Assembly (NCBI GenBank): GCA_001819985.1
Contig: MHOE01000025.1
Location: 5,738-69,737 of the forward strand
Origin: Candidatus Spechtbacteria bacterium RIFCSPHIGHO2_02_FULL_43_15b
Lineage (GTDB): Bacteria > Patescibacteriota > Minisyncoccia > Spechtbacterales > HO2-43-30
DNA: 64,000 nt
Reading direction: 5' to 3'
The first letter of the stretch is position 1, and the number at the start of each line of letters is the position of its first letter. The notes under the pieces were generated by a model. It ran no database searches. It saw only the letters and a program-made list of their open reading frames with translations, and was not told the DNA's origin. Positions 1-64,000 of the stretch are shown piece after piece. Made by a program: the position numbers and the translations under genes.

Positions 1-25
1 GACTTCAAATTCGAAGCGAAAAATG

Positions 26-1000
26 TTAATCCGCTATCATTTTCTTAAACTCTTCGACCATCGGAACCTGCTCTGGTTCGAGACCGTAATTATCCGCCGT
101 GTAGTACGCCGCCCAATCCGCCAAAACTAAAGAGGAAAAAATTTTCTCCATTTTTGAATCACCCTTAAGGTCCAGAGCCGTTACCGCCAAACCTCTGTCC
201 GAATAAAGCTTTTCCGCAATTTCCATTCTCTTTGATATTTTAGTATGGTCGCTTTCGTCTTTCAGAAATATGAAATGAAAATTCCTGGAAAGTTCCTCTG
301 TATTTTTTTTTACATCAAACCCAGTCATCTCATTGTGGTTTAACTCCGGAAAAACATTCGCAAACGCGGGTATCTTGCCCGTCTCATTGAATTTTATTTT
401 CCAGTTAAAAGCTACTGACCGGTTCGTTGCTGATGAATAAATAACGGGTATTTTGCCGCGTAAAAGCTTTGCGAGATTTTTCCCCTCCCCCTCTAAAGAC
501 GCGGGGTCTAACTTATTTGAAAGAAACTTCGATTCATCTAAAAGTTTGTTTTGCCGCATTACTTTAAGCATAGCCCTTATGCTAAATCCGAGCGCTGATC
601 TTGGCTGGATTCCCGTATCCGGCATTCGAACATAAGGTATTGCGTTTATTGACGCGAGTTCGGCCAATTTGCCATTTACGGAAATAGCCGCAACCGCAAA
701 TTTTCTTTCAAGCGCTTCCGCCAAAACGCTTAGCGTCTCTTCAGTATTTCCGGAATATGAACTTAAGATAATCAGAGCGCTGTTTAACATGTTTTCCGGA
801 AATGACGACAAGTCATAATCGCTATGAATAACTATATTTATAGCCGGATTCAATGTTTGTATGATATCCGCCGCCCAATGAGAACCGCCCATTCCGGCAA
901 CTAAAAAAATGTCCTTATTCTTAAGGTTTTCTTTATTTTCAATTTCCGGCTCAAAATCGAATTGCTTGTTAAAATTCAAAACTGCGTTTCGCATGCTCAT
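26..1000 (-). CDS. Bifunctional phosphoglucose/phosphomannose isomerase-like SIS-domain protein
   Basis: 324 aa. An SIS-type sugar isomerase signature (GMGGSHWAAD... SYSGNTEET) and the length match the archaeal-type PGI/PMI family. Confidence 0.55.
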   Translation of the reverse strand: MSMRNAVLNFNKQFDFEPEIENKENLKNKDIFLVAGMGGSHWAADIIQTLNPAINIVIHSDYDLSSFPENMLNSALIILSSYSGNTEETLSVLAEALERKFAVAAISVNGKLAELASINAIPYVRMPDTGIQPRSALGFSIRAMLKVMRQNKLLDESKFLSNKLDPASLEGEGKNLAKLLRGKIPVIYSSATNRSVAFNWKIKFNETGKIPAFANVFPELNHNEMTGFDVKKNTEELSRNFHFIFLKDESDHTKISKRMEIAEKLYSDRGLAVTALDLKGDSKMEKIFSSLVLADWAAYYTADNYGLEPEQVPMVEEFKKMIAD

Positions 1001-1017
1001 GGCGTTTGTGTGTTTAA

Positions 1018-1293
1018 CTATAATATTACATCAAATCCATTATATCCCTTAATTTCTCCTTCTTCCACATCCACTCGCTCCACTTTAGCGGATTTAGGGG
1101 GTCTCCTCAACCTTTCGATAAATTCCTCTAAATCAGGTCTTTCTCCCTCTGATTCCATATAAACGGAACCGTCAATTTCGTTTTTTACAAATCCTTTTAC
1201 GCTCAGTTCCTCCGCTTCATTCTTTGCGTATGATCGGAAAAATACTCCCTGAACCTTGCCGTATATCTTGATGTTTAGATGTGTAATAATCAC
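1018..1293 (-). CDS. acyP: Acylphosphatase
   Basis: 91 aa with the VQGVFFR motif and a GxVxN...DG core typical of acylphosphatases. Confidence 0.8.
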   Translation of the reverse strand: MIITHLNIKIYGKVQGVFFRSYAKNEAEELSVKGFVKNEIDGSVYMESEGERPDLEEFIERLRRPPKSAKVERVDVEEGEIKGYNGFDVIL

Positions 1294-3086
1294 TATTTCG
1301 TGTCCCCTGTTTTCTTTATCCCAATTAAATATTTTTCAGGCCAATTTCTGTAATAACTTTTGAACTCTTGGATTTCTTCCTTGCCATCGGAATAGATAAT
1401 CTTGTATAAAGCCGCGGCTACTCCTCCCGGATGCGCGCTGTCTATTTTCTTGGTTTGTCCTTCAGGAAGCGTGTCTGTTTCGATATAAATAGGGTCGCCG
1501 GGCGGAGTGCTTGAAAGAGTTCTAGGACCCTCTATTTCAGATCTCCTTCCGTCGCTTGTCCCGTACAACTCAAATGTCACCCTGTCGCCTTCCACATAGC
1601 CCTGTATTAAAATATGCGAACTCGTATCGTTTTTGAATTTGAAATCGGGATTGGTTGAATAAATGGTAGCATCAAGACCGGGACCTATGTAATTGCCCAT
1701 GCCGTCGTATTCATAGTACGGAACGCGATACGAGTGGTTCCTCCGTTCCGTAACTGGCAAACCCGAATTCAAAACAGCCCTGAATAAAGTAGAGGACACC
1801 TGGCAAAGGCCGCCGCCAAATTCAGGTATTGTCGAGTCGCCCTTTATAACAAGTTCCGGTAAGTACCCCGTAGTGTTATCGATTTCCCCCAATGCTCCGA
1901 CTGTCGAGAATTCCTCGCCGGGAGCAACTAAAAGCCCGCTTAAAAATTTTGTTCCGTTTTGGATATTCCAAATTCTGTTTGCCGGACTTCCCGTGAAAGG
2001 TGTCGTTGCTTTTCCTATTAGTTCAAATATTCCAAGGGACACGGCGGATTCATTCCCGGACGCGCGCTTCACGATAACCGGCAAAAACACATCCCTTACT
2101 ACTTCTTCCGTGTCAATCCGGGCAAGCAATGAGTCCATTATTAACTCCACCGTTTCATCTTGGGCGAGATATTTCCCCTGCCTTGGGGGCGTAAATTCAA
2201 TCGCTTTCCCGTCCTTTATTTCGAGCAACGCGTCTTGAGGCACCGTGTCGATTTTGGATGCCATAGAAACCACATATTCCGATATCAATCTTCTGTCGAG
2301 ACTCGGCACAAGTTCATAATCTATGTAATCTGAAACTATCCATGATCCGATCTTTTCCCTTTCCATGTCGAAACGCATTCCGCCGTACAGCAACGCCAGC
2401 CTTTCGGCCATTATTTTTTCGGCTTTTCTCTTGTATAGGTCTATTTTATCGGCGTTTACAACCGGAGGATCTACTTTCATAACAACCTCCACGGCAGAGG
2501 TGTCAAGAGTATTAAGATGGCTAAGTATCCCATACTCCGCCTTCTCGAAATCCACCATTTTTCCGATTTTTTTGTCTGTAAGTATTTGCACGCGAGTTCC
2601 GTTTATTTTGTATCTTATATCCTTTTTTGCCACATTAAACCTTTCTCCTAATATTTCGAGTTCTGAATCCAATTTATTTTGGTTAATTTTTGCGCTTATT
2701 CCTATTGTTCGCGACGAAAAAGGAGCTTTTATTCTATCCTGCAATTGCCAGTACCACGGGCCGGATCTTCCTATTGAAAATGCCTCTCCAACCAGCTTGC
2801 TTACATCAACCTCAAAATCAATATTTTTGGGATACACTATCCCCGGCTCGCCCTCGATATTTACAGTCAGTCCTTCTTCTTCCAAATTCTCGATCTTCTC
2901 GCCAAGCTTAAATCGCAGTTCTTCGGCTGTCATACCGCTTGCCTTTATTGGCCCCACGACAATATTCGGCAAAATTTTTTTTGAATAAACAAAATTATAC
3001 ACGGAAAAAACCGCGCTCATTATAAGCAAAACTGCCAGTATTCCTTTTATCCACGATATGGGGAAAATCCTAAATCCCAAGAGCAT
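1293..3086 (-). CDS. VanW family protein with N-terminal membrane anchor
   Basis: 597 aa. An N-terminal TM helix and a C-terminal VanW-like region (GGGLCQVSSTLFRAVLNSGLP...) are present. The start overlaps the acyP stop. Confidence 0.65.
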   Translation of the reverse strand: MLLGFRIFPISWIKGILAVLLIMSAVFSVYNFVYSKKILPNIVVGPIKASGMTAEELRFKLGEKIENLEEEGLTVNIEGEPGIVYPKNIDFEVDVSKLVGEAFSIGRSGPWYWQLQDRIKAPFSSRTIGISAKINQNKLDSELEILGERFNVAKKDIRYKINGTRVQILTDKKIGKMVDFEKAEYGILSHLNTLDTSAVEVVMKVDPPVVNADKIDLYKRKAEKIMAERLALLYGGMRFDMEREKIGSWIVSDYIDYELVPSLDRRLISEYVVSMASKIDTVPQDALLEIKDGKAIEFTPPRQGKYLAQDETVELIMDSLLARIDTEEVVRDVFLPVIVKRASGNESAVSLGIFELIGKATTPFTGSPANRIWNIQNGTKFLSGLLVAPGEEFSTVGALGEIDNTTGYLPELVIKGDSTIPEFGGGLCQVSSTLFRAVLNSGLPVTERRNHSYRVPYYEYDGMGNYIGPGLDATIYSTNPDFKFKNDTSSHILIQGYVEGDRVTFELYGTSDGRRSEIEGPRTLSSTPPGDPIYIETDTLPEGQTKKIDSAHPGGVAAALYKIIYSDGKEEIQEFKSYYRNWPEKYLIGIKKTGDTK

Positions 3087-3774
3087 CGTCTATGATTTGT
3101 TTAACTACTTCGTATGGTTGCGCACCGTTTATTACATATTTGCTTCCGTTTTTGGATATGACAACGCTATATGGAGTTCCGTTTCCGCCGGAAGCGGTGG
3201 CATCATTTAAGTCCTTAGCCACTTCGGCGTCATATTTACCGCTGTCTAAGCACGACTGAAACGATGAAGAACTCAACCCGACAGATTGAGCTATTGAAGA
3301 CAGCTGGCTCAACTCCGGGTTTTGTCCGCTAAAAATTTTATCCGCATAAGCCCAAAAAGCATCGTTTCCTCCAAGTTCCGCGACGCATTCAGCGCCCTGC
3401 GCCTGCTTTCTTGCCTTGGGATGTATTGAATCCAAAGGAAAATGACGATACACCCAAGCAACTCTGCCATTATAGTCATCTATAACCCGCACCATAGTGG
3501 AATGAAAACTCTGGCAAAATGGGCACTGAAAATCTGAAAATTCAACAACCACGACCTCGGCTTCCAAACTGCCTCTGATATGATCGTCCGCAGATACCGG
3601 CTTTATATTATCCATCGCGTCCGTATTCTCGATGTTGTCCGCGCTATTATCAACATTACCGCCGGTAGCGCTGTTAGCATTCTTTTTCGAATCCATTGAG
3701 TTCGAAAAAATAATCGCCCCCGATACTAAAAAACCCGCTACTACAATTGCCAATGGTATTGATAGATTTTTCAT
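3070..3774 (-). CDS. DsbA/BdbD-like thiol:disulfide oxidoreductase (secreted or anchored)
   Basis: A CPFC thioredoxin-fold active site sits in an FSDFQCPFCQ context behind a signal/anchor N-terminus. A GGGAG SD lies ~13 nt upstream of the ATG. Confidence 0.75.
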   Translation of the reverse strand: MKNLSIPLAIVVAGFLVSGAIIFSNSMDSKKNANSATGGNVDNSADNIENTDAMDNIKPVSADDHIRGSLEAEVVVVEFSDFQCPFCQSFHSTMVRVIDDYNGRVAWVYRHFPLDSIHPKARKQAQGAECVAELGGNDAFWAYADKIFSGQNPELSQLSSIAQSVGLSSSSFQSCLDSGKYDAEVAKDLNDATASGGNGTPYSVVISKNGSKYVINGAQPYEVVKQIIDDALGI

Positions 3775-3792
3775 AAATTTATAAACTCCCGA

Positions 3793-3825
3793 TTTTCAAG
3801 CTACCAATGATAGCTTGAAAATCCA
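3793..3825 (-). promoter_or_regulatory. Perfect 13-bp-stem hairpin between the TrxB-like gene and dsbA (possible attenuator or processing site)
   Basis: GATTTTCAAGCTA-ccaatga-TAGCTTGAAAATC lies immediately upstream of the dsbA SD and has no U-tract. Confidence 0.4.
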
Positions 3826-3906
3826 AGAATTCTTTTCGTTATACCCCAGTAAACCAACTCGGGCAAGCTTATACTGCGCCTCGCAAAAAATTGTTGCCAT
3901 ACCGAA

Positions 3907-4833
3907 TTAACGCTTATCTCCAATTATTAAATAATTATAGATGTCCAGTGCCGCTTTTACGCCATCGCCAGCCGATATATTGTTCTGTTTGAAAGGGTCG
4001 TCTGTCACATCGCCGCCTGCCCATATACCAAGTCGTGATGTTCGTGAATTTTTGTGATCTACAATTATCTCCCCGTATTTATCTGTCTCGATTAGACCCT
4101 TTACCATTTCCGAATTGGGTATTGACCCTATTTCTATAAAAACGCCTTCGACATCGAGCTTTTTTCCCTCGCCGCTAGCCCTATCTTTGTATTTTAACTC
4201 GCGCACGAACTTATCTCCCGCAATTTCTAATGTTTCCGCGTTAAAAATAATCTCAACCTTGCCGGACTCCCTAACCTTATCCTGGGTGGCAGGATCTCCT
4301 TTTAACTTATCCGAATATTCCAGTAATTTTATTGTCTTTGCGTACGGCACTAAATCCATAGCCGCTTCGAGTCCCGCGTTACCGCCGCCGACAACTGCCA
4401 CGGCCTTATCCTTAAAAACGGGCGCATCGCAAGTCGAGCAATACGCCACTCCCTTTCCGTCGTACTCTTTTTCCCCGAGAACGCCAAGTTTTCTTCGGCT
4501 CGCTCCGGACCCCACAAAAACCGTCTTTGATTCATAATCAGTTCCGCTCTCCGTGGAAACTGTAAATCCGTTGTTCTTGCCATCAACCTTCAAAACTTTA
4601 TCGCCTGTTATTATCTCAATACCATTTTGCGCTCTTACATGCTCCTCAAGTGTTTTTGCGAATTCAAAACCCGGGATATTTTTAGTGCCTATCCAATTCT
4701 CTATACCGGCAGACACCGTGGACTGCCCTCCCCATTCATCCGTTATCAAAACCGCCTTTAGTTTTTTCCGCGCGGCATAAACCGCGCAAGCCGCCGAAGC
4801 AGGCCCTCCGCCTATTATAACCAAATCGTACAT
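3907..4833 (-). CDS. trxB: Thioredoxin-disulfide reductase-like FAD/NAD(P) flavoprotein
   Basis: N-terminal GGGPAS FAD motif, a redox CSTC dicysteine (CSTCDAPVF) and a second GGGNAG Rossmann motif, in ~308 aa. Confidence 0.7.
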   Translation of the reverse strand: MYDLVIIGGGPASAACAVYAARKKLKAVLITDEWGGQSTVSAGIENWIGTKNIPGFEFAKTLEEHVRAQNGIEIITGDKVLKVDGKNNGFTVSTESGTDYESKTVFVGSGASRRKLGVLGEKEYDGKGVAYCSTCDAPVFKDKAVAVVGGGNAGLEAAMDLVPYAKTIKLLEYSDKLKGDPATQDKVRESGKVEIIFNAETLEIAGDKFVRELKYKDRASGEGKKLDVEGVFIEIGSIPNSEMVKGLIETDKYGEIIVDHKNSRTSRLGIWAGGDVTDDPFKQNNISAGDGVKAALDIYNYLIIGDKR

Positions 4834-4837
4834 GATT

Positions 4838-4922
4838 GCAGGGTTTTAGGAGTTAAGGATTGGGAGTTTGGGTCGCAACGACTCTAACTCAAATCAAAAC
4901 CTTCAAACCTAATACCTAACCT
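4838..4922. repeat. Intergenic imperfect inverted-repeat element (family R, GGTTTTAGG...AAACCTAATACCTAACC)
   Basis: Lies between the TrxB-like and rsmI genes. Homologous to elements at 6120, 36935, 44566, 45325, 47871, 61296, 62689 and 63099. Confidence 0.5.
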
Positions 4923-5650
4923 ACTATTACCACGAATTCCCCTTTTATCTTATCATTTTCCAGCTTTTTAAGCACTTCCGCAATAGCTCCTCGATATACG
5001 GTTTCAAACTTTTTTGTCAATTCACGGCAAACTATAACTTGACATGGAGCTTCGCCCGAATTGCCGATTATTTCTTTCAACTCGTTAAGAGATTTCATTA
5101 TTCTATGCGAGGATTCGTAGAAAATCACGGGATATTTTGATCTTATAACTTCTTCAAAAAATTTCTTCCGCTTCTTTTTTACCGGCGGGAAACCCATAAA
5201 TACGAATTTGTCTATGCTAATCCCTGAAATGCTTGCCGCGGCCGCGAGCGCAGAAGGACCGGGTATTGAAATTATTTTCGCGCCATCGATGCTTTTCAAC
5301 GCCTCCGCGACCAATTGACCTCCCGGGTCGGATATTCCCGGAGTTCCCGCGTCTGTAACGAGCGCGAGATTTTTCCCTTGGCTTAATAAATCTAAAATGT
5401 ATTTAACTTTATTACCGTCTGAATGCTGGTGATACGAAATTGTCGGGGTACCTATCTCGTAACGCGCCAAAAGCTTACTTGTAACTCTCGTATCTTCGCA
5501 CAAAACAAAATCCGCCTCCTTTAATATTCGGACGGCGCGATATGTTATGTCCTCAAGATTTCCTATTGGAGTCGCGACTATGTAAAGATTTGGCATATTA
5601 AAAGTGTCCCCATTATTTGCTTTGTCTTTCAAATTGTCATTTATTAACAC
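4916..5650 (-). CDS. rsmI: 16S rRNA (cytidine1402-2'-O)-methyltransferase
   Basis: Tetrapyrrole-methylase fold with LYIVATPIGNLEDIT...CEDTR, typical of RsmI. Confidence 0.85.
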   Translation of the reverse strand: MLINDNLKDKANNGDTFNMPNLYIVATPIGNLEDITYRAVRILKEADFVLCEDTRVTSKLLARYEIGTPTISYHQHSDGNKVKYILDLLSQGKNLALVTDAGTPGISDPGGQLVAEALKSIDGAKIISIPGPSALAAAASISGISIDKFVFMGFPPVKKKRKKFFEEVIRSKYPVIFYESSHRIMKSLNELKEIIGNSGEAPCQVIVCRELTKKFETVYRGAIAEVLKKLENDKIKGEFVVIVG

Positions 5651-5668
5651 ATCAATTCTCCCTAACTT

Positions 5669-6118
5669 TTATAAAAACGCCTGCAAAAACAAACCTAGTA
5701 TGCTACCAAAAACTATGTGCATCCCTAAAGCTATGAGCCATTGAAATCTACCGATCTTGATTCCAAAAATTCCACCTTTTGCGAGCGGCATAAGAACTAC
5801 CATAAAAAATACCCACGGTAAAATTGAAAATAATATACCCTCAAGCAAACCGAAATTTGAAAAGAAAATCCCGTTTTCGACTAATTTGCCGAAAATAAAT
5901 CCCCATAAAGCTCCTGTTCCAAGATGAAGGGCTCTACCCATCACTCTTGCGATTTTTTTCGGCTCGGGCTTCCCCCAGTCAATAATTCTCCCAAGTAAAA
6001 GAGGAATATCGGGAAAATCTTTTATGTATTTTTCCGCGAACCAACGGCAAACGCTTATACCATACGCGCCTATTGCGCCTGCTATTAAATAACCTGCGAA
6101 ATCAGGAAGCCCAAACAT
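5669..6118 (-). CDS. Small integral membrane protein, function unknown
   Basis: 149 aa with 4 predicted hydrophobic helices. Confidence 0.4.
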   Translation of the reverse strand: MFGLPDFAGYLIAGAIGAYGISVCRWFAEKYIKDFPDIPLLLGRIIDWGKPEPKKIARVMGRALHLGTGALWGFIFGKLVENGIFFSNFGLLEGILFSILPWVFFMVVLMPLAKGGIFGIKIGRFQWLIALGMHIVFGSILGLFLQAFL

Positions 6119-6119
6119 A

Positions 6120-6182
6120 ATTTTGTGTTAGGTCTTAGGAATTATGGAGTAATCTATCATTACTCCTAATCACTAAACCTAA
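6120..6182. repeat. Family R intergenic inverted repeat (GTGTTAGGTCTTAGG...CCTAATCACTAAACCTAAC)
   Basis: ~25-bp arms around a central CTATC. Sits between the membrane-protein gene and the VirD4-like gene. Confidence 0.5.
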
Positions 6183-8109
6183 CTTCTTCTCCTTCTTTCA
6201 TTGTACCGGATACTCCGGAATCTTTACTTGCATCTTTTTGCTTTTCTGAAGATTTATCTGAAGAATCTTCGAAATTCTTAATATTCCCGTCTATTATATC
6301 CTTCAAGCTCTCGCGCAAATCCTCCAAATTAACTTCCTTTCTAGCTTTACGCGAAACACGAAGTTTTGCCGCACCGGATACATTTTTGTCCGGATCCTCA
6401 TTTGCCGGCAAATCGCTTGCGGTATTTTGATCTCCGGCAGAAGCTAATCTAATTTCCGTATCCGGAAAAATATTTGAGCGGAAATTTTTTACCGCGTCTT
6501 TAAGCGATATGCGGCTTTCTCCTTCGCTCGCGCTTTCAACTACATCTTCGTGGTTTAAGGATTCCGAATCATCTTCTTTGCCCGCGGAAACCGCGGGACT
6601 TATTCTGAAATCCTTGTTCCCGGAATTACCCAAAGCCGACTCCGAAATTTTTCCCGAATTTGCCGCGATAGCGCGTTCTCTCATTTTCTTTGCGAGGCAA
6701 TCCTTGCAATAAACAGGCCTCACTCCATCGGGTTCAAATGTAACTTTTGTTTTTTTGCCGCATTGTGAACATACCGTATCGAAAAGTTTTATTTCCCCTC
6801 TACTCGCCTCTGATTTCCCAGAATCGCTGTTTTCTCCGATAACACCGCTCCATCTTGATATCTTCTCCTCTATATCCTCCCGGCTTCTTCCGTATCTTTC
6901 GCTTGATATTCTTATTATTTTCTCACGATTTGATTCTTCAAGCAGAGGCAGGGGTTTCAAAGTCATCGCTGAAAACGCATGGGAAGTTATACCGTCTATC
7001 ATAAGTTTTACCGCTATATTGAATTTAGGCAAATTAACCAGATCTTCCGGCGTGAAACTTGGCATAAACTCGCTTTCCACAAATTCCGCATCAGTAGCTC
7101 CTATCCTAAATGTAACTAGGGTTCCGGCATTGCCGAAAACAGCATCCCGGACAATTTCGTCCATTTGCGTTATGTATTGATGAGCCAGTATTAAAGACAA
7201 ACGGTATTTTCGGGCCTCAGACAATATTCCCGCAAATGAAGGAGTCGCGAAAGTCTGGAACTCATCCACATAAAGAAAAAAGTCGTTCCTGTCCTGCTCG
7301 GGCGTATCTACTCTCGACATAGCCGCGATCTGAAGCTTTGTTATAAGCATTGTTCCTAAAAGAGCCGTATTGTCTTCGCCTATTTTACCTTTGGAAAGAT
7401 TTATTATCAAAATTTTTTTCTGATCCATTACATCCCGAAGATTGAAGGTGGATTTTGTTTGCCCGATTATATTTCGTATAAGCGGATTCGATATGAATTG
7501 TCCGATTTTATTTTGGATGGCTCCAGTTGATTCCTCCCTGTAGCGTTCCGGATATTTTGCGAATTCGTTTATCCAGTAGGATTTTACCGCGGGATCTTTT
7601 ACATTATCCACGACTTTCTTTCGAAAATCTTTATCGGCAAGCATTCTATTTGCCCCCATTATCGTAGAGTTCGGATATTCAAGAAGCGCAAGCAGAGCAT
7701 TATTGAGTATGTACTCCATCCGCGCAGACCACACATCAACCCATATTTTCTTGAATGCCGCCATTAATCCCGACGCTATAAAATGTCTCTGCTCAATTCC
7801 AACGGATTCCATTATGTTGAATCCGATAGGTTTGTCTATTTCCGCAGGATTAAAATAAATGACATCGTTAACTCGGCTCTTTGGAACATAATCCAAAAGT
7901 GCCTCCGCGAATTCTCCGTGGGGATCTATCAGTCCGATGCCTTTACCGCACTGGATGTCCTGAACCGCCATATTTTGGAGCATCTGGCTCTTACCCATAC
8001 CGGTTTTTCCGATAACATACATATGGCGCCTTCGATCGTCCAGTTTTATTCCAAATTTTTTTCTTTGCCCTCTTGCCGTTGTTTCGGCAAAAAAATTAAT
8101 ATCGTCCAT
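6166..8109 (-). CDS. VirD4/TraG/TraD-like type IV coupling ATPase (DUF87 + TraG-D_C) with C-terminal zinc ribbon and long acidic low-complexity tail
   Basis: Walker A GKTGMGKS, a GLIDPHGEF HerA/DUF87 block and a C-terminal coupling-protein block DEFQTF...LILAHQYITQM...FRIG. These are followed by CSQCG-x17-CKDC and a ~200-aa S/D/E/K-rich tail. Confidence 0.6.
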   Translation of the reverse strand: MDDINFFAETTARGQRKKFGIKLDDRRRHMYVIGKTGMGKSQMLQNMAVQDIQCGKGIGLIDPHGEFAEALLDYVPKSRVNDVIYFNPAEIDKPIGFNIMESVGIEQRHFIASGLMAAFKKIWVDVWSARMEYILNNALLALLEYPNSTIMGANRMLADKDFRKKVVDNVKDPAVKSYWINEFAKYPERYREESTGAIQNKIGQFISNPLIRNIIGQTKSTFNLRDVMDQKKILIINLSKGKIGEDNTALLGTMLITKLQIAAMSRVDTPEQDRNDFFLYVDEFQTFATPSFAGILSEARKYRLSLILAHQYITQMDEIVRDAVFGNAGTLVTFRIGATDAEFVESEFMPSFTPEDLVNLPKFNIAVKLMIDGITSHAFSAMTLKPLPLLEESNREKIIRISSERYGRSREDIEEKISRWSGVIGENSDSGKSEASRGEIKLFDTVCSQCGKKTKVTFEPDGVRPVYCKDCLAKKMRERAIAANSGKISESALGNSGNKDFRISPAVSAGKEDDSESLNHEDVVESASEGESRISLKDAVKNFRSNIFPDTEIRLASAGDQNTASDLPANEDPDKNVSGAAKLRVSRKARKEVNLEDLRESLKDIIDGNIKNFEDSSDKSSEKQKDASKDSGVSGTMKEGEEVRFSD

Positions 8110-8205
8110 ATAAAATTGAAAAATAAAGTTTCAAGCGAAAAAATAAAATGCTTAACCCGACTTTTGTCTGTAGGGATTTCAAATCCAGCCCCTCTATGCG
8201 CATTT

Positions 8206-9486
8206 TTATTCTATGGGCAGACCCGGAGGAGGAGAAGGCCTTTTTGACAGAACTCTTGTCATTTGAGGCGCTTTTACTGTTTGTCCGGGGAAATGAAACA
8301 GCGAAGCAAGCTCTTCAACATTAAGTAAAAACGGAGTGCTTATATTCCCGGGTAATGTGGACCTATATTTATACCAGTTGAAAAGCCGCATTTTTCTGAA
8401 ATATCCCCTCGTATTCTTAAAAGCAAAAAATGACTTCTTCGGCAATGTTTTGGAATTAGGAACTAAGCTATTGAGATTAAAAGTGTTAAAATGCCGAAAG
8501 AATCCGAAAAGTGCCGGAATATTCGCCTTATTGAAAACATCGGATCTCCCTATATACAAAAACCGCATCATTGTTTCGTACGCAAGTTTTGATGTCTTTT
8601 CCTCCACGGCTTTCACAACATCGCGCTCGCCCGGAGAAAGCATAAATTCTGGCGGAAACATTCGTTCCTGTTTTTCTTCGGTTTGACCCTGCGGCATTCC
8701 CAGCATTAAGCTAAGAAAACTGCCGAGTTCCCCTTGCATACTCTTCATTCCGCCCCCAACCATTCCTGGAGATTTTTTCATATCCCTTTTCATCAATCGC
8801 GTAATCACTTCATCCCCCTCTTTTTTCAGCTGATTCATATCCGTAGCCGGCTGTATTATTGTCTGTATCCACATATGCTCGCCACGACCCAATCCGTTCA
8901 TTACTTCCGCTATCTGCGCTATCGGATCGAGCCGGCGTTCTTCTTCTATCTCCTCGAACTCCATATATCTTCGTATGGGAAATGGGTTCTCTTTCATTAA
9001 TTTGAGGTCCGTACCCCAAAGATCCCAATATTTATTTGGTATATTCATGGGAAGCTTTTCGGTGTAGTCCTCGACTTCTTCTATTTCCGCATCCGGATAC
9101 TGCGCGTACACATTTTCTTTCACGAATTCCTTTAATTTTGTCTGCGTATAAATATAGAAATGCACCGCGCCTTCCGTCCCTACGATTTCGAGACTAAACC
9201 ACGGAAGAACTTCTCCTTTGACCCATATATCCCTAAAATTAAGTTCGTCCCATACGCCGTGCATACCCGCCAAAACATACTCCATTGCTTTTGGCGTCTT
9301 AAAAACCTCCTGTGGTAAACGCACTTCAAGTAAAGAGCACTTCAATTTGTCTATGTAGAGTTTCTGCTTCCAATAAAGATACGATTTTTTTGCGACTGAA
9401 AAGAGTATCAGCGGAGTTATTATCCACCAGCTAGCTTTTACGATAAGAAATGGAATAGAAAAGAAATCCAAGCTATGACGATACAA
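8206..9486 (-). CDS. Membrane-anchored hypothetical protein, probable partner of the coupling ATPase
   Basis: 426 aa with an N-terminal TM helix. It is co-directional, lies 96 bp upstream of the ATPase and has no recognisable motif. Confidence 0.4.
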   Translation of the reverse strand: MYRHSLDFFSIPFLIVKASWWIITPLILFSVAKKSYLYWKQKLYIDKLKCSLLEVRLPQEVFKTPKAMEYVLAGMHGVWDELNFRDIWVKGEVLPWFSLEIVGTEGAVHFYIYTQTKLKEFVKENVYAQYPDAEIEEVEDYTEKLPMNIPNKYWDLWGTDLKLMKENPFPIRRYMEFEEIEEERRLDPIAQIAEVMNGLGRGEHMWIQTIIQPATDMNQLKKEGDEVITRLMKRDMKKSPGMVGGGMKSMQGELGSFLSLMLGMPQGQTEEKQERMFPPEFMLSPGERDVVKAVEEKTSKLAYETMMRFLYIGRSDVFNKANIPALFGFFRHFNTFNLNSLVPNSKTLPKKSFFAFKNTRGYFRKMRLFNWYKYRSTLPGNISTPFLLNVEELASLFHFPGQTVKAPQMTRVLSKRPSPPPGLPIE

Positions 9487-9556
9487 TGACTATAACCACG
9501 GCTAAAAAATCCTAGAATGCCGAACAATCAGCCATTATCATTGTCATTGTTAAAAT

Positions 9557-10600
9557 TTATGCGAGATAGTACTTATTTCCTTCAGATTTCTTGAAGTAGT
9601 TTTTGTTTTGCAAATTCAATAAAACCGTATTTGGCTTAACAAATCTTCTATCCGAAACCAAATTCAAAAGCTCCCCTTTAGCTAAGGGCCTGCCTTCTTC
9701 TTTCATAATCTGAACTAAAACATCCTTTACTGTTCCTGGTTCATATCCCCACTCCGATAACGCGTAAAGACCGCGTCCTATCAAAATAAATCTGGGGTCT
9801 TTTATAAGTTCGTTGTGAACGGTCTGCGGATGAGTCCTTTTCTTGGCAAGATTTGCCACAAAGTATTTATCGATAAGAGAACTTATTTCCGTAAAGTGAA
9901 GAGGCCTTTGCTCTTTCTCAAAAACAAGATGCGCTTTATCGCGTACGCCCTTTGGGGTTACGGCTGGCCAATAAGCTAAGCCGTAATCGCCGAACGGGCC
10001 AAGCTTAATTATTTTACTCAATAAAATAATATTCCCAGATCTCAAGTTCAAGTCCTTTGATATAAGCTTTGATTCTCTCGCTATAATATTGTCTAATTCT
10101 TCAGTTGACACAACAGCACTCTTACTTTCCAGTATTGAATGAACCTTTAGAACTAAGGCGTCTGATTTTTCAAGAATCTTATGGTCAAGCGCGTATCTTG
10201 CGGTAATGTCATCCGTCTCCTTACCTTCAGCGAGACCTGACATTAATCGAATAGCCAACGCAAAGTAAGCATTTTGATTCGGATTAGAAAGTACCGAGAA
10301 TAAATGCTTCTCGCCAACTATGCCTCCGTTTGAGGTTATGACATCTTTTACGCTGTTAAAAACAGGCGTTAAAATTTCCTTTGCTTCGCCTTGCGAGAGT
10401 TTTTTCAAACCGTATTCCTGTATTTGCCTGACGCGTTCGCGTGTTATGCCGTGACTTCGCCCTATCGCCTCTAATGTTTCCGCGTTCTCTATTCCTATGC
10501 CAAAACGCCGCTCTAAAACTTCACGGTTTTTGTCATTCAGAAATCCCAGTACTTTTGATACGGACTTTTGAATATTTGATTGCTTCGCTGTGTTGACCAT
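9557..10600 (-). CDS. Sigma-70 region-4 domain protein with C-terminal HARE-HTH-like winged helix
   Basis: The N-terminal LERRFG...ETLEAIGRSHGITRERVRQIQEYGLKKL is a sigma r4 HTH. The C-terminal ILIGRGLYALSEWGY resembles the HARE-HTH/RpoE-delta motif. Confidence 0.5.
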   Translation of the reverse strand: MVNTAKQSNIQKSVSKVLGFLNDKNREVLERRFGIGIENAETLEAIGRSHGITRERVRQIQEYGLKKLSQGEAKEILTPVFNSVKDVITSNGGIVGEKHLFSVLSNPNQNAYFALAIRLMSGLAEGKETDDITARYALDHKILEKSDALVLKVHSILESKSAVVSTEELDNIIARESKLISKDLNLRSGNIILLSKIIKLGPFGDYGLAYWPAVTPKGVRDKAHLVFEKEQRPLHFTEISSLIDKYFVANLAKKRTHPQTVHNELIKDPRFILIGRGLYALSEWGYEPGTVKDVLVQIMKEEGRPLAKGELLNLVSDRRFVKPNTVLLNLQNKNYFKKSEGNKYYLA

Positions 10601-10730
10601 AATTACACGCTATTTGGACACTTCTTAAAAATAATTATTCATCATTTTGAAATAAAAGAATCCAAATGGCGCGTCATATATTATTGATTTGCTTTAATAA
10701 TAACATATTGCGAAAAAGTGTCAAGATCTT

Positions 10731-11654
10731 TCACTTTTTTAATTTTAATACAGACCATGAAAAAAGTAAAGGGCTAGCAAGAAAAATTGACGAATATGTC
10801 CCTACGACTATACCTATAGCCAATGTCAGCCCAAAATACTTGAGAGTTTCACCTCCAAAAAGAAGTATGCAAATCAGAACGAATAGAGTGGTCAACGAAG
10901 TATTTATTGACCGCACAAATGTTTGAGATACGCTCTTGTTGATAACCTTTCCAAAATCAAAAATACTGCCCTCTCTTAAAACATTCTCCCTGATTCTGTC
11001 AAAAATTATTATGGTGTCGTTTACGGAGTACCCAAGTATCGTGAGAAGCGCGGCAACGAACGGCATCCCTACCTCCACATTGAAGAAATATCCTACTGCC
11101 GAAAACACTCCGGCGGTTATTATTATATCGTGAAACAGCGCTATGACCGCTACGATTCCGTACTTCCAAGATCTCAACGGGAACGATACGCCTTTGAATG
11201 CCCACGCGATGTAAACCATTATCATCACGACAACAAGCGAAATGGCCCAGATGGATTTTTCTTTGGTCTCCTCGCCTATTACGGGGCCTATAGAATCGAA
11301 CCTGTTTTCCTCCAGTGGTCCGAGATCTCGCAATTTGGCAAGAATCTCCTGATGCCTTGCTTCGCCGACATTGAATTCACCGGACGCGTCGCCTTCTGTA
11401 ACTTCAACAGCTTTAAACCTCAAGATTAAACCGGTCTCATCGACATCTTGTATAACAGTACTACCAAGCCCCAATTCCGACAATTTATTCCTTGCCTCTT
11501 CATGAGAAGGCCTTCTATTTTCAAAATTCACCTCAAGTAAAGTTCCACCTTCGAAATCTATCCCTAGATTCAACCGGAAAATAGCAAGTGATATTACGCT
11601 TGCAATAACCAACAGTCCAGATATTAAATAAAAAACTTTTCTATATTTAAGCAT
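10731..11654 (-). CDS. secF: Protein translocase subunit SecF
   Basis: 307 aa with 6 TM helices and SecF periplasmic-domain similarity, directly downstream of secD. Confidence 0.85.
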   Translation of the reverse strand: MLKYRKVFYLISGLLVIASVISLAIFRLNLGIDFEGGTLLEVNFENRRPSHEEARNKLSELGLGSTVIQDVDETGLILRFKAVEVTEGDASGEFNVGEARHQEILAKLRDLGPLEENRFDSIGPVIGEETKEKSIWAISLVVVMIMVYIAWAFKGVSFPLRSWKYGIVAVIALFHDIIITAGVFSAVGYFFNVEVGMPFVAALLTILGYSVNDTIIIFDRIRENVLREGSIFDFGKVINKSVSQTFVRSINTSLTTLFVLICILLFGGETLKYFGLTLAIGIVVGTYSSIFLASPLLFSWSVLKLKK

Positions 11655-11767
11655 TGTGTATTGAAAAAAATCACCGCATTAAATTTGAATTATTCTTCGC
11701 TCGGTTTTACCTATATTTTATATTCTAATTTATTTCTTCATTTACAATTTCATACCTTGAATCAGTC

Positions 11768-13426
11768 CTATCTTATCCACATATTTCTACGCGAACCCAA
11801 TTTCCCCTCGCCCAATAATCTCATCAAATACTTGCTTACAATCATAGACGAGAACATGCTTATAACCAAACCTATTCCTAGTGTCAGAGCAAAACCTTTT
11901 ATAAAACTTGTCGAAAACCAGAAAAGTATGGCGCAGGTAAGAATTGTAGAAATATTGCCGTCTCGTATGGAAGGCCAAGCTCTGGAATAGGCGCGGCTAA
12001 GCGTGAACCCGAAATCTTGTACGCCATCTCTGCTTTCGCCTCCCGATTTCGCCGATGCTTTATTTGCGCCGCCTTTCATTTCTTCTCTTAATCTTTCAAA
12101 AACCAGCACATTGGCATCAACTGCCATTCCGATACTCAAAATAAACCCCGCCATGCCCGGAAGCGTAAGCGTAACCGGCACCAGCTTTATAACAGCCAAG
12201 AACAGAACTGTGTACGCCAATAATGATACAACCGCAACCAACCCGGATAATCTATAAAGCGCGATCATAAAAATAGCAATAGAAAGCAGACCAACAATCC
12301 CCGCTTTCACGCTCTTATTTATTGAATCTTCGCCGAGCGATGCTCCTATGTTTTGCTGGGATATCAGATCGATTTTGACAGGCAAAGCTCCCGCATTAAG
12401 ATCGCGCGTAACGGATTTAGCTTGCTCCACATTAAACCCAGATATTTGCGCACGTCCGGTTTCTATTTTTTCCCTGACTATTGGACTGCTCCTCGGAACT
12501 CCGTCTAAATATATCGCGAGTGGTTTCTCAACATTTTCCTCCGTTATTTTGCTGAAAAGTTTGGCTCCTTCATCATTTAATTCGAGATTAACTACCGGCT
12601 GATTCGTAGAGGCGTCGAAGTTCAAAGACGAACTTTTTAGATACTGGCCGGTTAAACCAGTAGATTCAAAACACGGATCCTCTCCGTATGATGTCACAAA
12701 TATACCTATAAGCTCCGCGGAGGGATTCTTACAAACTTCCAAAAGTTCTCCGTCTAAAGATGCTTCCGAGAACATTTTTCTAAGGGACATAATCTGTTCT
12801 GATGCCGATTTTTGCGTCTTGAATTCCAAGAAAGGCGCGCTCCCTATTATATTTATCGCCTGACCGAAATCCCGCACTCCCGCGAGCTCCGCTATCAATC
12901 TGTACTCGCCGTTCGATTCCTGAACAAAAATTTGCGGCTCCCTCAAGCCAAAAACATTTACCCGCCTTTCAATTATATCTCGCAGGCCAGTCATTGCTTC
13001 GCTATGTTCGCTTTCGGGTCTGCCGGATAAATCGGCCTTGTAAATTAAGTGTATCCCGCCCTCCAAATCCAGCCCCTTTGAAAAAGGCAAATCCCAAAAA
13101 TAAGGAATGTTTAGAAAATCATCCGCCCTTTTGAGCGCGTACCACTTATCTAAACGCCTTATTTGCTCGGGCATATCAACGGCCTCTAGCTTTGGATTCA
13201 AAAAATCGGCAAACGAATTCCAGTATTTTGGATGATCGATATTTAACGCCAGAAAAGAAACTAAAAAAACCGCGCCAAGGACGGTTCTGTATCTTCGCCT
13301 TGTTTGTTTCGGCCAAATGAAAAAAAATACGGCCTTGGACAAACTTGACGGTAAACGAAATGCCCAGCCCAGCACACGGGAGGCAATATATGGAATATTG
13401 GAAACGGTTTTAGAAAACCTATCCAT
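11768..13426 (-). CDS. secD: Protein translocase subunit SecD
   Basis: 552 aa with a large periplasmic domain and a C-terminal 6-TM SecD/SecF core (LPGMAGFILSIGMAVDANVLVFERLREE). Confidence 0.85.
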   Translation of the reverse strand: MDRFSKTVSNIPYIASRVLGWAFRLPSSLSKAVFFFIWPKQTRRRYRTVLGAVFLVSFLALNIDHPKYWNSFADFLNPKLEAVDMPEQIRRLDKWYALKRADDFLNIPYFWDLPFSKGLDLEGGIHLIYKADLSGRPESEHSEAMTGLRDIIERRVNVFGLREPQIFVQESNGEYRLIAELAGVRDFGQAINIIGSAPFLEFKTQKSASEQIMSLRKMFSEASLDGELLEVCKNPSAELIGIFVTSYGEDPCFESTGLTGQYLKSSSLNFDASTNQPVVNLELNDEGAKLFSKITEENVEKPLAIYLDGVPRSSPIVREKIETGRAQISGFNVEQAKSVTRDLNAGALPVKIDLISQQNIGASLGEDSINKSVKAGIVGLLSIAIFMIALYRLSGLVAVVSLLAYTVLFLAVIKLVPVTLTLPGMAGFILSIGMAVDANVLVFERLREEMKGGANKASAKSGGESRDGVQDFGFTLSRAYSRAWPSIRDGNISTILTCAILFWFSTSFIKGFALTLGIGLVISMFSSMIVSKYLMRLLGEGKLGSRRNMWIR

Positions 13427-13486
13427 AATCCTACACGGTATACTAAAATCTTTTTCAGGTCAATAAAAAACCCGTTTGAAACGGAT

Positions 13487-13999
13487 TTATATTTTAAAAC
13501 TTGGAACCACTACATCTGTGTCTCCCTTAATAATTACAGATACTTCACCATCTTCGGGATATTCTCTCATCCCGTAATCCTTGCCCTTGGCATACTTAAA
13601 GCTGTGAAAGCTCATGGCCCATTCCAAATCGGAATCATTTCCCACTTTATGGATAGCCGAGTCATTCTCTATAATCTCGCTTCCTGTCTCAAAAACTATC
13701 TTCCTTCTTCCCCGAGTTTCCCGATAAAGAGAACCCGCCAATACCAGTACCTTCGCGAAAGCTCCGGCATGGTCATGCGGAGAAGTCGAAGATCCGGGAG
13801 GCCAGACCAGAAGGAAAAAATCCATGCCGTCCTTACTTGCCAATATATGCCTGTACGGCCGGGCTCTGCCCGCATCGCCGAACTTGATATAGTAATCAAG
13901 AAATATTTTTATGTCGCGACTCTCATTACCTTTATGCCGTGATTTTAAGCGAAGAATCAATCGGCGCATACTTGTAAAAAATAAGATTACTGTCGCCAA
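13487..13999 (-). CDS. Cupin-fold protein (cysteine-dioxygenase-like)
   Basis: The HDHAGAFAKVLVLAGSL His-rich beta-barrel motif resembles CDO type I. The true start is probably an internal Met. Confidence 0.4.
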   Translation of the reverse strand: MATVILFFTSMRRLILRLKSRHKGNESRDIKIFLDYYIKFGDAGRARPYRHILASKDGMDFFLLVWPPGSSTSPHDHAGAFAKVLVLAGSLYRETRGRRKIVFETGSEIIENDSAIHKVGNDSDLEWAMSFHSFKYAKGKDYGMREYPEDGEVSVIIKGDTDVVVPSFKI

Positions 14000-14023
14000 A
14001 ATCTATCCTCCTTTTAAGTCCTT

Positions 14024-14665
14024 TCAATCTTTTGGACACAATCCTTTAAGCGGACCATTGCCGCATGGCACAGACCTTTTTGCCGTATGCGCATTTCTTC
14101 CGTATTCTATAAAAAGATAAGTCAATCTAAACCATTTTCTTTTATCAAAGAGCCGCATTAAATCTTCCTCGATTTTAACAGGATTTTCCTCATCCGTCAA
14201 ACCCAAATGACGAGAAACTCGTTTGACATGAGTGTCAACCGCTATCCCTTCGAAAATGCCGTACGCATTCCCCAGCACCACATTTGCGGTTTTTCTCGCG
14301 ACGCCCGGTAGGGACAACATTTCCTCCATAGACCCTGGAAGTTTCTCGCCGAATTTGTCCCGTATTATTTTTGTTGACGCGATAATATTTTTTGCTTTAT
14401 TGTGATAAAAACCGGCCGAACGGATTTCATTCTCGAAAATTTTCAGCTCGGCTTTGGCAAAGTCATCCGCGGTTTTATACTTCTTGAAAAGTTTTTCAGT
14501 TATCTCGTTTACCTTTTTATCCGTGCACTGCGCGGATAAAATAACCGCGACCAAAAGCTGAATGTCGTTTTCGTAATTCAGAACAATCTTAGCATTTGGA
14601 TATGCTTTGTTTAAACGGTTATAAATTTTTTGAGCGCGATTCTTCTTTTCGCTAAAAGATTCCAT
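14024..14665 (-). CDS. nth: Endonuclease III (DNA-(apurinic or apyrimidinic site) lyase)
   Basis: HhH-GPD motif LPGVARKTANVVL and a C-terminal 4-Cys [4Fe-4S] loop (C..CGNGPLKGLC). Confidence 0.85.
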   Translation of the reverse strand: MESFSEKKNRAQKIYNRLNKAYPNAKIVLNYENDIQLLVAVILSAQCTDKKVNEITEKLFKKYKTADDFAKAELKIFENEIRSAGFYHNKAKNIIASTKIIRDKFGEKLPGSMEEMLSLPGVARKTANVVLGNAYGIFEGIAVDTHVKRVSRHLGLTDEENPVKIEEDLMRLFDKRKWFRLTYLFIEYGRNAHTAKRSVPCGNGPLKGLCPKD

Positions 14666-14667
14666 TG

Positions 14668-14853
14668 CTATTCTTCGGATTCGGAACTGTCGGGGAAACT
14701 CTCCCCAACTCCGGCCATTCCCCCGTGTTCACCATCCGCGCAATTGCATTCCTCGAGTGGCTGACCCTGCTTTGGGCATCCGGAAGCTTGGCATTCTCCC
14801 GCGACATCGGAAACTCCCATGCATCCGCCGGTACAAATGTAATGATTTTCCAT
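14668..14853 (-). CDS. Small cysteine-rich protein (8 Cys in 61 aa), possible metal-binding
   Basis: The ORF ends 3 nt before the nth start in the same orientation. Cys spacing is C-x3-C...C-x4-C...C-x-C and the C-terminus is acidic. Confidence 0.35.
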   Translation of the reverse strand: MENHYICTGGCMGVSDVAGECQASGCPKQGQPLEECNCADGEHGGMAGVGESFPDSSESEE

Positions 14854-14974
14854 ATATTTATAGTCGTAAGCTGTAATCTATAAGCCGTGAGCTGATCAGA
14901 ACTTCGCGGATTATAGCTTGCCACCGCTTACAAATGGTAAATTCTAGAAAATAAATCTTATGGATTACGACTTA

Positions 14975-16126
14975 CTATAGTTTACCATTTTTTATCTTAT
15001 CTCTTATATTTTCCACGAAAGTGTTGAAAAAGAAAAGGTTGTGGAATGTTAACAATTTAAGACCCGTTATTTCTTTCGCGCGAATAAGGTGGCAAATATA
15101 AGATCTCGTATAAATCCGGCAAACTATGCATTCGCACTTTTTATCCAGCGGCTTTTTATCGCGCAAAAAAATAGAACGGCTAAGATTTATTTTACCTTCA
15201 GAAATAAACGCTGACCCCCGCCTTGCGTAATGAGTGGGTACCGTGCAATCAAAAAGATCAATTCCGGATTTTATTATGTCCTCCATATCATCAAGATAGC
15301 CGACTCCCAAAAGATGCCTGGGCTTTTCCTCGCTAAGATGCGGAATGGTCCATTTCAGAATATTCATCATATCTTTCTTGCTTTTACCCAAATCTCCGCC
15401 TATTCCGTACCCGTCAAACCCCAACGAATCTATAAACTTCGCGCTTTCCTCTCTTAGATCTTTGAAATGGGAACCTTGGACGATTCCGAATATCGCCTGG
15501 CGATTTCCATTTTTGGCCTTGAGACACCGCTTTGCCCAATCGTGCGTCCTTGAAAGTGACGCCCGAATATATTCGCGGTCAGAAAGAGGAGATGTGCATT
15601 CGTCGAAAGCAAATAAAATATCAGCACCCAAACTTTCCTGTATTTTTATTGATTTTTTCGCGTCCAAAAAAAGTCGGTTTCCGTTGAGCGGCGATCTAAA
15701 AAATACCCCTTTATCCGTGATTTCCAAATCTTTTGGCTTGGAATTTTTCCTTACCGACTCTTTTCCGTCTTCTCCGGGAAAGTATTTCAGCATCTTACCG
15801 ACTCCCGTATCCATGCCAAATCCCAAACTAAACACTTGAAATCCGCCCGAATCCGTCATTATGGGCATATCCAATCTTGAAAACTGATGGATTCCGCCCG
15901 CGGACTTCACGATATTTTCCCCAGGCCTTAAATGGAGATGGAATGTATTTGAAATTACTATCTGCGTTTTAGTTTTTAACACTTCGTCCGCGGACAGTGT
16001 TTTTATCACGGCTTGCGTTGCGACCGGAACAAATGAGGGAGTTCGCACAGTTCCATGCGCGGTCTTTAGAAGTCCAAGCCGCGCGTTCGATTTCCTAGAT
16101 TTTTTTATAATTTTGAATTCAATCAT
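14975..16126 (-). CDS. tgt: Queuine tRNA-ribosyltransferase (tRNA-guanine transglycosylase)
   Basis: TIM-barrel TGT signature (LLKTAHGTVRTPSFVPV, DSGGFQ) and a C-terminal Zn site CxCxxC...H. Confidence 0.85.
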   Translation of the reverse strand: MIEFKIIKKSRKSNARLGLLKTAHGTVRTPSFVPVATQAVIKTLSADEVLKTKTQIVISNTFHLHLRPGENIVKSAGGIHQFSRLDMPIMTDSGGFQVFSLGFGMDTGVGKMLKYFPGEDGKESVRKNSKPKDLEITDKGVFFRSPLNGNRLFLDAKKSIKIQESLGADILFAFDECTSPLSDREYIRASLSRTHDWAKRCLKAKNGNRQAIFGIVQGSHFKDLREESAKFIDSLGFDGYGIGGDLGKSKKDMMNILKWTIPHLSEEKPRHLLGVGYLDDMEDIIKSGIDLFDCTVPTHYARRGSAFISEGKINLSRSIFLRDKKPLDKKCECIVCRIYTRSYICHLIRAKEITGLKLLTFHNLFFFNTFVENIRDKIKNGKL

Positions 16127-16194
16127 ATAATCCGATGGGGATATAAAATCCCAAAACGATTACCCAAAGAATACTATATGTTTTTGCGCAAAAA

Positions 16195-16249
16195 TAAAAG
16201 GGCTATCCGCACCCGCTTTTGGCAAAAGCGGGAATAGCCCAATTTTTTA
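16195..16249 (-). terminator. Nested-hairpin intrinsic terminator (bidirectional) downstream of the beta-propeller-like gene
   Basis: Outer stem GGGCTAT/ATAGCCC and inner stem CCCGCTTTT-ggc-AAAAGCGGG are flanked by A- and T-runs on both sides. Confidence 0.5.
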
Positions 16250-16306
16250 CCGCATCCGATCTTTCTTAAAGTAACTCTCACGCTCCTCTACTTTGCGTAC
16301 CGCTCT

Positions 16307-18325
16307 TTATCTTAACTCAAGCTCGTTTATTTTTTGCCAGTCCGCTTCGTTCAAAACTACGATCCTATCCTCGCCTACTATATATAGATAATCATTTATG
16401 AATATCGCGCGCTTTGCCTGAATATTGCTTACGACCCTAACTAAATTTAGTTCGCCTCCTTTGTAGGAGAAAATATATCCTCCCGCGCCGCTAGGCATAA
16501 AGAATATTTCGTGCTTTTGGTCCATTAAGAACGCGCGATGAGTATTTGAAACATCCGTCCAATATTCAGAAAGCAGGTATTTATCCGCTTCTTTAGGATT
16601 TTTCGATGACGAGACATCAAACAGGGAAACTTTTACATTTGAACCGTCCTGCCCTATTCCCACAATTAAATTTTCGCTTATCGGATGCAGATACGAAGAA
16701 AACCCAGGGATTTTCAATTCTCCAGCCATTATTGGATTTTGAGGATCTGATAGATCGAGCACATAAAACGGATCTGTCTGCCTGAAAGTCACAAGATAGC
16801 CCTTATCTTGAATGAATCGCGCCGAATAAATTCTTTCCGTCACGCCAAGACCTCTTATTGAACCTTTTTCTTTCAAATTTTTATCAAGTATGTAAATGTC
16901 GTTTTCACTGCCTCCCAACGCGTCCCACACTCCAAAAATGCCGAAACTAAACTGTTCGCCCACCGTTGTCGCGACTCGTAAATTCTCCAAGTATTCATCG
17001 AGGGCAAATTGATTCAATAGATGTCCGGGAACACTACCTAGCCCATCCATTGACAGATCGTCTACATTTATTTTTGCGATTGCCGTCCGTTCCAAATCCC
17101 TTGAATTTTCTTTGAAATAATCTTTCAGCCGGTTTGTCAACTCGTTTCGCACACGCAATGCCTCATCATCATCCAGCGAATTTATGTATTGATTCCATAA
17201 GAATTGAAGTTCGGCTATCTTTGAACTTTCACTTATATCGTAAGAGTCCAGTTTTGACACCTTATCCAGAAGCCAAACTGGAGCTACATCTTGAAATTTT
17301 TCTTTCAGAAATTTGGATGAAAATTTTACGATACTTTCATCATATTGATAGGTCGCGTATATCGCGCTATCAGACATATAAATCACGGACGCTCCGGAAG
17401 AACCCACAAACGAAACTTTTTTCACAACCTCGCCGCTCTTTGGATCTAAAATCATAGTGCTAAATGTAACATCAGCCGAAATCGGAAGAGCGGGGTAGTA
17501 TATATCGCCGCACGGAATCAAAGAGGACTCGTTTCCCTCAAACAATCGAACTGGGCATGGATTGGTGTGATTTATGTATTGCTGGGTTATCGCGTAAATC
17601 TTACCTTCGGAAAGACGCGCTTGAACTATGTAATTGTTTTTACTCAGTTTAAGGTTCCAGATTTCCTTTGGCGATGCCGGATCCGAAACATTGTAACCCG
17701 TTATCTCATTGCTGTTTGAGAACACGACAAGCGTTCCGTCTGTTAAAAGCAAACTTCCAAGTTTATCAATTTTTGCCTGGATATCCAAATCGGCTGGCGG
17801 AAAGACCTTAATTGAAAGCAGTTTTCTTATATCGCTTGTGGGCGGCAATATCCCTCTTATATCGTCAACTTGAAGCATATTGTCAAATCTGTAATAGTAA
17901 AAATTTTCCGGCGAAAAATAAATATCATTCCCGTCCGTTTTTACGATATCCGGCTCGTCTATTCCCTCTACTTGAACATTAGTCGTTGATACGCGATAAG
18001 GCCCTTCACTATCCGCACGCGACTCCATAGCACCCGCCGGCGCTGAAGAATCGAGCGTTTTAAGATCTCCGCCAAAACCATAAGAATAATAATCTCCGGA
18101 CATTACTTCCACATATTCCTTAAAATCCTCTTCCGACTTAAATTTTTCCATACTCACCTTATCTCTCTTATAAAAATCCGTTTTTATGCCTCCGAACCCG
18201 GAAATCTTTTCGGATTCCCTATTTACATAGATTGAAATAGCCACAAGAACCGCGAACGCAATTACCGCGACTAACGACATCGCTTTTTTTGTTGTGATTT
18301 CTTTGGTTAAAAATTTCATATTCAT
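16307..18325 (-). CDS. Secreted or anchored large hypothetical protein (beta-propeller-like)
   Basis: 672 aa with an N-terminal signal anchor. Composition is beta-rich with no catalytic motif. Confidence 0.35.
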   Translation of the reverse strand: MNMKFLTKEITTKKAMSLVAVIAFAVLVAISIYVNRESEKISGFGGIKTDFYKRDKVSMEKFKSEEDFKEYVEVMSGDYYSYGFGGDLKTLDSSAPAGAMESRADSEGPYRVSTTNVQVEGIDEPDIVKTDGNDIYFSPENFYYYRFDNMLQVDDIRGILPPTSDIRKLLSIKVFPPADLDIQAKIDKLGSLLLTDGTLVVFSNSNEITGYNVSDPASPKEIWNLKLSKNNYIVQARLSEGKIYAITQQYINHTNPCPVRLFEGNESSLIPCGDIYYPALPISADVTFSTMILDPKSGEVVKKVSFVGSSGASVIYMSDSAIYATYQYDESIVKFSSKFLKEKFQDVAPVWLLDKVSKLDSYDISESSKIAELQFLWNQYINSLDDDEALRVRNELTNRLKDYFKENSRDLERTAIAKINVDDLSMDGLGSVPGHLLNQFALDEYLENLRVATTVGEQFSFGIFGVWDALGGSENDIYILDKNLKEKGSIRGLGVTERIYSARFIQDKGYLVTFRQTDPFYVLDLSDPQNPIMAGELKIPGFSSYLHPISENLIVGIGQDGSNVKVSLFDVSSSKNPKEADKYLLSEYWTDVSNTHRAFLMDQKHEIFFMPSGAGGYIFSYKGGELNLVRVVSNIQAKRAIFINDYLYIVGEDRIVVLNEADWQKINELELR

Positions 18326-18343
18326 TTTCTAATTCCTAATATA

Positions 18344-21300
18344 TTATCGCATCATCTCTGCCATGCCGCAATATTCGCAACCCTTATCGCCGCAAGTTCT
18401 TTCCCAGAATGAAAAATTCAAAATCTCATCGGAAACCTCCAAAATCCTATCCTTTAGCTGACGGATTTCTTCCTCTAATATTACAAATTTTTCCTTGTAC
18501 AATTTGCCAGTTCTTTTTTCAGGTTCGACGAAATCTATCTCTCCCGATACCATTATGGGCTTAAAACCCATTTTTTCCCGAGCGGATTGCGACATTTCGT
18601 CCATAAGAATTTTGTAAAATACCAGCTGTCTTTTTTCGTTCCCCGTCGAGTTCCTGGTTAAGCCGCATAAAGCGTTCCTTGTCTTTCTTTTCCCAGTTTT
18701 GTAGTCAACTACATTCACCTCGCCATTCCCCAAAATTTCGATTTTGTCGATTTTACCCGTAATCCGTACCTTATCCGCAAGTAAAATGTTTTTTATCCCA
18801 AATTCGTTCACGGTATTTTTATACAGAATGTCTTTATAGTTTTCGTAATAACGCGCTAAAGATTCTTTTCCCTTTTCCAAACTTTCCGTGAAATCATGCT
18901 CGCCTATCGGCTCTTTCCAAAGCGCCTGCTCGAAACATTCAAGCAGATAATCTCGGCCTGCTTGGGCTTCATTTTTGGAGCGTAAAACATCAAAAAAGTC
19001 CTTTAACGCGGCGTGCACCGCAGTTCCCAGCATCTCATGCTTTGTTTTCGCGCGAGGAATCTGTAAAAGATTGTTATAAAAATATTTCCACGGGCAAGAA
19101 ATATAATTGTTGAGCGCGGTTGGAGACAGCCCCCTGTTTTGAAAAATGTTTCGCAGAAAATCTTTTTCTTCTTCTCTTACCGTCGGTGTTTTCTTCTCCG
19201 CGAATAAAACACCGTAATTTCTGGCAAAACTGTCTTCGTAAATTTGACTAGTCCCTTCTTCCTTGCTCTCATCAGATATTTCCGTTATGAACTGGCACGG
19301 AAAAAGCTCTCGACCGTCATAGTTTAACCTTGGATAGCTGATGTAAACTTGTTTTCGCGCGCGAGTCAACGCCACATAAAAAAGTCGTCTTTCATCGTCT
19401 TCCGCGTCATAACTGGCGTTTGATTGCGCGCCTATGCCTATATTTTCATACAACGGCAATTTCAGCATTTTTCTGTCTCTTCGCTTGCCCCAATGGCCGT
19501 AGCTGGCTCCCGTTATGAATACATAATCAAACTCCAGACCCTTTGACCTATGAGCCGTCATTAAGCGAACCGCGTTTTTAGGAATATCCAATCTAACATC
19601 GCGAAGTTTTAGATTTTTTGCGGATATAAGTTCCATATGACTTATGAAGTCGCCGATGCTGTAATATTTATTTTCCGCAGAAAGTCTTTTTGAAAGCTGA
19701 AGAAGTTTTCCCACCCTTGCCATTCGCTCAATGTAATCATCTTTTAATAAAATATGTTTAAGCATTCCGGACTCTCTTAGAATTGCCTCCAATGCTTGCG
19801 GAGCGCTTTTGTCTTTTACATAGCGACTTAAATTCTCTAGCTTGCCGTATGCCCTGCTTATCCTTATAGCTTTTGAAATTCCGAGATCCCGCATCCTTTT
19901 AGAACTTCGCATGATATCGTGAATGGAATTAAACTTTATATGCCTTAAAAATTGCCTGGGCTGAATAAGTTTATACGCGTCAAGCGATGGTATCCCGAAA
20001 AAATCTATACTTAAAATCGCGGATAAATTTTCCGAATTGCCAAAATCCGAAACTGCCTTCATTATCCGGAATAAATTTCTGACTTCTTCACCCGAAAGAA
20101 GATCTTCATCCGATTCCACGCGGCACGCGACCCCGCTCTTTTCAAGCATATCCTTTATCCACACAGAATCCTTGTTGTTTCGGTAAAGCACGGATATCTC
20201 CCGCGGCGCGACTCCGGATTTTATAAGCTTTTTTATTTTTTTCGCGACAAAATAATTTTCCAAATTCGTATCCTTAAACGCGTAAACGCGAACTTTTTTT
20301 TCGGGGTGAATCCCCTGCGAAAAAAGCCCTGTTTCTTCTTTAGTCAAAATACCCGAAAGCTTGCGCAAATTATTCTTAGCCACGGATCCCGCCGCATCAA
20401 GAATTGACTGCGTGGACCTGTAATTTTCTTTTAGCGTTATAATCTTCGCCATAGGAAACTTCGTATGAAAATAGAGAAAATTTGCCAGATTTGCCCCTTG
20501 GAACCTGTATATGGATTGCTTTTCATCGCCAACCACGAAAATATTAGGGGTTTCTTCGGCGGAACACAAAAGTTCGATCACCATATTTTGCGCCTGGTTT
20601 GCGTCCTGGTGTTCATCGGCCATAATGTACCTGTATTTTTCCTGAAGTTTCTCGAGTAAAATATTGCCGCTTTTCAACCTCTCTATAAAGCAGAGGATGA
20701 TATCATCATAATCATATCCGCGCTCCAAAAGCGCTTCCTGATATTTTTTGTATGCGAACACGACTTCTTTGTTCTTTTCTATATCCCTTTCAAGAACTCT
20801 GTATTTTACCTTCATTTTCCCTTTGTATGGCCCTTTTTCGTTATACAAATCCTCCATAATTCCAAAATTTTCTTCCTGCTGTTTCACCATCTCATTCAAT
20901 CTTGCCGGACTTACGCCTTCTTTCTTCATATCCGAAAACGCGTTCAGCAACGACTCGGCATACATTAAATTATTTCCGAACGGACGCAAGAGTTTGAAAT
21001 TATTATTCAGTATAACTTTTTCTATTATGCCGACTTGCGAAATTTCATCTACTAAATTTTTTCTAAAAAATTGCGGAAAATCATCCGGGTTTTCTTTGAT
21101 AATTTCGTTGCAGAATGAATGAAATGTTGAGATGCAAATATGGTATGCGGCCTGTCCAAGCATACTTATCAGGCGTTCGCGCATTACCGAAACTCCGCTG
21201 TCGGTAAAAGTAAGCGCCAGAATTTCTTCCGGCTTCGCTTTCCCTTTAAGCATAATGTTCGCTGTGCGCAATATGAGAACCTGCGTTTTCCCGGTCCCGG

Positions 21301-21457
21301 GTCCCGCAACAACCATTACCGGGCCGTCTAAACTGTCCACGGCTTCTTTTTGTTCTCGGTTTAAACGGCTATAAAATTGTTGAAATTCTTTTGCGTTCAT
21401 TGCATTTGAAACTTTCGCTCGCCGAACCTTTTTTCGGCCTGTATGCGAATAATGCAT
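18344..21457 (-). CDS. UvrD/PcrA-family helicase fused to C-terminal Cas4/AddB-like PD-(D/E)xK nuclease with 4-Cys Fe-S cluster
   Basis: Helicase motif I AGPGTGKTQ and motif III VGDEKQSIYRFQGA are present. The C-terminus carries CPWKYF...VDYKTGK and a TCGDKGCEYC Cys cluster. Confidence 0.75.
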   Translation of the reverse strand: MHYSHTGRKKVRRAKVSNAMNAKEFQQFYSRLNREQKEAVDSLDGPVMVVAGPGTGKTQVLILRTANIMLKGKAKPEEILALTFTDSGVSVMRERLISMLGQAAYHICISTFHSFCNEIIKENPDDFPQFFRKNLVDEISQVGIIEKVILNNNFKLLRPFGNNLMYAESLLNAFSDMKKEGVSPARLNEMVKQQEENFGIMEDLYNEKGPYKGKMKVKYRVLERDIEKNKEVVFAYKKYQEALLERGYDYDDIILCFIERLKSGNILLEKLQEKYRYIMADEHQDANQAQNMVIELLCSAEETPNIFVVGDEKQSIYRFQGANLANFLYFHTKFPMAKIITLKENYRSTQSILDAAGSVAKNNLRKLSGILTKEETGLFSQGIHPEKKVRVYAFKDTNLENYFVAKKIKKLIKSGVAPREISVLYRNNKDSVWIKDMLEKSGVACRVESDEDLLSGEEVRNLFRIMKAVSDFGNSENLSAILSIDFFGIPSLDAYKLIQPRQFLRHIKFNSIHDIMRSSKRMRDLGISKAIRISRAYGKLENLSRYVKDKSAPQALEAILRESGMLKHILLKDDYIERMARVGKLLQLSKRLSAENKYYSIGDFISHMELISAKNLKLRDVRLDIPKNAVRLMTAHRSKGLEFDYVFITGASYGHWGKRRDRKMLKLPLYENIGIGAQSNASYDAEDDERRLFYVALTRARKQVYISYPRLNYDGRELFPCQFITEISDESKEEGTSQIYEDSFARNYGVLFAEKKTPTVREEEKDFLRNIFQNRGLSPTALNNYISCPWKYFYNNLLQIPRAKTKHEMLGTAVHAALKDFFDVLRSKNEAQAGRDYLLECFEQALWKEPIGEHDFTESLEKGKESLARYYENYKDILYKNTVNEFGIKNILLADKVRITGKIDKIEILGNGEVNVVDYKTGKRKTRNALCGLTRNSTGNEKRQLVFYKILMDEMSQSAREKMGFKPIMVSGEIDFVEPEKRTGKLYKEKFVILEEEIRQLKDRILEVSDEILNFSFWERTCGDKGCEYCGMAEMMR

Positions 21458-21558
21458 AAAAAACGGTTTCCTCGTTTATGTTTCGCTAAAAACAATTCAA
21501 TCTTTAGTGAATGTGTATTTTACGAAAATTAAATGGCCCATACGACCCTTAATTGTCT

Positions 21559-22296
21559 TCAGATTGTGAAGTTTGTTTCAAAATTAAGAAGCTTGCCCCA
21601 TGTCTCAAAAAGCTTCTTTGTTGTTATGACATCCTCAAAACAATAACGGGCGATCTCTTCGTACTTTCCGTCCTCAAACGCTTTCGGCACTTCTTCGCCT
21701 GTTATATCCCCGTCTTTGGGACTTTTAACTCCAAATGCTTTCGCGGCGAAGTGAAGACCGGTTCTTCTAATCGCGCCGTAGAAAGTAAACTGATCCGACA
21801 GGTCAATATGCTGGGGACCGTATTTCTGCATTGAAACATAACGATTTGGCATTAGATTTCTAGACGGCTTAATACCCCAAATCGCGGAACGAATCAAGAG
21901 GTATGGCGCGTCGAAACATCTTCCGTTGAAAGTCACAAAAACAAAATAATTCCTCGCTACTTCCCAAAATCTTTCCAGTATCTCTTTTTCCGTACCAGAC
22001 CAGTAGTGAATTCCGCTTTCCTCAAAATCGGACGAGCCGGTCGCGTCCGGATGGCTCCCATCCCTTCGAAAATAAACCGCTCCTTTATTTTTATCGTCCA
22101 GCATTCCAATTGCCACTATCTCGCCTAAAAACGGCGAAAGCGGAAGACCCTTTTTAATATTCTCAAGACCTTTTTCAATCTGTTCGTCGCTTTCAGCGTC
22201 TCTTCCCGCCCATTTTTTGAAAGTTGCTATGCTTGTTTCATCGAAATCCTCGTATTTTTTCCCGATTGTTTCGATATCTAAAACTAAATAAGACAT
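21559..22296 (-). CDS. RNase-H-fold 3'-5' exonuclease (DnaQ/PolB-exo-like)
   Basis: The N-terminal YLVLDIETIG exo I motif is followed by acidic exo II/III candidates. Confidence 0.5.
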   Translation of the reverse strand: MSYLVLDIETIGKKYEDFDETSIATFKKWAGRDAESDEQIEKGLENIKKGLPLSPFLGEIVAIGMLDDKNKGAVYFRRDGSHPDATGSSDFEESGIHYWSGTEKEILERFWEVARNYFVFVTFNGRCFDAPYLLIRSAIWGIKPSRNLMPNRYVSMQKYGPQHIDLSDQFTFYGAIRRTGLHFAAKAFGVKSPKDGDITGEEVPKAFEDGKYEEIARYCFEDVITTKKLFETWGKLLNFETNFTI

Positions 22297-22379
22297 GATA
22301 GAAATGGCGCGTGTCGGTTATACCGAAATCGCGAAGATTTGTTTCGCGAAAACACGCTACCACAAATTGCAATAATCCA

Positions 22380-22757
22380 TTAGGGTTCTAAAATTTCTTT
22401 TACTTTCTTTACTAATTCCTCGGGGCTGTAATCCACCTTGAGGATGTAATCGCTGACTCCAAGCCGCAGAGATTCGAGTACGGTTTCGTTGCTTTTCAAA
22501 TTAGTAAGTATTAAAACAGGCATATCCGACGCTGTCGCATCTTTCCTGATTTCCCTAAGAATAGAAATACCGTCCATTTTAGGCAGTATGAGATCCAATA
22601 AAATTAAATCAGGTCTGTTTTCTTTGAACTTTTTAAGGCCGCTTTCGCCGTCTTCAGCGACAAAAACATTATATCCCTCTTCGCTAAGACGGTTGTTTAG
22701 AATCCGCAAGATAACGGAGTCGTCTTCTATGAGCAAGATTGTTTTTTTGTCAGCCAT
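22380..22757 (-). CDS. Stand-alone response-regulator receiver (CheY-like)
   Basis: 125 aa with phospho-acceptor context ILLDLILPKMDG and acidic pocket residues IEDD. There is no output domain and no kinase nearby. Confidence 0.8.
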   Translation of the reverse strand: MADKKTILLIEDDSVILRILNNRLSEEGYNVFVAEDGESGLKKFKENRPDLILLDLILPKMDGISILREIRKDATASDMPVLILTNLKSNETVLESLRLGVSDYILKVDYSPEELVKKVKEILEP

Positions 22758-22961
22758 ACTCTAAACTACCGCCAATTCAAAACATTGCCGAAATCGACGA
22801 TAACTGTTTTTAACTTTACTTTTAACATAACACTCATTTATATTTTAACCTCTTAATTCTAGCATACGCGTTCGCGCGAAGGCAATACGCGCCTTACGCA
22901 AAAACCTATTTTTTTATAAATTGCTTTGCGACTATTTTAGATAACTAATAAATAAAACAAC

Positions 22962-22990
22962 AAAAAAGGCGAATGCGCATCGCCTTTTGT
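22962..22990 (-). terminator. Intrinsic terminator (bidirectional) downstream of the GC-rich CDS
   Basis: AAGGCGA-atgcgca-TCGCCTT stem-loop flanked by AAAAAA and TTTTG. Confidence 0.6.
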
Positions 22991-23103
22991 TAATTAACTA
23001 AAGAATGAAAACCATTCACGCTACCTTTTCACGGAAGTGTAGGTAGCCCAAATTTTGCTGACTCAAGGAGTCAAAAGACCCAAGAGTTCGAGTTTTCGAG
23101 GGG

Positions 23104-23961
23104 CTACTGCGAGACGAACCCCGAGGCCGAGCCACAGAGCTTGTCGGCACTGCAGACCAAGCTGACGACGAACCTGACCTCGCCGCCGTAGAATCTGAAG
23201 GTCGGCGCGCGCGAGAAGTCGCCATCGGCGTCCGGACTGTACTCGTCACTGGGGCAGTCGATGTGCAACCGATCCTGCTGAACGAGCCGCTCGGGATGCG
23301 ACAGAATCATGCACCCCGTGATAAACGACCCGAGGCCGAACTCGTGGGGAGCGTAGACCACGCGCACCCGCCGGATGGACCGACCCCGATGGGTCAGACC
23401 GAACTGCGCCGGGATCAGCAGAAAGTCGCCCTTCTGCTTATCGCCGATCATCTGGAGCGCGACAGCCGTCCGCTCGGATAGCCGCAGGTACTTCGGGCCG
23501 AGTGCGCCTTTGTAGTAGTTGTGGAAGGTGCGGGTTTTGTCGATCAGGTCAAGGACCTTCTCGACAGCCTCGTTGTACGAGGACGCAACCTTCTCCCACC
23601 GCGGAACGGCGAACCAACCTTCCGCGCCAGCGGGCAGAGCCGGAAGCTCCTTGAAGTAGGCCAACACCGAACTGGCGTTGAGACCGTTGAAGTGCTTGGA
23701 AAGCTCCACGAGCTGTTCCAAGACCGGCTTCACGGCGTACCCCTGCGGATAGCCGTAGTTGGACTGCACCTCTTCTTCGGCGAAAAACGGACTCGCCGTG
23801 ACGAGAGGTCTCGAGGTCACTTCCGTGGCCTCGACGATGGACTGCAGGGATCTCGCGACTCCACTCGGATCGAGCGTGCCTTCCAACAGACGACGCTGGA
23901 CTTCCCACATACGGCGGGAAATCGTTCCAAGAATGTCGTCTGCGACGATGTGAGTCGTCAT
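23104..23961 (-). CDS. Compositionally foreign (~60% GC) protein of unknown function
   Basis: The ORF extends to 24021, but a perfect AAGGAGG SD sits 7 nt before the internal ATG at 23961. GC content and codon usage (CGG/GCC/CTG-rich) are unlike every other gene here, and I recognised no family motif. Confidence 0.6.
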   Translation of the reverse strand: MTTHIVADDILGTISRRMWEVQRRLLEGTLDPSGVARSLQSIVEATEVTSRPLVTASPFFAEEEVQSNYGYPQGYAVKPVLEQLVELSKHFNGLNASSVLAYFKELPALPAGAEGWFAVPRWEKVASSYNEAVEKVLDLIDKTRTFHNYYKGALGPKYLRLSERTAVALQMIGDKQKGDFLLIPAQFGLTHRGRSIRRVRVVYAPHEFGLGSFITGCMILSHPERLVQQDRLHIDCPSDEYSPDADGDFSRAPTFRFYGGEVRFVVSLVCSADKLCGSASGFVSQ

Positions 23962-24021
23962 GGTGACAACCTCCTTTTGATTTGCGAGATTCGCCCTCGC
24001 TGTTGCGGCCCGCCTCGACAT

Positions 24022-24070
24022 GAGGTAAGCGCGTTAGGCATAACAGCATTACGCCCAGTGCGCTTACCTC
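24022..24070 (-). promoter_or_regulatory. Leader hairpin (11-bp perfect stem, 27-nt loop) in the 5' UTR of the GC-rich gene
   Basis: GAGGTAAGCGC pairs with GCGCTTACCTC. A candidate sigma-70-like promoter lies upstream: -35 TCGACA (complement of 24133-24138), a 17-nt spacer, then -10 TATATT. Confidence 0.45.
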
Positions 24071-24273
24071 ATAAAAATAGCCCTCTTTTCAATGTGTGAT
24101 TTACTGCTAAAATATAGCAGATTACATCTAATTTGTCGATATTCCGGAATCTCAAAATAATTAGCGGGGTTATAAAACTTATCATTACTGCCCATGACAC
24201 TTCTACATTTTATTGACTACCCCGCACGAATCAATTAACATAAATGTAGAATCTTTTGTCAGGGGAGAATGTG

Positions 24274-24525
24274 ATGTCTGCAATGCCTAAAATAAATGAT
24301 GATGTCTATGTCCCAACAATTTCCGATGACAATAATATATACTATGTCGGTGGGCTCGCCAAAGTAGTTAAAATTATCGCTGGCCAAATTATCGTTGAAG
24401 AACACAATAGTGCAAATTATCGCTGGAAAAACGGACTAGATGCCATGCAAGAATCTTTGAAAAAACAATTCGGAAATCAGCGAGCCTCTAGTACCGGCAT
24501 CATACCTCCATGCCCTCTTGAATGA
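24274..24525 (+). CDS. Small hypothetical protein (83 aa), divergent from the GC-rich gene
   Basis: AT-rich native-like composition. An AGGGGAG SD lies 8 nt before GTG/ATG, with TTGACT-N17-TAACAT upstream, and the stop is embedded in a terminator hairpin. Confidence 0.45.
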   Translation: MSAMPKINDDVYVPTISDDNNIYYVGGLAKVVKIIAGQIIVEEHNSANYRWKNGLDAMQESLKKQFGNQRASSTGIIPPCPLE

Positions 24526-24535
24526 GGGCATTTTC
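24510..24535 (+). terminator. Intrinsic terminator overlapping the stop codon of the small ORF
   Basis: ATGCCCTC-ttgaat-GAGGGCAT followed by TTTT. Confidence 0.5.
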
Positions 24536-27343
24536 CTATCCCAATTTCCCATGACACTTTTTATATTTTTTTCCCGATCCGCACCAACAAGGGTCGTTTC
24601 GACCCACCCTATTTGTGCCCTGCGGAACTTTTACTGAAGCTGAATCATTTTCCAAAAGATTACCGGCGCTCACATCATTTTCCGGACTTGATTCCGTAAC
24701 GCCAGCATCGCTTTGCTTCGACGATTGCCTCAATTCCACTTTGAATATAGTATTTACGACTTGCGATCTTATAGTATCAAGCAACCTTACAAACATTTCA
24801 CGCCCCTCGCGTTTATATTCAACCAACGGATCTTTTTGCCCATACGCGCGAAGACGCACGCTGTCGCGCAAATATTCCATAGCGTCCAGATGATCCATCC
24901 ACAAAATATCTATCGTGCGTATAAGCACGAATTTTTCCAATTCCCGCATCGCCTTTTCGCCCGATTTTTCTTCCTTTTCCCCATAAACTTGCTTCGCTTT
25001 CCCAAAAATAATAGCCATCAAATTCGTTTTTAGATCATCCGCGTCCTCTTTTTTTTGAATTGCGCCAAACAATTGCTGGTGGAAATCGCTCGGCAAAGGA
25101 AAAATACTTTTTATATTTTCATAAATTTCTTCTATATTCCACTCCGCGGGATGCCCCGCGCCTGTGTGAAAATTTACGACAGCTTGGATTTCTTCTTCTA
25201 GGAGATTCAAAATTTCCCGCTTCGTATCGTAATCTGGCTTTAAGATATTGATGCGCCTGCCGTATATTGTCTGCCTTTGCTTGTTCAAAACTTCGTCATA
25301 TTCCAAAACATGCTTTCTTGTGTCGAAGTGAAATCCCTCAATCTTGCCCTGCGCGGACTCGATAGCGCCTGAAATCATACCGCTTGCTATCGGCTGGTCT
25401 TCCGGAATTCGCAGAGTTTCCATAAGGCGCTTTATTCTATCGCCGCCAAATACGCGCATTAAATCATCATCGAGCGACACAAAAAATTGAGATTCGCCGG
25501 GGTCTCCCTGACGCCCCGCGCGACCTCGCAACTGATTATCTATTCTTCGCGCTTCATGTCGTTCGGTTCCCAACACAAACAGTCCTCCGGCTTCGCAGAC
25601 CTTTTTGGCCTCCTCTGGCGAGGGAGGATTTCCTCCTAAAATAATGTCCACGCCTCGGCCCGCCATATTAGTAGCTACCGTCACAGCATCCTTTCGTCCG
25701 GCTTGAGCTATAATTTCTCCCTCTCTTTCATGATTTTTCGCGTTCAAAACCTCATGCTTTATTCCGGCTTTTTGTAAAAATGTCGAAACGACTTCATTAT
25801 TCTGAATGGATGTCGTGCCAATTAAGATTGGCTGACCCTTTTCATGGCGTTTTTTAACCTCCTCCACCATCGCTCTCATTTTTCCCGCCCGGCTCCTAAA
25901 AACAAAGTCCGGGCTGTCTTTTCTTATCATTGGCTTATTTGTGGGTATTGAAACTATCTCGATTTTATAAACTCTGTCGAATTCTTCCGCGGATGTCATA
26001 GCAGTGCCTGTCATTCCGGCAAGCTTCTCGTACATTCGAAAATAATTCTGGAAAGTGATTGAGGCAAGCGTCCTTGATTCTTTCTGCACCTCCACATTCT
26101 CCTTTGCTTCAAGCGCCTGATGCAGACCTTCTGAATATCGCCGGCCGGGCATTAAACGGCCGGTAAACTCGTCAACTATTATAACCTCCCCATTTTTTAC
26201 AACATAATCTTTGTCCTTTCTAAAAAGGGTGTGAGCTCGAAGCGCTTGCTCTAATTGATGCGCATACCTGATCCCTCCGCCCTTGGCGGGATCGTAAATA
26301 TTTTCTATTCCTAAAATTTTTTCCAGTTTGGAAATCCCATTTTCCGTGATAGTTGCGGCGCGCATTTTTTCGTCAACATTGTAATCTTCGCCTTCCTTAA
26401 GTTGCGGCACAATTTGTGAAAATGTCTTATACAAGGATGTGGATTCCGCATCCGGAGCGGAAATTATAAGGGGAGTACGGGCTTCATCTATTAAAATGGA
26501 GTCCACCTCGTCAACAATTGCAAAATAGTGCGAGCGCTGAACCATCTGATCCAAAGAGTGCGCTAAGTTATCACGAAGATAATCAAATCCAAATTCATTA
26601 TTTGTGCCGTAAGTGATATCCGCATCGTACGCCTCCTTCCGCGTACAGGGACGAAGATAACTGTCCTCCACCTTAAAAGCGCCGAGAGTGTCCCTTGCCT
26701 CGTCCCGTTTGGAATTTTGCTTGTCCGCAGAAACTTCATTTAATCCCGCGCCATTGATATTTGATTCACCGTTTATAATCGGAAATTGGCTGTTTCGAAC
26801 TTTGTAAGCCGCGTCGTAAATAAATGCCGAATCATGGACTATGCACCCGATGCTCAAACCTAGGATATTGTAAATCTGACCCATCCACACCGCGTCTCTT
26901 TTTGCCAAATAATCATTTACAGTAACGACATGAACGCCTTTTCCCGTGAGCGCGTTTAAGCAAACCGAAGTTGTCGCGGCAAGCGTTTTTCCTTCACCCG
27001 TACGCATTTCGGCGATTTTTCCCTGATGCAACACAACCCCGCCCATTAGCTGAACATCATAATGCCGCTGTCCTAGAGTGCGTTTTGCCGCTTCACGAAC
27101 AAGTGCGAATGCAATTGGCAAAATTTCATCAAGTTTCTGCGCGAAACTAGCGGGGTCTGACCCCGTTAGTTTTGGGGGTCTCAATTCATTAGCCAGCTCA
27201 CTGCTTTTTTGCCTCAATTCCGCATCCGAAAAAGTCGCGATTTCCAGCTCAAACGCGTTTATTCTATCTACGACTCCATTTAACTTTTTTATTTCCTTCT
27301 CGTTGGGATCGCCGAGAATTTTAGAAAATAAGCTCATAACCAA
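24536..27343 (-). CDS. secA: Preprotein translocase ATPase SecA
   Basis: 935 aa with DEAD-like motor motifs and a C-terminal zinc-binding tail CWCGSGKKYKKCHG. Confidence 0.9.
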   Translation of the reverse strand: MVMSLFSKILGDPNEKEIKKLNGVVDRINAFELEIATFSDAELRQKSSELANELRPPKLTGSDPASFAQKLDEILPIAFALVREAAKRTLGQRHYDVQLMGGVVLHQGKIAEMRTGEGKTLAATTSVCLNALTGKGVHVVTVNDYLAKRDAVWMGQIYNILGLSIGCIVHDSAFIYDAAYKVRNSQFPIINGESNINGAGLNEVSADKQNSKRDEARDTLGAFKVEDSYLRPCTRKEAYDADITYGTNNEFGFDYLRDNLAHSLDQMVQRSHYFAIVDEVDSILIDEARTPLIISAPDAESTSLYKTFSQIVPQLKEGEDYNVDEKMRAATITENGISKLEKILGIENIYDPAKGGGIRYAHQLEQALRAHTLFRKDKDYVVKNGEVIIVDEFTGRLMPGRRYSEGLHQALEAKENVEVQKESRTLASITFQNYFRMYEKLAGMTGTAMTSAEEFDRVYKIEIVSIPTNKPMIRKDSPDFVFRSRAGKMRAMVEEVKKRHEKGQPILIGTTSIQNNEVVSTFLQKAGIKHEVLNAKNHEREGEIIAQAGRKDAVTVATNMAGRGVDIILGGNPPSPEEAKKVCEAGGLFVLGTERHEARRIDNQLRGRAGRQGDPGESQFFVSLDDDLMRVFGGDRIKRLMETLRIPEDQPIASGMISGAIESAQGKIEGFHFDTRKHVLEYDEVLNKQRQTIYGRRINILKPDYDTKREILNLLEEEIQAVVNFHTGAGHPAEWNIEEIYENIKSIFPLPSDFHQQLFGAIQKKEDADDLKTNLMAIIFGKAKQVYGEKEEKSGEKAMRELEKFVLIRTIDILWMDHLDAMEYLRDSVRLRAYGQKDPLVEYKREGREMFVRLLDTIRSQVVNTIFKVELRQSSKQSDAGVTESSPENDVSAGNLLENDSASVKVPQGTNRVGRNDPCWCGSGKKYKKCHGKLG

Positions 27344-27377
27344 TACAGGATAGCACTAAAAATCGCTTGTATCAAAT

Positions 27378-27400
27378 TAAAAAGGCGCTTAACGCCTTTA
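27378..27400 (-). terminator. Intrinsic terminator after the amidinotransferase-like gene
   Basis: AAAGGCG-cttaa-CGCCTTT with an A-run upstream on plus, giving a U-run on the minus transcript. Confidence 0.45.
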
Positions 27401-27421
27401 ATTACCTTCGATAAAAATAAG

Positions 27422-28381
27422 CTAATCGAGAAACAGAGTCAAACACCTCGCCCCTCCGCCCGATTTTTCGAATTCCGATGTGTAAACCGGTATAATATCG
27501 TATCCGCGATCCCAAATAAATTTAAGAACCGCCTCGTAATCCTTTTCATGATCCAATAATTCTTTGTAGCGAATGTCCGTGCCATCTTTTGCCAAAAACC
27601 GTCCGTAGGCGCTCGACTCAAAGGATTCCGCGGAGTAATCGGAGAAATCAATATTTAGGAAAACAATATCTCCTAGATATACGCTGTTGCACACAAGGTG
27701 GTTGGCCAACGAATCGCTGACTTCAAATTTATCCTCGTTTAACTTTCGCAATTTATCCACGCTTTCTCCAGCGAAAGCTCCTGGATAGTAAATTATCGCG
27801 TTCTTATACCGCAAACTAAATACGCAGGTATCCGCGTGATAAAACGAGTCCCCAAGCAACCTAAGGGCAATAACTTCTTTCTCGAGCTGAAGCAATCTCT
27901 TCACATGCTCCGCGGCTTCGGGATAGGATCGTATGCCACACCCGAAGAGATAGTTTTTCGCCATGCTTATCCAATCACCCTGCCCTTCAACCTTGATTGA
28001 TTCCGGAATCTCAAATATATTTTCTTCGAGATAGCCAAGTTCCTTCAGGGCTTTTCGATATTCGAGTTTTTCAAGCTCTCTATTCGGGTGAAGAAAATTC
28101 GACAGTACCGCTTCGTTTCGCCCGGTTTTGACATTATACTGGCTAAGCGCGCCGTTTGCGGTAAAGCATAAATCGTGAAGATACTCATTTGGCTCCAGAA
28201 TATGAACCTGAAAGCCCAGACGCTGATAGTTGTTGAATAACGCTGTCCACTGGGCGTTAGCCAGCTTTTTATTCGGCTGGCGATTTACATTCATACGAGC
28301 GTTTTGACGACCCGGAATTTTGAAATATTCGGGATAACACATCAGCAACCTTATTCTTCTTGCCCTTTTATTCTCCAACAT
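27422..28381 (-). CDS. Amidinotransferase-superfamily hydrolase (DDAH / arginine-deiminase-like)
   Basis: The C-terminal catalytic GGGARC motif lies directly before the stop, as in DDAH/ADI enzymes. A strong AAGGAGG SD is present. Confidence 0.5.
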   Translation of the reverse strand: MLENKRARRIRLLMCYPEYFKIPGRQNARMNVNRQPNKKLANAQWTALFNNYQRLGFQVHILEPNEYLHDLCFTANGALSQYNVKTGRNEAVLSNFLHPNRELEKLEYRKALKELGYLEENIFEIPESIKVEGQGDWISMAKNYLFGCGIRSYPEAAEHVKRLLQLEKEVIALRLLGDSFYHADTCVFSLRYKNAIIYYPGAFAGESVDKLRKLNEDKFEVSDSLANHLVCNSVYLGDIVFLNIDFSDYSAESFESSAYGRFLAKDGTDIRYKELLDHEKDYEAVLKFIWDRGYDIIPVYTSEFEKSGGGARCLTLFLD

Positions 28382-28448
28382 TGTGCCGCCTCCTTATTGC
28401 CAGAATATTCGGAGAAATGCCTTGCCTAAACATATATCGAGCGGATGC

Positions 28449-28832
28449 TTAAACCGCCTCGGAATATCTATCCTCTTTTGACTCTCTACCAATTTTTTTC
28501 TTTTTTGCCGTCTGCTTATTTTTATACCTCTTTAATCTTCTTTGCATCTCATCCTTGGCCTCATCAATGCATTGATGAAGATCCCATTGCTTGGATTCGG
28601 TGCGCATACCTTCGGATCCCGGCAGTTTTATCTGGATTTCCGCGCGGTAAACATCTCCCTTGCTTTGCCCCATCAGCTTTTCCACTTCGACCCACGCCTC
28701 GACAGACGGATGTCCCGAATCGGCAAGATCCTTAACATTTATAAACTTTTCCAAAGAACCAACTTTCTCTTCGATGTAAGCAAAAACCGAACCGGAAAGT
28801 TTCAAATTTGTACTTTTTATCGTAATCTTCAT
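28449..28832 (-). CDS. hpf: Ribosome hibernation promoting factor / RaiA family
   Basis: The MKITIKSTNLKLSGSVFAYIEEKV start and the beta-alpha-beta-beta-beta-alpha core with a basic C-terminal tail fit the family. Confidence 0.8.
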   Translation of the reverse strand: MKITIKSTNLKLSGSVFAYIEEKVGSLEKFINVKDLADSGHPSVEAWVEVEKLMGQSKGDVYRAEIQIKLPGSEGMRTESKQWDLHQCIDEAKDEMQRRLKRYKNKQTAKKKKIGRESKEDRYSEAV

Positions 28833-28901
28833 GGTAATATTTTAATAAACTAAGTATATAAAAAATACGGATTAAGTCAAAGGTCAGAATGAAGAGTCGA
28901 A

Positions 28902-29861
28902 TTAAAACCCCACATATTGCACCTCTTCTTCCGCCACTATTTTGAAATGATGCAAAATCCTCTGCTTTGCCAAACTTATTAGCGTAACTACATCGTTTGC
29001 GCTTGCGTTGTCGTAATTGACAAAAAAATTCGGATGTTTGTCGCTAACCATTGCGCCGCCTATCCTGTAATTCTTTAGGTCGGCTTCGTCCAAAAAACAC
29101 GCCATCGGTATCACGGGAAACGGATCGTTTTTTATAAGATTTTTGAATCTGGGATATTTTTCAAAGTGCCGCGGGTTTATATCTTTAAGCTCCGCCGCTT
29201 TGAAAACGCTTCCGCAAGATCCGAATTCAAGCGGATGACGAGATGCCCTTAAAGCTATAGTGTCGCCGGAAAATTTCAAAAGCTTTTTCCTGTCGCCCCT
29301 TTTTAGCTGAATTGTAGCGGAAATAATCACAAGCCCGGGCATCTGCTTAAAAACACTGGTTCGGTAACCGAATTTGCATTCCTCGTTGTTTCTAACCCTT
29401 ATGTTTCCTTTTCTATCCATAAATCTGATTGATATTACAATATCTTTCATTTCACCGCCGAAAGCTCCGGCATTTCCCCGAACAGCGCCTCCCAATGTAC
29501 CCGGAATACCTGATGCCCACTCGATGCCTTGAAGGCCACTTGCTATGGCAATGTCAACAAAATTCTGCAGATCCATTCCCACACCCGCTTCAATTATTTC
29601 GCCTTCCATTTTGTATCCGCTATTGCGTACCCGTATAACCAAACCATCAAACCCCTTATCGGAAACAAGAATATTACTGCCCCCTCCCAAAATAAAATAA
29701 GGCAGGCCTCGTCGCCTCGCAAAAGCAAAGGCCTCTATTATTTCTTGTTCGTTTTGAGCATCGCAAAAAAATCTAGCCGACCCGCCGATTTTGTAAGTGG
29801 TGTAAACAGACAAAGGCACATTTTTTTGGATATCCAATATCATTTCGTTACATATTAGCAC
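28902..29861 (-). CDS. murB: UDP-N-acetylenolpyruvoylglucosamine reductase
   Basis: FAD-binding PCMH domain YTTYKIGGSARFF...ILGGGSNILVSD and a C-terminal MurB substrate domain. Confidence 0.85.
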   Translation of the reverse strand: MLICNEMILDIQKNVPLSVYTTYKIGGSARFFCDAQNEQEIIEAFAFARRRGLPYFILGGGSNILVSDKGFDGLVIRVRNSGYKMEGEIIEAGVGMDLQNFVDIAIASGLQGIEWASGIPGTLGGAVRGNAGAFGGEMKDIVISIRFMDRKGNIRVRNNEECKFGYRTSVFKQMPGLVIISATIQLKRGDRKKLLKFSGDTIALRASRHPLEFGSCGSVFKAAELKDINPRHFEKYPRFKNLIKNDPFPVIPMACFLDEADLKNYRIGGAMVSDKHPNFFVNYDNASANDVVTLISLAKQRILHHFKIVAEEEVQYVGF

Positions 29862-29880
29862 GATTTGTCAACAAAAAAAA

Positions 29881-29927
29881 GCAGGGACGAACTTTGCGCT
29901 TATTAACGCGGCGTTCGTAACCCCTGC
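29881..29927 (-). terminator. Intrinsic terminator downstream of the 29944-30429 gene
   Basis: GCAGGGACGAAC...GTTCGTAACCCCTGC stem followed, on the minus transcript, by U8. Confidence 0.55.
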
Positions 29928-29943
29928 TATAATTGATACTAGC

Positions 29944-30429
29944 TCAAGAGCTCTTTTCGGAATTCAAAGCTGAATCGACCACATCAGCTATCAGCTTTAG
30001 GCTGTAGCTGGCAGAATTTTTGTCGCTATCGCTTATGCCGGACCTTGCCTGTAAACACATTAACTTCACGGATTCTGGAACGCGCTCGTCATTTTCAAGA
30101 GGCAATTTCGTATCGAGCGCTCTCCTTATGTATGTGATCACCACCGCCAATTTTATTCTTGCGGCGTTTTTCGCCCATTTATTCGCTTCCCCTTCCTGCA
30201 ATAAATCTGCGACTAAATCCGACACCTCTGGCGAAATCACTCTCTCGCCATTTACATAATCCTGTCTTGCGCTATGTCTTACGCTAATCAGGACACTTTC
30301 AATATAGATCGCTAAATCCAAACAACCCTTGCAAACTCTTAAATGCTCGACTAGATTATTTCTATCATCCGAATTTTTTCCAAAAACTTTGCGTGTTAGC
30401 AAATTGCTATACAAAATACTACAACTCAT
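29944..30429 (-). CDS. Hypothetical protein (161 aa), translationally coupled to the upstream zinc-ribbon gene
   Basis: Its ATG shares the A of the upstream TAA stop (TAATG). The 212-aa ORF-track call extends it upstream in a different frame from the zinc-ribbon ORF. Confidence 0.4.
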   Translation of the reverse strand: MSCSILYSNLLTRKVFGKNSDDRNNLVEHLRVCKGCLDLAIYIESVLISVRHSARQDYVNGERVISPEVSDLVADLLQEGEANKWAKNAARIKLAVVITYIRRALDTKLPLENDERVPESVKLMCLQARSGISDSDKNSASYSLKLIADVVDSALNSEKSS

Positions 30430-30719
30430 TACGCCTCCATTTGCGAATTTCTCATAACTTGCGCGTCCGTTTCCTCCGGTATGCCCAAATGGGCTTTCAA
30501 GGTACTTAATAGAACATGCAACCTCCGACCCTGCGGAGAATCCGGACTTACATAGAGCATATCGCATGCCATATTGGAACACTTCGGAAGCTTAACATTT
30601 CCGAGCTGAAGAACTTCGGACCGATCTCCAAACCTTACCGCCAAACTTTCCGCGGCCAGTATCTTTTCACTGCCGCACTTCGTGCAAAATCCCAGTTTAA
30701 ACTTATCTTCCAATTCCAT
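30429..30719 (-). CDS. Small zinc-ribbon protein (CxxC-x27-C-x4-C)
   Basis: 96 aa with CTKCGSEK ... KCSNMAC. Confidence 0.4.
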   Translation of the reverse strand: MELEDKFKLGFCTKCGSEKILAAESLAVRFGDRSEVLQLGNVKLPKCSNMACDMLYVSPDSPQGRRLHVLLSTLKAHLGIPEETDAQVMRNSQMEA

Positions 30720-30896
30720 TACTCCCTCCGCTACGCTTTGAAGTTCAATTTAATGTAACACCCTAGCCACTTCGTGTCGAGTGGTGACTGTTGCTCACTT
30801 CTCTATTGCTATCCAAAATCCTCACTCCAATCATAGTAATATAGTATAAAAATCAAAGCGAGGCCAAATTAAACAAACAAACCAAGCACCCTCCCC

Positions 30897-32690
30897 CTAC
30901 CGAACCGCCGGCCCTTCCACATACCAATTGAGTTCCGATGTGTTTATCACACGCACCATATCCCATTTCCTGCCCCTTATCAAAAATTCTTCCGCGCTCA
31001 TATCAAGCCAATGGCGAGTGCCATCGCCGTTTATTTCGTAAACTTTCGTATCACTATCCGCACGAACAAGCCACGAATCTTCATAAAGATCCAGCGTTTC
31101 TGGTGATACTTCACTGACTGCCGCGAAACTAAAATGGCCATAGAAATTAAAAATTTCCGCGGATTGTATCCATCTTTTGTACCTACCATTTATAACATAA
31201 ACTTTGTAATCATTGCTTGCTCGGATAAGAGTGCCGTCAGCCAGATTTGGTAATAACGCTTTTTCATTCCCCCCTAAAATAGAAAACGGTAATGTTGTAG
31301 AACCCGATGATAACTCGAAATCAGTAATCGTCGCCGCGTTAAAATTATAACGCGTGCTGTTTCCCCTACCCAACCCACCCCTATACTGCGCCTGATTTGA
31401 AGGAATGATAACGATCCTAGAAGTGTCAAATCCAAAATTTTTAATGTAGAAACTGCCCGAACCGCTGTTTATTTCAATTTCGCCCGTTTCCTTCACCTTC
31501 AAACCGTCGCTTCCGTAGGTCACATAAGGTACGCGGAATTTGCTGTTTTGAGGCGCGAAAAAATCGAAACGAAAAATATGATCCGCGGGCCTTTCGTTTT
31601 TAAGGCCCGTTTCAAATTCAAACCAAAAACTTCTCCAGTCCTCCGTGGATCTTTCAGAACTTACAGTATCACTTTCCACTCCAGAACCGCTAAAAGTCAC
31701 ATGAATATCGCTATATTTTAGATTTGGATTGTTATAACAGTATGTGTTTATGGGCTCTACTTCACAACTATTTACGAGGTTGGCGATTGTCCAGTTCGTG
31801 TAAACATCCGCAAATTCTTCACTAAAACCAAATACGCGAAGCGCCGCGTTAAAGCTTTCTATTCCAACGAGATTATTTTCGGTCATAGAAGCTATAACCG
31901 ACCTCCCGTAATGATCGAGTACATACTGGCCGAAAAGATTTATCGAAGCATAATCCTTCTCCTCTGCCTCCCAATTTAATATCGCATCCGAAAAATTTTT
32001 CATAAACGATTTCGTCCTCGCTTCCAGGTTGCTGTTGGTATAGACGAACGCACCGTCGTATCCAACGAGAGTAGGAGCGATCTCTGAACGAAGTTCATTA
32101 AGCCATACCTCTTCCTGAACATTATGCTTTATAGTTTTTTGATTAAAAGTTATAAGATGCTGAAATTCATGCGCTAAAAAAGACCTCATTCTCTCACTAT
32201 AAGAATACGCCGCGTTTAAGTACACCATCTCGCGCTCATTCGAATCCGCGTATAATGACTTCAGAAAACCGTCTTGTTCCCTGAAATACCCGCCCGCGCC
32301 GTCGATCATCTTTGTCATAAGAACAGTAATCTTTGAATTGCCGTCCACGCCGGGTTTATTCTCCGAACCGAATACCGAGACTAACCCGGGATAAATAACA
32401 GTGTCAAACTGATTTGAAAGCTCTTCCACATCAGCTGACAAAATGTCCCTTTCTCTGAAACCAAGAGAATTCCAATAGTCGTCGGCTACATAAAATTTTC
32501 CGTTTATCCCTTCGTGGCGCAAAGTAGCGTTTACTTCGCCTCTTCCATCCCAATCAAAAGAACCGTCAACTCGAAACTTTAGGGTTTCGGCGTAAGCAAA
32601 AGATGCATACCAAAATGATATGCCCGCTAAAACAACTGCCCCGAAAATTGTTAACCTGCCGGAGATCAAAGTATTGAACAATATTAACAC
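30897..32690 (-). CDS. Secreted putative zinc metallopeptidase (HExxH) with C-terminal tandem repeats
   Basis: Signal peptide, LAHEFQHL HExxH motif with a downstream NELRSE candidate third ligand, and two ~40-aa C-terminal repeats (KVYVINGRYKRWIQSAE / KVYEINGDGTRHWLDMSAE). Confidence 0.4.
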   Translation of the reverse strand: MLILFNTLISGRLTIFGAVVLAGISFWYASFAYAETLKFRVDGSFDWDGRGEVNATLRHEGINGKFYVADDYWNSLGFRERDILSADVEELSNQFDTVIYPGLVSVFGSENKPGVDGNSKITVLMTKMIDGAGGYFREQDGFLKSLYADSNEREMVYLNAAYSYSERMRSFLAHEFQHLITFNQKTIKHNVQEEVWLNELRSEIAPTLVGYDGAFVYTNSNLEARTKSFMKNFSDAILNWEAEEKDYASINLFGQYVLDHYGRSVIASMTENNLVGIESFNAALRVFGFSEEFADVYTNWTIANLVNSCEVEPINTYCYNNPNLKYSDIHVTFSGSGVESDTVSSERSTEDWRSFWFEFETGLKNERPADHIFRFDFFAPQNSKFRVPYVTYGSDGLKVKETGEIEINSGSGSFYIKNFGFDTSRIVIIPSNQAQYRGGLGRGNSTRYNFNAATITDFELSSGSTTLPFSILGGNEKALLPNLADGTLIRASNDYKVYVINGRYKRWIQSAEIFNFYGHFSFAAVSEVSPETLDLYEDSWLVRADSDTKVYEINGDGTRHWLDMSAEEFLIRGRKWDMVRVINTSELNWYVEGPAVR

Positions 32691-32694
32691 GCGT

Positions 32695-34989
32695 TTATTT
32701 AGTTATTACCCGATCCTCTAACTGCCTAGCAACATCTTCTAATTCCCTCGCCTCTGTCTCGTTGCCGTTTTTTCTGTATAAATCGCCAAGTTTTTTAAAA
32801 TATCTCGGTTCTTCAAGATTATTTTCAACTATCCTGGAATACCAAAATATAGCCCTTTCATATTCCTTTAATTTTTCAAAAACATAGGAAATATCCTCAA
32901 ATTCATCAATGCCCTCCGGCAAATACCCCAAAGATAAACCTTTCTCAAGCTCAGTACGGGCATATTCATACTCGCCGGATCCGGAATGCACATCGAAGAG
33001 CTGTAGGTGCGGGTTTACATAAAGCGGCTCTAACGAAGTTGCCTTATCCAAAAACTCCACGGCTTTCTTATAATCGCCCGTGGAAAGATAAATTTGCGCG
33101 AGAGATGAATAGGTTTGCTGATTATTGGGGCTCATTTCCATGGCATCTTCGAATGTTTTCTTTGCTTTATCCAAATATGTGGCATCGTACCTTCTCGCGT
33201 TGAAGTAAAGAGTCGCAAGTATCATCCTATCCCTATAATCAAGCGGGTTTTCTTTTATAGCGGTTCTTTCCATTATTTCCACGACATCGAACACGAATTC
33301 CGGAGTTGGAGTATCACCAGCCCTCAAACCCTTCAAGGTATTGTTTGAGAAAAATTCAGGTATTTGCCTGTTGCCCAAAGACGATACTGACAAACTTTTC
33401 TTGTATAACTCCAAACGATCTTCCGGAGGAAGCGCTGACGCATTCGCAATCAAACCCCAGCGCGCCACCTCTAATGATTGAACTCCAAAAGAAAATAACG
33501 AGTAAACCAGCAATATGCCGCATAATGTCAGCGATAGCGGGTTTACTATCAGAGAACCGCGCGCCTCCAATTTATCTTCGCCTTCCGAAACTTCACCGCT
33601 CCTCATTCCAGATACGAAAGCTAAAATAAACACAAACATCAGATATGTGTTTATCATATCGAACACTAGAAAGTTCTGCACGAAATAACTCGCTAAAGCC
33701 GTTACTATTATTGATGGAAACAGCCAGTCGGCCTTGCGCGTTATATCCGAACCGTCGTCTCTTTTCCCTTTTCTTAATATCCAGCGTTTAATAAGAAAAT
33801 AACCGACCGCGATGTAAATAAACATATAGCTTATAAGCCCGACAAAACCCGAATTTACAAGCTGATCCAAAACTATGTTGTGAGTTCTGTCATACCATAT
33901 TTCTCCTCCGCATTCAGATAATGGCAAGCACGGATTAAAGTATTGCGTGAACACGACATTAAAATTTTCAGGGCCCCACCCGAGAACAGGCCTTTCTTTA
34001 ATTCCCTGCAAAGCTATATCCCAAACTACTTTTCTCGCCCCTATCGTACCCTCCCTTGAAAAAAAATAAGGAAGTTTGCTTATTACGGCCTGGTTTTGCG
34101 TAAATGTTCCCCAAGCTATCACGCCGCCTACTGAAATCCCCAACACTATAAGCACCACCGCGATTGCCCTTGAAAAAGGTATTTTCTTTTCGAAAAATAG
34201 CCAAAATATCAATATCAAGAAAAATCCTCCGATCATTGAAACCAAAGCTCCGTAAGCAGTCGAGATAAAAATCGTAAACACAACCAAACAAACGCAAACG
34301 GCATAAAAACTTTTTAGCCATTGCCTGTTTTCTTTAATAATGAGCCAGATACTCAAGAAAACGCTAAACAAAAGATACGCCGACATAAAACTTGAGTTTC
34401 CTATTGTCGAACCTTTACGGCTGTCGAATGAGATCAGGGATAAATTTTCGTTTACTTTTGGCAGTAAAAGCGCCAAACTAACTACCGTCGAAGCAAAAAG
34501 CACTCCCCCGACAAGCCGCTTCCACTCTTTCTCGGTTCTAAATGTCGAGCTTACGGCGATGAAATAAAGAACCAAGTGAACCCAGTTCACTATTCCCGCC
34601 ATTCTCTCAAGCGTACTCCAAAAACTGCGCTCTATATTGATTCCGGTAAATGAAGTTAATATGGCAACTCCCAAAAAAACAAAAACTGAAATGCTAACTA
34701 AATTCCAGCGAGGCCTGAACTGACGATTGGATATGGCGAGCACGACCCATGCCGCGAAAATAATTTCCGCGATCATCCAAAAAAATACCGTTTTAGGCAC
34801 GACAAAAGGAAAGAAAAATTCCGAAGAAACAACAACCGGCGTAAATAAAGAAGCATAAGCCCCCCATTCGATAATTTTTTTCAAAAACGAAGCAAGACCC
34901 GAATCTTTGCTTGACGAATCCTCCGACGATTGAACTTTCGCGATATTTTCCTGTTTGCGTTTTTTCTTCCTTGAAGATTTGTGGCTCAC
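32695..34989 (-). CDS. O-antigen ligase/Wzy-like polytopic membrane protein with C-terminal TPR repeats
   Basis: ~12 TM helices with a Wzy_C-like loop, and a soluble C-terminal ~250 aa with TPR-like repeats. Confidence 0.55.
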   Translation of the reverse strand: MSHKSSRKKKRKQENIAKVQSSEDSSSKDSGLASFLKKIIEWGAYASLFTPVVVSSEFFFPFVVPKTVFFWMIAEIIFAAWVVLAISNRQFRPRWNLVSISVFVFLGVAILTSFTGINIERSFWSTLERMAGIVNWVHLVLYFIAVSSTFRTEKEWKRLVGGVLFASTVVSLALLLPKVNENLSLISFDSRKGSTIGNSSFMSAYLLFSVFLSIWLIIKENRQWLKSFYAVCVCLVVFTIFISTAYGALVSMIGGFFLILIFWLFFEKKIPFSRAIAVVLIVLGISVGGVIAWGTFTQNQAVISKLPYFFSREGTIGARKVVWDIALQGIKERPVLGWGPENFNVVFTQYFNPCLPLSECGGEIWYDRTHNIVLDQLVNSGFVGLISYMFIYIAVGYFLIKRWILRKGKRDDGSDITRKADWLFPSIIVTALASYFVQNFLVFDMINTYLMFVFILAFVSGMRSGEVSEGEDKLEARGSLIVNPLSLTLCGILLVYSLFSFGVQSLEVARWGLIANASALPPEDRLELYKKSLSVSSLGNRQIPEFFSNNTLKGLRAGDTPTPEFVFDVVEIMERTAIKENPLDYRDRMILATLYFNARRYDATYLDKAKKTFEDAMEMSPNNQQTYSSLAQIYLSTGDYKKAVEFLDKATSLEPLYVNPHLQLFDVHSGSGEYEYARTELEKGLSLGYLPEGIDEFEDISYVFEKLKEYERAIFWYSRIVENNLEEPRYFKKLGDLYRKNGNETEARELEDVARQLEDRVITK

Positions 34990-35044
34990 AAAGTTAACTT
35001 AATAGCGAAAATTTTAAGATAAACTGAAAATTCAAATGCGAATT

Positions 35045-35899
35045 TTATTTTATCCTTTGAGTTTTCTCTTTAGAATTTAACAATTCCTCATTTATCCCAT
35101 CCACGACTTTATGGAGTTTCAAATCCACTCCCTGCTCGCCCGCGAACTGTATGAATGTCTTTATATCTTTTGGCAGACAAGCTCCTGAATATCCCCGGAA
35201 ACCTCCATGCCAAACATCAAAATGGCTGTCGCATATTCTTTTATCCTGGGTAAACCCCTTGCGCACAATATCGTAATCCGCTCCTATTTTTTGACATACA
35301 TCGTATATTTGATTGGCAAATATCACTTTCATTGAATAATAATTGTTTATAGAATACTTTATAAACTCCGCTTCAAGCGCGGGTATTACCATTGGCTTGT
35401 TCTTTTTAACAAAGGGTTTCGGCAATAATTTGATAACCTCTTTAGCAATCTTTTTCCCTTTGTCGTCGGCATAACCAATAATCTGCTTGTCCGGATTCTG
35501 AAAATCTTTTTTCGCCACAGCCGCGGTCAAAAATTCCGGATTAAACAATATCGTTACGGACGGGTATTTCTTTTGGAGATGCTCGACAGTTCCCGGCGAT
35601 ATGGTTGATTTTATAACCACAACGCGTCCTGCCGGAATCTTGGCAAGATTCTCTTCGATCGCGGAAATATCAGCGCCGCGAAAAACACCGCCAGTATTCT
35701 TGCTAGAGAAGGGGGTGGGAAGACACACAAAAATAATCGGCTGATTAACCACTTCTTCAAACGAATTACCCGCGTCTTTGTATTTATCCCAAATCTTTGC
35801 TTTTTTGAAATAATTCTTGATTGCACCGCCGACAAAACCGGCGCCTATTATTCCTATGTCGGTTTGTTTATACATAGATAAAATTTGAAATCGAAACAA
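35045..35899 (-). CDS. Nucleotide-sugar dehydrogenase family protein (UDP-glucose/GDP-mannose dehydrogenase-like), lacking the C-terminal UDP-binding domain
   Basis: Rossmann GIIGAGFVGG and catalytic motif GYSGACLPKD are present, but the protein stops ~55 aa after the catalytic Cys. Confidence 0.5.
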   Translation of the reverse strand: MFRFQILSMYKQTDIGIIGAGFVGGAIKNYFKKAKIWDKYKDAGNSFEEVVNQPIIFVCLPTPFSSKNTGGVFRGADISAIEENLAKIPAGRVVVIKSTISPGTVEHLQKKYPSVTILFNPEFLTAAVAKKDFQNPDKQIIGYADDKGKKIAKEVIKLLPKPFVKKNKPMVIPALEAEFIKYSINNYYSMKVIFANQIYDVCQKIGADYDIVRKGFTQDKRICDSHFDVWHGGFRGYSGACLPKDIKTFIQFAGEQGVDLKLHKVVDGINEELLNSKEKTQRIK

Positions 35900-36008
35900 T
35901 AAATCCGAAATAAATTCAGATTTTCAAAATCCTAATCGCTTCAACTGCTATTTTCGTCATGCGACAATTTGGTTTTGATGTTATTTCGAATTTCGATGTT
36001 AGGATTTA

Positions 36009-36899
36009 CTAATTAAACGAAATTTTTCCTATCCCTTCTTTCAGCGTCACCTTAGGTTCCCAACCCAATATCCTTTTTGCTTTTTTAATATCGGCGAAAC
36101 TATTCCTTATCTCTCCGGCTCTTTCTTTTATATGCACAATATCTCCCCCTATCAATTCCGCGAGTTCCATTATACTGCGGCTGTCGCCCGCTCCTATGTT
36201 TGCGACTTCCCCTCCTCCTTTAATTTTTTCCGAAGAAGCAAGTATATTGGCCTCAACAACATCGGATACATAGGTAAAATCTCTCTTCTGGAGACCGTCA
36301 CCTACGATAGTCAATGCCTCGCCATTATTCTTCTGCCTTAAAAAAGTTGCGACCACAGCCGCATAATCGCCTCCTTTCATCCTCGAGCCATATACATTGA
36401 AATATCGAAGTATTATTGTATCAAGCCCAAATAAATTAGTAAATTGTCGGCACAGTTGTTCGCCTACTAATTTAGAGATTGCGTAGGGGCTAAGAGGATC
36501 GGGGCATAAATCTTCTTTTGCGGGCAGGGTTTTTTGATTCCCATACACGGAAGACGAAGCGCTGTATATTACCCGCCGCACTCCGTTATCTCGCGAAGCC
36601 AGCAAAACATTCAAAGTCCCCATTATATTGGATTTGAATGTTGAAGCTGGATCGCTTATGGATCTTGGCACGCTTGGTATCGCCGCCATATGAAACACGA
36701 CCTCCTTATTCTTAAAAGCCGATTTTATGGAATCCAAATCCGAAATATCCAATTCCAAAAACTCTGCCTGCCCGTTTATATTTTCTCTTTTGCCGGTCGA
36801 AAGATTGTCTAGAATAGAAACCGTATGCCCTTCCGAAATTAGACGATCAACGAGGTTCGAACCTATAAATCCGGCCCCGCCGGTAACTAGAATTTTCAT
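36009..36899 (-). CDS. NAD-dependent nucleotide-sugar epimerase/dehydratase (extended SDR)
   Basis: MKILVTGGAGFIGSNL and a YxxxK active site in a 296-aa protein. Confidence 0.75.
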   Translation of the reverse strand: MKILVTGGAGFIGSNLVDRLISEGHTVSILDNLSTGKRENINGQAEFLELDISDLDSIKSAFKNKEVVFHMAAIPSVPRSISDPASTFKSNIMGTLNVLLASRDNGVRRVIYSASSSVYGNQKTLPAKEDLCPDPLSPYAISKLVGEQLCRQFTNLFGLDTIILRYFNVYGSRMKGGDYAAVVATFLRQKNNGEALTIVGDGLQKRDFTYVSDVVEANILASSEKIKGGGEVANIGAGDSRSIMELAELIGGDIVHIKERAGEIRNSFADIKKAKRILGWEPKVTLKEGIGKISFN

Positions 36900-36934
36900 T
36901 ATATGTTATTTGTTTGGTGCCGAAAGCTAGGCAC

Positions 36935-37005
36935 AAAACAAAAATCAGCAATACTGCATATATTAAAACTCAAAACCTTAAACCTAATACTTAGAATAAT
37001 AGATA
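36935..37005. repeat. Family R intergenic element in the divergent promoter region
   Basis: ACTCAAAACCTTAAACCTAATAC is homologous to the right arm of the 4838 element. Confidence 0.4.
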
Positions 37006-37052
37006 TTTACAAAACATACAATCCCCCGCTAGAATAAAGCAAAAGTAACAAA

Positions 37053-38444
37053 ATGGCTAATATACTCAAAATAAAACAACTTATACTCCTTGGCGGCGAC
37101 ACTATACTTATGATTTCTTCGCTTCCCGCGATGCTTTTTATTTCATTCCAGCAAACTCTAACCCAAGAAATTTTTGCCGCCCATTTTTTTCCGTTTTTGG
37201 GAATATACGCCCTGCTTATAATAGTATTCTACATAAACGGACTTTACGAAATACGCAGTTTTGCCCCGAGCTCATCGGTCATAGCAAAACTTGTCATATC
37301 TCATACTTTGGGGTTTGTATTCGGTATAGTGATATTTTACTTTTCGTCAGATCCGCAAATAACACCTAAGATTAACCTTGCGTTAAACATAGCGATTTCT
37401 TTCTCGCTGGTAAGCGCATGGCGTATTGTTTTTCAGCGTTTTATCGCCCAGCATCTTAAAACAAATGTCGCGATAGCCGGAATGAACGAACACGCGAAAG
37501 AACTAGCTCGCATAATAAAAGCGCGGCCCTATATTGGGTATCGACTGAAAGCCGTTATAAAAACCGATGAATTATTGGGTTCGGATTTGCCCGAAGACGA
37601 ATCAGAATATGCGAATATTTTACGCATAGATAAAAACCTTGCTCAAAATTTAATAAATCTCGATATTCAAACCGTTATAACTTCAGAAAATCCTCACGCA
37701 AACCCCTTGATAACCAAAGCATTCTATGAGTGTATGCCATACGGAATAGAATTCCTCGACTTGGCGCAAAGCTACGAAATATTGACCGGACGCATACCAA
37801 TTTCTTACATAACGCAGGCCTGGTTCCTCGAAAACATAAACGAACATCAAAAACGCCTGTACACGAACTTCAAGCGGGTAATAGATCTGGTCGTGGCGAT
37901 TGTTGTGCTTATTGTTACTTCTCCAGTATGGCCCGTTATCGCGTTTTTCATAAAGTTTGACACTAAAGGTTCCGTATTTTACACGCAAGAAAGAGTAGGT
38001 ATAAACAAAAAGGTTTTTCGACTTATAAAATTCAGGTCTATGGTGAGAGATGCGGAAAAAAATAAAGCCGTATGGGCGCAAAAAAATGACCCGCGCATAA
38101 CGCGTATTGGAAAATTTCTTCGACGCACGCATATTGATGAGCTCCCTCAAATGATAAATATAGCAAGAGGTGAAATATCTCTTGTGGGCCCGAGGCCCGA
38201 AAGGATCGAGTTCGTAAAAGAACTTGAATCCCAAATACCGCACTATAATGTCCGACATATCATAACTCCGGGATTCACGGGATGGGCGCAGGTAAATTTC
38301 CGTTACGCCCGAACTCCAGAGGATACCTATGAGAAATTCCAATACGATCTTTACTATCTTAAAAACAGGTCGATAATTTTGGATATCGCGATAATATTAA
38401 AAACGATAAGTCTTTTATTCAGAGGTGAAAAAAATGGAAAATAA
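37053..38444 (+). CDS. Polyprenyl-phosphate hexose-1-phosphate transferase (WbaP/WcaJ-like initiating sugar transferase)
   Basis: Five N-terminal TM helices and a C-terminal bacterial sugar transferase domain (VIDLVVAIVVLIVTSPVWPVIA...KFRSM...DELPQ). Confidence 0.8.
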   Translation: MANILKIKQLILLGGDTILMISSLPAMLFISFQQTLTQEIFAAHFFPFLGIYALLIIVFYINGLYEIRSFAPSSSVIAKLVISHTLGFVFGIVIFYFSSDPQITPKINLALNIAISFSLVSAWRIVFQRFIAQHLKTNVAIAGMNEHAKELARIIKARPYIGYRLKAVIKTDELLGSDLPEDESEYANILRIDKNLAQNLINLDIQTVITSENPHANPLITKAFYECMPYGIEFLDLAQSYEILTGRIPISYITQAWFLENINEHQKRLYTNFKRVIDLVVAIVVLIVTSPVWPVIAFFIKFDTKGSVFYTQERVGINKKVFRLIKFRSMVRDAEKNKAVWAQKNDPRITRIGKFLRRTHIDELPQMINIARGEISLVGPRPERIEFVKELESQIPHYNVRHIITPGFTGWAQVNFRYARTPEDTYEKFQYDLYYLKNRSIILDIAIILKTISLLFRGEKNGK

Positions 38445-40341
38445 ACGGATTATAAAAATAGCGGACAGGATTATAGGGGAAGATTATCCCGTCTACATAA
38501 TCGCCGAAATCGGCCTTAATCACCAAGGCGATACTAAGCTTGCCAAAAATCTAATTGACATTGCTAAGCAAAGCGGAGCTGATTGCGTCAAGTTTCAAAA
38601 AAGATGCCTGGAAAAGGTCTATAAGAAAGATGCCCTTCTAAATCCCGAACGGCAGGAGCACGGAATAGAATATGTGCTTTCCCATATCAAAAAAACTGAA
38701 CTGTCCGATGAGCAAATGAAGGATCTCTACCAATATGCAAACAGCGTGGGTATTGAATTTATGTGCAGTCCCTGGGATGAAACCAGCTTAAAATTCCTGT
38801 CCAATCTTAGCGTTAACGCGTACAAAGTTGCCTCCGCGGATATGTTTAATTTGCGTCTTATTGAAGCTATAAACAAACTTAAAAAACCGATGATCATATC
38901 TACTGGAATGTCTTTCGTATCGGAAATAGAAGAGCTCGTTCGTTTTCTTAAAAAAATAGATGCTCAATTTGCGCTTCTGCATTGTAACAGCACTTATCCC
39001 GCCCCATATCACGACATAAATTTAAATTTCTTGAAAGTTATGCGCCAAAAATTCGGATGCGTTGTGGGATATTCCGGCCATGATAGAGGCATATCCGTAA
39101 GCCTTGCCGCGGTTGCTATGGGCGCAAGCATAGTTGAAAAACATATCACCATAGATAGAAATCTTCCCGGACCGGATCATAAAGCAAGTCTCGAACCTGA
39201 TGAATTTAAGAGTTTAGTCGCTGAAATAAAAAATGTCGAGAAAGCAATGGGGGAGCCCACGCGTTATCCGTCGAGAGGAGAATACTTAAACAGGGAAACG
39301 CTATCTAAAAGTATAGTAGCCGCCAATAATCTAAAAATCGGCCAAATACTCAAACAGTCCGACATGGAAATAAAAAGCCCCGGAAAAGGAGTCAGCCCCT
39401 TGAAAATAAATTATTTTGCCGGAAAAAAATTAACCAAGAGAAATATAGAAAAAGATGACTACATACTCGAATCAGACATTAAAACTTCGCGGAAACGCAA
39501 AACTGACAATCTCGGCATAAAACATAAATGGGGCGTTGTGGCGCGCATGAGCGATATAGATGAAATGATTGCCTGCGGTTCGGATTTTGTTGAGCTCCAT
39601 CTTACGGATGTTGACATAAATCAGGACAAAACCTATCGAAAATCGTACGACATAGATATGGCCCTTCACGGACCCGAATACAACAGAGATATTCTTATGG
39701 ATTTATCCAGTATGGATGGGGTCATCAGAAAACAATCTGTCGATTTTTTCAACAAAGCACTCGAACACGCAAAAAAATTGAAACCTTTGTTTAGGAATAA
39801 AAACGAAAACGCGAAATTTGTGGTGCATCCCGGCGGCATGAGCATGAATGCTCCCCTCTTCGACAAAATCGAGACGCTTAACGGCAATCTTCGAGATTCG
39901 TTATCTAAATTAAATTCGGACGGATTCGAAATACTGCTCGAAACAATGCCCGGAATGCCGTGGTATTTTGGGGGCCAGTGGTACCACGCTTCATTTATGG
40001 ATGCTGATGAAATAGTTGATTTTTCGAAGAAAACAGGTTTTGGAATAACGCTGGACCTGTCGCATTCCGCGCTCTACTGCAATTTATACAAAAAGGATCT
40101 GGAGCAGTTTGTAAAAACTATACTTCCTGTAGTCCGGTATCTTCATATTTCAGATGCCGCAGGATTCAACGGCGAAGGTCTCCAGATACAAGACGGCACA
40201 ACGGATTTCAAAAAAATATTAAAACACCTATCCGAAACTGACCTATGGTTCCTTCCTGAAATATGGCAGGGGCATAAATTTGGCGGAGAAGGATTCATTA
40301 CCGCAGTCAGAAGGCTTAAAAAGATAGACCCTGATTTTTGA
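38425..40341 (+). CDS. NeuB-family nonulosonate/octulosonate synthase fused to a xylose-isomerase-like TIM-barrel (sugar phosphate isomerase/epimerase) domain
   Basis: N-terminal NeuB signature YIIAEIGLNHQGD...CVKFQKR plus a SAF-like middle region. The C-terminal ~270 aa carry ILLETMPG and YLHISDAAG motifs typical of the AP-endo/xylose-isomerase TIM fold. Confidence 0.6.
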   Translation: MKKMENKRIIKIADRIIGEDYPVYIIAEIGLNHQGDTKLAKNLIDIAKQSGADCVKFQKRCLEKVYKKDALLNPERQEHGIEYVLSHIKKTELSDEQMKDLYQYANSVGIEFMCSPWDETSLKFLSNLSVNAYKVASADMFNLRLIEAINKLKKPMIISTGMSFVSEIEELVRFLKKIDAQFALLHCNSTYPAPYHDINLNFLKVMRQKFGCVVGYSGHDRGISVSLAAVAMGASIVEKHITIDRNLPGPDHKASLEPDEFKSLVAEIKNVEKAMGEPTRYPSRGEYLNRETLSKSIVAANNLKIGQILKQSDMEIKSPGKGVSPLKINYFAGKKLTKRNIEKDDYILESDIKTSRKRKTDNLGIKHKWGVVARMSDIDEMIACGSDFVELHLTDVDINQDKTYRKSYDIDMALHGPEYNRDILMDLSSMDGVIRKQSVDFFNKALEHAKKLKPLFRNKNENAKFVVHPGGMSMNAPLFDKIETLNGNLRDSLSKLNSDGFEILLETMPGMPWYFGGQWYHASFMDADEIVDFSKKTGFGITLDLSHSALYCNLYKKDLEQFVKTILPVVRYLHISDAAGFNGEGLQIQDGTTDFKKILKHLSETDLWFLPEIWQGHKFGGEGFITAVRRLKKIDPDF

Positions 40342-40380
40342 TATTGACTAAATGGCATTTTTATTCAATAACATAATGGT

Positions 40381-41427
40381 ATGGAAAAGACCAAAATAGC
40401 ATTGATTACAGGATGCACGGGACAAGATGGATCTTACCTCGCGGAATTTCTGCTTAAAAAAGGGTACGAAGTTCACGGTATAAGAAGGAGGAGCAGTATA
40501 GCAAAACTTGATAGGCTAAGCCGCATACACTACGGCCCCCATGCAGAAAGAAACAAATTTTTTCTTCATTACGGAGATATAACCGATTCCGCAAGCATTA
40601 CCCAGATAACGAAAAGGGTTAAACCTGATGAAGTTTATAATCTAGCCGCCCAAAGCCATGTTCGGGTGTCTTTTGATACTCCGGAATACACCGCAAATAC
40701 TGACGCCTTGGGTCCTCTTCGCGTACTAGAAGCAATACGAACATTGGGGTTTGTACGGAAGACCAAATTTTATCAAGCGTCAACAAGCGAAATGTTCGGA
40801 AACCCGCTGGAATCCCCTCAACACGAAAATACTCCGTTTTTTCCTAGGAGCCCTTACGGCATAGCAAAACTGTACGCGCATCTCATCACGGCAAATTATC
40901 GCGAAGCTTACAATATGTTTGCTTGCTCGGGAATACTATTCAATCACGAATCTCCTCGCCGAGGCGAAAGTTTTGTAACAAGAAAAATAACTCAAGCGGC
41001 TATCAGGATAGTAAGGCGAAAACAGGACAAACTTTATCTTGGAAATCTTTACGCCAAACGGGACTGGGGATACGCAAAAGAATATGTCGAAGCTATGTGG
41101 CTCATGCTTCAGCAAAAAAAACCAAAAGATTATGTTATCGCCACTGGAGAAAACCACACAGTTAAAGAATTCGCAGAGCTTGCTTTTAGAGTACTCGATA
41201 TAGACATAGAATGGCAAGGTCAGGGAATATCCGAAAAGGGAATAAACAAAAAGAATGGCAAGATTATCGTTGAGATTGATCCATATTACTTTCGCCCCAC
41301 AGAAGTTGAAAATCTTGTCGGCAACGCCTCGATGGCGAAAAAAGAACTTGGCTGGGCCCCCAAAACAAAGTTTCAAAAACTTGTCAATTTAATAATGGCA
41401 GAGGAAGTAAAAAATAAAGACCTTTGA
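40381..41427 (+). CDS. gmd: GDP-mannose 4,6-dehydratase
   Basis: ALITGCTGQDGSYLAEFLL...YEVHGIRRRSS is the canonical GMD N-terminus; the length is 348 aa. Confidence 0.85.
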   Translation: MEKTKIALITGCTGQDGSYLAEFLLKKGYEVHGIRRRSSIAKLDRLSRIHYGPHAERNKFFLHYGDITDSASITQITKRVKPDEVYNLAAQSHVRVSFDTPEYTANTDALGPLRVLEAIRTLGFVRKTKFYQASTSEMFGNPLESPQHENTPFFPRSPYGIAKLYAHLITANYREAYNMFACSGILFNHESPRRGESFVTRKITQAAIRIVRRKQDKLYLGNLYAKRDWGYAKEYVEAMWLMLQQKKPKDYVIATGENHTVKEFAELAFRVLDIDIEWQGQGISEKGINKKNGKIIVEIDPYYFRPTEVENLVGNASMAKKELGWAPKTKFQKLVNLIMAEEVKNKDL

Positions 41428-43784
41428 TATTCGGACAGTTGATGAACAAAAATTCTCCAAAAAATCCAATAAATATTCTTCCTTCGCATTCGAAAAAGAA
41501 ATGGGTTATTTTTTCTGTTCCATTGGTTGTTTTATTCATTACCATACCCGCCGTATTTCTAAGGCCATCAAATCAAACTCTAGTAAAAATGTTTACTAAA
41601 CTCGATGAAACTCCGCAGATACAGGAACTAGCATTTAACATTCTTCAAGCCCGAACATCTCTTCAGAAATCAGCAAATATAATACATTTTCCGTATTGGT
41701 TCAAGGAAACAAAACTGCCGGTTTACAATTTATTTATAGATCCGGACGACATAAGGATCATGGATGATATCCTCCCGCAAAATATCTTTTCCGACAATCT
41801 CGATGTCGAAAATCGCGTGTTTGTAAATGCCGTTTTTCAATCAGGCGATTTTTTAAGCGAAGCTGATGTTAGGTATAGAGGCGCGCTCAATAGCCATTGG
41901 ACTCACGCGAAAAGATCCTTACTTATAAAATTCCCGGGGGACAAATTATTCCAAAAAATGAAAGCGATTGACATAATAGTTCCGCGCGACAGGGCCTATC
42001 TTATGGAACTCGTAAATAATTCGCGCCTTAAAAGAGCAGGTCTTGTTTCCCCGAATATGTTTTTCGCTTGGGTAAAAATCAACAACAAAGACGCGGGCGT
42101 TTATCTAGTTAAGGAGAGATTCTCCGCGGGATGGCTTGAAAAAAATTCCATAGCGCCTGACAGCGAAATTTTTTCTCAAGTAACCAGCGTGGACAAAAAT
42201 ACTCCGTATATTGATTTCAATTTGTATGAATACATAGCATGGACAAGGGAAATCAACCAGACAAACCAGCATTTTGAAGAGCTTGAAACTTTGTTCTATC
42301 TCTTTCGGCAGTCCGATGAAATTTTCTACAAAAACATAGCGAACATCCTCGATCTTGAAAAATGGTACGGAGCTATTGCTATGAATATTCTCGCGGGCGG
42401 TTCGCACTCAATGGAAGCGAATCTCAACCTGCTGTTTAATAGCGTAACCGGAAAATTAGAACCGCTTCTTGAAGATATTCATATTTACGAAGCGGAACAT
42501 AACGGCGACCCCAGGAAAGCGTATCTCACTTTTGATCCGATAACAAAGCGCATCCTTGAAAATCAAAAATTTTACGAGGATTACCAGAAAGTTCTTTTGA
42601 AAACGGTTTCAGAACAAAATCTTAAAGCGGATCTTGAATTATACGACCAGCTGTACGAACAAATGAAACCCGAATTCTACAAGGACCAGACAAAATACAA
42701 GGGGGATATCAGGGTGGATATCACAATAAAGGAAATGCGGGAGTGGATAATGCTAAATTATAAATCCGCCCAAAAACTCGCGAATCTGGACAAATTCCCA
42801 AAATTCGATGACATATACAAGGACTTGGAAGATATGCTTGACCTTAGCAATCGTATGGGTTTTGAAAATTTTTATGATATATCCCTTTCAAAATCCGAAT
42901 TCATGAAAAAATACCCCGCGTTTAGAATATTCGGCGACAATATTGTCTTACCCAGAGGAATTTACGCTATCAATGAAACCGTAATCATACCTCAAAACAC
43001 AAAGCTTATAATAGAACCCGATGTGAAAATTTATCTCGGCGAAGGCGTATCCGTAATATCCTACAGCCCGATAGAAGCCGTTGCGCAGTCATATAACCCG
43101 ATAATTATAAATAGCGCATACCCTGATAAACCGTGGGGTGCGGTAGCAATAATAAACGCAAACGAAGCAAGTAAATTCCAATATGTCTCGATGAGTGGAG
43201 GTTCGGCATCGGAAGGGATAAATGGTGTTACATTCACGGGAATGCTTACCGCTCATAATGCTCCTCTTTATGTATATGATTCCAACTTATCGTTTGATAG
43301 AGATGACGATATAATAAATGTTAAGGGCTCTACTGGAGAAATAATGAGATCTAAATTTTATGACTCTATTGGAGATGCTGTTGATCTAGATATGACGAGC
43401 GGTTTTATAGTTCAGGATAACTATTTCTATAACATCGGCACCAAACAGGTTCAAGGAGACGCGATTGATATTTCGTTCAGCGACGCTCTTGTAAAAAATA
43501 ACAAAGTTGATAAATGCTCCGATAAGGGTGTGAGCATTGGGGAGAGGTCAAACCCAACAATAACTGGAAATATAATAGAAAACTGCGTTATGGGCATAGC
43601 CGTTAAGGATGAATCCTCGGCAATGATTGAAAATAATGTGCTTTCGCATAATTTGATAGGTCTTTCCCTTTACCAAAAAAAGGACATATTCGGAGGCGGA
43701 ACCGCGATCATAAAAAATAACACCATAGAAAACAACGAAAAAAATTTTGATATAAGTAAAAATTCCACTATACTAAACCCTTAA
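41424..43784 (+). CDS. CotH-family atypical kinase domain protein with C-terminal parallel beta-helix repeats
   Basis: N-terminal TM helix, CotH-like core (YRGALNSHWTHAKRSLLIKF ... AWVKINNKDAGVYLVKE) and C-terminal NNxV/GIxV right-handed beta-helix repeats. Confidence 0.55.
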   Translation: MIFGQLMNKNSPKNPINILPSHSKKKWVIFSVPLVVLFITIPAVFLRPSNQTLVKMFTKLDETPQIQELAFNILQARTSLQKSANIIHFPYWFKETKLPVYNLFIDPDDIRIMDDILPQNIFSDNLDVENRVFVNAVFQSGDFLSEADVRYRGALNSHWTHAKRSLLIKFPGDKLFQKMKAIDIIVPRDRAYLMELVNNSRLKRAGLVSPNMFFAWVKINNKDAGVYLVKERFSAGWLEKNSIAPDSEIFSQVTSVDKNTPYIDFNLYEYIAWTREINQTNQHFEELETLFYLFRQSDEIFYKNIANILDLEKWYGAIAMNILAGGSHSMEANLNLLFNSVTGKLEPLLEDIHIYEAEHNGDPRKAYLTFDPITKRILENQKFYEDYQKVLLKTVSEQNLKADLELYDQLYEQMKPEFYKDQTKYKGDIRVDITIKEMREWIMLNYKSAQKLANLDKFPKFDDIYKDLEDMLDLSNRMGFENFYDISLSKSEFMKKYPAFRIFGDNIVLPRGIYAINETVIIPQNTKLIIEPDVKIYLGEGVSVISYSPIEAVAQSYNPIIINSAYPDKPWGAVAIINANEASKFQYVSMSGGSASEGINGVTFTGMLTAHNAPLYVYDSNLSFDRDDDIINVKGSTGEIMRSKFYDSIGDAVDLDMTSGFIVQDNYFYNIGTKQVQGDAIDISFSDALVKNNKVDKCSDKGVSIGERSNPTITGNIIENCVMGIAVKDESSAMIENNVLSHNLIGLSLYQKKDIFGGGTAIIKNNTIENNEKNFDISKNSTILNP

Positions 43785-43817
43785 ATTTGGATCTATACAT
43801 TCAAATTTTAACGAAGC

Positions 43818-44564
43818 ATGGAAAACAATTTTTTTAGATTTGAATTCAAATATCCCATACCCAGATACTTAATACGAAATTTTGAATATGATTTAATTAG
43901 GTTTGGTTTTTCCAGGGACACATTCAATATCGGGGAAAAATATTATGTTTCTAGCGTATATTTTGAAACTCCGGGTGCCGCCGATTACTTTGATAAATCC
44001 GGAGGATTTCTGGATAGAAAAAAAATCAGGGCTAGAATATATCGAGATGCCCTTACTGCGGACGAACCCGACAAGCCCTCGATTTGGCTTGAAATAAAAA
44101 AAAAGCATGACATGATGATTTCCAAAAATAGGGTATGCGTAACTCCGCGCGAATGGGAAAATTTCCTTTCGTCGAATCAAAGAGGTTACAGGAAAATATC
44201 CGAGCGACTTAATGCTGAAGATGAAAAAATATTGACTGAATTTGTCTTTTGGACTACATATGAAAGAAGGAAGCCCTATGTGCTTATACAATACAAGCGG
44301 CGCGCTTTTCATAGCTTTACCGGCGGTGAGCGGGTAAGAGTAACCATTGACTATGATATAAGAGCTCAAAAGGGCGATAAATTTTTAACCAACCCCTCAA
44401 CTGATGTAAGCCAACATGGCGCTGTTATTGAAGTAAAATTCCGAGAAAAACTTCCCTGGCAGATAAAATTTTTGCTGTCTAAATACAAACTAAGCAGAGA
44501 TTCTTACTCTAAATATTCTAAAGGAGTTGAGGCTATGAGAAAATTTTATCCGATATATCGATAG
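43818..44564 (+). CDS. VTC-domain (polyphosphate-polymerase-like triphosphate tunnel) protein
   Basis: RFEFKYPIP...EIKKK pattern of alternating charged residues on beta strands typical of VTC/CYTH tunnels. It lies directly downstream of the CotH gene. Confidence 0.5.
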   Translation: MENNFFRFEFKYPIPRYLIRNFEYDLIRFGFSRDTFNIGEKYYVSSVYFETPGAADYFDKSGGFLDRKKIRARIYRDALTADEPDKPSIWLEIKKKHDMMISKNRVCVTPREWENFLSSNQRGYRKISERLNAEDEKILTEFVFWTTYERRKPYVLIQYKRRAFHSFTGGERVRVTIDYDIRAQKGDKFLTNPSTDVSQHGAVIEVKFREKLPWQIKFLLSKYKLSRDSYSKYSKGVEAMRKFYPIYR

Positions 44565-44565
44565 G

Positions 44566-44646
44566 TTTTAGCTTTTAGATGTCAGGTATTAGACGATCGT
44601 TTCGCCGTAATCCCTAAAACCTAAAACCTAGCACCCAAAACCTAAT
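44566..44646. repeat. Family R intergenic inverted repeat (GGTTTTAGCTTTTAG...CCTAAAACCTAAAACC)
   Basis: Arms are reverse complements and a TTTCGCCG core matches the copy at 45325. Confidence 0.55.
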
Positions 44647-45324
44647 ATGCAGCCACTAAACTATTTTTCTTTTTCTCCGACAGAAGTAAGCATGGCTGTT
44701 GTACTGTTCAATATTTTTCTTGCTACGGTCATAGCTTTCGCAATCGCGTATGTGCATAAATACACCCATACTGGTCTTTCATATTCCCAGTCCTTTTTCG
44801 CGACTTTAATTCTTGTTTCGATTATAGCAAGCGTCGTGATGATGATTGTCCAAAATAATGTATATGCCGCTTTGGGATTGCTTGGCGCATTTGCGCTGAT
44901 AAGATTCAGAACGATAATAAAAGAAACCAGGGACATCGCATTTTTGTTTTTTGCTTTAGCGGAAGGTGTTGCGATGGGCCTTAGTCATTACGCGGTTGGA
45001 ATAGTTTCAGCGATCATAATATCCGCCGTTGCTTACGCCATATTTAGGTTTAACTTGGGTTCAACTTCCGACAAAAAATTTGTGCTTCTTTTGACATCGA
45101 AATTGCCCATTGATCAAGTTGCGGTAAACAGCCAGCTCAAAAGTGAAGGGCTGAATCTTTCTATGTTAAGCAGTAAAAAACGCCAAAATGACTTTTATGA
45201 ATACACATTTTCTCTTTCGGGAAAGAATGTCGGCTCTGCCGATAAGATAATAAGTAAATTCGCCTCTTCCCTATCCATAACGGAATATGATCTTGTAAGC
45301 GGAAGGGAATCGATAGAATACTAA
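44647..45324 (+). CDS. DUF4956-like membrane protein
   Basis: Four TM helices and an ALIRFRT motif. It occupies the conserved third position of the CotH-VTC-DUF4956 neighbourhood. Confidence 0.45.
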   Translation: MQPLNYFSFSPTEVSMAVVLFNIFLATVIAFAIAYVHKYTHTGLSYSQSFFATLILVSIIASVVMMIVQNNVYAALGLLGAFALIRFRTIIKETRDIAFLFFALAEGVAMGLSHYAVGIVSAIIISAVAYAIFRFNLGSTSDKKFVLLLTSKLPIDQVAVNSQLKSEGLNLSMLSSKKRQNDFYEYTFSLSGKNVGSADKIISKFASSLSITEYDLVSGRESIEY

Positions 45325-45405
45325 GGTTGCTAGATTTTAGATATTAGGTAGGTGTTAGTTAATCGCCGCATCCTAAAACCCAAAACCTTCAGCCTAAAAC
45401 CTTGC
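45325..45405. repeat. Family R intergenic inverted repeat
   Basis: GGTTGCTAGATTTTAGAT...AATCGCCG...CCTAAAACCCAAAACCT is homologous to the copy at 44566. Confidence 0.55.
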
Positions 45406-46643
45406 TCCTCAAATCAAAGGCATATAATCTCCTTCGAAAAACTCAAAAATATACTCGTACTGACAATGTTTACCTTTTTAAGAGCGGTTTTTGGCTTACG
45501 CTACCGAAGGCAGTTTCGTTTCTAAGCATACTTTCGGGAATCGCTTTCGCCAATCTTGTATCGAAGGAAACCTACGGCACATATCAGTATATTTTATCCA
45601 TTCTTGGCATATTAAGCATCGCCACTCTTCAGAGTATGAAAACAGCCGTAGCTCAAGCGGTAGCAAGGGGCTATGAGGGATCCGTAAAGAAGGCTGTCAT
45701 TTCCAAAATAAAATGGGGGCTTTTAGGAAGCGTCGGCAGTATTTTGTTTTCCGCCTATTATTTCTACCATGGCAACGCGACGCTCGGCTGGGCATTTGTG
45801 ATAACAGCCGCGCTTCTTCCATTTCTAAATCCTTTCTCGCTCTATGCCGCTTATCTTGAGGGGTCAAAAAATTTCAAACTGCTAAGCATTTTTTCGATTC
45901 TCTCGACTGCCGTATCCATAGCCGCGATAATTGTAATACTATTTATAACTGATAATGTTTTACTCATAATACTCGGGGATCTCTTAGTCGGAATAATTGT
46001 GGCATTCGCGTTTTTCAATATTGTCATAAAAAAATTCCCTCCCAACGCCAAAGAAGACCCTAAGACAATACCGTTCGGAACTCGCGTTAGTTTGATAAAG
46101 ATAATCCCGACAATAGCGAGAGAGCTTGACCAAATAATTATTTGGCATTTTTTAGGAGCGGCGCAAGTCGCTATTTACGCCTTCGCCCAGAAAATACCAA
46201 CCCAGTTAAGCGATAATCTAAGCGTTTTGAACCAGCTTGCGTTCCCAAAAATGAGCGCGGCTTCGAGTGATGACCTGAAAAAAAACCTCCCTAAAAAAAT
46301 AATACGCTTGTATGCTATGATAATCCCCCTAGGAATCGCCTATATTCTGTCCGTTCCATTTGTGTTCAAAATTTTCTTTCCGCAGTATTTAGATTCTATT
46401 TTATACGCTCAAATTTTTTCGTTTTTCATATTTTTCTTCCCGCTTTCATTTATTAGCCAAACATTTGACGCGAAAATGCAGGAAAAAAACATACTGATAA
46501 CAAGTATATTCTCGCCTACTCTTAGGATAATACTGCTTCTCATACTTACTCCAACTATTGGAGTAATGGGCGTCGTCCTAACTCGCCTTATAAACTCTTT
46601 TGCCACTAATTTGCTCGCGATATTTCTTTTTCTAAAAAAATAG
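45402..46643 (+). CDS. Wzx-like oligosaccharide flippase (MOP superfamily)
   Basis: 413 aa with ~12 TM helices and a polysaccharide-biosynthesis-protein N-terminal pattern. Confidence 0.6.
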   Translation: MLLKSKAYNLLRKTQKYTRTDNVYLFKSGFWLTLPKAVSFLSILSGIAFANLVSKETYGTYQYILSILGILSIATLQSMKTAVAQAVARGYEGSVKKAVISKIKWGLLGSVGSILFSAYYFYHGNATLGWAFVITAALLPFLNPFSLYAAYLEGSKNFKLLSIFSILSTAVSIAAIIVILFITDNVLLIILGDLLVGIIVAFAFFNIVIKKFPPNAKEDPKTIPFGTRVSLIKIIPTIARELDQIIIWHFLGAAQVAIYAFAQKIPTQLSDNLSVLNQLAFPKMSAASSDDLKKNLPKKIIRLYAMIIPLGIAYILSVPFVFKIFFPQYLDSILYAQIFSFFIFFFPLSFISQTFDAKMQEKNILITSIFSPTLRIILLLILTPTIGVMGVVLTRLINSFATNLLAIFLFLKK

Positions 46644-46693
46644 TTTCTAGCTGTAACTGATTGACTATGTTAATGTTTATGGTAATATAGTAT

Positions 46694-47155
46694 ATGCTAA
46701 AAAATAACGCCAAAACGATCCTTGTTTCTTCCGATATCATCAAGAAAACTCTTCGTTCTTCCAAAACTCCCGGCAAAAAATTGCTGGATCCTCTTTTCGC
46801 TTTTTCTTCTAAAAACAATCTCCCACTAAACATCCTCGAGAGTAAAGGTGTTCTTGAAAACGACGCGGAGGCGCATGAATACGAAGGAGATTTATGGCAT
46901 TGCCTCGAGGGAACTATTGAATTTGTATGCGGAGGAGAACTGGTAAAACCCGTACTCGCGAAAGACGCTAACGGAAAAAATATCACGGGCGAATTGAAGT
47001 CCAAAGTTATTAGACGCGGTAAAAAATTTATCCTCAAAAGAGGTGACTGGCTCTGGATACCGCCAGGCGAACCCCACAAACATATAACAAAAACGGCCGC
47101 TCGATTGTTTATAATAAAAATTCCGATAAAAAATAGCCATGACAAAAAAAATTAA
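46694..47155 (+). CDS. Cupin-domain protein
   Basis: GDWLWIPPGEPHK cupin motif. The end overlaps the next gene start. Confidence 0.45.
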   Translation: MLKNNAKTILVSSDIIKKTLRSSKTPGKKLLDPLFAFSSKNNLPLNILESKGVLENDAEAHEYEGDLWHCLEGTIEFVCGGELVKPVLAKDANGKNITGELKSKVIRRGKKFILKRGDWLWIPPGEPHKHITKTAARLFIIKIPIKNSHDKKN

Positions 47156-47870
47156 AACGCTGGGAATAATACCCGCAAGAGGCGGATCGAAAAGCATCCC
47201 CTATAAAAACATTGCCCCGCTAGCGGGGAAACCCTTAATATACTACACAATAAAAGAAGCTAAAAAATCCAAACTTCTCGATGCTTTCATAGTTTCCACG
47301 GATGATCCCAAAATCGCAGAGGTTGCAAAATCTTATGGAGCTGATGTTCCATTTTTAAGACCGAAAAGATTTGCCCGTGATAAATCCGTCGATATTGAAT
47401 TCTTGAAGCACGCGATCGAGTGGCTCGAAAAAAACCGTTCATATAAACCAGAAATAGTATTGAATTTAAGGCCTACTTCCCCCCTTCGGACCGCGAAAGA
47501 TATAGATGATGTAATTTCCATTATGACAAGGACTAAGTGCGATTCCGTAAGAACTCTTACCTCCCCTTACCCGCACAATCCATTCAAGATGTGGCATTTC
47601 GCGAATGCAAAAAGTTCCAAAATAAAACCCTTACTGCCGACAAAATATTTCAATCATCTTGGAACTGATGTACCCCGACAACTTCTGCCGGATGTTTACT
47701 GGCAAAATGGTCTTGTTGACGCCACGCGCGCCAAGTTCATAAAGCAAGGGATTGTTTATGGACCAGATATGCGAGGACTCATAATAGAAACGGAAAGGTC
47801 TATGGATATAGATGAGCCCGAAGATTTGAAAAGGGCTGAAGAACTTATGAAAAATCTAAAATTACTCTAG
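47139..47870 (+). CDS. CMP-nonulosonate/octulosonate cytidylyltransferase family (NeuA/KdsB-like)
   Basis: LGIIPARGGSKSIPYKN N-terminal signature. Confidence 0.75.
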   Translation: MTKKIKTLGIIPARGGSKSIPYKNIAPLAGKPLIYYTIKEAKKSKLLDAFIVSTDDPKIAEVAKSYGADVPFLRPKRFARDKSVDIEFLKHAIEWLEKNRSYKPEIVLNLRPTSPLRTAKDIDDVISIMTRTKCDSVRTLTSPYPHNPFKMWHFANAKSSKIKPLLPTKYFNHLGTDVPRQLLPDVYWQNGLVDATRAKFIKQGIVYGPDMRGLIIETERSMDIDEPEDLKRAEELMKNLKLL

Positions 47871-47935
47871 GTTTGGGGGTTGGATGTTGGAAAAGGTCGA
47901 TTCTAACCTTTAACCTAGACCTAATGCATATTATG
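47871..47935. repeat. Family R-like intergenic element
   Basis: GGTTTGGGGGTTGG...CTAACCTTTAACCTAGACCTAAT. Confidence 0.4.
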
Positions 47936-48937
47936 AAATTTCTTATTGCCGGCCTTGGCTCAATCGGCCAACGCCACTACAAAAATTTAATTGAATTAGG
48001 GCATAAAGATATTACTGTCTATAGAACCGGAAAAGGCGACCGCAAATTTGTGGCTAATTTTGAAAAAATATACAACCCCATTGTATTTGACGACCTCAAA
48101 ACCGCGCTTCTTGAAAAACCCGATGTATTGATAATATCAAACCCCACCATATTCCATGCCGAATTTATAAAACTCGGCATACAAAACAATTTGAAGGGAA
48201 TTTTTGTTGAGAAACCGGCCGCGGTCTCTGCGAACTCGATTAAAAATTTAGTCGCGCTTGCCGATAAAAACAATGCCATTGTCTATATCGCGTATAATTT
48301 CAGGTTCCATCCGTTGCTCCAAAGAATGCGTAAATTTTTAACAGAGAATGCCATCGGAAAAGTTTTGTCGGCTTCGGTAGATATGGGAGAATACCTGCCG
48401 GATTGGCACCCGTGGGAAGATTATAGGTACACATACGCCGCAAGAGCGGATCTTGGAGGAGGAGTGGTTCTCACTCAAAGCCATGACATTGATTATCTTT
48501 ACTGGTTTTTCGGAATGCCGGATAAAATCGCGGCCTTTGGCGGAACAAGGACGGGTCTCGAAGTAAGCGCTGAAGATTTGGTGAAAGCTGTTTTTGATTA
48601 TAGCGACGGAAGTATAGCGTCTTTGAATATGGATTTTTACAGAAAGCCCCCGCGAAGAACATTTGAAATAATAGGAACTGCGGGGACGCTATTATGGGAT
48701 TATCATAACGGCACTTTGACATTTACTCCTCACGAGCAGAATAAAAAGGCAAAAACTTTTGCCGTCCTAGAAAATTTTAACAGAAATCAGATGTTCCTTA
48801 GCGAGATGAAGCATTTTGTAAATTGCGTAAAGGGAAAGGATGATCCAAAAGTTACTTTTAAGGATGGCCTAAATGTGTTAAGAATATGCGAAGCGATATT
48901 GAAATCAATGAATACTGGAAAAATTGTCAAATTATAA
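47924..48937 (+). CDS. Gfo/Idh/MocA-family NAD(P)-dependent oxidoreductase
   Basis: KFLIAGLGSIGQRH Rossmann N-terminus and a C-terminal alpha/beta domain. The ORF-track start at 47873 is probably an over-extension. Confidence 0.7.
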   Translation: MHIMKFLIAGLGSIGQRHYKNLIELGHKDITVYRTGKGDRKFVANFEKIYNPIVFDDLKTALLEKPDVLIISNPTIFHAEFIKLGIQNNLKGIFVEKPAAVSANSIKNLVALADKNNAIVYIAYNFRFHPLLQRMRKFLTENAIGKVLSASVDMGEYLPDWHPWEDYRYTYAARADLGGGVVLTQSHDIDYLYWFFGMPDKIAAFGGTRTGLEVSAEDLVKAVFDYSDGSIASLNMDFYRKPPRRTFEIIGTAGTLLWDYHNGTLTFTPHEQNKKAKTFAVLENFNRNQMFLSEMKHFVNCVKGKDDPKVTFKDGLNVLRICEAILKSMNTGKIVKL

Positions 48938-48985
48938 CTTACCGTAGCCGTCACCTCTAGAATACGGGGTGATAGCGCGTAAAAA

Positions 48986-49780
48986 ATGAATAACACTGCA
49001 ATAAGAAATTTATTTTCCCTTAAAAACCGCGTAGCTATCATTACCGGCGGCGCCGGCATACTTGGCATGGAATACGCAAAAACCCTTTTTTTATCTGGCG
49101 CTAAAGTAATTCTTTTTGACATAAAAGAAAATTTCACATTGCCGAGAAATCTTAAGGCGAAATACATTAAAGTAGACATCTCAAATAAAAATGAAGTTGA
49201 CGAGGCGATAAAAACTGTTTTGCGATTATACAAAAAAATTGATATTTTGATAAATAATGCCGCGTTAAATCCGGTACCCGGGAGCGAACAATCTAAAAAC
49301 CTGTTTTTACCGTACGAACAATACCCCGAGGATTTATGGAGAAAGGATCTGGATGTTAATATAACTGGGTCGCAATTTTGCACGCAATCAGTGGTTCCAT
49401 TTATGAAAAAACAAAAAAAAGGAACTATTATAAATATATCCTCTATCTACGGAATAACCGGACCGGATAATAGGATCTATGATGCGGGAAAGTTTAAGTC
49501 CATAGGGTATGCGACAACTAAAGGCGCTATGGAAAATTTTACCCGATCATGGGCTTCATACCTTGAAAGTACGGACATAAGAGTAAACACTCTGACTCTC
49601 GGCGGAGTATTCGCTAACCAATCCGAACAATTCGTAAAAGCGTACAGTTCGAAAACGATTCTTGGAAGAATGGCGAAAAAAGATGACTTTAATTGCGCTA
49701 TTCTATTTTTAGCTTCAGATGCTTCAAGATATATGACCGGTTCAAACCTCATTATAGACGGCGGATGGAGCGCGTGGTAA
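48986..49780 (+). CDS. Short-chain dehydrogenase/reductase
   Basis: VAIITGGAGILG and a YxxxK catalytic site. Confidence 0.75.
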   Translation: MNNTAIRNLFSLKNRVAIITGGAGILGMEYAKTLFLSGAKVILFDIKENFTLPRNLKAKYIKVDISNKNEVDEAIKTVLRLYKKIDILINNAALNPVPGSEQSKNLFLPYEQYPEDLWRKDLDVNITGSQFCTQSVVPFMKKQKKGTIINISSIYGITGPDNRIYDAGKFKSIGYATTKGAMENFTRSWASYLESTDIRVNTLTLGGVFANQSEQFVKAYSSKTILGRMAKKDDFNCAILFLASDASRYMTGSNLIIDGGWSAW

Positions 49781-49781
49781 T

Positions 49782-50993
49782 TTAAGCTCCTTTTCTTTGC
49801 AATAAACAATCGTTCTCATTTCCGGACAAATCGTGCGCCACTTCCCCGAAATTTTCGTCAAAGGGCCAATAACCAATGATTTTTTCCTTTGATATAACTG
49901 GCGGATTATTCGTTGCGCCGCTATACAGCGAAAAAATTTCATCTTCACTTAGGTCCCTGTTGAATATGTAAAGTTCATCCAGGTAACCGTCATAATTGTA
50001 GCAAGGCCCGCTGAACGGGTCTCCCTTAAATACGCACTTTCCCAACACTAATGGATATTCGGATCCGAAAACGCCTAGCAGATCATCGCTGGAATTAAAC
50101 TTAAGATCATAATCTTCCCATGATTTATCTAACTCGCCGTCAAAGTATGAAGTTATTATCCAGTTTCTGATTTCTTGAACGATTCCGTAATCGTCAACTT
50201 TACTGTGATTTTCATACTTAAACACTATTGCTATATGATGCCAAGTGTTATCTATAAAACCGCTCACTCCTCCTCCGCTAATAGAAACTTTTGAATCATC
50301 CGCTTGGAATAGTATGCTACCGTTTTTACTTTCACCTCTTAATGTCATGGACCACCATCGTTCCCTTGGTCTTCCCTTAAAAACAATGTCCTTGGGGTAA
50401 AGAGGAGCATTCATATCCTGCTTTATCCAAGCCGAAATTGTCATATCCGAAGTGCCTAGTAACCGAGTTGAAGAGGAATTACCACAATTAAGCCAAGCGT
50501 CTTCTGATCCAAAAAAAATAGAATTTCCGATAACTCCTTCGGCCCATTTGACAGTACGGCCATCTGATATAAACCCCTCCCAAGGCGGAGGAACCCCCGT
50601 CTCTTTAATGATTTCTTCTTTCGGCGGGACCTCTAGATCCTCGACAGATTTTTCTCCGTTGCTTGGATTTTCCGGCAAGGGATTTGCGACTAAATCTTCT
50701 GAATTATCTTCTTCGGTCGAATTTTTTTGGTCGTTCCGGTCGCCCTGGCTAGTAGTATCGTCTAAAACTTCGGCACCCCCATTTTCCAGATTATCCGGAT
50801 TCATAATTATTTTTTCGCTATTTTCCGTAAGAAGATTTTTAGAAATATTGCCTTCGTTTTGACTTCCGATATATGATAGGCCATCAAACTGCTCGACTTC
50901 GCCATTGGTATGAATTGATTTTACAAAAAACGCGGCGCTTAAAACTAAAGCGCTTATGCCAAATGTTATAATTTTGATAAAACTAAAATTCAT
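49782..50993 (-). CDS. Secreted LamG/concanavalin-like domain protein
   Basis: Signal peptide, an acidic low-complexity linker and a C-terminal jelly-roll-like region. Confidence 0.4.
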   Translation of the reverse strand: MNFSFIKIITFGISALVLSAAFFVKSIHTNGEVEQFDGLSYIGSQNEGNISKNLLTENSEKIIMNPDNLENGGAEVLDDTTSQGDRNDQKNSTEEDNSEDLVANPLPENPSNGEKSVEDLEVPPKEEIIKETGVPPPWEGFISDGRTVKWAEGVIGNSIFFGSEDAWLNCGNSSSTRLLGTSDMTISAWIKQDMNAPLYPKDIVFKGRPRERWWSMTLRGESKNGSILFQADDSKVSISGGGVSGFIDNTWHHIAIVFKYENHSKVDDYGIVQEIRNWIITSYFDGELDKSWEDYDLKFNSSDDLLGVFGSEYPLVLGKCVFKGDPFSGPCYNYDGYLDELYIFNRDLSEDEIFSLYSGATNNPPVISKEKIIGYWPFDENFGEVAHDLSGNENDCLLQRKGA

Positions 50994-52476
50994 TGAGTAT
51001 CGCCTCTTTTATGTTTTGACTGCTTAAATCCATAGAGTATGCAAAATTTTTTTCGATTCCCTGTTCAATACTTGCCCTTATACTTACCCTATCAAACGCG
51101 CCAAGATAATTCAATACTTTTTGTCTATCCGGTTTATAACCGCTGATTACCTTTCCCATTGCTGACCTCGAAGCAATAATGTCATATATCTTAAATATCT
51201 CACTGCAATCTTTATATGAAGGATATCCAAAAACCATCGAGGGCTTGCCGTTTAATACCGCTTCCCAAGAGCCTGTACCCGCAACCGTTGCGACACACTG
51301 ACATCTTTCGATAAATTTGTTTGACAGAATTTCCGGCGGCACAAGATAGACATTTCTATACGAGGACAATTTTTTGTAGTAACCGGCATATCTACCCTGA
51401 TGGGCATGGACTCCTCCTTTTGTCCATTGAGACAAATGCTCTTTCGCGTATATTACCCAATCATCCGGAATTGAATTTGATAATATATCGAACATTAAAA
51501 ATTGATCTGTAAATATCCCTCCCTCGGGCGAAGTCGAGCGCTCGGGCTGGTACTGAAGAGGTGCGTAAATAAATTTTTTATTCCAATCAACTTCAACTTG
51601 AAGATTCCTATATTCTTTCTCGAATAATTTTTTTGCCGTCGCCCACTCTCGTAATTTAACCTCATAATCTATACCTTTATAATCGGGGTCAAAGCTTAGC
51701 AACCCGGACTCTGCCGAAAATAAACGCTTGAAATAAGCCCTCCCTCTCCTTGCAATGCTTCCGTCTTTAATACTTGAAAGGACCTTGCCAATACTAGGCG
51801 CTTTTAAGGATCGAGCTACCTGATCTAATTCATGAACTGTTTTATATGGAAACTTTGAAACCTCGGAAGGACTTGTCTGAAAAATATAGTAATCACGAAT
51901 ATCTTTACTTAAATCTTCCAGTTTATAGTTGTGCCCCTTTGCGATTTCAGCGATAAGTTTTTCGGAACCAATTTTGATATCTCGAGCGAGCAAATACCTA
52001 TCCGGTATCCTTGTTAGCATAAATACCAAAGTTTTTATGCCAAATTCTTTACAAACGGAATATAGAACAAAATCATAAACAAGATGAGGGGTGGTGGAAA
52101 AAATTACGGCATCTGGATTCATTGACTTAAGCACGCCTCGCCAGTATTTTAACAGGTCATAATAAAGCCGCTTTCTCCGCATAAAATGCACCTTAGAATA
52201 ATCAATGCGATTCATCATCGTCATGGTAATAGATTCGCACGCAAAAAATTTTTCAATGATCTCTTTTCCAAGCGGCTCAAAATTTATAGTGTTTACTTCT
52301 TCGGGAGGTATGGCTTTTACGGCATCGAAACTCGAATGAAAGATTGTTTTTGGAAATTCATCTTTACGGGATGTCCCACCCGTCCAATACAAAATTTCAC
52401 AGCCATTTTGCTGTAAATTTTTAGCGACCTCTCCTAAATTAGGCGCGGACCATTCGATTAAAAAAATTTTAGACAT
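50983..52476 (-). CDS. Capsule-polysaccharide-biosynthesis-like protein (KpsS/KpsC Capsule_synth-like)
   Basis: IYAPLQYQPERSTSPEGG resembles the LQvxxD block of that family. The family call is tentative. Confidence 0.3.
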   Translation of the reverse strand: MSKIFLIEWSAPNLGEVAKNLQQNGCEILYWTGGTSRKDEFPKTIFHSSFDAVKAIPPEEVNTINFEPLGKEIIEKFFACESITMTMMNRIDYSKVHFMRRKRLYYDLLKYWRGVLKSMNPDAVIFSTTPHLVYDFVLYSVCKEFGIKTLVFMLTRIPDRYLLARDIKIGSEKLIAEIAKGHNYKLEDLSKDIRDYYIFQTSPSEVSKFPYKTVHELDQVARSLKAPSIGKVLSSIKDGSIARRGRAYFKRLFSAESGLLSFDPDYKGIDYEVKLREWATAKKLFEKEYRNLQVEVDWNKKFIYAPLQYQPERSTSPEGGIFTDQFLMFDILSNSIPDDWVIYAKEHLSQWTKGGVHAHQGRYAGYYKKLSSYRNVYLVPPEILSNKFIERCQCVATVAGTGSWEAVLNGKPSMVFGYPSYKDCSEIFKIYDIIASRSAMGKVISGYKPDRQKVLNYLGAFDRVSIRASIEQGIEKNFAYSMDLSSQNIKEAILNEF

Positions 52477-52525
52477 AAATTAAAAAAGTACCATCGCAGT
52501 ACACTTTTTTATAACCTAATTTGCG

Positions 52526-53662
52526 TTATTTTTCAACCAAATCCCATGAAACCGGAGTAGCCGCTTCAATATCGCAAGACGCTTTTCTACCCAAAATATC
52601 GTAATAGAATTTTGGCGCAAGGCCTACTGATGGCCGAGCCACGCGCATGTTGTTTTCGGAAAATACTTCGCCCGCTTTGATATCCGCCTTTACCCACAAG
52701 GAAGGCCTGAAAAAAGTATTCTCCGCTTCCTGGGCGCTTGCGGGACCGTATTGAGGCCTTCCAAGAGCCGAGTTTATCCGGTCTTGGCTTATATTAAGTC
52801 CGCTATCCCCTGTTTTCTCAAACCGCCTTATACGATCTACCATCTCCTTAAGTTCTGACGGTTCAATGGAAAATCTTGAATCAGGCCCGCCGGAATTTTT
52901 ATCAAGAATGAAATGCTTTTCAATCACCGAAGCGCCTCCGACGATCGCCGCGATAATCGGGATCTCTATTCCGGAATTGTTATCCGAAAATCCTCCAAGA
53001 ACACCGAATTTATTTTTCAGATCTCCTATTGTAGATAGATTTGCGAATTCAAATTTTGGGGTATCAGAATATGCTGTAACGCAATGAAGAATAACTATAT
53101 CATCAGCTCCGTTATTGCGAAGCGTATCTACGGCTAGTGCCGCTTCCTCAAACGAAGCAAACCCGACTGAAATTATAACCGGCTTTTTTGTGCTTGCAAT
53201 TTTCTTGAGAAGTGGGATATGGATAGCTTCGTATGAGGCCACCTTATAGAAATCCACATTAAGCCCTTCCAGAAAATCTACCGCAGTATCGTCAAACGGC
53301 GTGGAAAAAAACATAAGTCCCAAACTTTCGGCAAGCTCTTTCAACTTCGGTTGCCAATCCCAAGGGGTATACGCGGTTCCGTATAATTCATATAGATTCG
53401 CGTTCTTCCAAGAATCCGGCTGGTCCTTCCCGCCGACAATAAACCAATCTTTTCGAGAATTGAGCGTAATAGTATCAGGAGTGTATGTTTGAAGTTTTAT
53501 AGCGTCGACGCCGGCTTTTGCCGCTTCTCGTACAAGCTCCTCCGCTTCCTCATATTTTTGATGATGATTTCCCGATAACTCCGCAACAACAAAACATGGC
53601 TGGCCTTCGCCAATCTTTCTATTTCCTATTTGCATTACGCCTTTGTCTTTGCGCATATTCAT
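52526..53662 (-). CDS. NeuB-type nonulosonic acid synthase (PseI/LegI/NeuB family)
   Basis: PCFVVAELSGNHHQ and a C-terminal SAF domain in a 378-aa protein. Confidence 0.8.
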   Translation of the reverse strand: MNMRKDKGVMQIGNRKIGEGQPCFVVAELSGNHHQKYEEAEELVREAAKAGVDAIKLQTYTPDTITLNSRKDWFIVGGKDQPDSWKNANLYELYGTAYTPWDWQPKLKELAESLGLMFFSTPFDDTAVDFLEGLNVDFYKVASYEAIHIPLLKKIASTKKPVIISVGFASFEEAALAVDTLRNNGADDIVILHCVTAYSDTPKFEFANLSTIGDLKNKFGVLGGFSDNNSGIEIPIIAAIVGGASVIEKHFILDKNSGGPDSRFSIEPSELKEMVDRIRRFEKTGDSGLNISQDRINSALGRPQYGPASAQEAENTFFRPSLWVKADIKAGEVFSENNMRVARPSVGLAPKFYYDILGRKASCDIEAATPVSWDLVEK

Positions 53663-53668
53663 TTTATT

Positions 53669-54262
53669 TTATCTCTCTTTTTCTAAATAGTCCGCAAGAA
53701 CTGAAACCTTCGTGTCCCACCCATTGCTTAGTAAATGCAATAACGGCTCTTTATCGGCAGATTTATGATACGAACCCTCGTCCGCATTTTGTCTGCGCCT
53801 TGAGTACTTGCCTATGCGGATATTTTTCCATTCCTGCTTGAATAGATTTTTTATCTCCGCATGCAATTTTTCGTAGCTTGTTTTCAGTGTATCATTTTCT
53901 GAAAATTCGACCTCTTTCTGGACGATAATATCGCCCGTATCAAGACCCTTATCTATGCAATGAATGGTAACGCCTTTAGCCGTTTTGTCAATAAAACTCC
54001 AAAAATTTGGATCCGCTCCCTTGTTCCACGGCAAATAGCTTATATGCAGATTTACAGCCCCATATTTGGGATAATTAAAAACCGCCGGACGTATTATAAA
54101 TCTATAATTATAGCTTACTATAATATCGGGCTTGAATTCTTCCAGATCTTCCGAAACGACTTTTCTATCTATAAATAAAACCCTCCCTTCTTCATCGCGA
54201 AAATAGTTGTATAAATCCACGGAGTGTTCGCTGTTTTTGTTTCCGAGAAACAGAACATTCAT
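53669..54262 (-). CDS. Sugar N-formyltransferase (Fmt N-terminal-domain family)
   Basis: 197 aa with an SYNYRFII...HISYLPWNKG formyltransferase core (HxSLLPxxxG-like). Confidence 0.6.
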   Translation of the reverse strand: MNVLFLGNKNSEHSVDLYNYFRDEEGRVLFIDRKVVSEDLEEFKPDIIVSYNYRFIIRPAVFNYPKYGAVNLHISYLPWNKGADPNFWSFIDKTAKGVTIHCIDKGLDTGDIIVQKEVEFSENDTLKTSYEKLHAEIKNLFKQEWKNIRIGKYSRRRQNADEGSYHKSADKEPLLHLLSNGWDTKVSVLADYLEKER

Positions 54263-54945
54263 AACGCGTAAGTTCTTATTTTTTCTATTTCTAAAATTTT
54301 ATCGGGATGGAGCTTTTTCAATTGCTCAATCCCATTTTTTACTTTGGAATCAACACTAGACAAGCTTTCCTTGCTCCTGCAATAAGTAAACAGCGCCTTA
54401 GAATAATGGTATCCCTTCCAGTCGGTATGCCTCAAGAGAATATCGTATTCTGGAAAAAGTAGTCCCTCCGTCCACAGCCTTTCACCTACCGAAAACCTCC
54501 TGAACATCATCCCGCCTGCAATAGTTTCAAAAATATTCTTAGGGCTTACCAGAATTTTCTTGCCTTCGAACTCTTCGTAGTAATCCGAGTAAACGAAATC
54601 TATACTTTTATCCGCATCAAGTATTTTTGAAAGATCTCCGATTAAAGTCGGCAAAAAATAATCGTCGTAATCAAGGAAAACAATATACTTGCCTTTGGAA
54701 ACGGCGAAACCATTATTTGCCGCCGCAACCGCTCCTTGATTTTTCTCATCTACAACTCTTATGTTTTTGTGCTTATCGGCATAACTTCTTACAACATCTA
54801 GAGTTCCATCGCGCGACCCGTCATTAACTGCGATAATCTCGAATTTATTCTTTGGAAAATCCTGATATATAGCGCTTTCTATCGCTCTGCCAACAATTTT
54901 TTCGGAATTATAAGCGCGTATTATTATTGAAACTTTAGGAATCAT
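54259..54945 (-). CDS. Family 2 glycosyltransferase
   Basis: VSIIIRAYNSEKIVGRAIESAIYQ...IAVNDGSRDGT. Confidence 0.75.
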   Translation of the reverse strand: MIPKVSIIIRAYNSEKIVGRAIESAIYQDFPKNKFEIIAVNDGSRDGTLDVVRSYADKHKNIRVVDEKNQGAVAAANNGFAVSKGKYIVFLDYDDYFLPTLIGDLSKILDADKSIDFVYSDYYEEFEGKKILVSPKNIFETIAGGMMFRRFSVGERLWTEGLLFPEYDILLRHTDWKGYHYSKALFTYCRSKESLSSVDSKVKNGIEQLKKLHPDKILEIEKIRTYAL

Positions 54946-56101
54946 AATTTTGATATATCTTAATCAGGTTTCCCTCTTCGTCTCTCCTTAATCTTCCGTT
55001 GCCATCCGCTTCAAATATTGCTTTGTCGGTAAACGAATCTACGACCCGAAAAAATTCTTCTTCGGTAATGTTGAAGTAATTTATAAAATCCCTCAAAATA
55101 TGCCTATACAATTTACCGTCATACTTTTTAACAAGCTCCATTCCTTCATCTCGAGTAATTCTGCCGTTCCTTATATCCAGACACGCGTGATCTGTCGCTC
55201 GCCCAAATCCAAATTTCACATATTTCAAATAATCATGTATGGAAACTAGAGCGTCATCCAAGTTTTCGTAGTTTGTGTATGTGCCCTCAATCGGGCCATC
55301 CTCTTTCACTCTAAATCCATATCGCCTCATGAGCTCGACTTGCGGCCTAGCATCCCACTTAAAATAATAACCCAAAAATATGCCTGTTATACCGGCATCT
55401 TTAAGTTCTTCTTCTAATGGATAGCAATAAGACACCAAATCCTCTTTTGTTATTCCGTCAACGCCTACCATATCTTCAACCCTTTCGCCCAGCAGACCTC
55501 CAAATTCTTCAAGCCATCTCCTGTCTAAGACATTTCTCATTCGAGAAGCTTTAGGTCCGCCATATTCAAGCTGTGAATTTTCTCCCCATATCACTAAAGG
55601 GATTTTGAATTGAACGGCAACTCTTATAGGTATTGTAAATATTCCTATGTGGTTTGGCCATTCATGATCGCCAACTTTTCTAAATCCTTCCAGGCACATT
55701 TTTTTATAAACTGCCGGATTTTTTTTGAATTCGATCATATCACCGAACTGTCTGCAATTCTCAAGATTTTTTTGGCCAAGGACATTTCGCTTTGTTGCTT
55801 CAAAATTGACAAGTAATGGATTAAAACCGTATTTTCGCGCCATATAAGCCTGATAATGGCTGTCTTTACCGCCGCTTACGGGTATTATGCAATCATAATT
55901 TCCCGAATTTTTCCCCTTGAATTTTTCTACCACCGCCTCAAACTCTCTTTCTCGCTCATTCCAATCTATAGTATTCTTGAGTTCCGCAGATCTGCAGGCA
56001 TCGCAAACTCCCGCTTCATCAAAAAAGAGGTCGGGTTTTGTATTTGGCATTACGCACTTTTCGCAATACTTAAACATTTTAATTTGTCCTCTTTTGGACA
56101 A
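54935..56101 (-). CDS. N-acetyl-sugar amidotransferase (PP-loop ATP pyrophosphatase; WbuX/PseA/LegP-like)
   Basis: N-terminal CEKCVMPNT...CDAC zinc ribbon and a PP-loop SGGKDS. Confidence 0.75.
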   Translation of the reverse strand: MSKRGQIKMFKYCEKCVMPNTKPDLFFDEAGVCDACRSAELKNTIDWNEREREFEAVVEKFKGKNSGNYDCIIPVSGGKDSHYQAYMARKYGFNPLLVNFEATKRNVLGQKNLENCRQFGDMIEFKKNPAVYKKMCLEGFRKVGDHEWPNHIGIFTIPIRVAVQFKIPLVIWGENSQLEYGGPKASRMRNVLDRRWLEEFGGLLGERVEDMVGVDGITKEDLVSYCYPLEEELKDAGITGIFLGYYFKWDARPQVELMRRYGFRVKEDGPIEGTYTNYENLDDALVSIHDYLKYVKFGFGRATDHACLDIRNGRITRDEGMELVKKYDGKLYRHILRDFINYFNITEEEFFRVVDSFTDKAIFEADGNGRLRRDEEGNLIKIYQNYDS

Positions 56102-56113
56102 AGTTGATAGCCA

Positions 56114-56812
56114 TTATTTCTTTAATAAAAACATCTGACTTGCATTCCCATCGTTCATTTTGTATTTTTCTTCCCTCGCTAATTTCAAATCTGAAAAATT
56201 CTTTAGATAAAAATCGCAGAAATCGCGCTTCCACAAAAATCCTTTCTTGCCTCTATACTCGATATCCGTAAGCTTTGGCGCGTAATATTCCATTCCCCAG
56301 ATATATCCGCCCGAAACCCTAACAATCTCTTTCGTAGCTTTTTTAACATCTTTAGGCGCGATATGTATTAAAACTCCCGAGGTAAAGACCAAATCAAAAT
56401 AATTTTTTTTGAAAGGCAAATCAAACGCGGACCCTTTTATTATATCAATTTTGGGATGAATTTTCTTTGCCGCCTCGACCGCGTATTCGTTTACCTCGAT
56501 TCCTAATAAATTCGTAAATCCCATCTTTCTTAAAAGTTCGAGCTGGAGGCCGATATTCGCGCCTACTTCGAGTATTTTAACATCTTTGCTTATGCCCGAT
56601 AAAAATTTACGATTCATCGCAGTTCTTAAAACGCCGTATTGCTTTTTATACAAACCGTCTAATTCTTTTACCGATTGCGGGTTTCTATCCGTGTAACTAT
56701 TACCGTCCCTGCCGGACCAAAAATTAATTTGTTCGGTTATTTTTTGCATATGCCAAAAATTAATTACATTAAAAATTGTGCCACTTTCTACCCAAAGAGT
56801 CACACTGCTCAA
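56114..56812 (-). CDS. Class I SAM-dependent methyltransferase
   Basis: ILEVGANIG motif I with acidic motif II/III. Confidence 0.6.
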   Translation of the reverse strand: MSSVTLWVESGTIFNVINFWHMQKITEQINFWSGRDGNSYTDRNPQSVKELDGLYKKQYGVLRTAMNRKFLSGISKDVKILEVGANIGLQLELLRKMGFTNLLGIEVNEYAVEAAKKIHPKIDIIKGSAFDLPFKKNYFDLVFTSGVLIHIAPKDVKKATKEIVRVSGGYIWGMEYYAPKLTDIEYRGKKGFLWKRDFCDFYLKNFSDLKLAREEKYKMNDGNASQMFLLKK

Positions 56813-56816
56813 AATA

Positions 56817-57566
56817 TTATAATCTGGCTTCTATCCCATTTTCTACCAGATATTCTTTGATATTCCTCGGTGTCATTTGAGTATATTGGAAAATGCTCGC
56901 GGCCGCAACGGCAGAAGCCCTGCCGATCTTTATAGCCAAAATAAAATCGTCAAGTTTTCCAGCTCCCCCACACGCGATAACCGGAATGTTTACCGCATCG
57001 GAAACGGACTTTACTAATTCCAAATCGTATCCTTCCATTAAACCTTCTTTGTCTATTGAAGTTAAAAAAATCTCTCCCGCTCCTCTTTGCTCAACCTCTT
57101 TCGCCCAATCAACCGCAGACCAGGAAGTTTCAGATTTGCCGCCGGCGCTAAAGACCTTATATTTTCCGCCAATCAACCTCGCGTCAATTGACGAAACTAC
57201 GCATTGGCTTCCAAATTTCTTCGCTCCTTCGGATATAATATCGGGGGTTTCTATCGCCGATGTATTTATCGAAACTTTATCAGCCCCTATTCTTAAAAGC
57301 AAATTTATATCGTCTAGGGACTTTACTCCTCCGCCTAAGGTCAATGGCATAAAGCATTCTTTTGAAATTTCTTCCAAAAGCCATTTTTTAATACCGTCTT
57401 TCCTCGCGTCCAAATCGAGAAAAATCATCTCATCCACATCCCTTGAGTTAAAAACTCTAACTGCTGAAATGTAACTTCCGATATTTCTGTGTTCTGAAAA
57501 ATTAACGCTTTTTACAAGGCGCAAATCTTTTATTGTAAGGCATGGAATAACTCGCGTTTTAAGCAT
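56817..57566 (-). CDS. Imidazole-glycerol-phosphate-synthase cyclase-subunit homolog (HisF/WbuZ-like)
   Basis: TIM-barrel HisF signature RVIPCLTIKD...GGGV...AIKIGRASAVAAAS. Confidence 0.8.
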   Translation of the reverse strand: MLKTRVIPCLTIKDLRLVKSVNFSEHRNIGSYISAVRVFNSRDVDEMIFLDLDARKDGIKKWLLEEISKECFMPLTLGGGVKSLDDINLLLRIGADKVSINTSAIETPDIISEGAKKFGSQCVVSSIDARLIGGKYKVFSAGGKSETSWSAVDWAKEVEQRGAGEIFLTSIDKEGLMEGYDLELVKSVSDAVNIPVIACGGAGKLDDFILAIKIGRASAVAAASIFQYTQMTPRNIKEYLVENGIEARL

Positions 57567-57582
57567 ATTACACTTGAGCGTT

Positions 57583-58188
57583 TCAGCGTTGCTTCAGAAA
57601 ATTCTTTAGAAACTGAAGCCCGCTCTTTTGACTTTTTTCCGGATGGAACTGGACACCCCAAATATTGTCTTTATTGACAACAACCGGAAATTCCTCGCCG
57701 TATTCAGATGTCGCTAAAACACACTTTTCCGCGTCGGGCTGTAAATAATAACTGTGAACAAAATAAAAAACATTAGATGCAATATTATCTAGAATTTTAT
57801 TATCGGACTTAACTTTAATATTGTTCCACCCGATATGCGGAAGTTTATTTATCCCCGCCCTTATCTTCACCGTGCGCCCATGTATCCATCCCAGTCCTTT
57901 ATTTACGCCGCCCTCATCGCCCTCATCGGCCAGAAGTTGCATACCTAAACATATTCCGAGGAACGGCTTTCTCCCTCTTAATACTTCCTCCTCGAGTATA
58001 TTCGCCAAACCCGACTCCTTTAGATTAGAAATCCCGTCGCCGAATGAACCAACTCCGGGCAATATCAAATGACTGGACATTTTTACATCATCGCGATTAT
58101 TAGATACTAAAACATCAGCGCCTAAAAATTCTAATGCGTTTTTCACGGAACCGGTATTACCCATTCCATAATCTATTATGACGATCAT
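57583..58188 (-). CDS. Glutamine amidotransferase class I (HisH/WbuY-like)
   Basis: MIVIIDYGMGN and a catalytic GICLGMQ Cys. Confidence 0.8.
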   Translation of the reverse strand: MIVIIDYGMGNTGSVKNALEFLGADVLVSNNRDDVKMSSHLILPGVGSFGDGISNLKESGLANILEEEVLRGRKPFLGICLGMQLLADEGDEGGVNKGLGWIHGRTVKIRAGINKLPHIGWNNIKVKSDNKILDNIASNVFYFVHSYYLQPDAEKCVLATSEYGEEFPVVVNKDNIWGVQFHPEKSQKSGLQFLKNFLKQR

Positions 58189-58227
58189 GTTTATAAAATT
58201 AGAAAATTGTAAGTTTTAATTTAACGC

Positions 58228-58977
58228 TTAAGGTTTAAGCGCTATTTGTTCGCAATGCGCGTTTATACTTGCGATTTCCGGGTTTTTATCCAAAAATAAC
58301 AACGCGTCCTTGACATTGATAATACCGCTACCGTTATACAGGGCTTTATAAATTTCGGCTACCAATTGAAAATCCTCGCCGTAATCAACAGTTAAACGAT
58401 AATCCCTTCTGTATTCGTCCGAGGCCTCTACGGGTTCTCCGATTTTGAATTCTCCTTTTTTATTCTCCCAGATATACGGGGTAACATGTTCTCGTTCGTA
58501 TTTTTCCTCCGCGTTTTTGTGCGCGATTTCCAGCGCCTTAAAAGAAAACACTTCCGTGTCCAACCCCCTTGGGAATGTTCGAATTGAAATATTGCTTAAA
58601 TAATCGACGCCTTTATGCTCTGCGAATTTTTTTATGCATTCATCTATTATAGCAGGATCAATAAGCGGACAATCGGAAGTTACTCTAACTATGATATCGG
58701 AATCAAAACATTTTGCCGTGCTGTAATACCTGTCCAGCACATCTTCCTCGCTTCCCCTGAAATATTTGATGCCGTTCTCCGCGCAAAATTTTTCCACTAC
58801 ATCGTCCTGTTTTAACACCGTAGTCGCAACAACAACATCATCCGCGAGCACAGCGCCTCTTGCTCTTTTTACCACATGATAAAGCATCGGGTATCCGCAT
58901 AAATTCTTCATAACCTTGCCTGGCAAGCGACCTGAACCCATTCGAGCTTGAATAATGATGTCAGTTTTAAGTTTCAT
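58228..58977 (-). CDS. Cytidylyltransferase (PseF/LegF/SpsF-like CMP-nonulosonate synthetase family)
   Basis: IIQARMGSGRLPGK N-terminus. It overlaps the aminotransferase stop by 4 nt. Confidence 0.65.
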   Translation of the reverse strand: MKLKTDIIIQARMGSGRLPGKVMKNLCGYPMLYHVVKRARGAVLADDVVVATTVLKQDDVVEKFCAENGIKYFRGSEEDVLDRYYSTAKCFDSDIIVRVTSDCPLIDPAIIDECIKKFAEHKGVDYLSNISIRTFPRGLDTEVFSFKALEIAHKNAEEKYEREHVTPYIWENKKGEFKIGEPVEASDEYRRDYRLTVDYGEDFQLVAEIYKALYNGSGIINVKDALLFLDKNPEIASINAHCEQIALKP

Positions 58978-60110
58978 ACGATTTTTTTAAGTATATTTAT
59001 AACCTCGTCAACTTCTTTCTTCCGAAGAGACGGGTAAAGAGGCACGCTGATTTCTTCTCGGTAAAAACTTTCTGTTTTCGGAAAATCGCCGAATTTGTAC
59101 CCGAATCGATTTTGATAATACGGATGAGTGTGTATGGGTATAAAATGAACTTGCGGAAAAATATTGGCATACTTAAATTCTTTGAATAATTTTCTTTTAT
59201 CAATGCTCGCATCCGCCAATCTCAATGAGTAAAGGTGCCAAGCGCTTTTGCACCCCTTCCTTTCACGCGGCAGAACAAAACGAGGATCTTTATCTAATTT
59301 TTCCGTATAATACTCCGCGATGCTTCTTCGCGCTTTGATTAAATTATCTATCCGCTTAATCTGCGAAATCCCTAGAGCCGACTGGACATCCGAGAGACGG
59401 TAATTATACCCAAGCTCCTGCATTTCAAAATACCATGGATCGATTTTGCTCGATTTATCAACAAAATTTTTGGGGTCTTTCGTTATCCCGTGATTTCTGA
59501 ATAAAAGAGCTCTCTCGTAAAACTTCCTGCTGTTTGTGACTATCGCGCCGCCTTCGGCGGTAGTTATGGCTTTTGCCGGATGGAAAGAAAATACCGTTAT
59601 ATCCGCCTGTCCGCCGATACGCCTACCCATATATTCAGCGCCCAGCGAATGGCACGCATCATTGATCAGTGTCAACCCGTGCTTCTTAGACAAAAATTTT
59701 AACTCCTTCAGAAATGACGGATGTCCCGCATAATCAACAGTTATAACGGCTTTTGTTTTGCTGTTTATTTTGCTTTCAACCGCGATAGGATCCAGAAGGC
59801 CAGAGCTGTAATCGATATCGGCAAAAACAGGTTTTGCGCGTTCATACAAAATACAGTTTGCCGTGGCAACAAAAGAAAACGGAGTTGTTATGACCTCATC
59901 GTCTTCGTTTACACCCGCGGCGAAAACTGCGCAATGAAGCGCGGAAGTCCCCGAGTTTAACACCACCGCGTATCTCGTTTCTGAATAACTTTTAATCAAA
60001 CTTTCGAATTCTGAAACCGCGGAACCTTGCGTAAGAAATCTGCCGTTAAGAATCTTAGCTACCGCATTTATATCGCTTTTTGAAATAGTATGCTTTGTAT
60101 AGGGAATCAT
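58974..60110 (-). CDS. DegT/DnrJ/EryC1/StrS PLP-dependent sugar aminotransferase (PseC/LegC-like)
   Basis: 378 aa with an aminotransferase fold V signature and a FHPAKAITT Lys. Confidence 0.85.
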   Translation of the reverse strand: MIPYTKHTISKSDINAVAKILNGRFLTQGSAVSEFESLIKSYSETRYAVVLNSGTSALHCAVFAAGVNEDDEVITTPFSFVATANCILYERAKPVFADIDYSSGLLDPIAVESKINSKTKAVITVDYAGHPSFLKELKFLSKKHGLTLINDACHSLGAEYMGRRIGGQADITVFSFHPAKAITTAEGGAIVTNSRKFYERALLFRNHGITKDPKNFVDKSSKIDPWYFEMQELGYNYRLSDVQSALGISQIKRIDNLIKARRSIAEYYTEKLDKDPRFVLPRERKGCKSAWHLYSLRLADASIDKRKLFKEFKYANIFPQVHFIPIHTHPYYQNRFGYKFGDFPKTESFYREEISVPLYPSLRKKEVDEVINILKKIV

Positions 60111-60185
60111 TTCTTCCGATTAGATTCTGAACGGCGGCACACGACAGCAAATGCGTATTTCGCGCCAAAGCTAAATGTCCAAAAT

Positions 60186-61181
60186 CTAGATTTCATCTAT
60201 AATGTTTTTCATATCTCGTATTGAAAGTAGATGAATGTTGCTCTTGCTATCATAAGAAAAACCATCCTTGACCCTCTTTCCCCGACTTTCAGCTTTTTCG
60301 GACCACCAATTAAAATCCGGCTCAATTATGTACCTGTCGTCAAAATCTCTTGTTCTTCTTCCTTCGTCTTTCGTAATTAAGAATTCATCTATTTTTTCAC
60401 CCGGGCGTATTCCTATGGTTCTAACGGATCTCTTGTATCCGAAAGCTTCTATCAAATCCGTCATCTTCATGCTTGGAATTTTGGGGACAAATATTTCTCC
60501 GCCTTTCATAATCTCGAGGGACTTCACCACAAATTTTGCCGCTTCGTCCAAAGTGATCCAAAATCTTGTCATCCGCTTATCGGTAAGCGTCAATCGTTCG
60601 CCTCTTTCTATTTGACTTTTGAAAAGCGGGATTACGCTCCCTCTACTGCCTATGACATTTCCGTATCTAACAACGGAAAAAATCGGATATTTCTTCCGTG
60701 TTGCCTGGCCGCTATACGAATTAGCTTGAATAAAAAGTTTTTCCGCGCAAAGTTTAGTGGCACCGTAAAGATTAACGGGATGAACCGCTTTATCCGTACT
60801 TAATGCTATAACCTTAGGAATTCTCAAATTAAGTGCCGACTCTATAACATTTACCGCGCCATCGACATTTGTCCTTATTGCTTCGATGGGATTATACTCG
60901 CATACAGGCACCTGCTTCAACGCGGCGGCGTGTATTAAAATATCAACTCCGCCACAAGCCCGCTCAAGTCGTTTCTGATCTCTTACATCTCCGATAAAAA
61001 AACGCAACCTCTTATCGCCATTAAAAGCAACAGACATATCGTGCTGTTTTGCTTCATCGCGGCTGTATATGCGTACGGTATTTGGCTTCTCGCTTGCAAG
61101 AATTTTCCTCACAAATGCCTGGCCAAACGACCCGGTACCCCCGGTAATTAATACTGTTTTACCCATTAATATTCCTTTCAT
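60186..61181 (-). CDS. UDP-N-acetylglucosamine 4,6-dehydratase (PseB/CapD short form)
   Basis: KTVLITGGTGSFG and a YxxxK site in a 331-aa protein. Confidence 0.8.
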   Translation of the reverse strand: MKGILMGKTVLITGGTGSFGQAFVRKILASEKPNTVRIYSRDEAKQHDMSVAFNGDKRLRFFIGDVRDQKRLERACGGVDILIHAAALKQVPVCEYNPIEAIRTNVDGAVNVIESALNLRIPKVIALSTDKAVHPVNLYGATKLCAEKLFIQANSYSGQATRKKYPIFSVVRYGNVIGSRGSVIPLFKSQIERGERLTLTDKRMTRFWITLDEAAKFVVKSLEIMKGGEIFVPKIPSMKMTDLIEAFGYKRSVRTIGIRPGEKIDEFLITKDEGRRTRDFDDRYIIEPDFNWWSEKAESRGKRVKDGFSYDSKSNIHLLSIRDMKNIIDEI

Positions 61182-61295
61182 ATTCCTTAATAAATAACAT
61201 TATTTGATTACTTTGTCCATTATGGTATAGTGTATGTCCGTACGAATACATAGGTTCAACCTGTGTATTCATTTTAGGTATAATGCTATGTTACT

Positions 61296-61345
61296 AGGTT
61301 TTAGGCGAGTGCGTATTCGCCATACTTACCTAACACCGAAAACCG
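61296..61345. repeat. Family R intergenic element with internal palindrome
   Basis: GGTTTTAGG-GGCGAgtgcgtatTCGCC-...CCTAACACCGAAAACC. Confidence 0.45.
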
Positions 61346-61358
61346 ATATGAAAATCTG

Positions 61359-62688
61359 CTTATATGCGCATGATTGGAATTACATAGATAACTACGAACC
61401 GGTTACAAAGATACTGGAATCTCAAAACATAAATTTTGATATTTTGGTGCTCAAAAAAGCTAGGCACCAAAGCTTTTTGTACTTCTCAAGAAAATACAAA
61501 AAGAAATATGGCGCCAAATTCATAACCATTTATGACATAAAATTCGGAAAGGAAATAATTTCCCTTTCCAAGTTGCCCGTAATCGGATTGCCAGCGGAAG
61601 TAAGTTTGGGAACTTCCCTGTTGAAATATTTTTTAGTGAAAAAAAAATATACGCATATCGTGGTTAGTGATGACCGCATAATAGAAGCGTGTATTCTAAT
61701 AAAGGCCGCGAATGAAGCTCGTATCAAAAATGTCGTCCTATATCCAGTAGAAGGTCTCCAGATAGTAAAGAGCTTAATGCTAACTAAAATCCAAGCGCAA
61801 AAATCCATGCCCGAAAGCAAAAAGAGACGGGTCGCGTCTTCTATCTCAAGGGTTATCTATCCTAAAAATTCTGCGATTTGTGAAGGCAAGCCATTTTATT
61901 TTTTTCCGCCCAATGAGGTTCTAAGATTGGGCGGTATGGAAATATTTCCTAAAAATCCGTGGGTGAGAGGCGCGAATAAATTAACCAAAATAGCCGCGAA
62001 TTCTATGATGCAAGCACGCGAAAATTATGTGCACGGAGTAAACGCCAATAAAATCTTTATTACAGGATTTCCGCCGCACGACAAGCTATTGGATTTAATA
62101 AAAAACAGGGAACAAAATAAAGCTAGAATAAAATCGGCTTTGCATTTAGATCCGAATAAAAAAATATTTCTCATCGCGGGAACAAACTATAGCGATGACT
62201 TCGATCCCCCTAGATTCTCCGAAATCGACAAGGATATAAGCAGGGTTATTTCCATACTTTCGTACAAAATAGGACCGAGTTTTGATTTTATCTTCAAAAT
62301 ACACCCCAGAGTTGATATAGCTGGCCAGGAAAATATTTTTTCCGATCAGGTGAAGGAAAAGATAAAATTTGTAAAAGATGAATTTAGTATATATGAACTC
62401 GTCACAATATCCGACGCTATACTGAATTTTATATCGGCATCTATGGACGCGTCTCTTATAACAGACGCTCCAATATTTTGTTACAAAATACCCGGAAGAA
62501 TGATTTTCGAGCAAGAGATCGCGAGATACAAATCAATAACCCCCCTGTATAATATAGTCGATTTAGAAAGAAACTTGTCTATTTTGGGAAAAATTCCGGC
62601 TTTTGATGAAATACTACGAAAAGAGGACAGAAAAAATTTTGGTATATTCGACGGCAGAAATGCCGAGAGATTCGTGAGTTTGCTTTAG
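61359..62688 (+). CDS. TagB/TagF-like CDP-glycerol glycerophosphotransferase-family protein
   Basis: KIFITGFPPHD...KKIFLIAGTNY resembles the Glyphos_transf C-terminal region. The ORF track starts at 61234, but that would read through the repeat and TATAAT-like signals, so the start was moved to 61359 on that basis. Confidence 0.4.
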
Positions 62689-62756
62689 GTGTTAGGTTTA
62701 CTTTACGAATCTGCTTGTTTAAGATCGACCCGCTGATACCTAACCCTAAACACCTA
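62689..62756. repeat. Family R intergenic element between convergent genes
   Basis: GTGTTAGGTTTAC...CCTAACCCTAAACACCTAG. Confidence 0.45.
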
Positions 62757-63098
62757 GTACGCTCCTCCTCTTATCTTCACATCAACAAGTTTATTCCCCC
62801 TATCTACTACGGGAACCACATTTATATTTGAGTGCTTTTCAAAAAACCTTTCGACATTTGTATCGTCGCTTTCTATTGATAAAAAATTCGTATTCATCGC
62901 CTTTCGAACTGGCGCAATAATTGTTGCCCCTTTCACCATAGCGCGTCTTATATCGCCATCACTCAAAACCCCGACAACAAGCGTGCTGTCATCAACTACA
63001 ATAAGGCATCCGCGGTGATTGGCGGTAATTTTTTGCATAGCGACTTTAAGCGTAGAATCAGCGTCTATTGTGTAATCGAAGTTTTGCGGATTTGTCAT
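62754..63098 (-). CDS. CBS-pair domain protein
   Basis: Two CBS motifs (GCLIVVDD..LVGVLSDGDIRR ; NVVPVVD..KLVDV). Confidence 0.7.
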   Translation of the reverse strand: MTNPQNFDYTIDADSTLKVAMQKITANHRGCLIVVDDSTLVVGVLSDGDIRRAMVKGATIIAPVRKAMNTNFLSIESDDTNVERFFEKHSNINVVPVVDRGNKLVDVKIRGGAY

Positions 63099-63190
63099 AA
63101 AGGTTTTAGATGTTAGATTCTAGGTTTTAGGTTCTTTAGGAATCTAATGCTTTTGATGGCATCCGTGCTAGTCCTAAAATCTAACCCTTA
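63099..63190. repeat. Family R intergenic inverted repeat
   Basis: GGTTTTAGATGTTAGATTCTAGGTTTTAGG...CCTAAAATCTAACCC. Confidence 0.5.
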
Positions 63191-63991
63191 GTATGTTATT
63201 CTTTTTACTAACAGTTTATCATCTATCTTGGCGCTTGCCAAAATATCAACTATCCTCTTTGAGGACTTCCCATCTCCGTAAGGATTTACGCATCTTATAA
63301 CCTTCTTTCTAAAATTTGGGCTCATTGATTTCTTTATTGCCTCCTCAATAGATTTTTCCGAATAATCCGCATTTATAACATTTATGCTCTGAAGACGCCC
63401 CCTTTGCCTGTTTCCGATATTAACCGCGGGAACCTTAAATGTGGGGGCTTCTATTATTCCGCTCGATGAGTTTCCGACAATGGCGCTAGCGTTACTCAAA
63501 AGTCCGGCATAATCCTGCCTTTTGAGATTCGGATATATGCTCATAAACGGCTGTTTGTACTCCATTATCTTTCTTCTTATTAAGTTTGACCCCGCGTCTG
63601 AATTATTAAGAAGCAAAACTGTCGGATATTTCAGTTTGCATACTGCCCTCATAAGCTCGTCCATTTGCCTCTCCGTATCATTGAACTCTTCGGTTACGGA
63701 ATGGTACATCAATAGAATAAACGGCTTCCCCTCTTTTAGATTAAATTTTTTGTAAACTTCTTTCGCGGGAGTGGCGTAACTCTCAACAAGTTCATCGAGC
63801 ATGGGCGCTCCGACATTAAAAACTCTCTGTCTCTCTTCTCCCATTTTCAAAACTCGTGCTTCCGCGTCTTTGTTAGCGCAAAAATGAATATGCGCGAATT
63901 TTGTAATTGCATGGCGTGATACACCGTCTATGTTGCCCGATACTTCTCCCGCTTGAATATGCGCCACCGGAATATACATATGCGCCCCCAC
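63188..63991 (-). CDS. UDP-N-acetylglucosamine 2-epimerase (hydrolysing), NeuC/LegG-like; 5' end truncated by the window edge
   Basis: HIQAGEVSGNIDGVSRHAITKFAHIHF and GNSSSGIIEAP...NIGNRQRGR match the NeuC family. The ORF is open to the window end. Confidence 0.75.
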   Translation of the reverse strand: MGAHMYIPVAHIQAGEVSGNIDGVSRHAITKFAHIHFCANKDAEARVLKMGEERQRVFNVGAPMLDELVESYATPAKEVYKKFNLKEGKPFILLMYHSVTEEFNDTERQMDELMRAVCKLKYPTVLLLNNSDAGSNLIRRKIMEYKQPFMSIYPNLKRQDYAGLLSNASAIVGNSSSGIIEAPTFKVPAVNIGNRQRGRLQSINVINADYSEKSIEEAIKKSMSPNFRKKVIRCVNPYGDGKSSKRIVDILASAKIDDKLLVKRITY

Positions 63992-64000
63992 AATGGCGGC

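What the first reader, a model, noticed from the sequence alone, without database searches (positions are those of the whole stretch)
49782..63991. Complete-looking acetamidino-nonulosonic acid (Pse/Leg-type) pathway with formyl- and methyl-transferases in a CPR-like genome
Co-directional, mostly overlapping genes encode a PseB/CapD-like 4,6-dehydratase, a DegT aminotransferase, a NeuB-type synthase with SAF domain and a PseF/LegF-like cytidylyltransferase. A NeuC/LegG-like hydrolysing 2-epimerase lies at the window edge. Together these give the core of a 5,7-diamino-3,5,7,9-tetradeoxynonulosonate route. The pathway also carries a PP-loop N-acetyl-sugar amidotransferase together with HisH and HisF homologs. 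In Legionella, E. coli O145 and P. aeruginosa this WbuX/Y/Z-type trio converts an N-acetyl into an N-acetimidoyl group. A sugar N-formyltransferase and a SAM methyltransferase are also present; N-methyl-acetimidoyl legionaminic acids are known from Campylobacter. The classical N-acetyltransferase (PseH/LegH) is absent, so the second amine may be formylated instead. A GT2, a KpsS-like protein, a TagF-like transferase and a secreted LamG protein suggest the sugar is polymerised or attached at the surface. Sialic-acid-like surface decoration is notable in a lineage thought to be an obligate episymbiont.
Basis: partly seen in the sequence, partly recalled or inferred. Interest (0 to 1): 0.65.

Follow-up and report, generated by a model that had tools for sequence, protein, structure and literature searches.

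The report
Modified pseudaminic acid operon in Parcubacteria
A tiny-genome groundwater bacterium (Candidatus Spechtbacteria, CPR) carries a real 12-gene operon for a formylated, amidinated sialic-acid-like sugar (pseudaminic acid), built from known enzyme families but lacking the usual UDP-sugar hydrolase PseG, whose place is taken by a small GT2 protein.

Summary
The gene calls are correct. The pathway is pseudaminic acid (Pse), not legionaminic acid: PseB, PseC and PseI pass NCBIfam equivalog cut-offs, and their best PDB matches are the H. pylori and other Pse enzymes. The formyltransferase is 57% identical to crystallised PseJ, the known replacement for the acetyltransferase PseH (it gives Pse5Ac7Fo). 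WbuX, HisH and HisF (acetamidino) and a Pse-associated methylase are present.

Three corrections:
- NeuC is not part of this operon. It belongs to a separate NeuC-NeuB-cytidylyltransferase module beyond the window edge. A third NeuB, fused to an AP_endonuc_2 domain, lies at 38.4 kb.
- The pathway is not complete by the textbook. PseG is absent from the window and from about 9 kb past its edge.
- The operon's cytidylyltransferase is a non-PseF clade that accompanies Pse genes in many phyla.

Across 80 related loci, three proteins occupy the PseG position and never co-occur: PseG (40 loci, almost all non-CPR), DUF218 (17, mostly CPR) and this small soluble GT2 (3, plus the window). Each occurs fused to the N-acyltransferase somewhere. 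This suggests non-orthologous replacement of PseG, which is inferred and untested. The 497-aa protein has a CMP-Kdo-transferase fold and is a likely Pse transferase. The host is Candidatus Spechtbacteria. No paper found links nonulosonic acids with CPR.

The parts
60186..61181 (-). PseB, UDP-GlcNAc inverting 4,6-dehydratase (first gene of the operon)
   Evidence: TIGR03589 scores 470.1 bits against a cut-off of 407.75. Best PDB match is 2gn4, H. pylori PseB, E=1e-107, 54% identity. FnlA scores 256/730 and LegB 57/475, so both fail.
58974..60110 (-). PseC, UDP-4-amino-4,6-dideoxy-beta-L-AltNAc aminotransferase
   Evidence: TIGR03588 scores 460.4 against 423.5, while LegC scores 234 against 420. 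Best PDB match is 2fn6/2fnu (which I recall as H. pylori PseC; the PDB name is only 'aminotransferase'), E=1e-68. Overlaps the next gene by 4 nt.
58228..58977 (-). CTP_transf_3 cytidylyltransferase, inferred CMP-Pse synthetase (functional PseF of a non-PseF clade)
   Evidence: PF02348 scores 121 bits. The PseF model gives only 33.7 against 205.7, and KdsB-like models give 77. Best PDB match is 6oew 'Cytidylyltransferase' (which I recall as a Leptospira protein), E=8e-43. Homologues (32-61% id) accompany PseB/PseC/PseI in most of 80 loci from many phyla. Apart from loci that also carry a second NeuB/NeuC module, loci have either this clade or a classical PseF-like enzyme.
57583..58188 (-). HisH-type class-I glutaminase (WbuY-like), ammonia donor for amidination
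   Evidence: TIGR01855 scores 236.7 against 105.4. Co-occurs with WbuX and HisF in related Pse loci.
56817..57566 (-). HisF-like WbuZ subunit of the acetamidino system
   Evidence: TIGR03572 WbuZ scores 292.5 bits (cut-off 299.7) and is the best model. AglZ/HisF2 scores 259.5.
56114..56812 (-). SAM methyltransferase, 'pseudaminic acid biosynthesis-associated methylase'
   Evidence: TIGR03587 scores 190.7 against 112.05. Start codon uncertain: other assemblies-229 aa. Orthologues occur with and without WbuX, so the methyl acceptor is unresolved.
54935..56101 (-). WbuX/PseA-type PP-loop N-acetyl-sugar amidotransferase
   Evidence: TIGR03573 scores 387.5 against 203.2. PP-loop SGGKDS at residue 76 and an N-terminal CxxC...CxxC motif. 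67-73% identical orthologues in other CPR Pse loci.
54259..54945 (-). Small soluble GT2 (GT-A fold, 228 aa), candidate replacement of the PseG UDP-sugar hydrolase (inferred)
53669..54262 (-). PseJ, N-formyltransferase replacing PseH
   Evidence: PDB 6ci4/6ci2 'formyltransferase PseJ', E=5e-52, 57% identity over 146 aa. PF00551 scores 71.9 bits. PseJ is cited as the Pse5Ac7Fo enzyme in PMC11040635.
52526..53662 (-). PseI, pseudaminic acid synthase (NeuB + SAF)
   Evidence: TIGR03586 scores 383.0 against 340.25, while NeuB_NnaB scores 255 against 399.65. Best PDB match is 8h2c, pseudaminic acid synthase, E=2e-73, against N. meningitidis NeuB at 3.5e-34.
50983..52476 (-). KpsS/KpsC-like GT-B protein, candidate CMP-Pse transferase
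49782..50993 (-). LamG-domain protein with an N-terminal hydrophobic anchor or signal and an acidic N/S/E-rich linker; last gene of the operon; possible acceptor or surface protein (speculative)
   Evidence: PF13385 scores 43.3 bits. Hydrophobic segment at residues 1-27. Overlaps the transferase gene by 11 nt. Not conserved in related loci.
61234..62688 (+). TagB/TagF-like GT-B transferase, divergently transcribed; second candidate NulO transferase
   Evidence: PF04464 scores 43.7 against 22.1. Weak match to NF046086, BFO_1060 family (35.5 against 200). BFO_1060 is listed with the T. forsythia Pse/Leg-derivative transferases Tanf_01245 and TFUB4_00887, whose knock-outs lose the sugar (PMC5420450).
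62754..63098 (-). Stand-alone CBS-pair protein; last gene of the neighbouring NeuC-NeuB module, not of the Pse operon
   Evidence: PF00571 scores 46.5 bits; matches the C-terminal part of the KpsF model. Gene order.
63188..64000 (-). 3' part of NeuC (hydrolysing UDP-GlcNAc 2-epimerase); belongs to a separate Neu/Leg-type module continuing beyond the window
   Evidence: The partial gene scores 286 bits and the full-length gene (L007 8757-9911) 400.6 bits against 235.9 on TIGR03568. Directly preceded by NeuB#3, with a 7-TM protein, a cytidylyltransferase and a TagF-like gene further upstream.
38425..40341 (+). Context: second NeuB-type synthase fused to an AP_endonuc_2 (xylose-isomerase-like TIM barrel) domain; not part of the Pse operon
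   Evidence: PF03102 scores 289.6, PF08666 26.9 and PF01261 78.3 bits. NeuB_NnaB scores 348 against 400 and PseI 240.
47139..49780 (+). Context: classical-type NulO cytidylyltransferase, Gfo/Idh/MocA oxidoreductase and PtmA-like SDR, convergent with the Pse operon
   Evidence: PseF model 148.8 against 205.7; GFO domains; FlagModPtmA 134.8 against 350.

Best explanation
Window 49782-61181 (minus strand) is one operon of a Parcubacteria (Candidatus Spechtbacteria) genome. It makes, activates and probably transfers a doubly N-modified pseudaminic acid.

Steps shown by family membership:
- PseB converts UDP-GlcNAc to UDP-2-acetamido-2,6-dideoxy-beta-L-arabino-hex-4-ulose.
- PseC aminates C4.
- PseJ formylates that amine in place of PseH acetylation. 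The formyl donor N10-formyl-THF is assumed from the family.
- PseI condenses the released 6-deoxy-altrosamine derivative with PEP to give Pse5Ac7Fo.

Inferred steps:
- Release of the sugar from UDP, normally done by PseG, is done by the small soluble GT2 encoded between wbuX and pseJ, using water as acceptor.
- The operon's non-PseF CTP_transf_3 enzyme makes the CMP-sugar.
- WbuX, with HisH/HisF supplying ammonia from glutamine, converts the only remaining N-acetyl group (N5) to acetamidino, giving Pse5Am7Fo. At which stage this happens is unknown.
- The Pse-associated methylase adds a methyl group at an unknown position.
- The KpsS/KpsC-like 497-aa GT-B protein, and/or the divergent TagB-like protein, transfers the sugar from CMP to a surface glycan or protein.

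The NeuC gene at the window edge belongs to a second nonulosonic acid module, and NeuB at 38.4 kb to a third. The island therefore encodes up to three nonulosonic acids.
For: - Subfamily assignment. PseB 470/408, PseC 460/424 and PseI 383/340 bits on NCBIfam equivalogs, while the Leg, Neu and FnlA models fail. Best PDB hits are named or recalled Pse enzymes: 2gn4 at 1e-107, 2fn6 at 1e-68, 8h2c at 2e-73.
- PseJ. 57% identity to PDB 6ci4. The role of PseJ is stated in PMC11040635.
- Tailoring genes. WbuX 387.5/203 with a PP-loop, HisH 237/105, WbuZ 292.5/299.7, methylase 191/112.
- Operon structure. Gaps of -11 to +75 nt.
- Synteny. The same gene order (PseB-PseC-CT-HisH-HisF-MT-WbuX-GT2-formyltransferase-like-PseI, then TagF-like genes, CT and NeuC) occurs in two Kaiserbacteria genomes.
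- Cytidylyltransferase. This clade co-occurs with PseB/C/I across phyla.
- GT2 in the PseG position. Three mutually exclusive classes occur among 80 loci: PseG 40, DUF218 17, GT2 3 (plus the window). Each is found fused to PseH or PseJ somewhere. Six further metagenome contigs carry the GT2 inside Pse-type clusters, and none has PseG or DUF218.
- Host. The contig also carries SecA, MurB and an AddA-like helicase. GC is 0.38-0.45 across the window except for one 2-kb bin at 0.49. The same proteins are found on 13 or more contigs, one of them 193 kb.
Against: - There is no biochemical or mass-spectrometric evidence of any kind.
- PseG and PseH are both absent, so two of the six canonical steps rest on substitutes, and only the PseH substitute has a characterised homologue.
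- GT2 is a very large transferase family. The fold search cannot tell a hydrolase from a transferase, and the closest structure (6p61) is uncharacterised.
- The cytidylyltransferase fails the PseF model (34 bits).
- WbuZ is 7 bits under its cut-off.
- In C. jejuni, PseA is cited for Pse5Ac7Am (PMC11040635), i.e. the N7 acetyl. Here N7 would be formylated, so the amidination site (N5) is a deduction.
- The methylase occurs in related loci without WbuX, so N-methylation of the amidine is not implied.
- Whether a Spechtbacteria cell has N10-formyl-THF is unknown.
- Promoter and terminator scans are at chance level.
Confidence: 0.8

Rival explanations
1. A legionaminic-acid or mixed Pse/Leg route. 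NeuC/LegG at the window edge would act as the nucleotide-sugar hydrolase of the same pathway.
For: A NeuC gene that passes TIGR03568 lies about 2 kb upstream of pseB. PseG is missing. PtmA-like SDR and Gfo/Idh/MocA genes, which I recall from Leg loci, lie nearby.
Against: - The LegB, LegC and NeuB/LegI models all fail on the operon's enzymes, while the Pse equivalogs pass.
- NeuC is separated from pseB by an oppositely oriented gene. It sits directly downstream of its own NeuB, in a module with its own cytidylyltransferase.
- GT2-type Pse clusters L015, L090, L092 and L093 show no NeuC in the DNA examined.
- From established enzymology, NeuC-type enzymes epimerise C2 and act on alpha-D-configured NDP-sugars, not on the beta-L-altro intermediate.
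Confidence: 0.06
2. The GT2 is an ordinary glycosyltransferase that builds the acceptor glycan. The UDP-sugar is released by something else, for example spontaneous or promiscuous hydrolysis, the KpsS-like GT-B protein, or an enzyme encoded elsewhere in the genome.
Against: - The GT2 is only 228 aa, with no membrane or acceptor domain.
- In seven of the ten places examined it is adjacent to the N-acyltransferase and/or NeuB rather than to other GTs.
- Two orthologues are fused to a PseH-like GNAT, which mirrors the PseG-PseH and DUF218-PseH/PseJ fusions.
- It is strictly exclusive with PseG and DUF218.
Confidence: 0.3
3. The route is truncated. The cell stops at UDP-4-formamido-4,6-dideoxy-L-AltNAc (or its amidino derivative), which the GT2 transfers directly into a glycan. 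PseI and the cytidylyltransferase would serve another substrate.
For: There is no PseG. There is a formal analogy with ArnA-formyltransferase plus ArnC (a GT2) in the Ara4FN pathway. ArnA is the top NCBIfam hit of the formyltransferase, and ArnC is a weak hit of the GT2.
Against: - PseI passes its equivalog cut-off and lies 6 nt downstream of pseJ.
- The GT2 lacks the membrane helices of ArnC.
- The cluster type always retains NeuB/PseI and a cytidylyltransferase.
Confidence: 0.07
4. Binning or assembly artefact. The island is not from a CPR bacterium, or is a recent foreign insertion.
For: Glycan islands are frequently horizontally transferred. Some related MAG labels look unreliable (for example 'Gammaproteobacteria' loci L034/L036/L040 with CPR-like content).
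Against: - The same contig carries SecA, MurB and an AddA-like helicase.
- GC is 0.38-0.45 across the window, apart from one 2-kb bin at 0.49.
- Identical proteins are found on 13-24 independently assembled contigs, one of 193 kb.
- The closest relatives of PseI are nearly all from CPR-labelled genomes, and the named closest relatives of the GT2 and the 497-aa protein are Spechtbacteria, Parcubacteria or Patescibacteria entries.
Confidence: 0.03

Closest known systems
PseJ-type pseudaminic acid pathway giving Pse5Ac7Fo (formyltransferase PseJ; PDB 6ci2/6ci4/6ci5/6edk; source organism recalled as Anoxybacillus kamchatkensis)
   Same: PseB, PseC and PseI, with an N-formyltransferase 57% identical to PseJ in place of the acetyltransferase PseH. 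PMC11040635 names PseJ as the enzyme that accounts for Pse5Ac7Fo.
   Different: Here the pathway also carries an acetamidino module and a methylase. It lacks PseG, uses a non-PseF cytidylyltransferase clade, and sits in a CPR genome.
WbuX/WbuY/WbuZ (E. coli O145), WbpG/HisH2/HisF2 (P. aeruginosa) and AglX/Y/Z (Methanococcus) acetamidino systems, and PseA/PtmG of Campylobacter jejuni
   Same: A PP-loop amidotransferase of TIGR03573 with adjacent HisH- and HisF-like subunits. PtmG (amidotransferase) and PtmH (methylation) of the C. jejuni Leg locus are described in the SugarBase preprint.
   Different: The substrate here would be a Pse already formylated at N7, so amidination must fall on N5. 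That matches T. forsythia Pse5Am7Gra, whereas PseA is cited for Pse5Ac7Am. From recall, C. jejuni PseA/PtmG work without dedicated HisH/HisF. Whether the methylase is a PtmH equivalent was not tested.
Canonical PseBCHGIF pathway of Helicobacter pylori / Campylobacter jejuni
   Same: The first two enzymes and the synthase are clear orthologues (54% identity to H. pylori PseB).
   Different: PseH and PseG are absent. The PseF model is not met by the operon's cytidylyltransferase.
Acinetobacter baumannii KpsS1 pseudaminyltransferase and the KpsS/KpsC/WbbB retaining beta-Kdo transferases
   Different: Sequence similarity to solved KpsC is marginal (E=0.03). The protein's own Pfam score is below threshold. 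No direct comparison with the KpsS1 sequence was possible. Where the family consensus reads KEHP, the window protein reads KEHL.
Tannerella forsythia Pse5Am7Gra / Leg-derivative locus with the Tanf_01245 / TFUB4_00887 (BFO_1060 family) TagB-like transferases
   Same: A TagB/TagF-like GT-B gene lies next to the NulO biosynthesis genes, and the Pse there is amidinated at N5. The TagF-like ORFs here hit NF046086 weakly.
   Different: Scores of 35 and 58 bits are far below the family cut-off of 200. The N7 substituent is glyceroyl there and formyl here.
Candidatus Kuenenia stuttgartiensis Leg-like cluster with a deacetylase and a formyltransferase (SugarBase preprint, 2026)
   Same: An environmental, non-pathogenic bacterium with a formyltransferase embedded in a NulO cluster, and CMP-NulOs found formylated. 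A PIG-L deacetylase plus formyltransferase-like genes also occur in relatives of this locus, L027 and L090.
   Different: That cluster is Leg-type (legB/legC/legG). The window locus is Pse-type and has no deacetylase.

Membership tests
Pseudaminic acid biosynthesis (PseB-C-H-G-I-F) | PseB: inverting UDP-GlcNAc 4,6-dehydratase | tested here: met
   TIGR03589 470.1 against 407.75. 2gn4 at E=1e-107, with the STDK and YGATK motifs aligned.
Pseudaminic acid biosynthesis (PseB-C-H-G-I-F) | PseC: C4 aminotransferase | tested here: met
   TIGR03588 460.4 against 423.5. 2fn6 at E=1e-68.
Pseudaminic acid biosynthesis (PseB-C-H-G-I-F) | PseH: GNAT N4-acetyltransferase | tested here: not met
   A domain HMM built from 55 PseH domains gives no hit at E<=1e-6 in the window or in L007/L008, which reach about 9 kb past its edge. 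No GNAT Pfam hit on the scanned ORFs between 16.3 and 64 kb or in the precomputed Pfam lists for the genes beyond the edge. The slot is filled by PseJ.
Pseudaminic acid biosynthesis (PseB-C-H-G-I-F) | PseG: GT-B UDP-sugar hydrolase | tested here: not met
   A domain HMM built from 40 PseG domains gives no hit in the window or in L007/L008. The rest of the genome was not searched.
Pseudaminic acid biosynthesis (PseB-C-H-G-I-F) | PseI: PEP-condensing synthase of the Pse subfamily | tested here: met
   TIGR03586 383.0 against 340.25, with NeuB at 255 against 399.65. 8h2c at E=2e-73.
Pseudaminic acid biosynthesis (PseB-C-H-G-I-F) | PseF: CMP-Pse synthetase | tested here: inconclusive
   The operon enzyme scores 33.7 against 205.7 on TIGR03584. 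Its clade is nevertheless the cytidylyltransferase found with PseB/C/I in most related loci. Two classical-type enzymes score 149 and 182 bits but sit in the other NulO modules.
PseJ-type N-formyl pseudaminic acid variant | Formyltransferase orthologous to PseJ, encoded in the Pse cluster in place of PseH | tested here: met
   6ci4/6ci2 at E=5e-52, 57% identity over 146 aa. The gene lies 6 nt upstream of pseI. Activity not testable here.
WbuX/WbuY/WbuZ acetamidino (amidotransferase) system | PP-loop N-acetyl-sugar amidotransferase | tested here: met
   TIGR03573 387.5 against 203.2. SGGKDS at residue 76.
WbuX/WbuY/WbuZ acetamidino (amidotransferase) system | Adjacent HisH-like glutaminase and HisF-like WbuZ subunit | tested here: inconclusive
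   HisH passes at 236.7 against 105.4. WbuZ scores 292.5 against 299.7, just under its cut-off but the best-scoring model.
Legionaminic acid pathway (LegB-C-H-G-I-F) | LegB, LegC and LegI subfamily membership of the dehydratase, aminotransferase and synthase | tested here: not met
   LegB 56.9 against 475, LegC 234 against 420, NeuB/LegI-type model 255 against 399.65.
Legionaminic acid pathway (LegB-C-H-G-I-F) | LegG/NeuC hydrolysing 2-epimerase as part of the same gene set | tested here: not met
   NeuC is present (400.6 against 235.9), but it lies in a different transcription unit with its own NeuB and cytidylyltransferase.
KpsS/KpsC (Capsule_synth, PF05159) CMP-ulosonate transferases | Family HMM match and GT-B fold closest to CMP-Kdo transferases | tested here: inconclusive
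BFO_1060 / TagB-like nonulosonic acid transferases | NF046086 family match | tested here: not met
   35.5 bits (window 61234-62688) and 58.3 bits (L007 4419-5789) against a cut-off of 200. Only the general Glyphos_transf domain passes (43.7 against 22.1).

The most novel reading that the evidence does not exclude
CPR/Patescibacteria have replaced PseG, the UDP-sugar hydrolase of the pseudaminic acid pathway, at least twice with unrelated proteins. One is a small soluble GT-A (GT2) enzyme that would use water as acceptor, found in this genome, in Kaiserbacteria and in about 30 metagenomic relatives. The other is a DUF218 (YdcF/ElyC-like) domain, found in most other CPR Pse loci.

If true, this would give DUF218 a first biochemical role in nucleotide-sugar metabolism. 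It would also add a GT2 hydrolase to nonulosonic acid biosynthesis, in organisms that devote a 40-kb island with three NeuB-type synthases to sialic-acid-like surface sugars.
Probability: 0.4. Interest if true: 0.65.

Novelty: new variant of a known kind. Interest (0 to 1): 0.5.

Why it matters
CPR bacteria are thought to live attached to host cells, so their surfaces are the interface of that lifestyle, yet little seems to be known about their glycans. This locus gives concrete targets: predicted masses, and enzymes that can be expressed.
- A roughly 1-Mb-class genome appears to spend more than 40 kb on up to three nonulosonic acids.
- One of them is a net-neutral (amidinated) and formylated pseudaminic acid.
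- No paper found in the held library links nonulosonic acids with CPR.

The comparative result bears on enzymology. PseG is nearly absent from CPR Pse loci, and its position is filled by DUF218 or by a small GT2. This points to two untested enzyme activities and would explain why Pse pathways in these genomes look 'incomplete' to annotation pipelines.

The individual tailoring chemistries (formyl, acetamidino, methyl) are already known elsewhere, so the finding extends known biology and does not overturn it.

Tried and rejected
- Promoter and terminator consensus scan of 48.9-64 kb: counts at chance level (42 against 39 expected; 18 against 15), so uninformative.
- Rfam gathering scan and tRNA scan of the whole window: nothing found, so no RNA marker for taxonomy.
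- First PseG/PseH HMM iteration used whole ORFs. Because most non-CPR loci have PseG-PseH fusions, the two profiles merged. It was redone with domain-bounded profiles.
- Structure and fold search of the GT2 confirmed a GT-A fold but cannot separate hydrolase from transferase.
- Sequence search of the 497-aa and 484-aa proteins against the PDB gave only marginal KpsC hits (E about 0.03-0.04).
- Literature searches combining pseudaminic, nonulosonic or sialic acid with CPR, Patescibacteria or Parcubacteria returned nothing relevant. The held library lacks most subscription-journal papers, and the original PseJ paper did not turn up.
- I considered NeuC as the missing hydrolase and rejected it on gene organisation and on its absence from other GT2-type loci.
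- I considered contamination and rejected it.
- Not done: a reference phylogeny of the three NeuB paralogues; comparison of the methylase with PtmH; Pfam scan of window 1-16 kb.

Full report
**What is there**

The window is part of contig MHOD01000032.1 of assembly GCA_001821805.1. The same genes occur on at least 13 other assembled contigs, one of them 193 kb long. NCBI names the encoded proteins as coming from Candidatus Spechtbacteria bacterium RIFCSPHIGHO2_02_FULL... Of the species listed, only ..._02_FULL_43_15b (Patescibacteria, Parcubacteria group) fits that name.

Window 16-30 kb holds housekeeping genes: SecA, MurB, a hibernation factor and an AddA-like helicase. GC is 0.38-0.45 throughout, apart from one 2-kb bin at 0.49. 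The glycan island is thus native to this contig.

**The operon**

Twelve minus-strand genes run from 61181 to 49782. Gaps between them are -11 to +75 nt, and four pairs overlap. Pfam and NCBIfam give the following:

| Gene | Model | Score / cut-off (bits) |
|---|---|---|
| PseB | TIGR03589 | 470 / 408 |
| PseC | TIGR03588 | 460 / 424 |
| CTP_transf_3 cytidylyltransferase | PseF model | 34 / 206 |
| HisH | TIGR01855 | 237 / 105 |
| HisF-like | WbuZ (best model) | 292.5 / 299.7 |
| Methylase | TIGR03587, 'pseudaminic acid biosynthesis-associated methylase' | 191 / 112 |
| WbuX | TIGR03573 | 387.5 / 203 |
| GT2, 228 aa | PF00535 | 100.6 / 23.3 |
| Formyltransferase, 197 aa | PF00551 | 71.9 / 26.1 |
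| PseI | TIGR03586 | 383 / 340 |
| 497-aa protein | Capsule_synth | 16.9 / 20 (weak) |
| LamG protein | PF13385 | 43.3 / 27.6 |

WbuX has the PP-loop SGGKDS at residue 76. The LamG protein has one N-terminal hydrophobic segment. A TagF-like gene (61234-62688) is transcribed divergently from pseB.

**Pse, not Leg**

The Leg and Neu models fail on these enzymes: LegB 57/475, LegC 234/420, NeuB/LegI-type 255/400, FnlA 256/730. The best solved-structure matches point the same way:
- PseB: 2gn4, H. pylori, E=1e-107, 54% identity.
- PseC: 2fn6, which I recall as the H. pylori enzyme, E=1e-68.
- PseI: 8h2c, 'pseudaminic acid synthase', E=2e-73, against 3.5e-34 for meningococcal NeuB.

**The formyltransferase is PseJ**

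Its best PDB match is 'formyltransferase PseJ' (6ci2/6ci4), E=5e-52, 57% identity over 146 residues. PMC11040635 names PseJ as the enzyme that accounts for Pse5Ac7Fo.

1. NeuC is not part of this pathway.
   - Fetching about 9 kb beyond the window edge (L007/L008) shows NeuC (full length 400.6/235.9 on TIGR03568) directly downstream of a third NeuB-type synthase (306 bits on the NeuB model).
   - Upstream of that NeuB come a 7-TM protein, a classical-type NulO cytidylyltransferase (182 bits on the PseF model) and a second TagF-like gene.
   - NeuC and the CBS gene are separated from pseB by the oppositely oriented TagF-like gene.
2. A second NeuB (348 bits on the NeuB model), fused to an AP_endonuc_2 TIM-barrel domain, lies at 38425-40341.
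   - Next to it are GDP-mannose 4,6-dehydratase, a flippase, a further cytidylyltransferase, a Gfo/Idh/MocA oxidoreductase and a PtmA-like SDR.
   - The island (about 32.7 kb to beyond 64 kb) therefore holds three NeuB-type synthases and three cytidylyltransferases, one per synthase.
3. The pathway is not canonical-complete.
   - Domain-bounded HMMs built from 40 PseG and 55 PseH domains of related loci find neither in the window or in L007/L008.

**The cytidylyltransferase**

Homologues of the operon's 249-aa enzyme (32-61% identity) accompany PseB/PseC/PseI in most of 80 related loci. These include canonical non-CPR clusters such as PseB-PseC-[PseG-PseH]-PseI-CT in Stygiobacter (L038) and Rosettibacter (L080). 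Apart from loci that also carry a second NeuB/NeuC module, loci have either this clade or a classical PseF-like enzyme. I therefore take it to be the CMP-Pse synthetase. This is an inference from conserved association.

**What fills the PseG step**

Among the 80 loci found with PseI, three protein types occupy the same position and never co-occur:

| Protein in the PseG position | All loci | CPR-labelled (28) | Other (52) |
|---|---|---|---|
| Canonical PseG | 40 | 1 (Peribacteria, L045) | 39 |
| DUF218 domain, next to or fused with PseH, PseJ or PseI | 17 | 14 | 3 |
| Window-type small GT2 | 3, plus the window | 3 | 0 |
| None detected | 20 | 10 | 10 |

Several of the loci with none detected are truncated.

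All three proteins occur as fusions with the N-acyltransferase:
- PseG-PseH in more than 25 loci.
- DUF218-PseH in L016 and L022.
- PseJ-DUF218 in L036.
- GT2-GNAT(PseH-like) in two metagenomic orthologues, P0017 and P0029.

The contigs of six metagenomic GT2 orthologues were examined (L090-L095). All lie in clusters with a CTP_transf_3 gene and either PseB/PseC-type genes, a NeuB gene, or both. In five of the six the GT2 is adjacent to a GNAT, a formyltransferase or NeuB (in L090 it is fused to the GNAT). None has PseG or DUF218. Two Kaiserbacteria genomes (L019, L027) reproduce the window's gene order, including GT2 followed by a formyltransferase-like gene and PseI.

The GT2 is soluble, with a DYDD motif and a confident GT-A model (pLDDT 96). 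Its closest structure is an uncharacterised 228-aa Leptospira protein.

I conclude that the GT2 is most likely the pathway's UDP-releasing enzyme. This rests on comparative genomics only, and I put it at about 0.4-0.45. The fold cannot distinguish a hydrolase from a transferase.

**Transfer**

The TagF-like ORFs weakly match NCBIfam's BFO_1060 family (35 and 58 bits against 200). PMC5420450 lists BFO_1060 with the T. forsythia Pse/Leg-derivative transferases Tanf_01245 and TFUB4_00887, whose knock-outs lose the sugar. Either protein, or both, could attach the sugar. The acceptor is unknown. The co-transcribed LamG protein, with an acidic N/S/E-rich linker, is only a speculative candidate.

**Predicted chemistry**

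- Shown by family membership: UDP-GlcNAc passes through PseB, PseC and PseJ to UDP-4-formamido-4,6-dideoxy-beta-L-AltNAc, and PseI makes the C9 acid.
- Inferred: hydrolysis by the GT2; CMP activation by the 249-aa enzyme; amidination of the remaining N5-acetyl by WbuX with HisH/HisF, giving Pse5Am7Fo; methylation at an unknown site.
- The methylase occurs in related loci without WbuX, so an N-methyl-acetimidoyl group, as in C. jejuni Leg, is possible but not implied.

**Novelty and interest**

Every chemistry involved has a precedent: PseJ formylation, PseA/WbuX amidination, PtmH-type methylation, and a formylated NulO in Kuenenia. Pse synthase genes are frequent in CPR genomes, so the locus is not unique.

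No paper in the held library connects nonulosonic acids with CPR. The near-absence of PseG from CPR Pse loci, with DUF218 or a GT2 in its place, was not mentioned in the papers I read; I did not search the literature for it specifically. I rate the locus a new variant of a known kind, with interest 0.5.

Noticed in passing
L016 3329-4387; L020 8758-9360; L022 3147-4235; L023 5999-6637; L036 2938-4170; 17 loci in all: In most CPR pseudaminic acid loci a DUF218 (YdcF/ElyC-like) domain sits next to, or is fused with, PseH, PseJ or PseI. It never co-occurs with PseG. It looks like a non-orthologous replacement of the UDP-sugar hydrolase, which would be a first biochemical role for DUF218.
   Followed up: partly
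window 38425-40341 (+): A second NeuB-type synthase (NeuB+SAF, 348 bits on the NeuB model) is fused to an AP_endonuc_2 / xylose-isomerase-like TIM barrel. GDP-mannose 4,6-dehydratase follows directly at 40381-41427. An Uhrbacteria locus (L046 11126-12355) has a PseH-like GNAT fused to the same kind of domain. The substrate and the role of the extra domain are unknown.
   Followed up: partly
L007 4419-10345 (beyond the window's 3' edge); window 62754-64000: A third nonulosonic acid module: TagF-like transferase, classical-type cytidylyltransferase, a 7-TM protein of unknown function (L007 6665-7477), NeuB#3, NeuC and a stand-alone CBS-pair protein. NeuC, NeuB and a cytidylyltransferase would be enough for CMP-Neu5Ac, but NeuB#3 is below the equivalog cut-off (306/400), so the sugar is unassigned.
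   Followed up: partly
window 41424-45324 (+): A CotH-kinase/beta-helix protein (786 aa), a VTC-domain protein and a DUF4956 protein are inserted in the middle of the glycan island, between the GDP-mannose dehydratase and the flippase. Any relation to the glycan genes is unknown.
   Followed up: no
L027 7973-9978; L090 10152-11526: Relatives of the locus carry a PIG-L/LmbE-type deacetylase next to one formyltransferase-like gene (L090) or between two (L027), just upstream of PseI. This suggests de-N-acetylation and re-acylation of the second amine, like the deacetylase plus formyltransferase reported for the Kuenenia NulO cluster.
   Followed up: no
window 35045-35899 (-): A UDP-glucose/GDP-mannose dehydrogenase-like ORF of only 284 aa. 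It matches the NAD domain from profile position 70 and the central domain, and no C-terminal domain was hit. It is possibly a truncated or decayed gene.
   Followed up: no
window 22001-24000, ORF 23104-24021 (-): A local GC rise to 0.49 against about 0.41 elsewhere. It coincides with a 305-aa ORF with no Pfam match and with long overlapping ORFs in other frames. There is no Rfam, tRNA or tandem-repeat signal.
   Followed up: partly
window 32695-34989 (-) and 37053-38444 (+): A Wzy_C/O-antigen-ligase-like protein with C-terminal TPR repeats and a polyprenyl glycosylphosphotransferase (TIGR03025, 367 bits) lie in the first 6 kb of the island from about 32.7 kb. Together with the flippase at 45402-46643 they suggest a lipid-linked, Wzx-dependent assembly route for whatever glycan carries the nonulosonic acids.
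   Followed up: no
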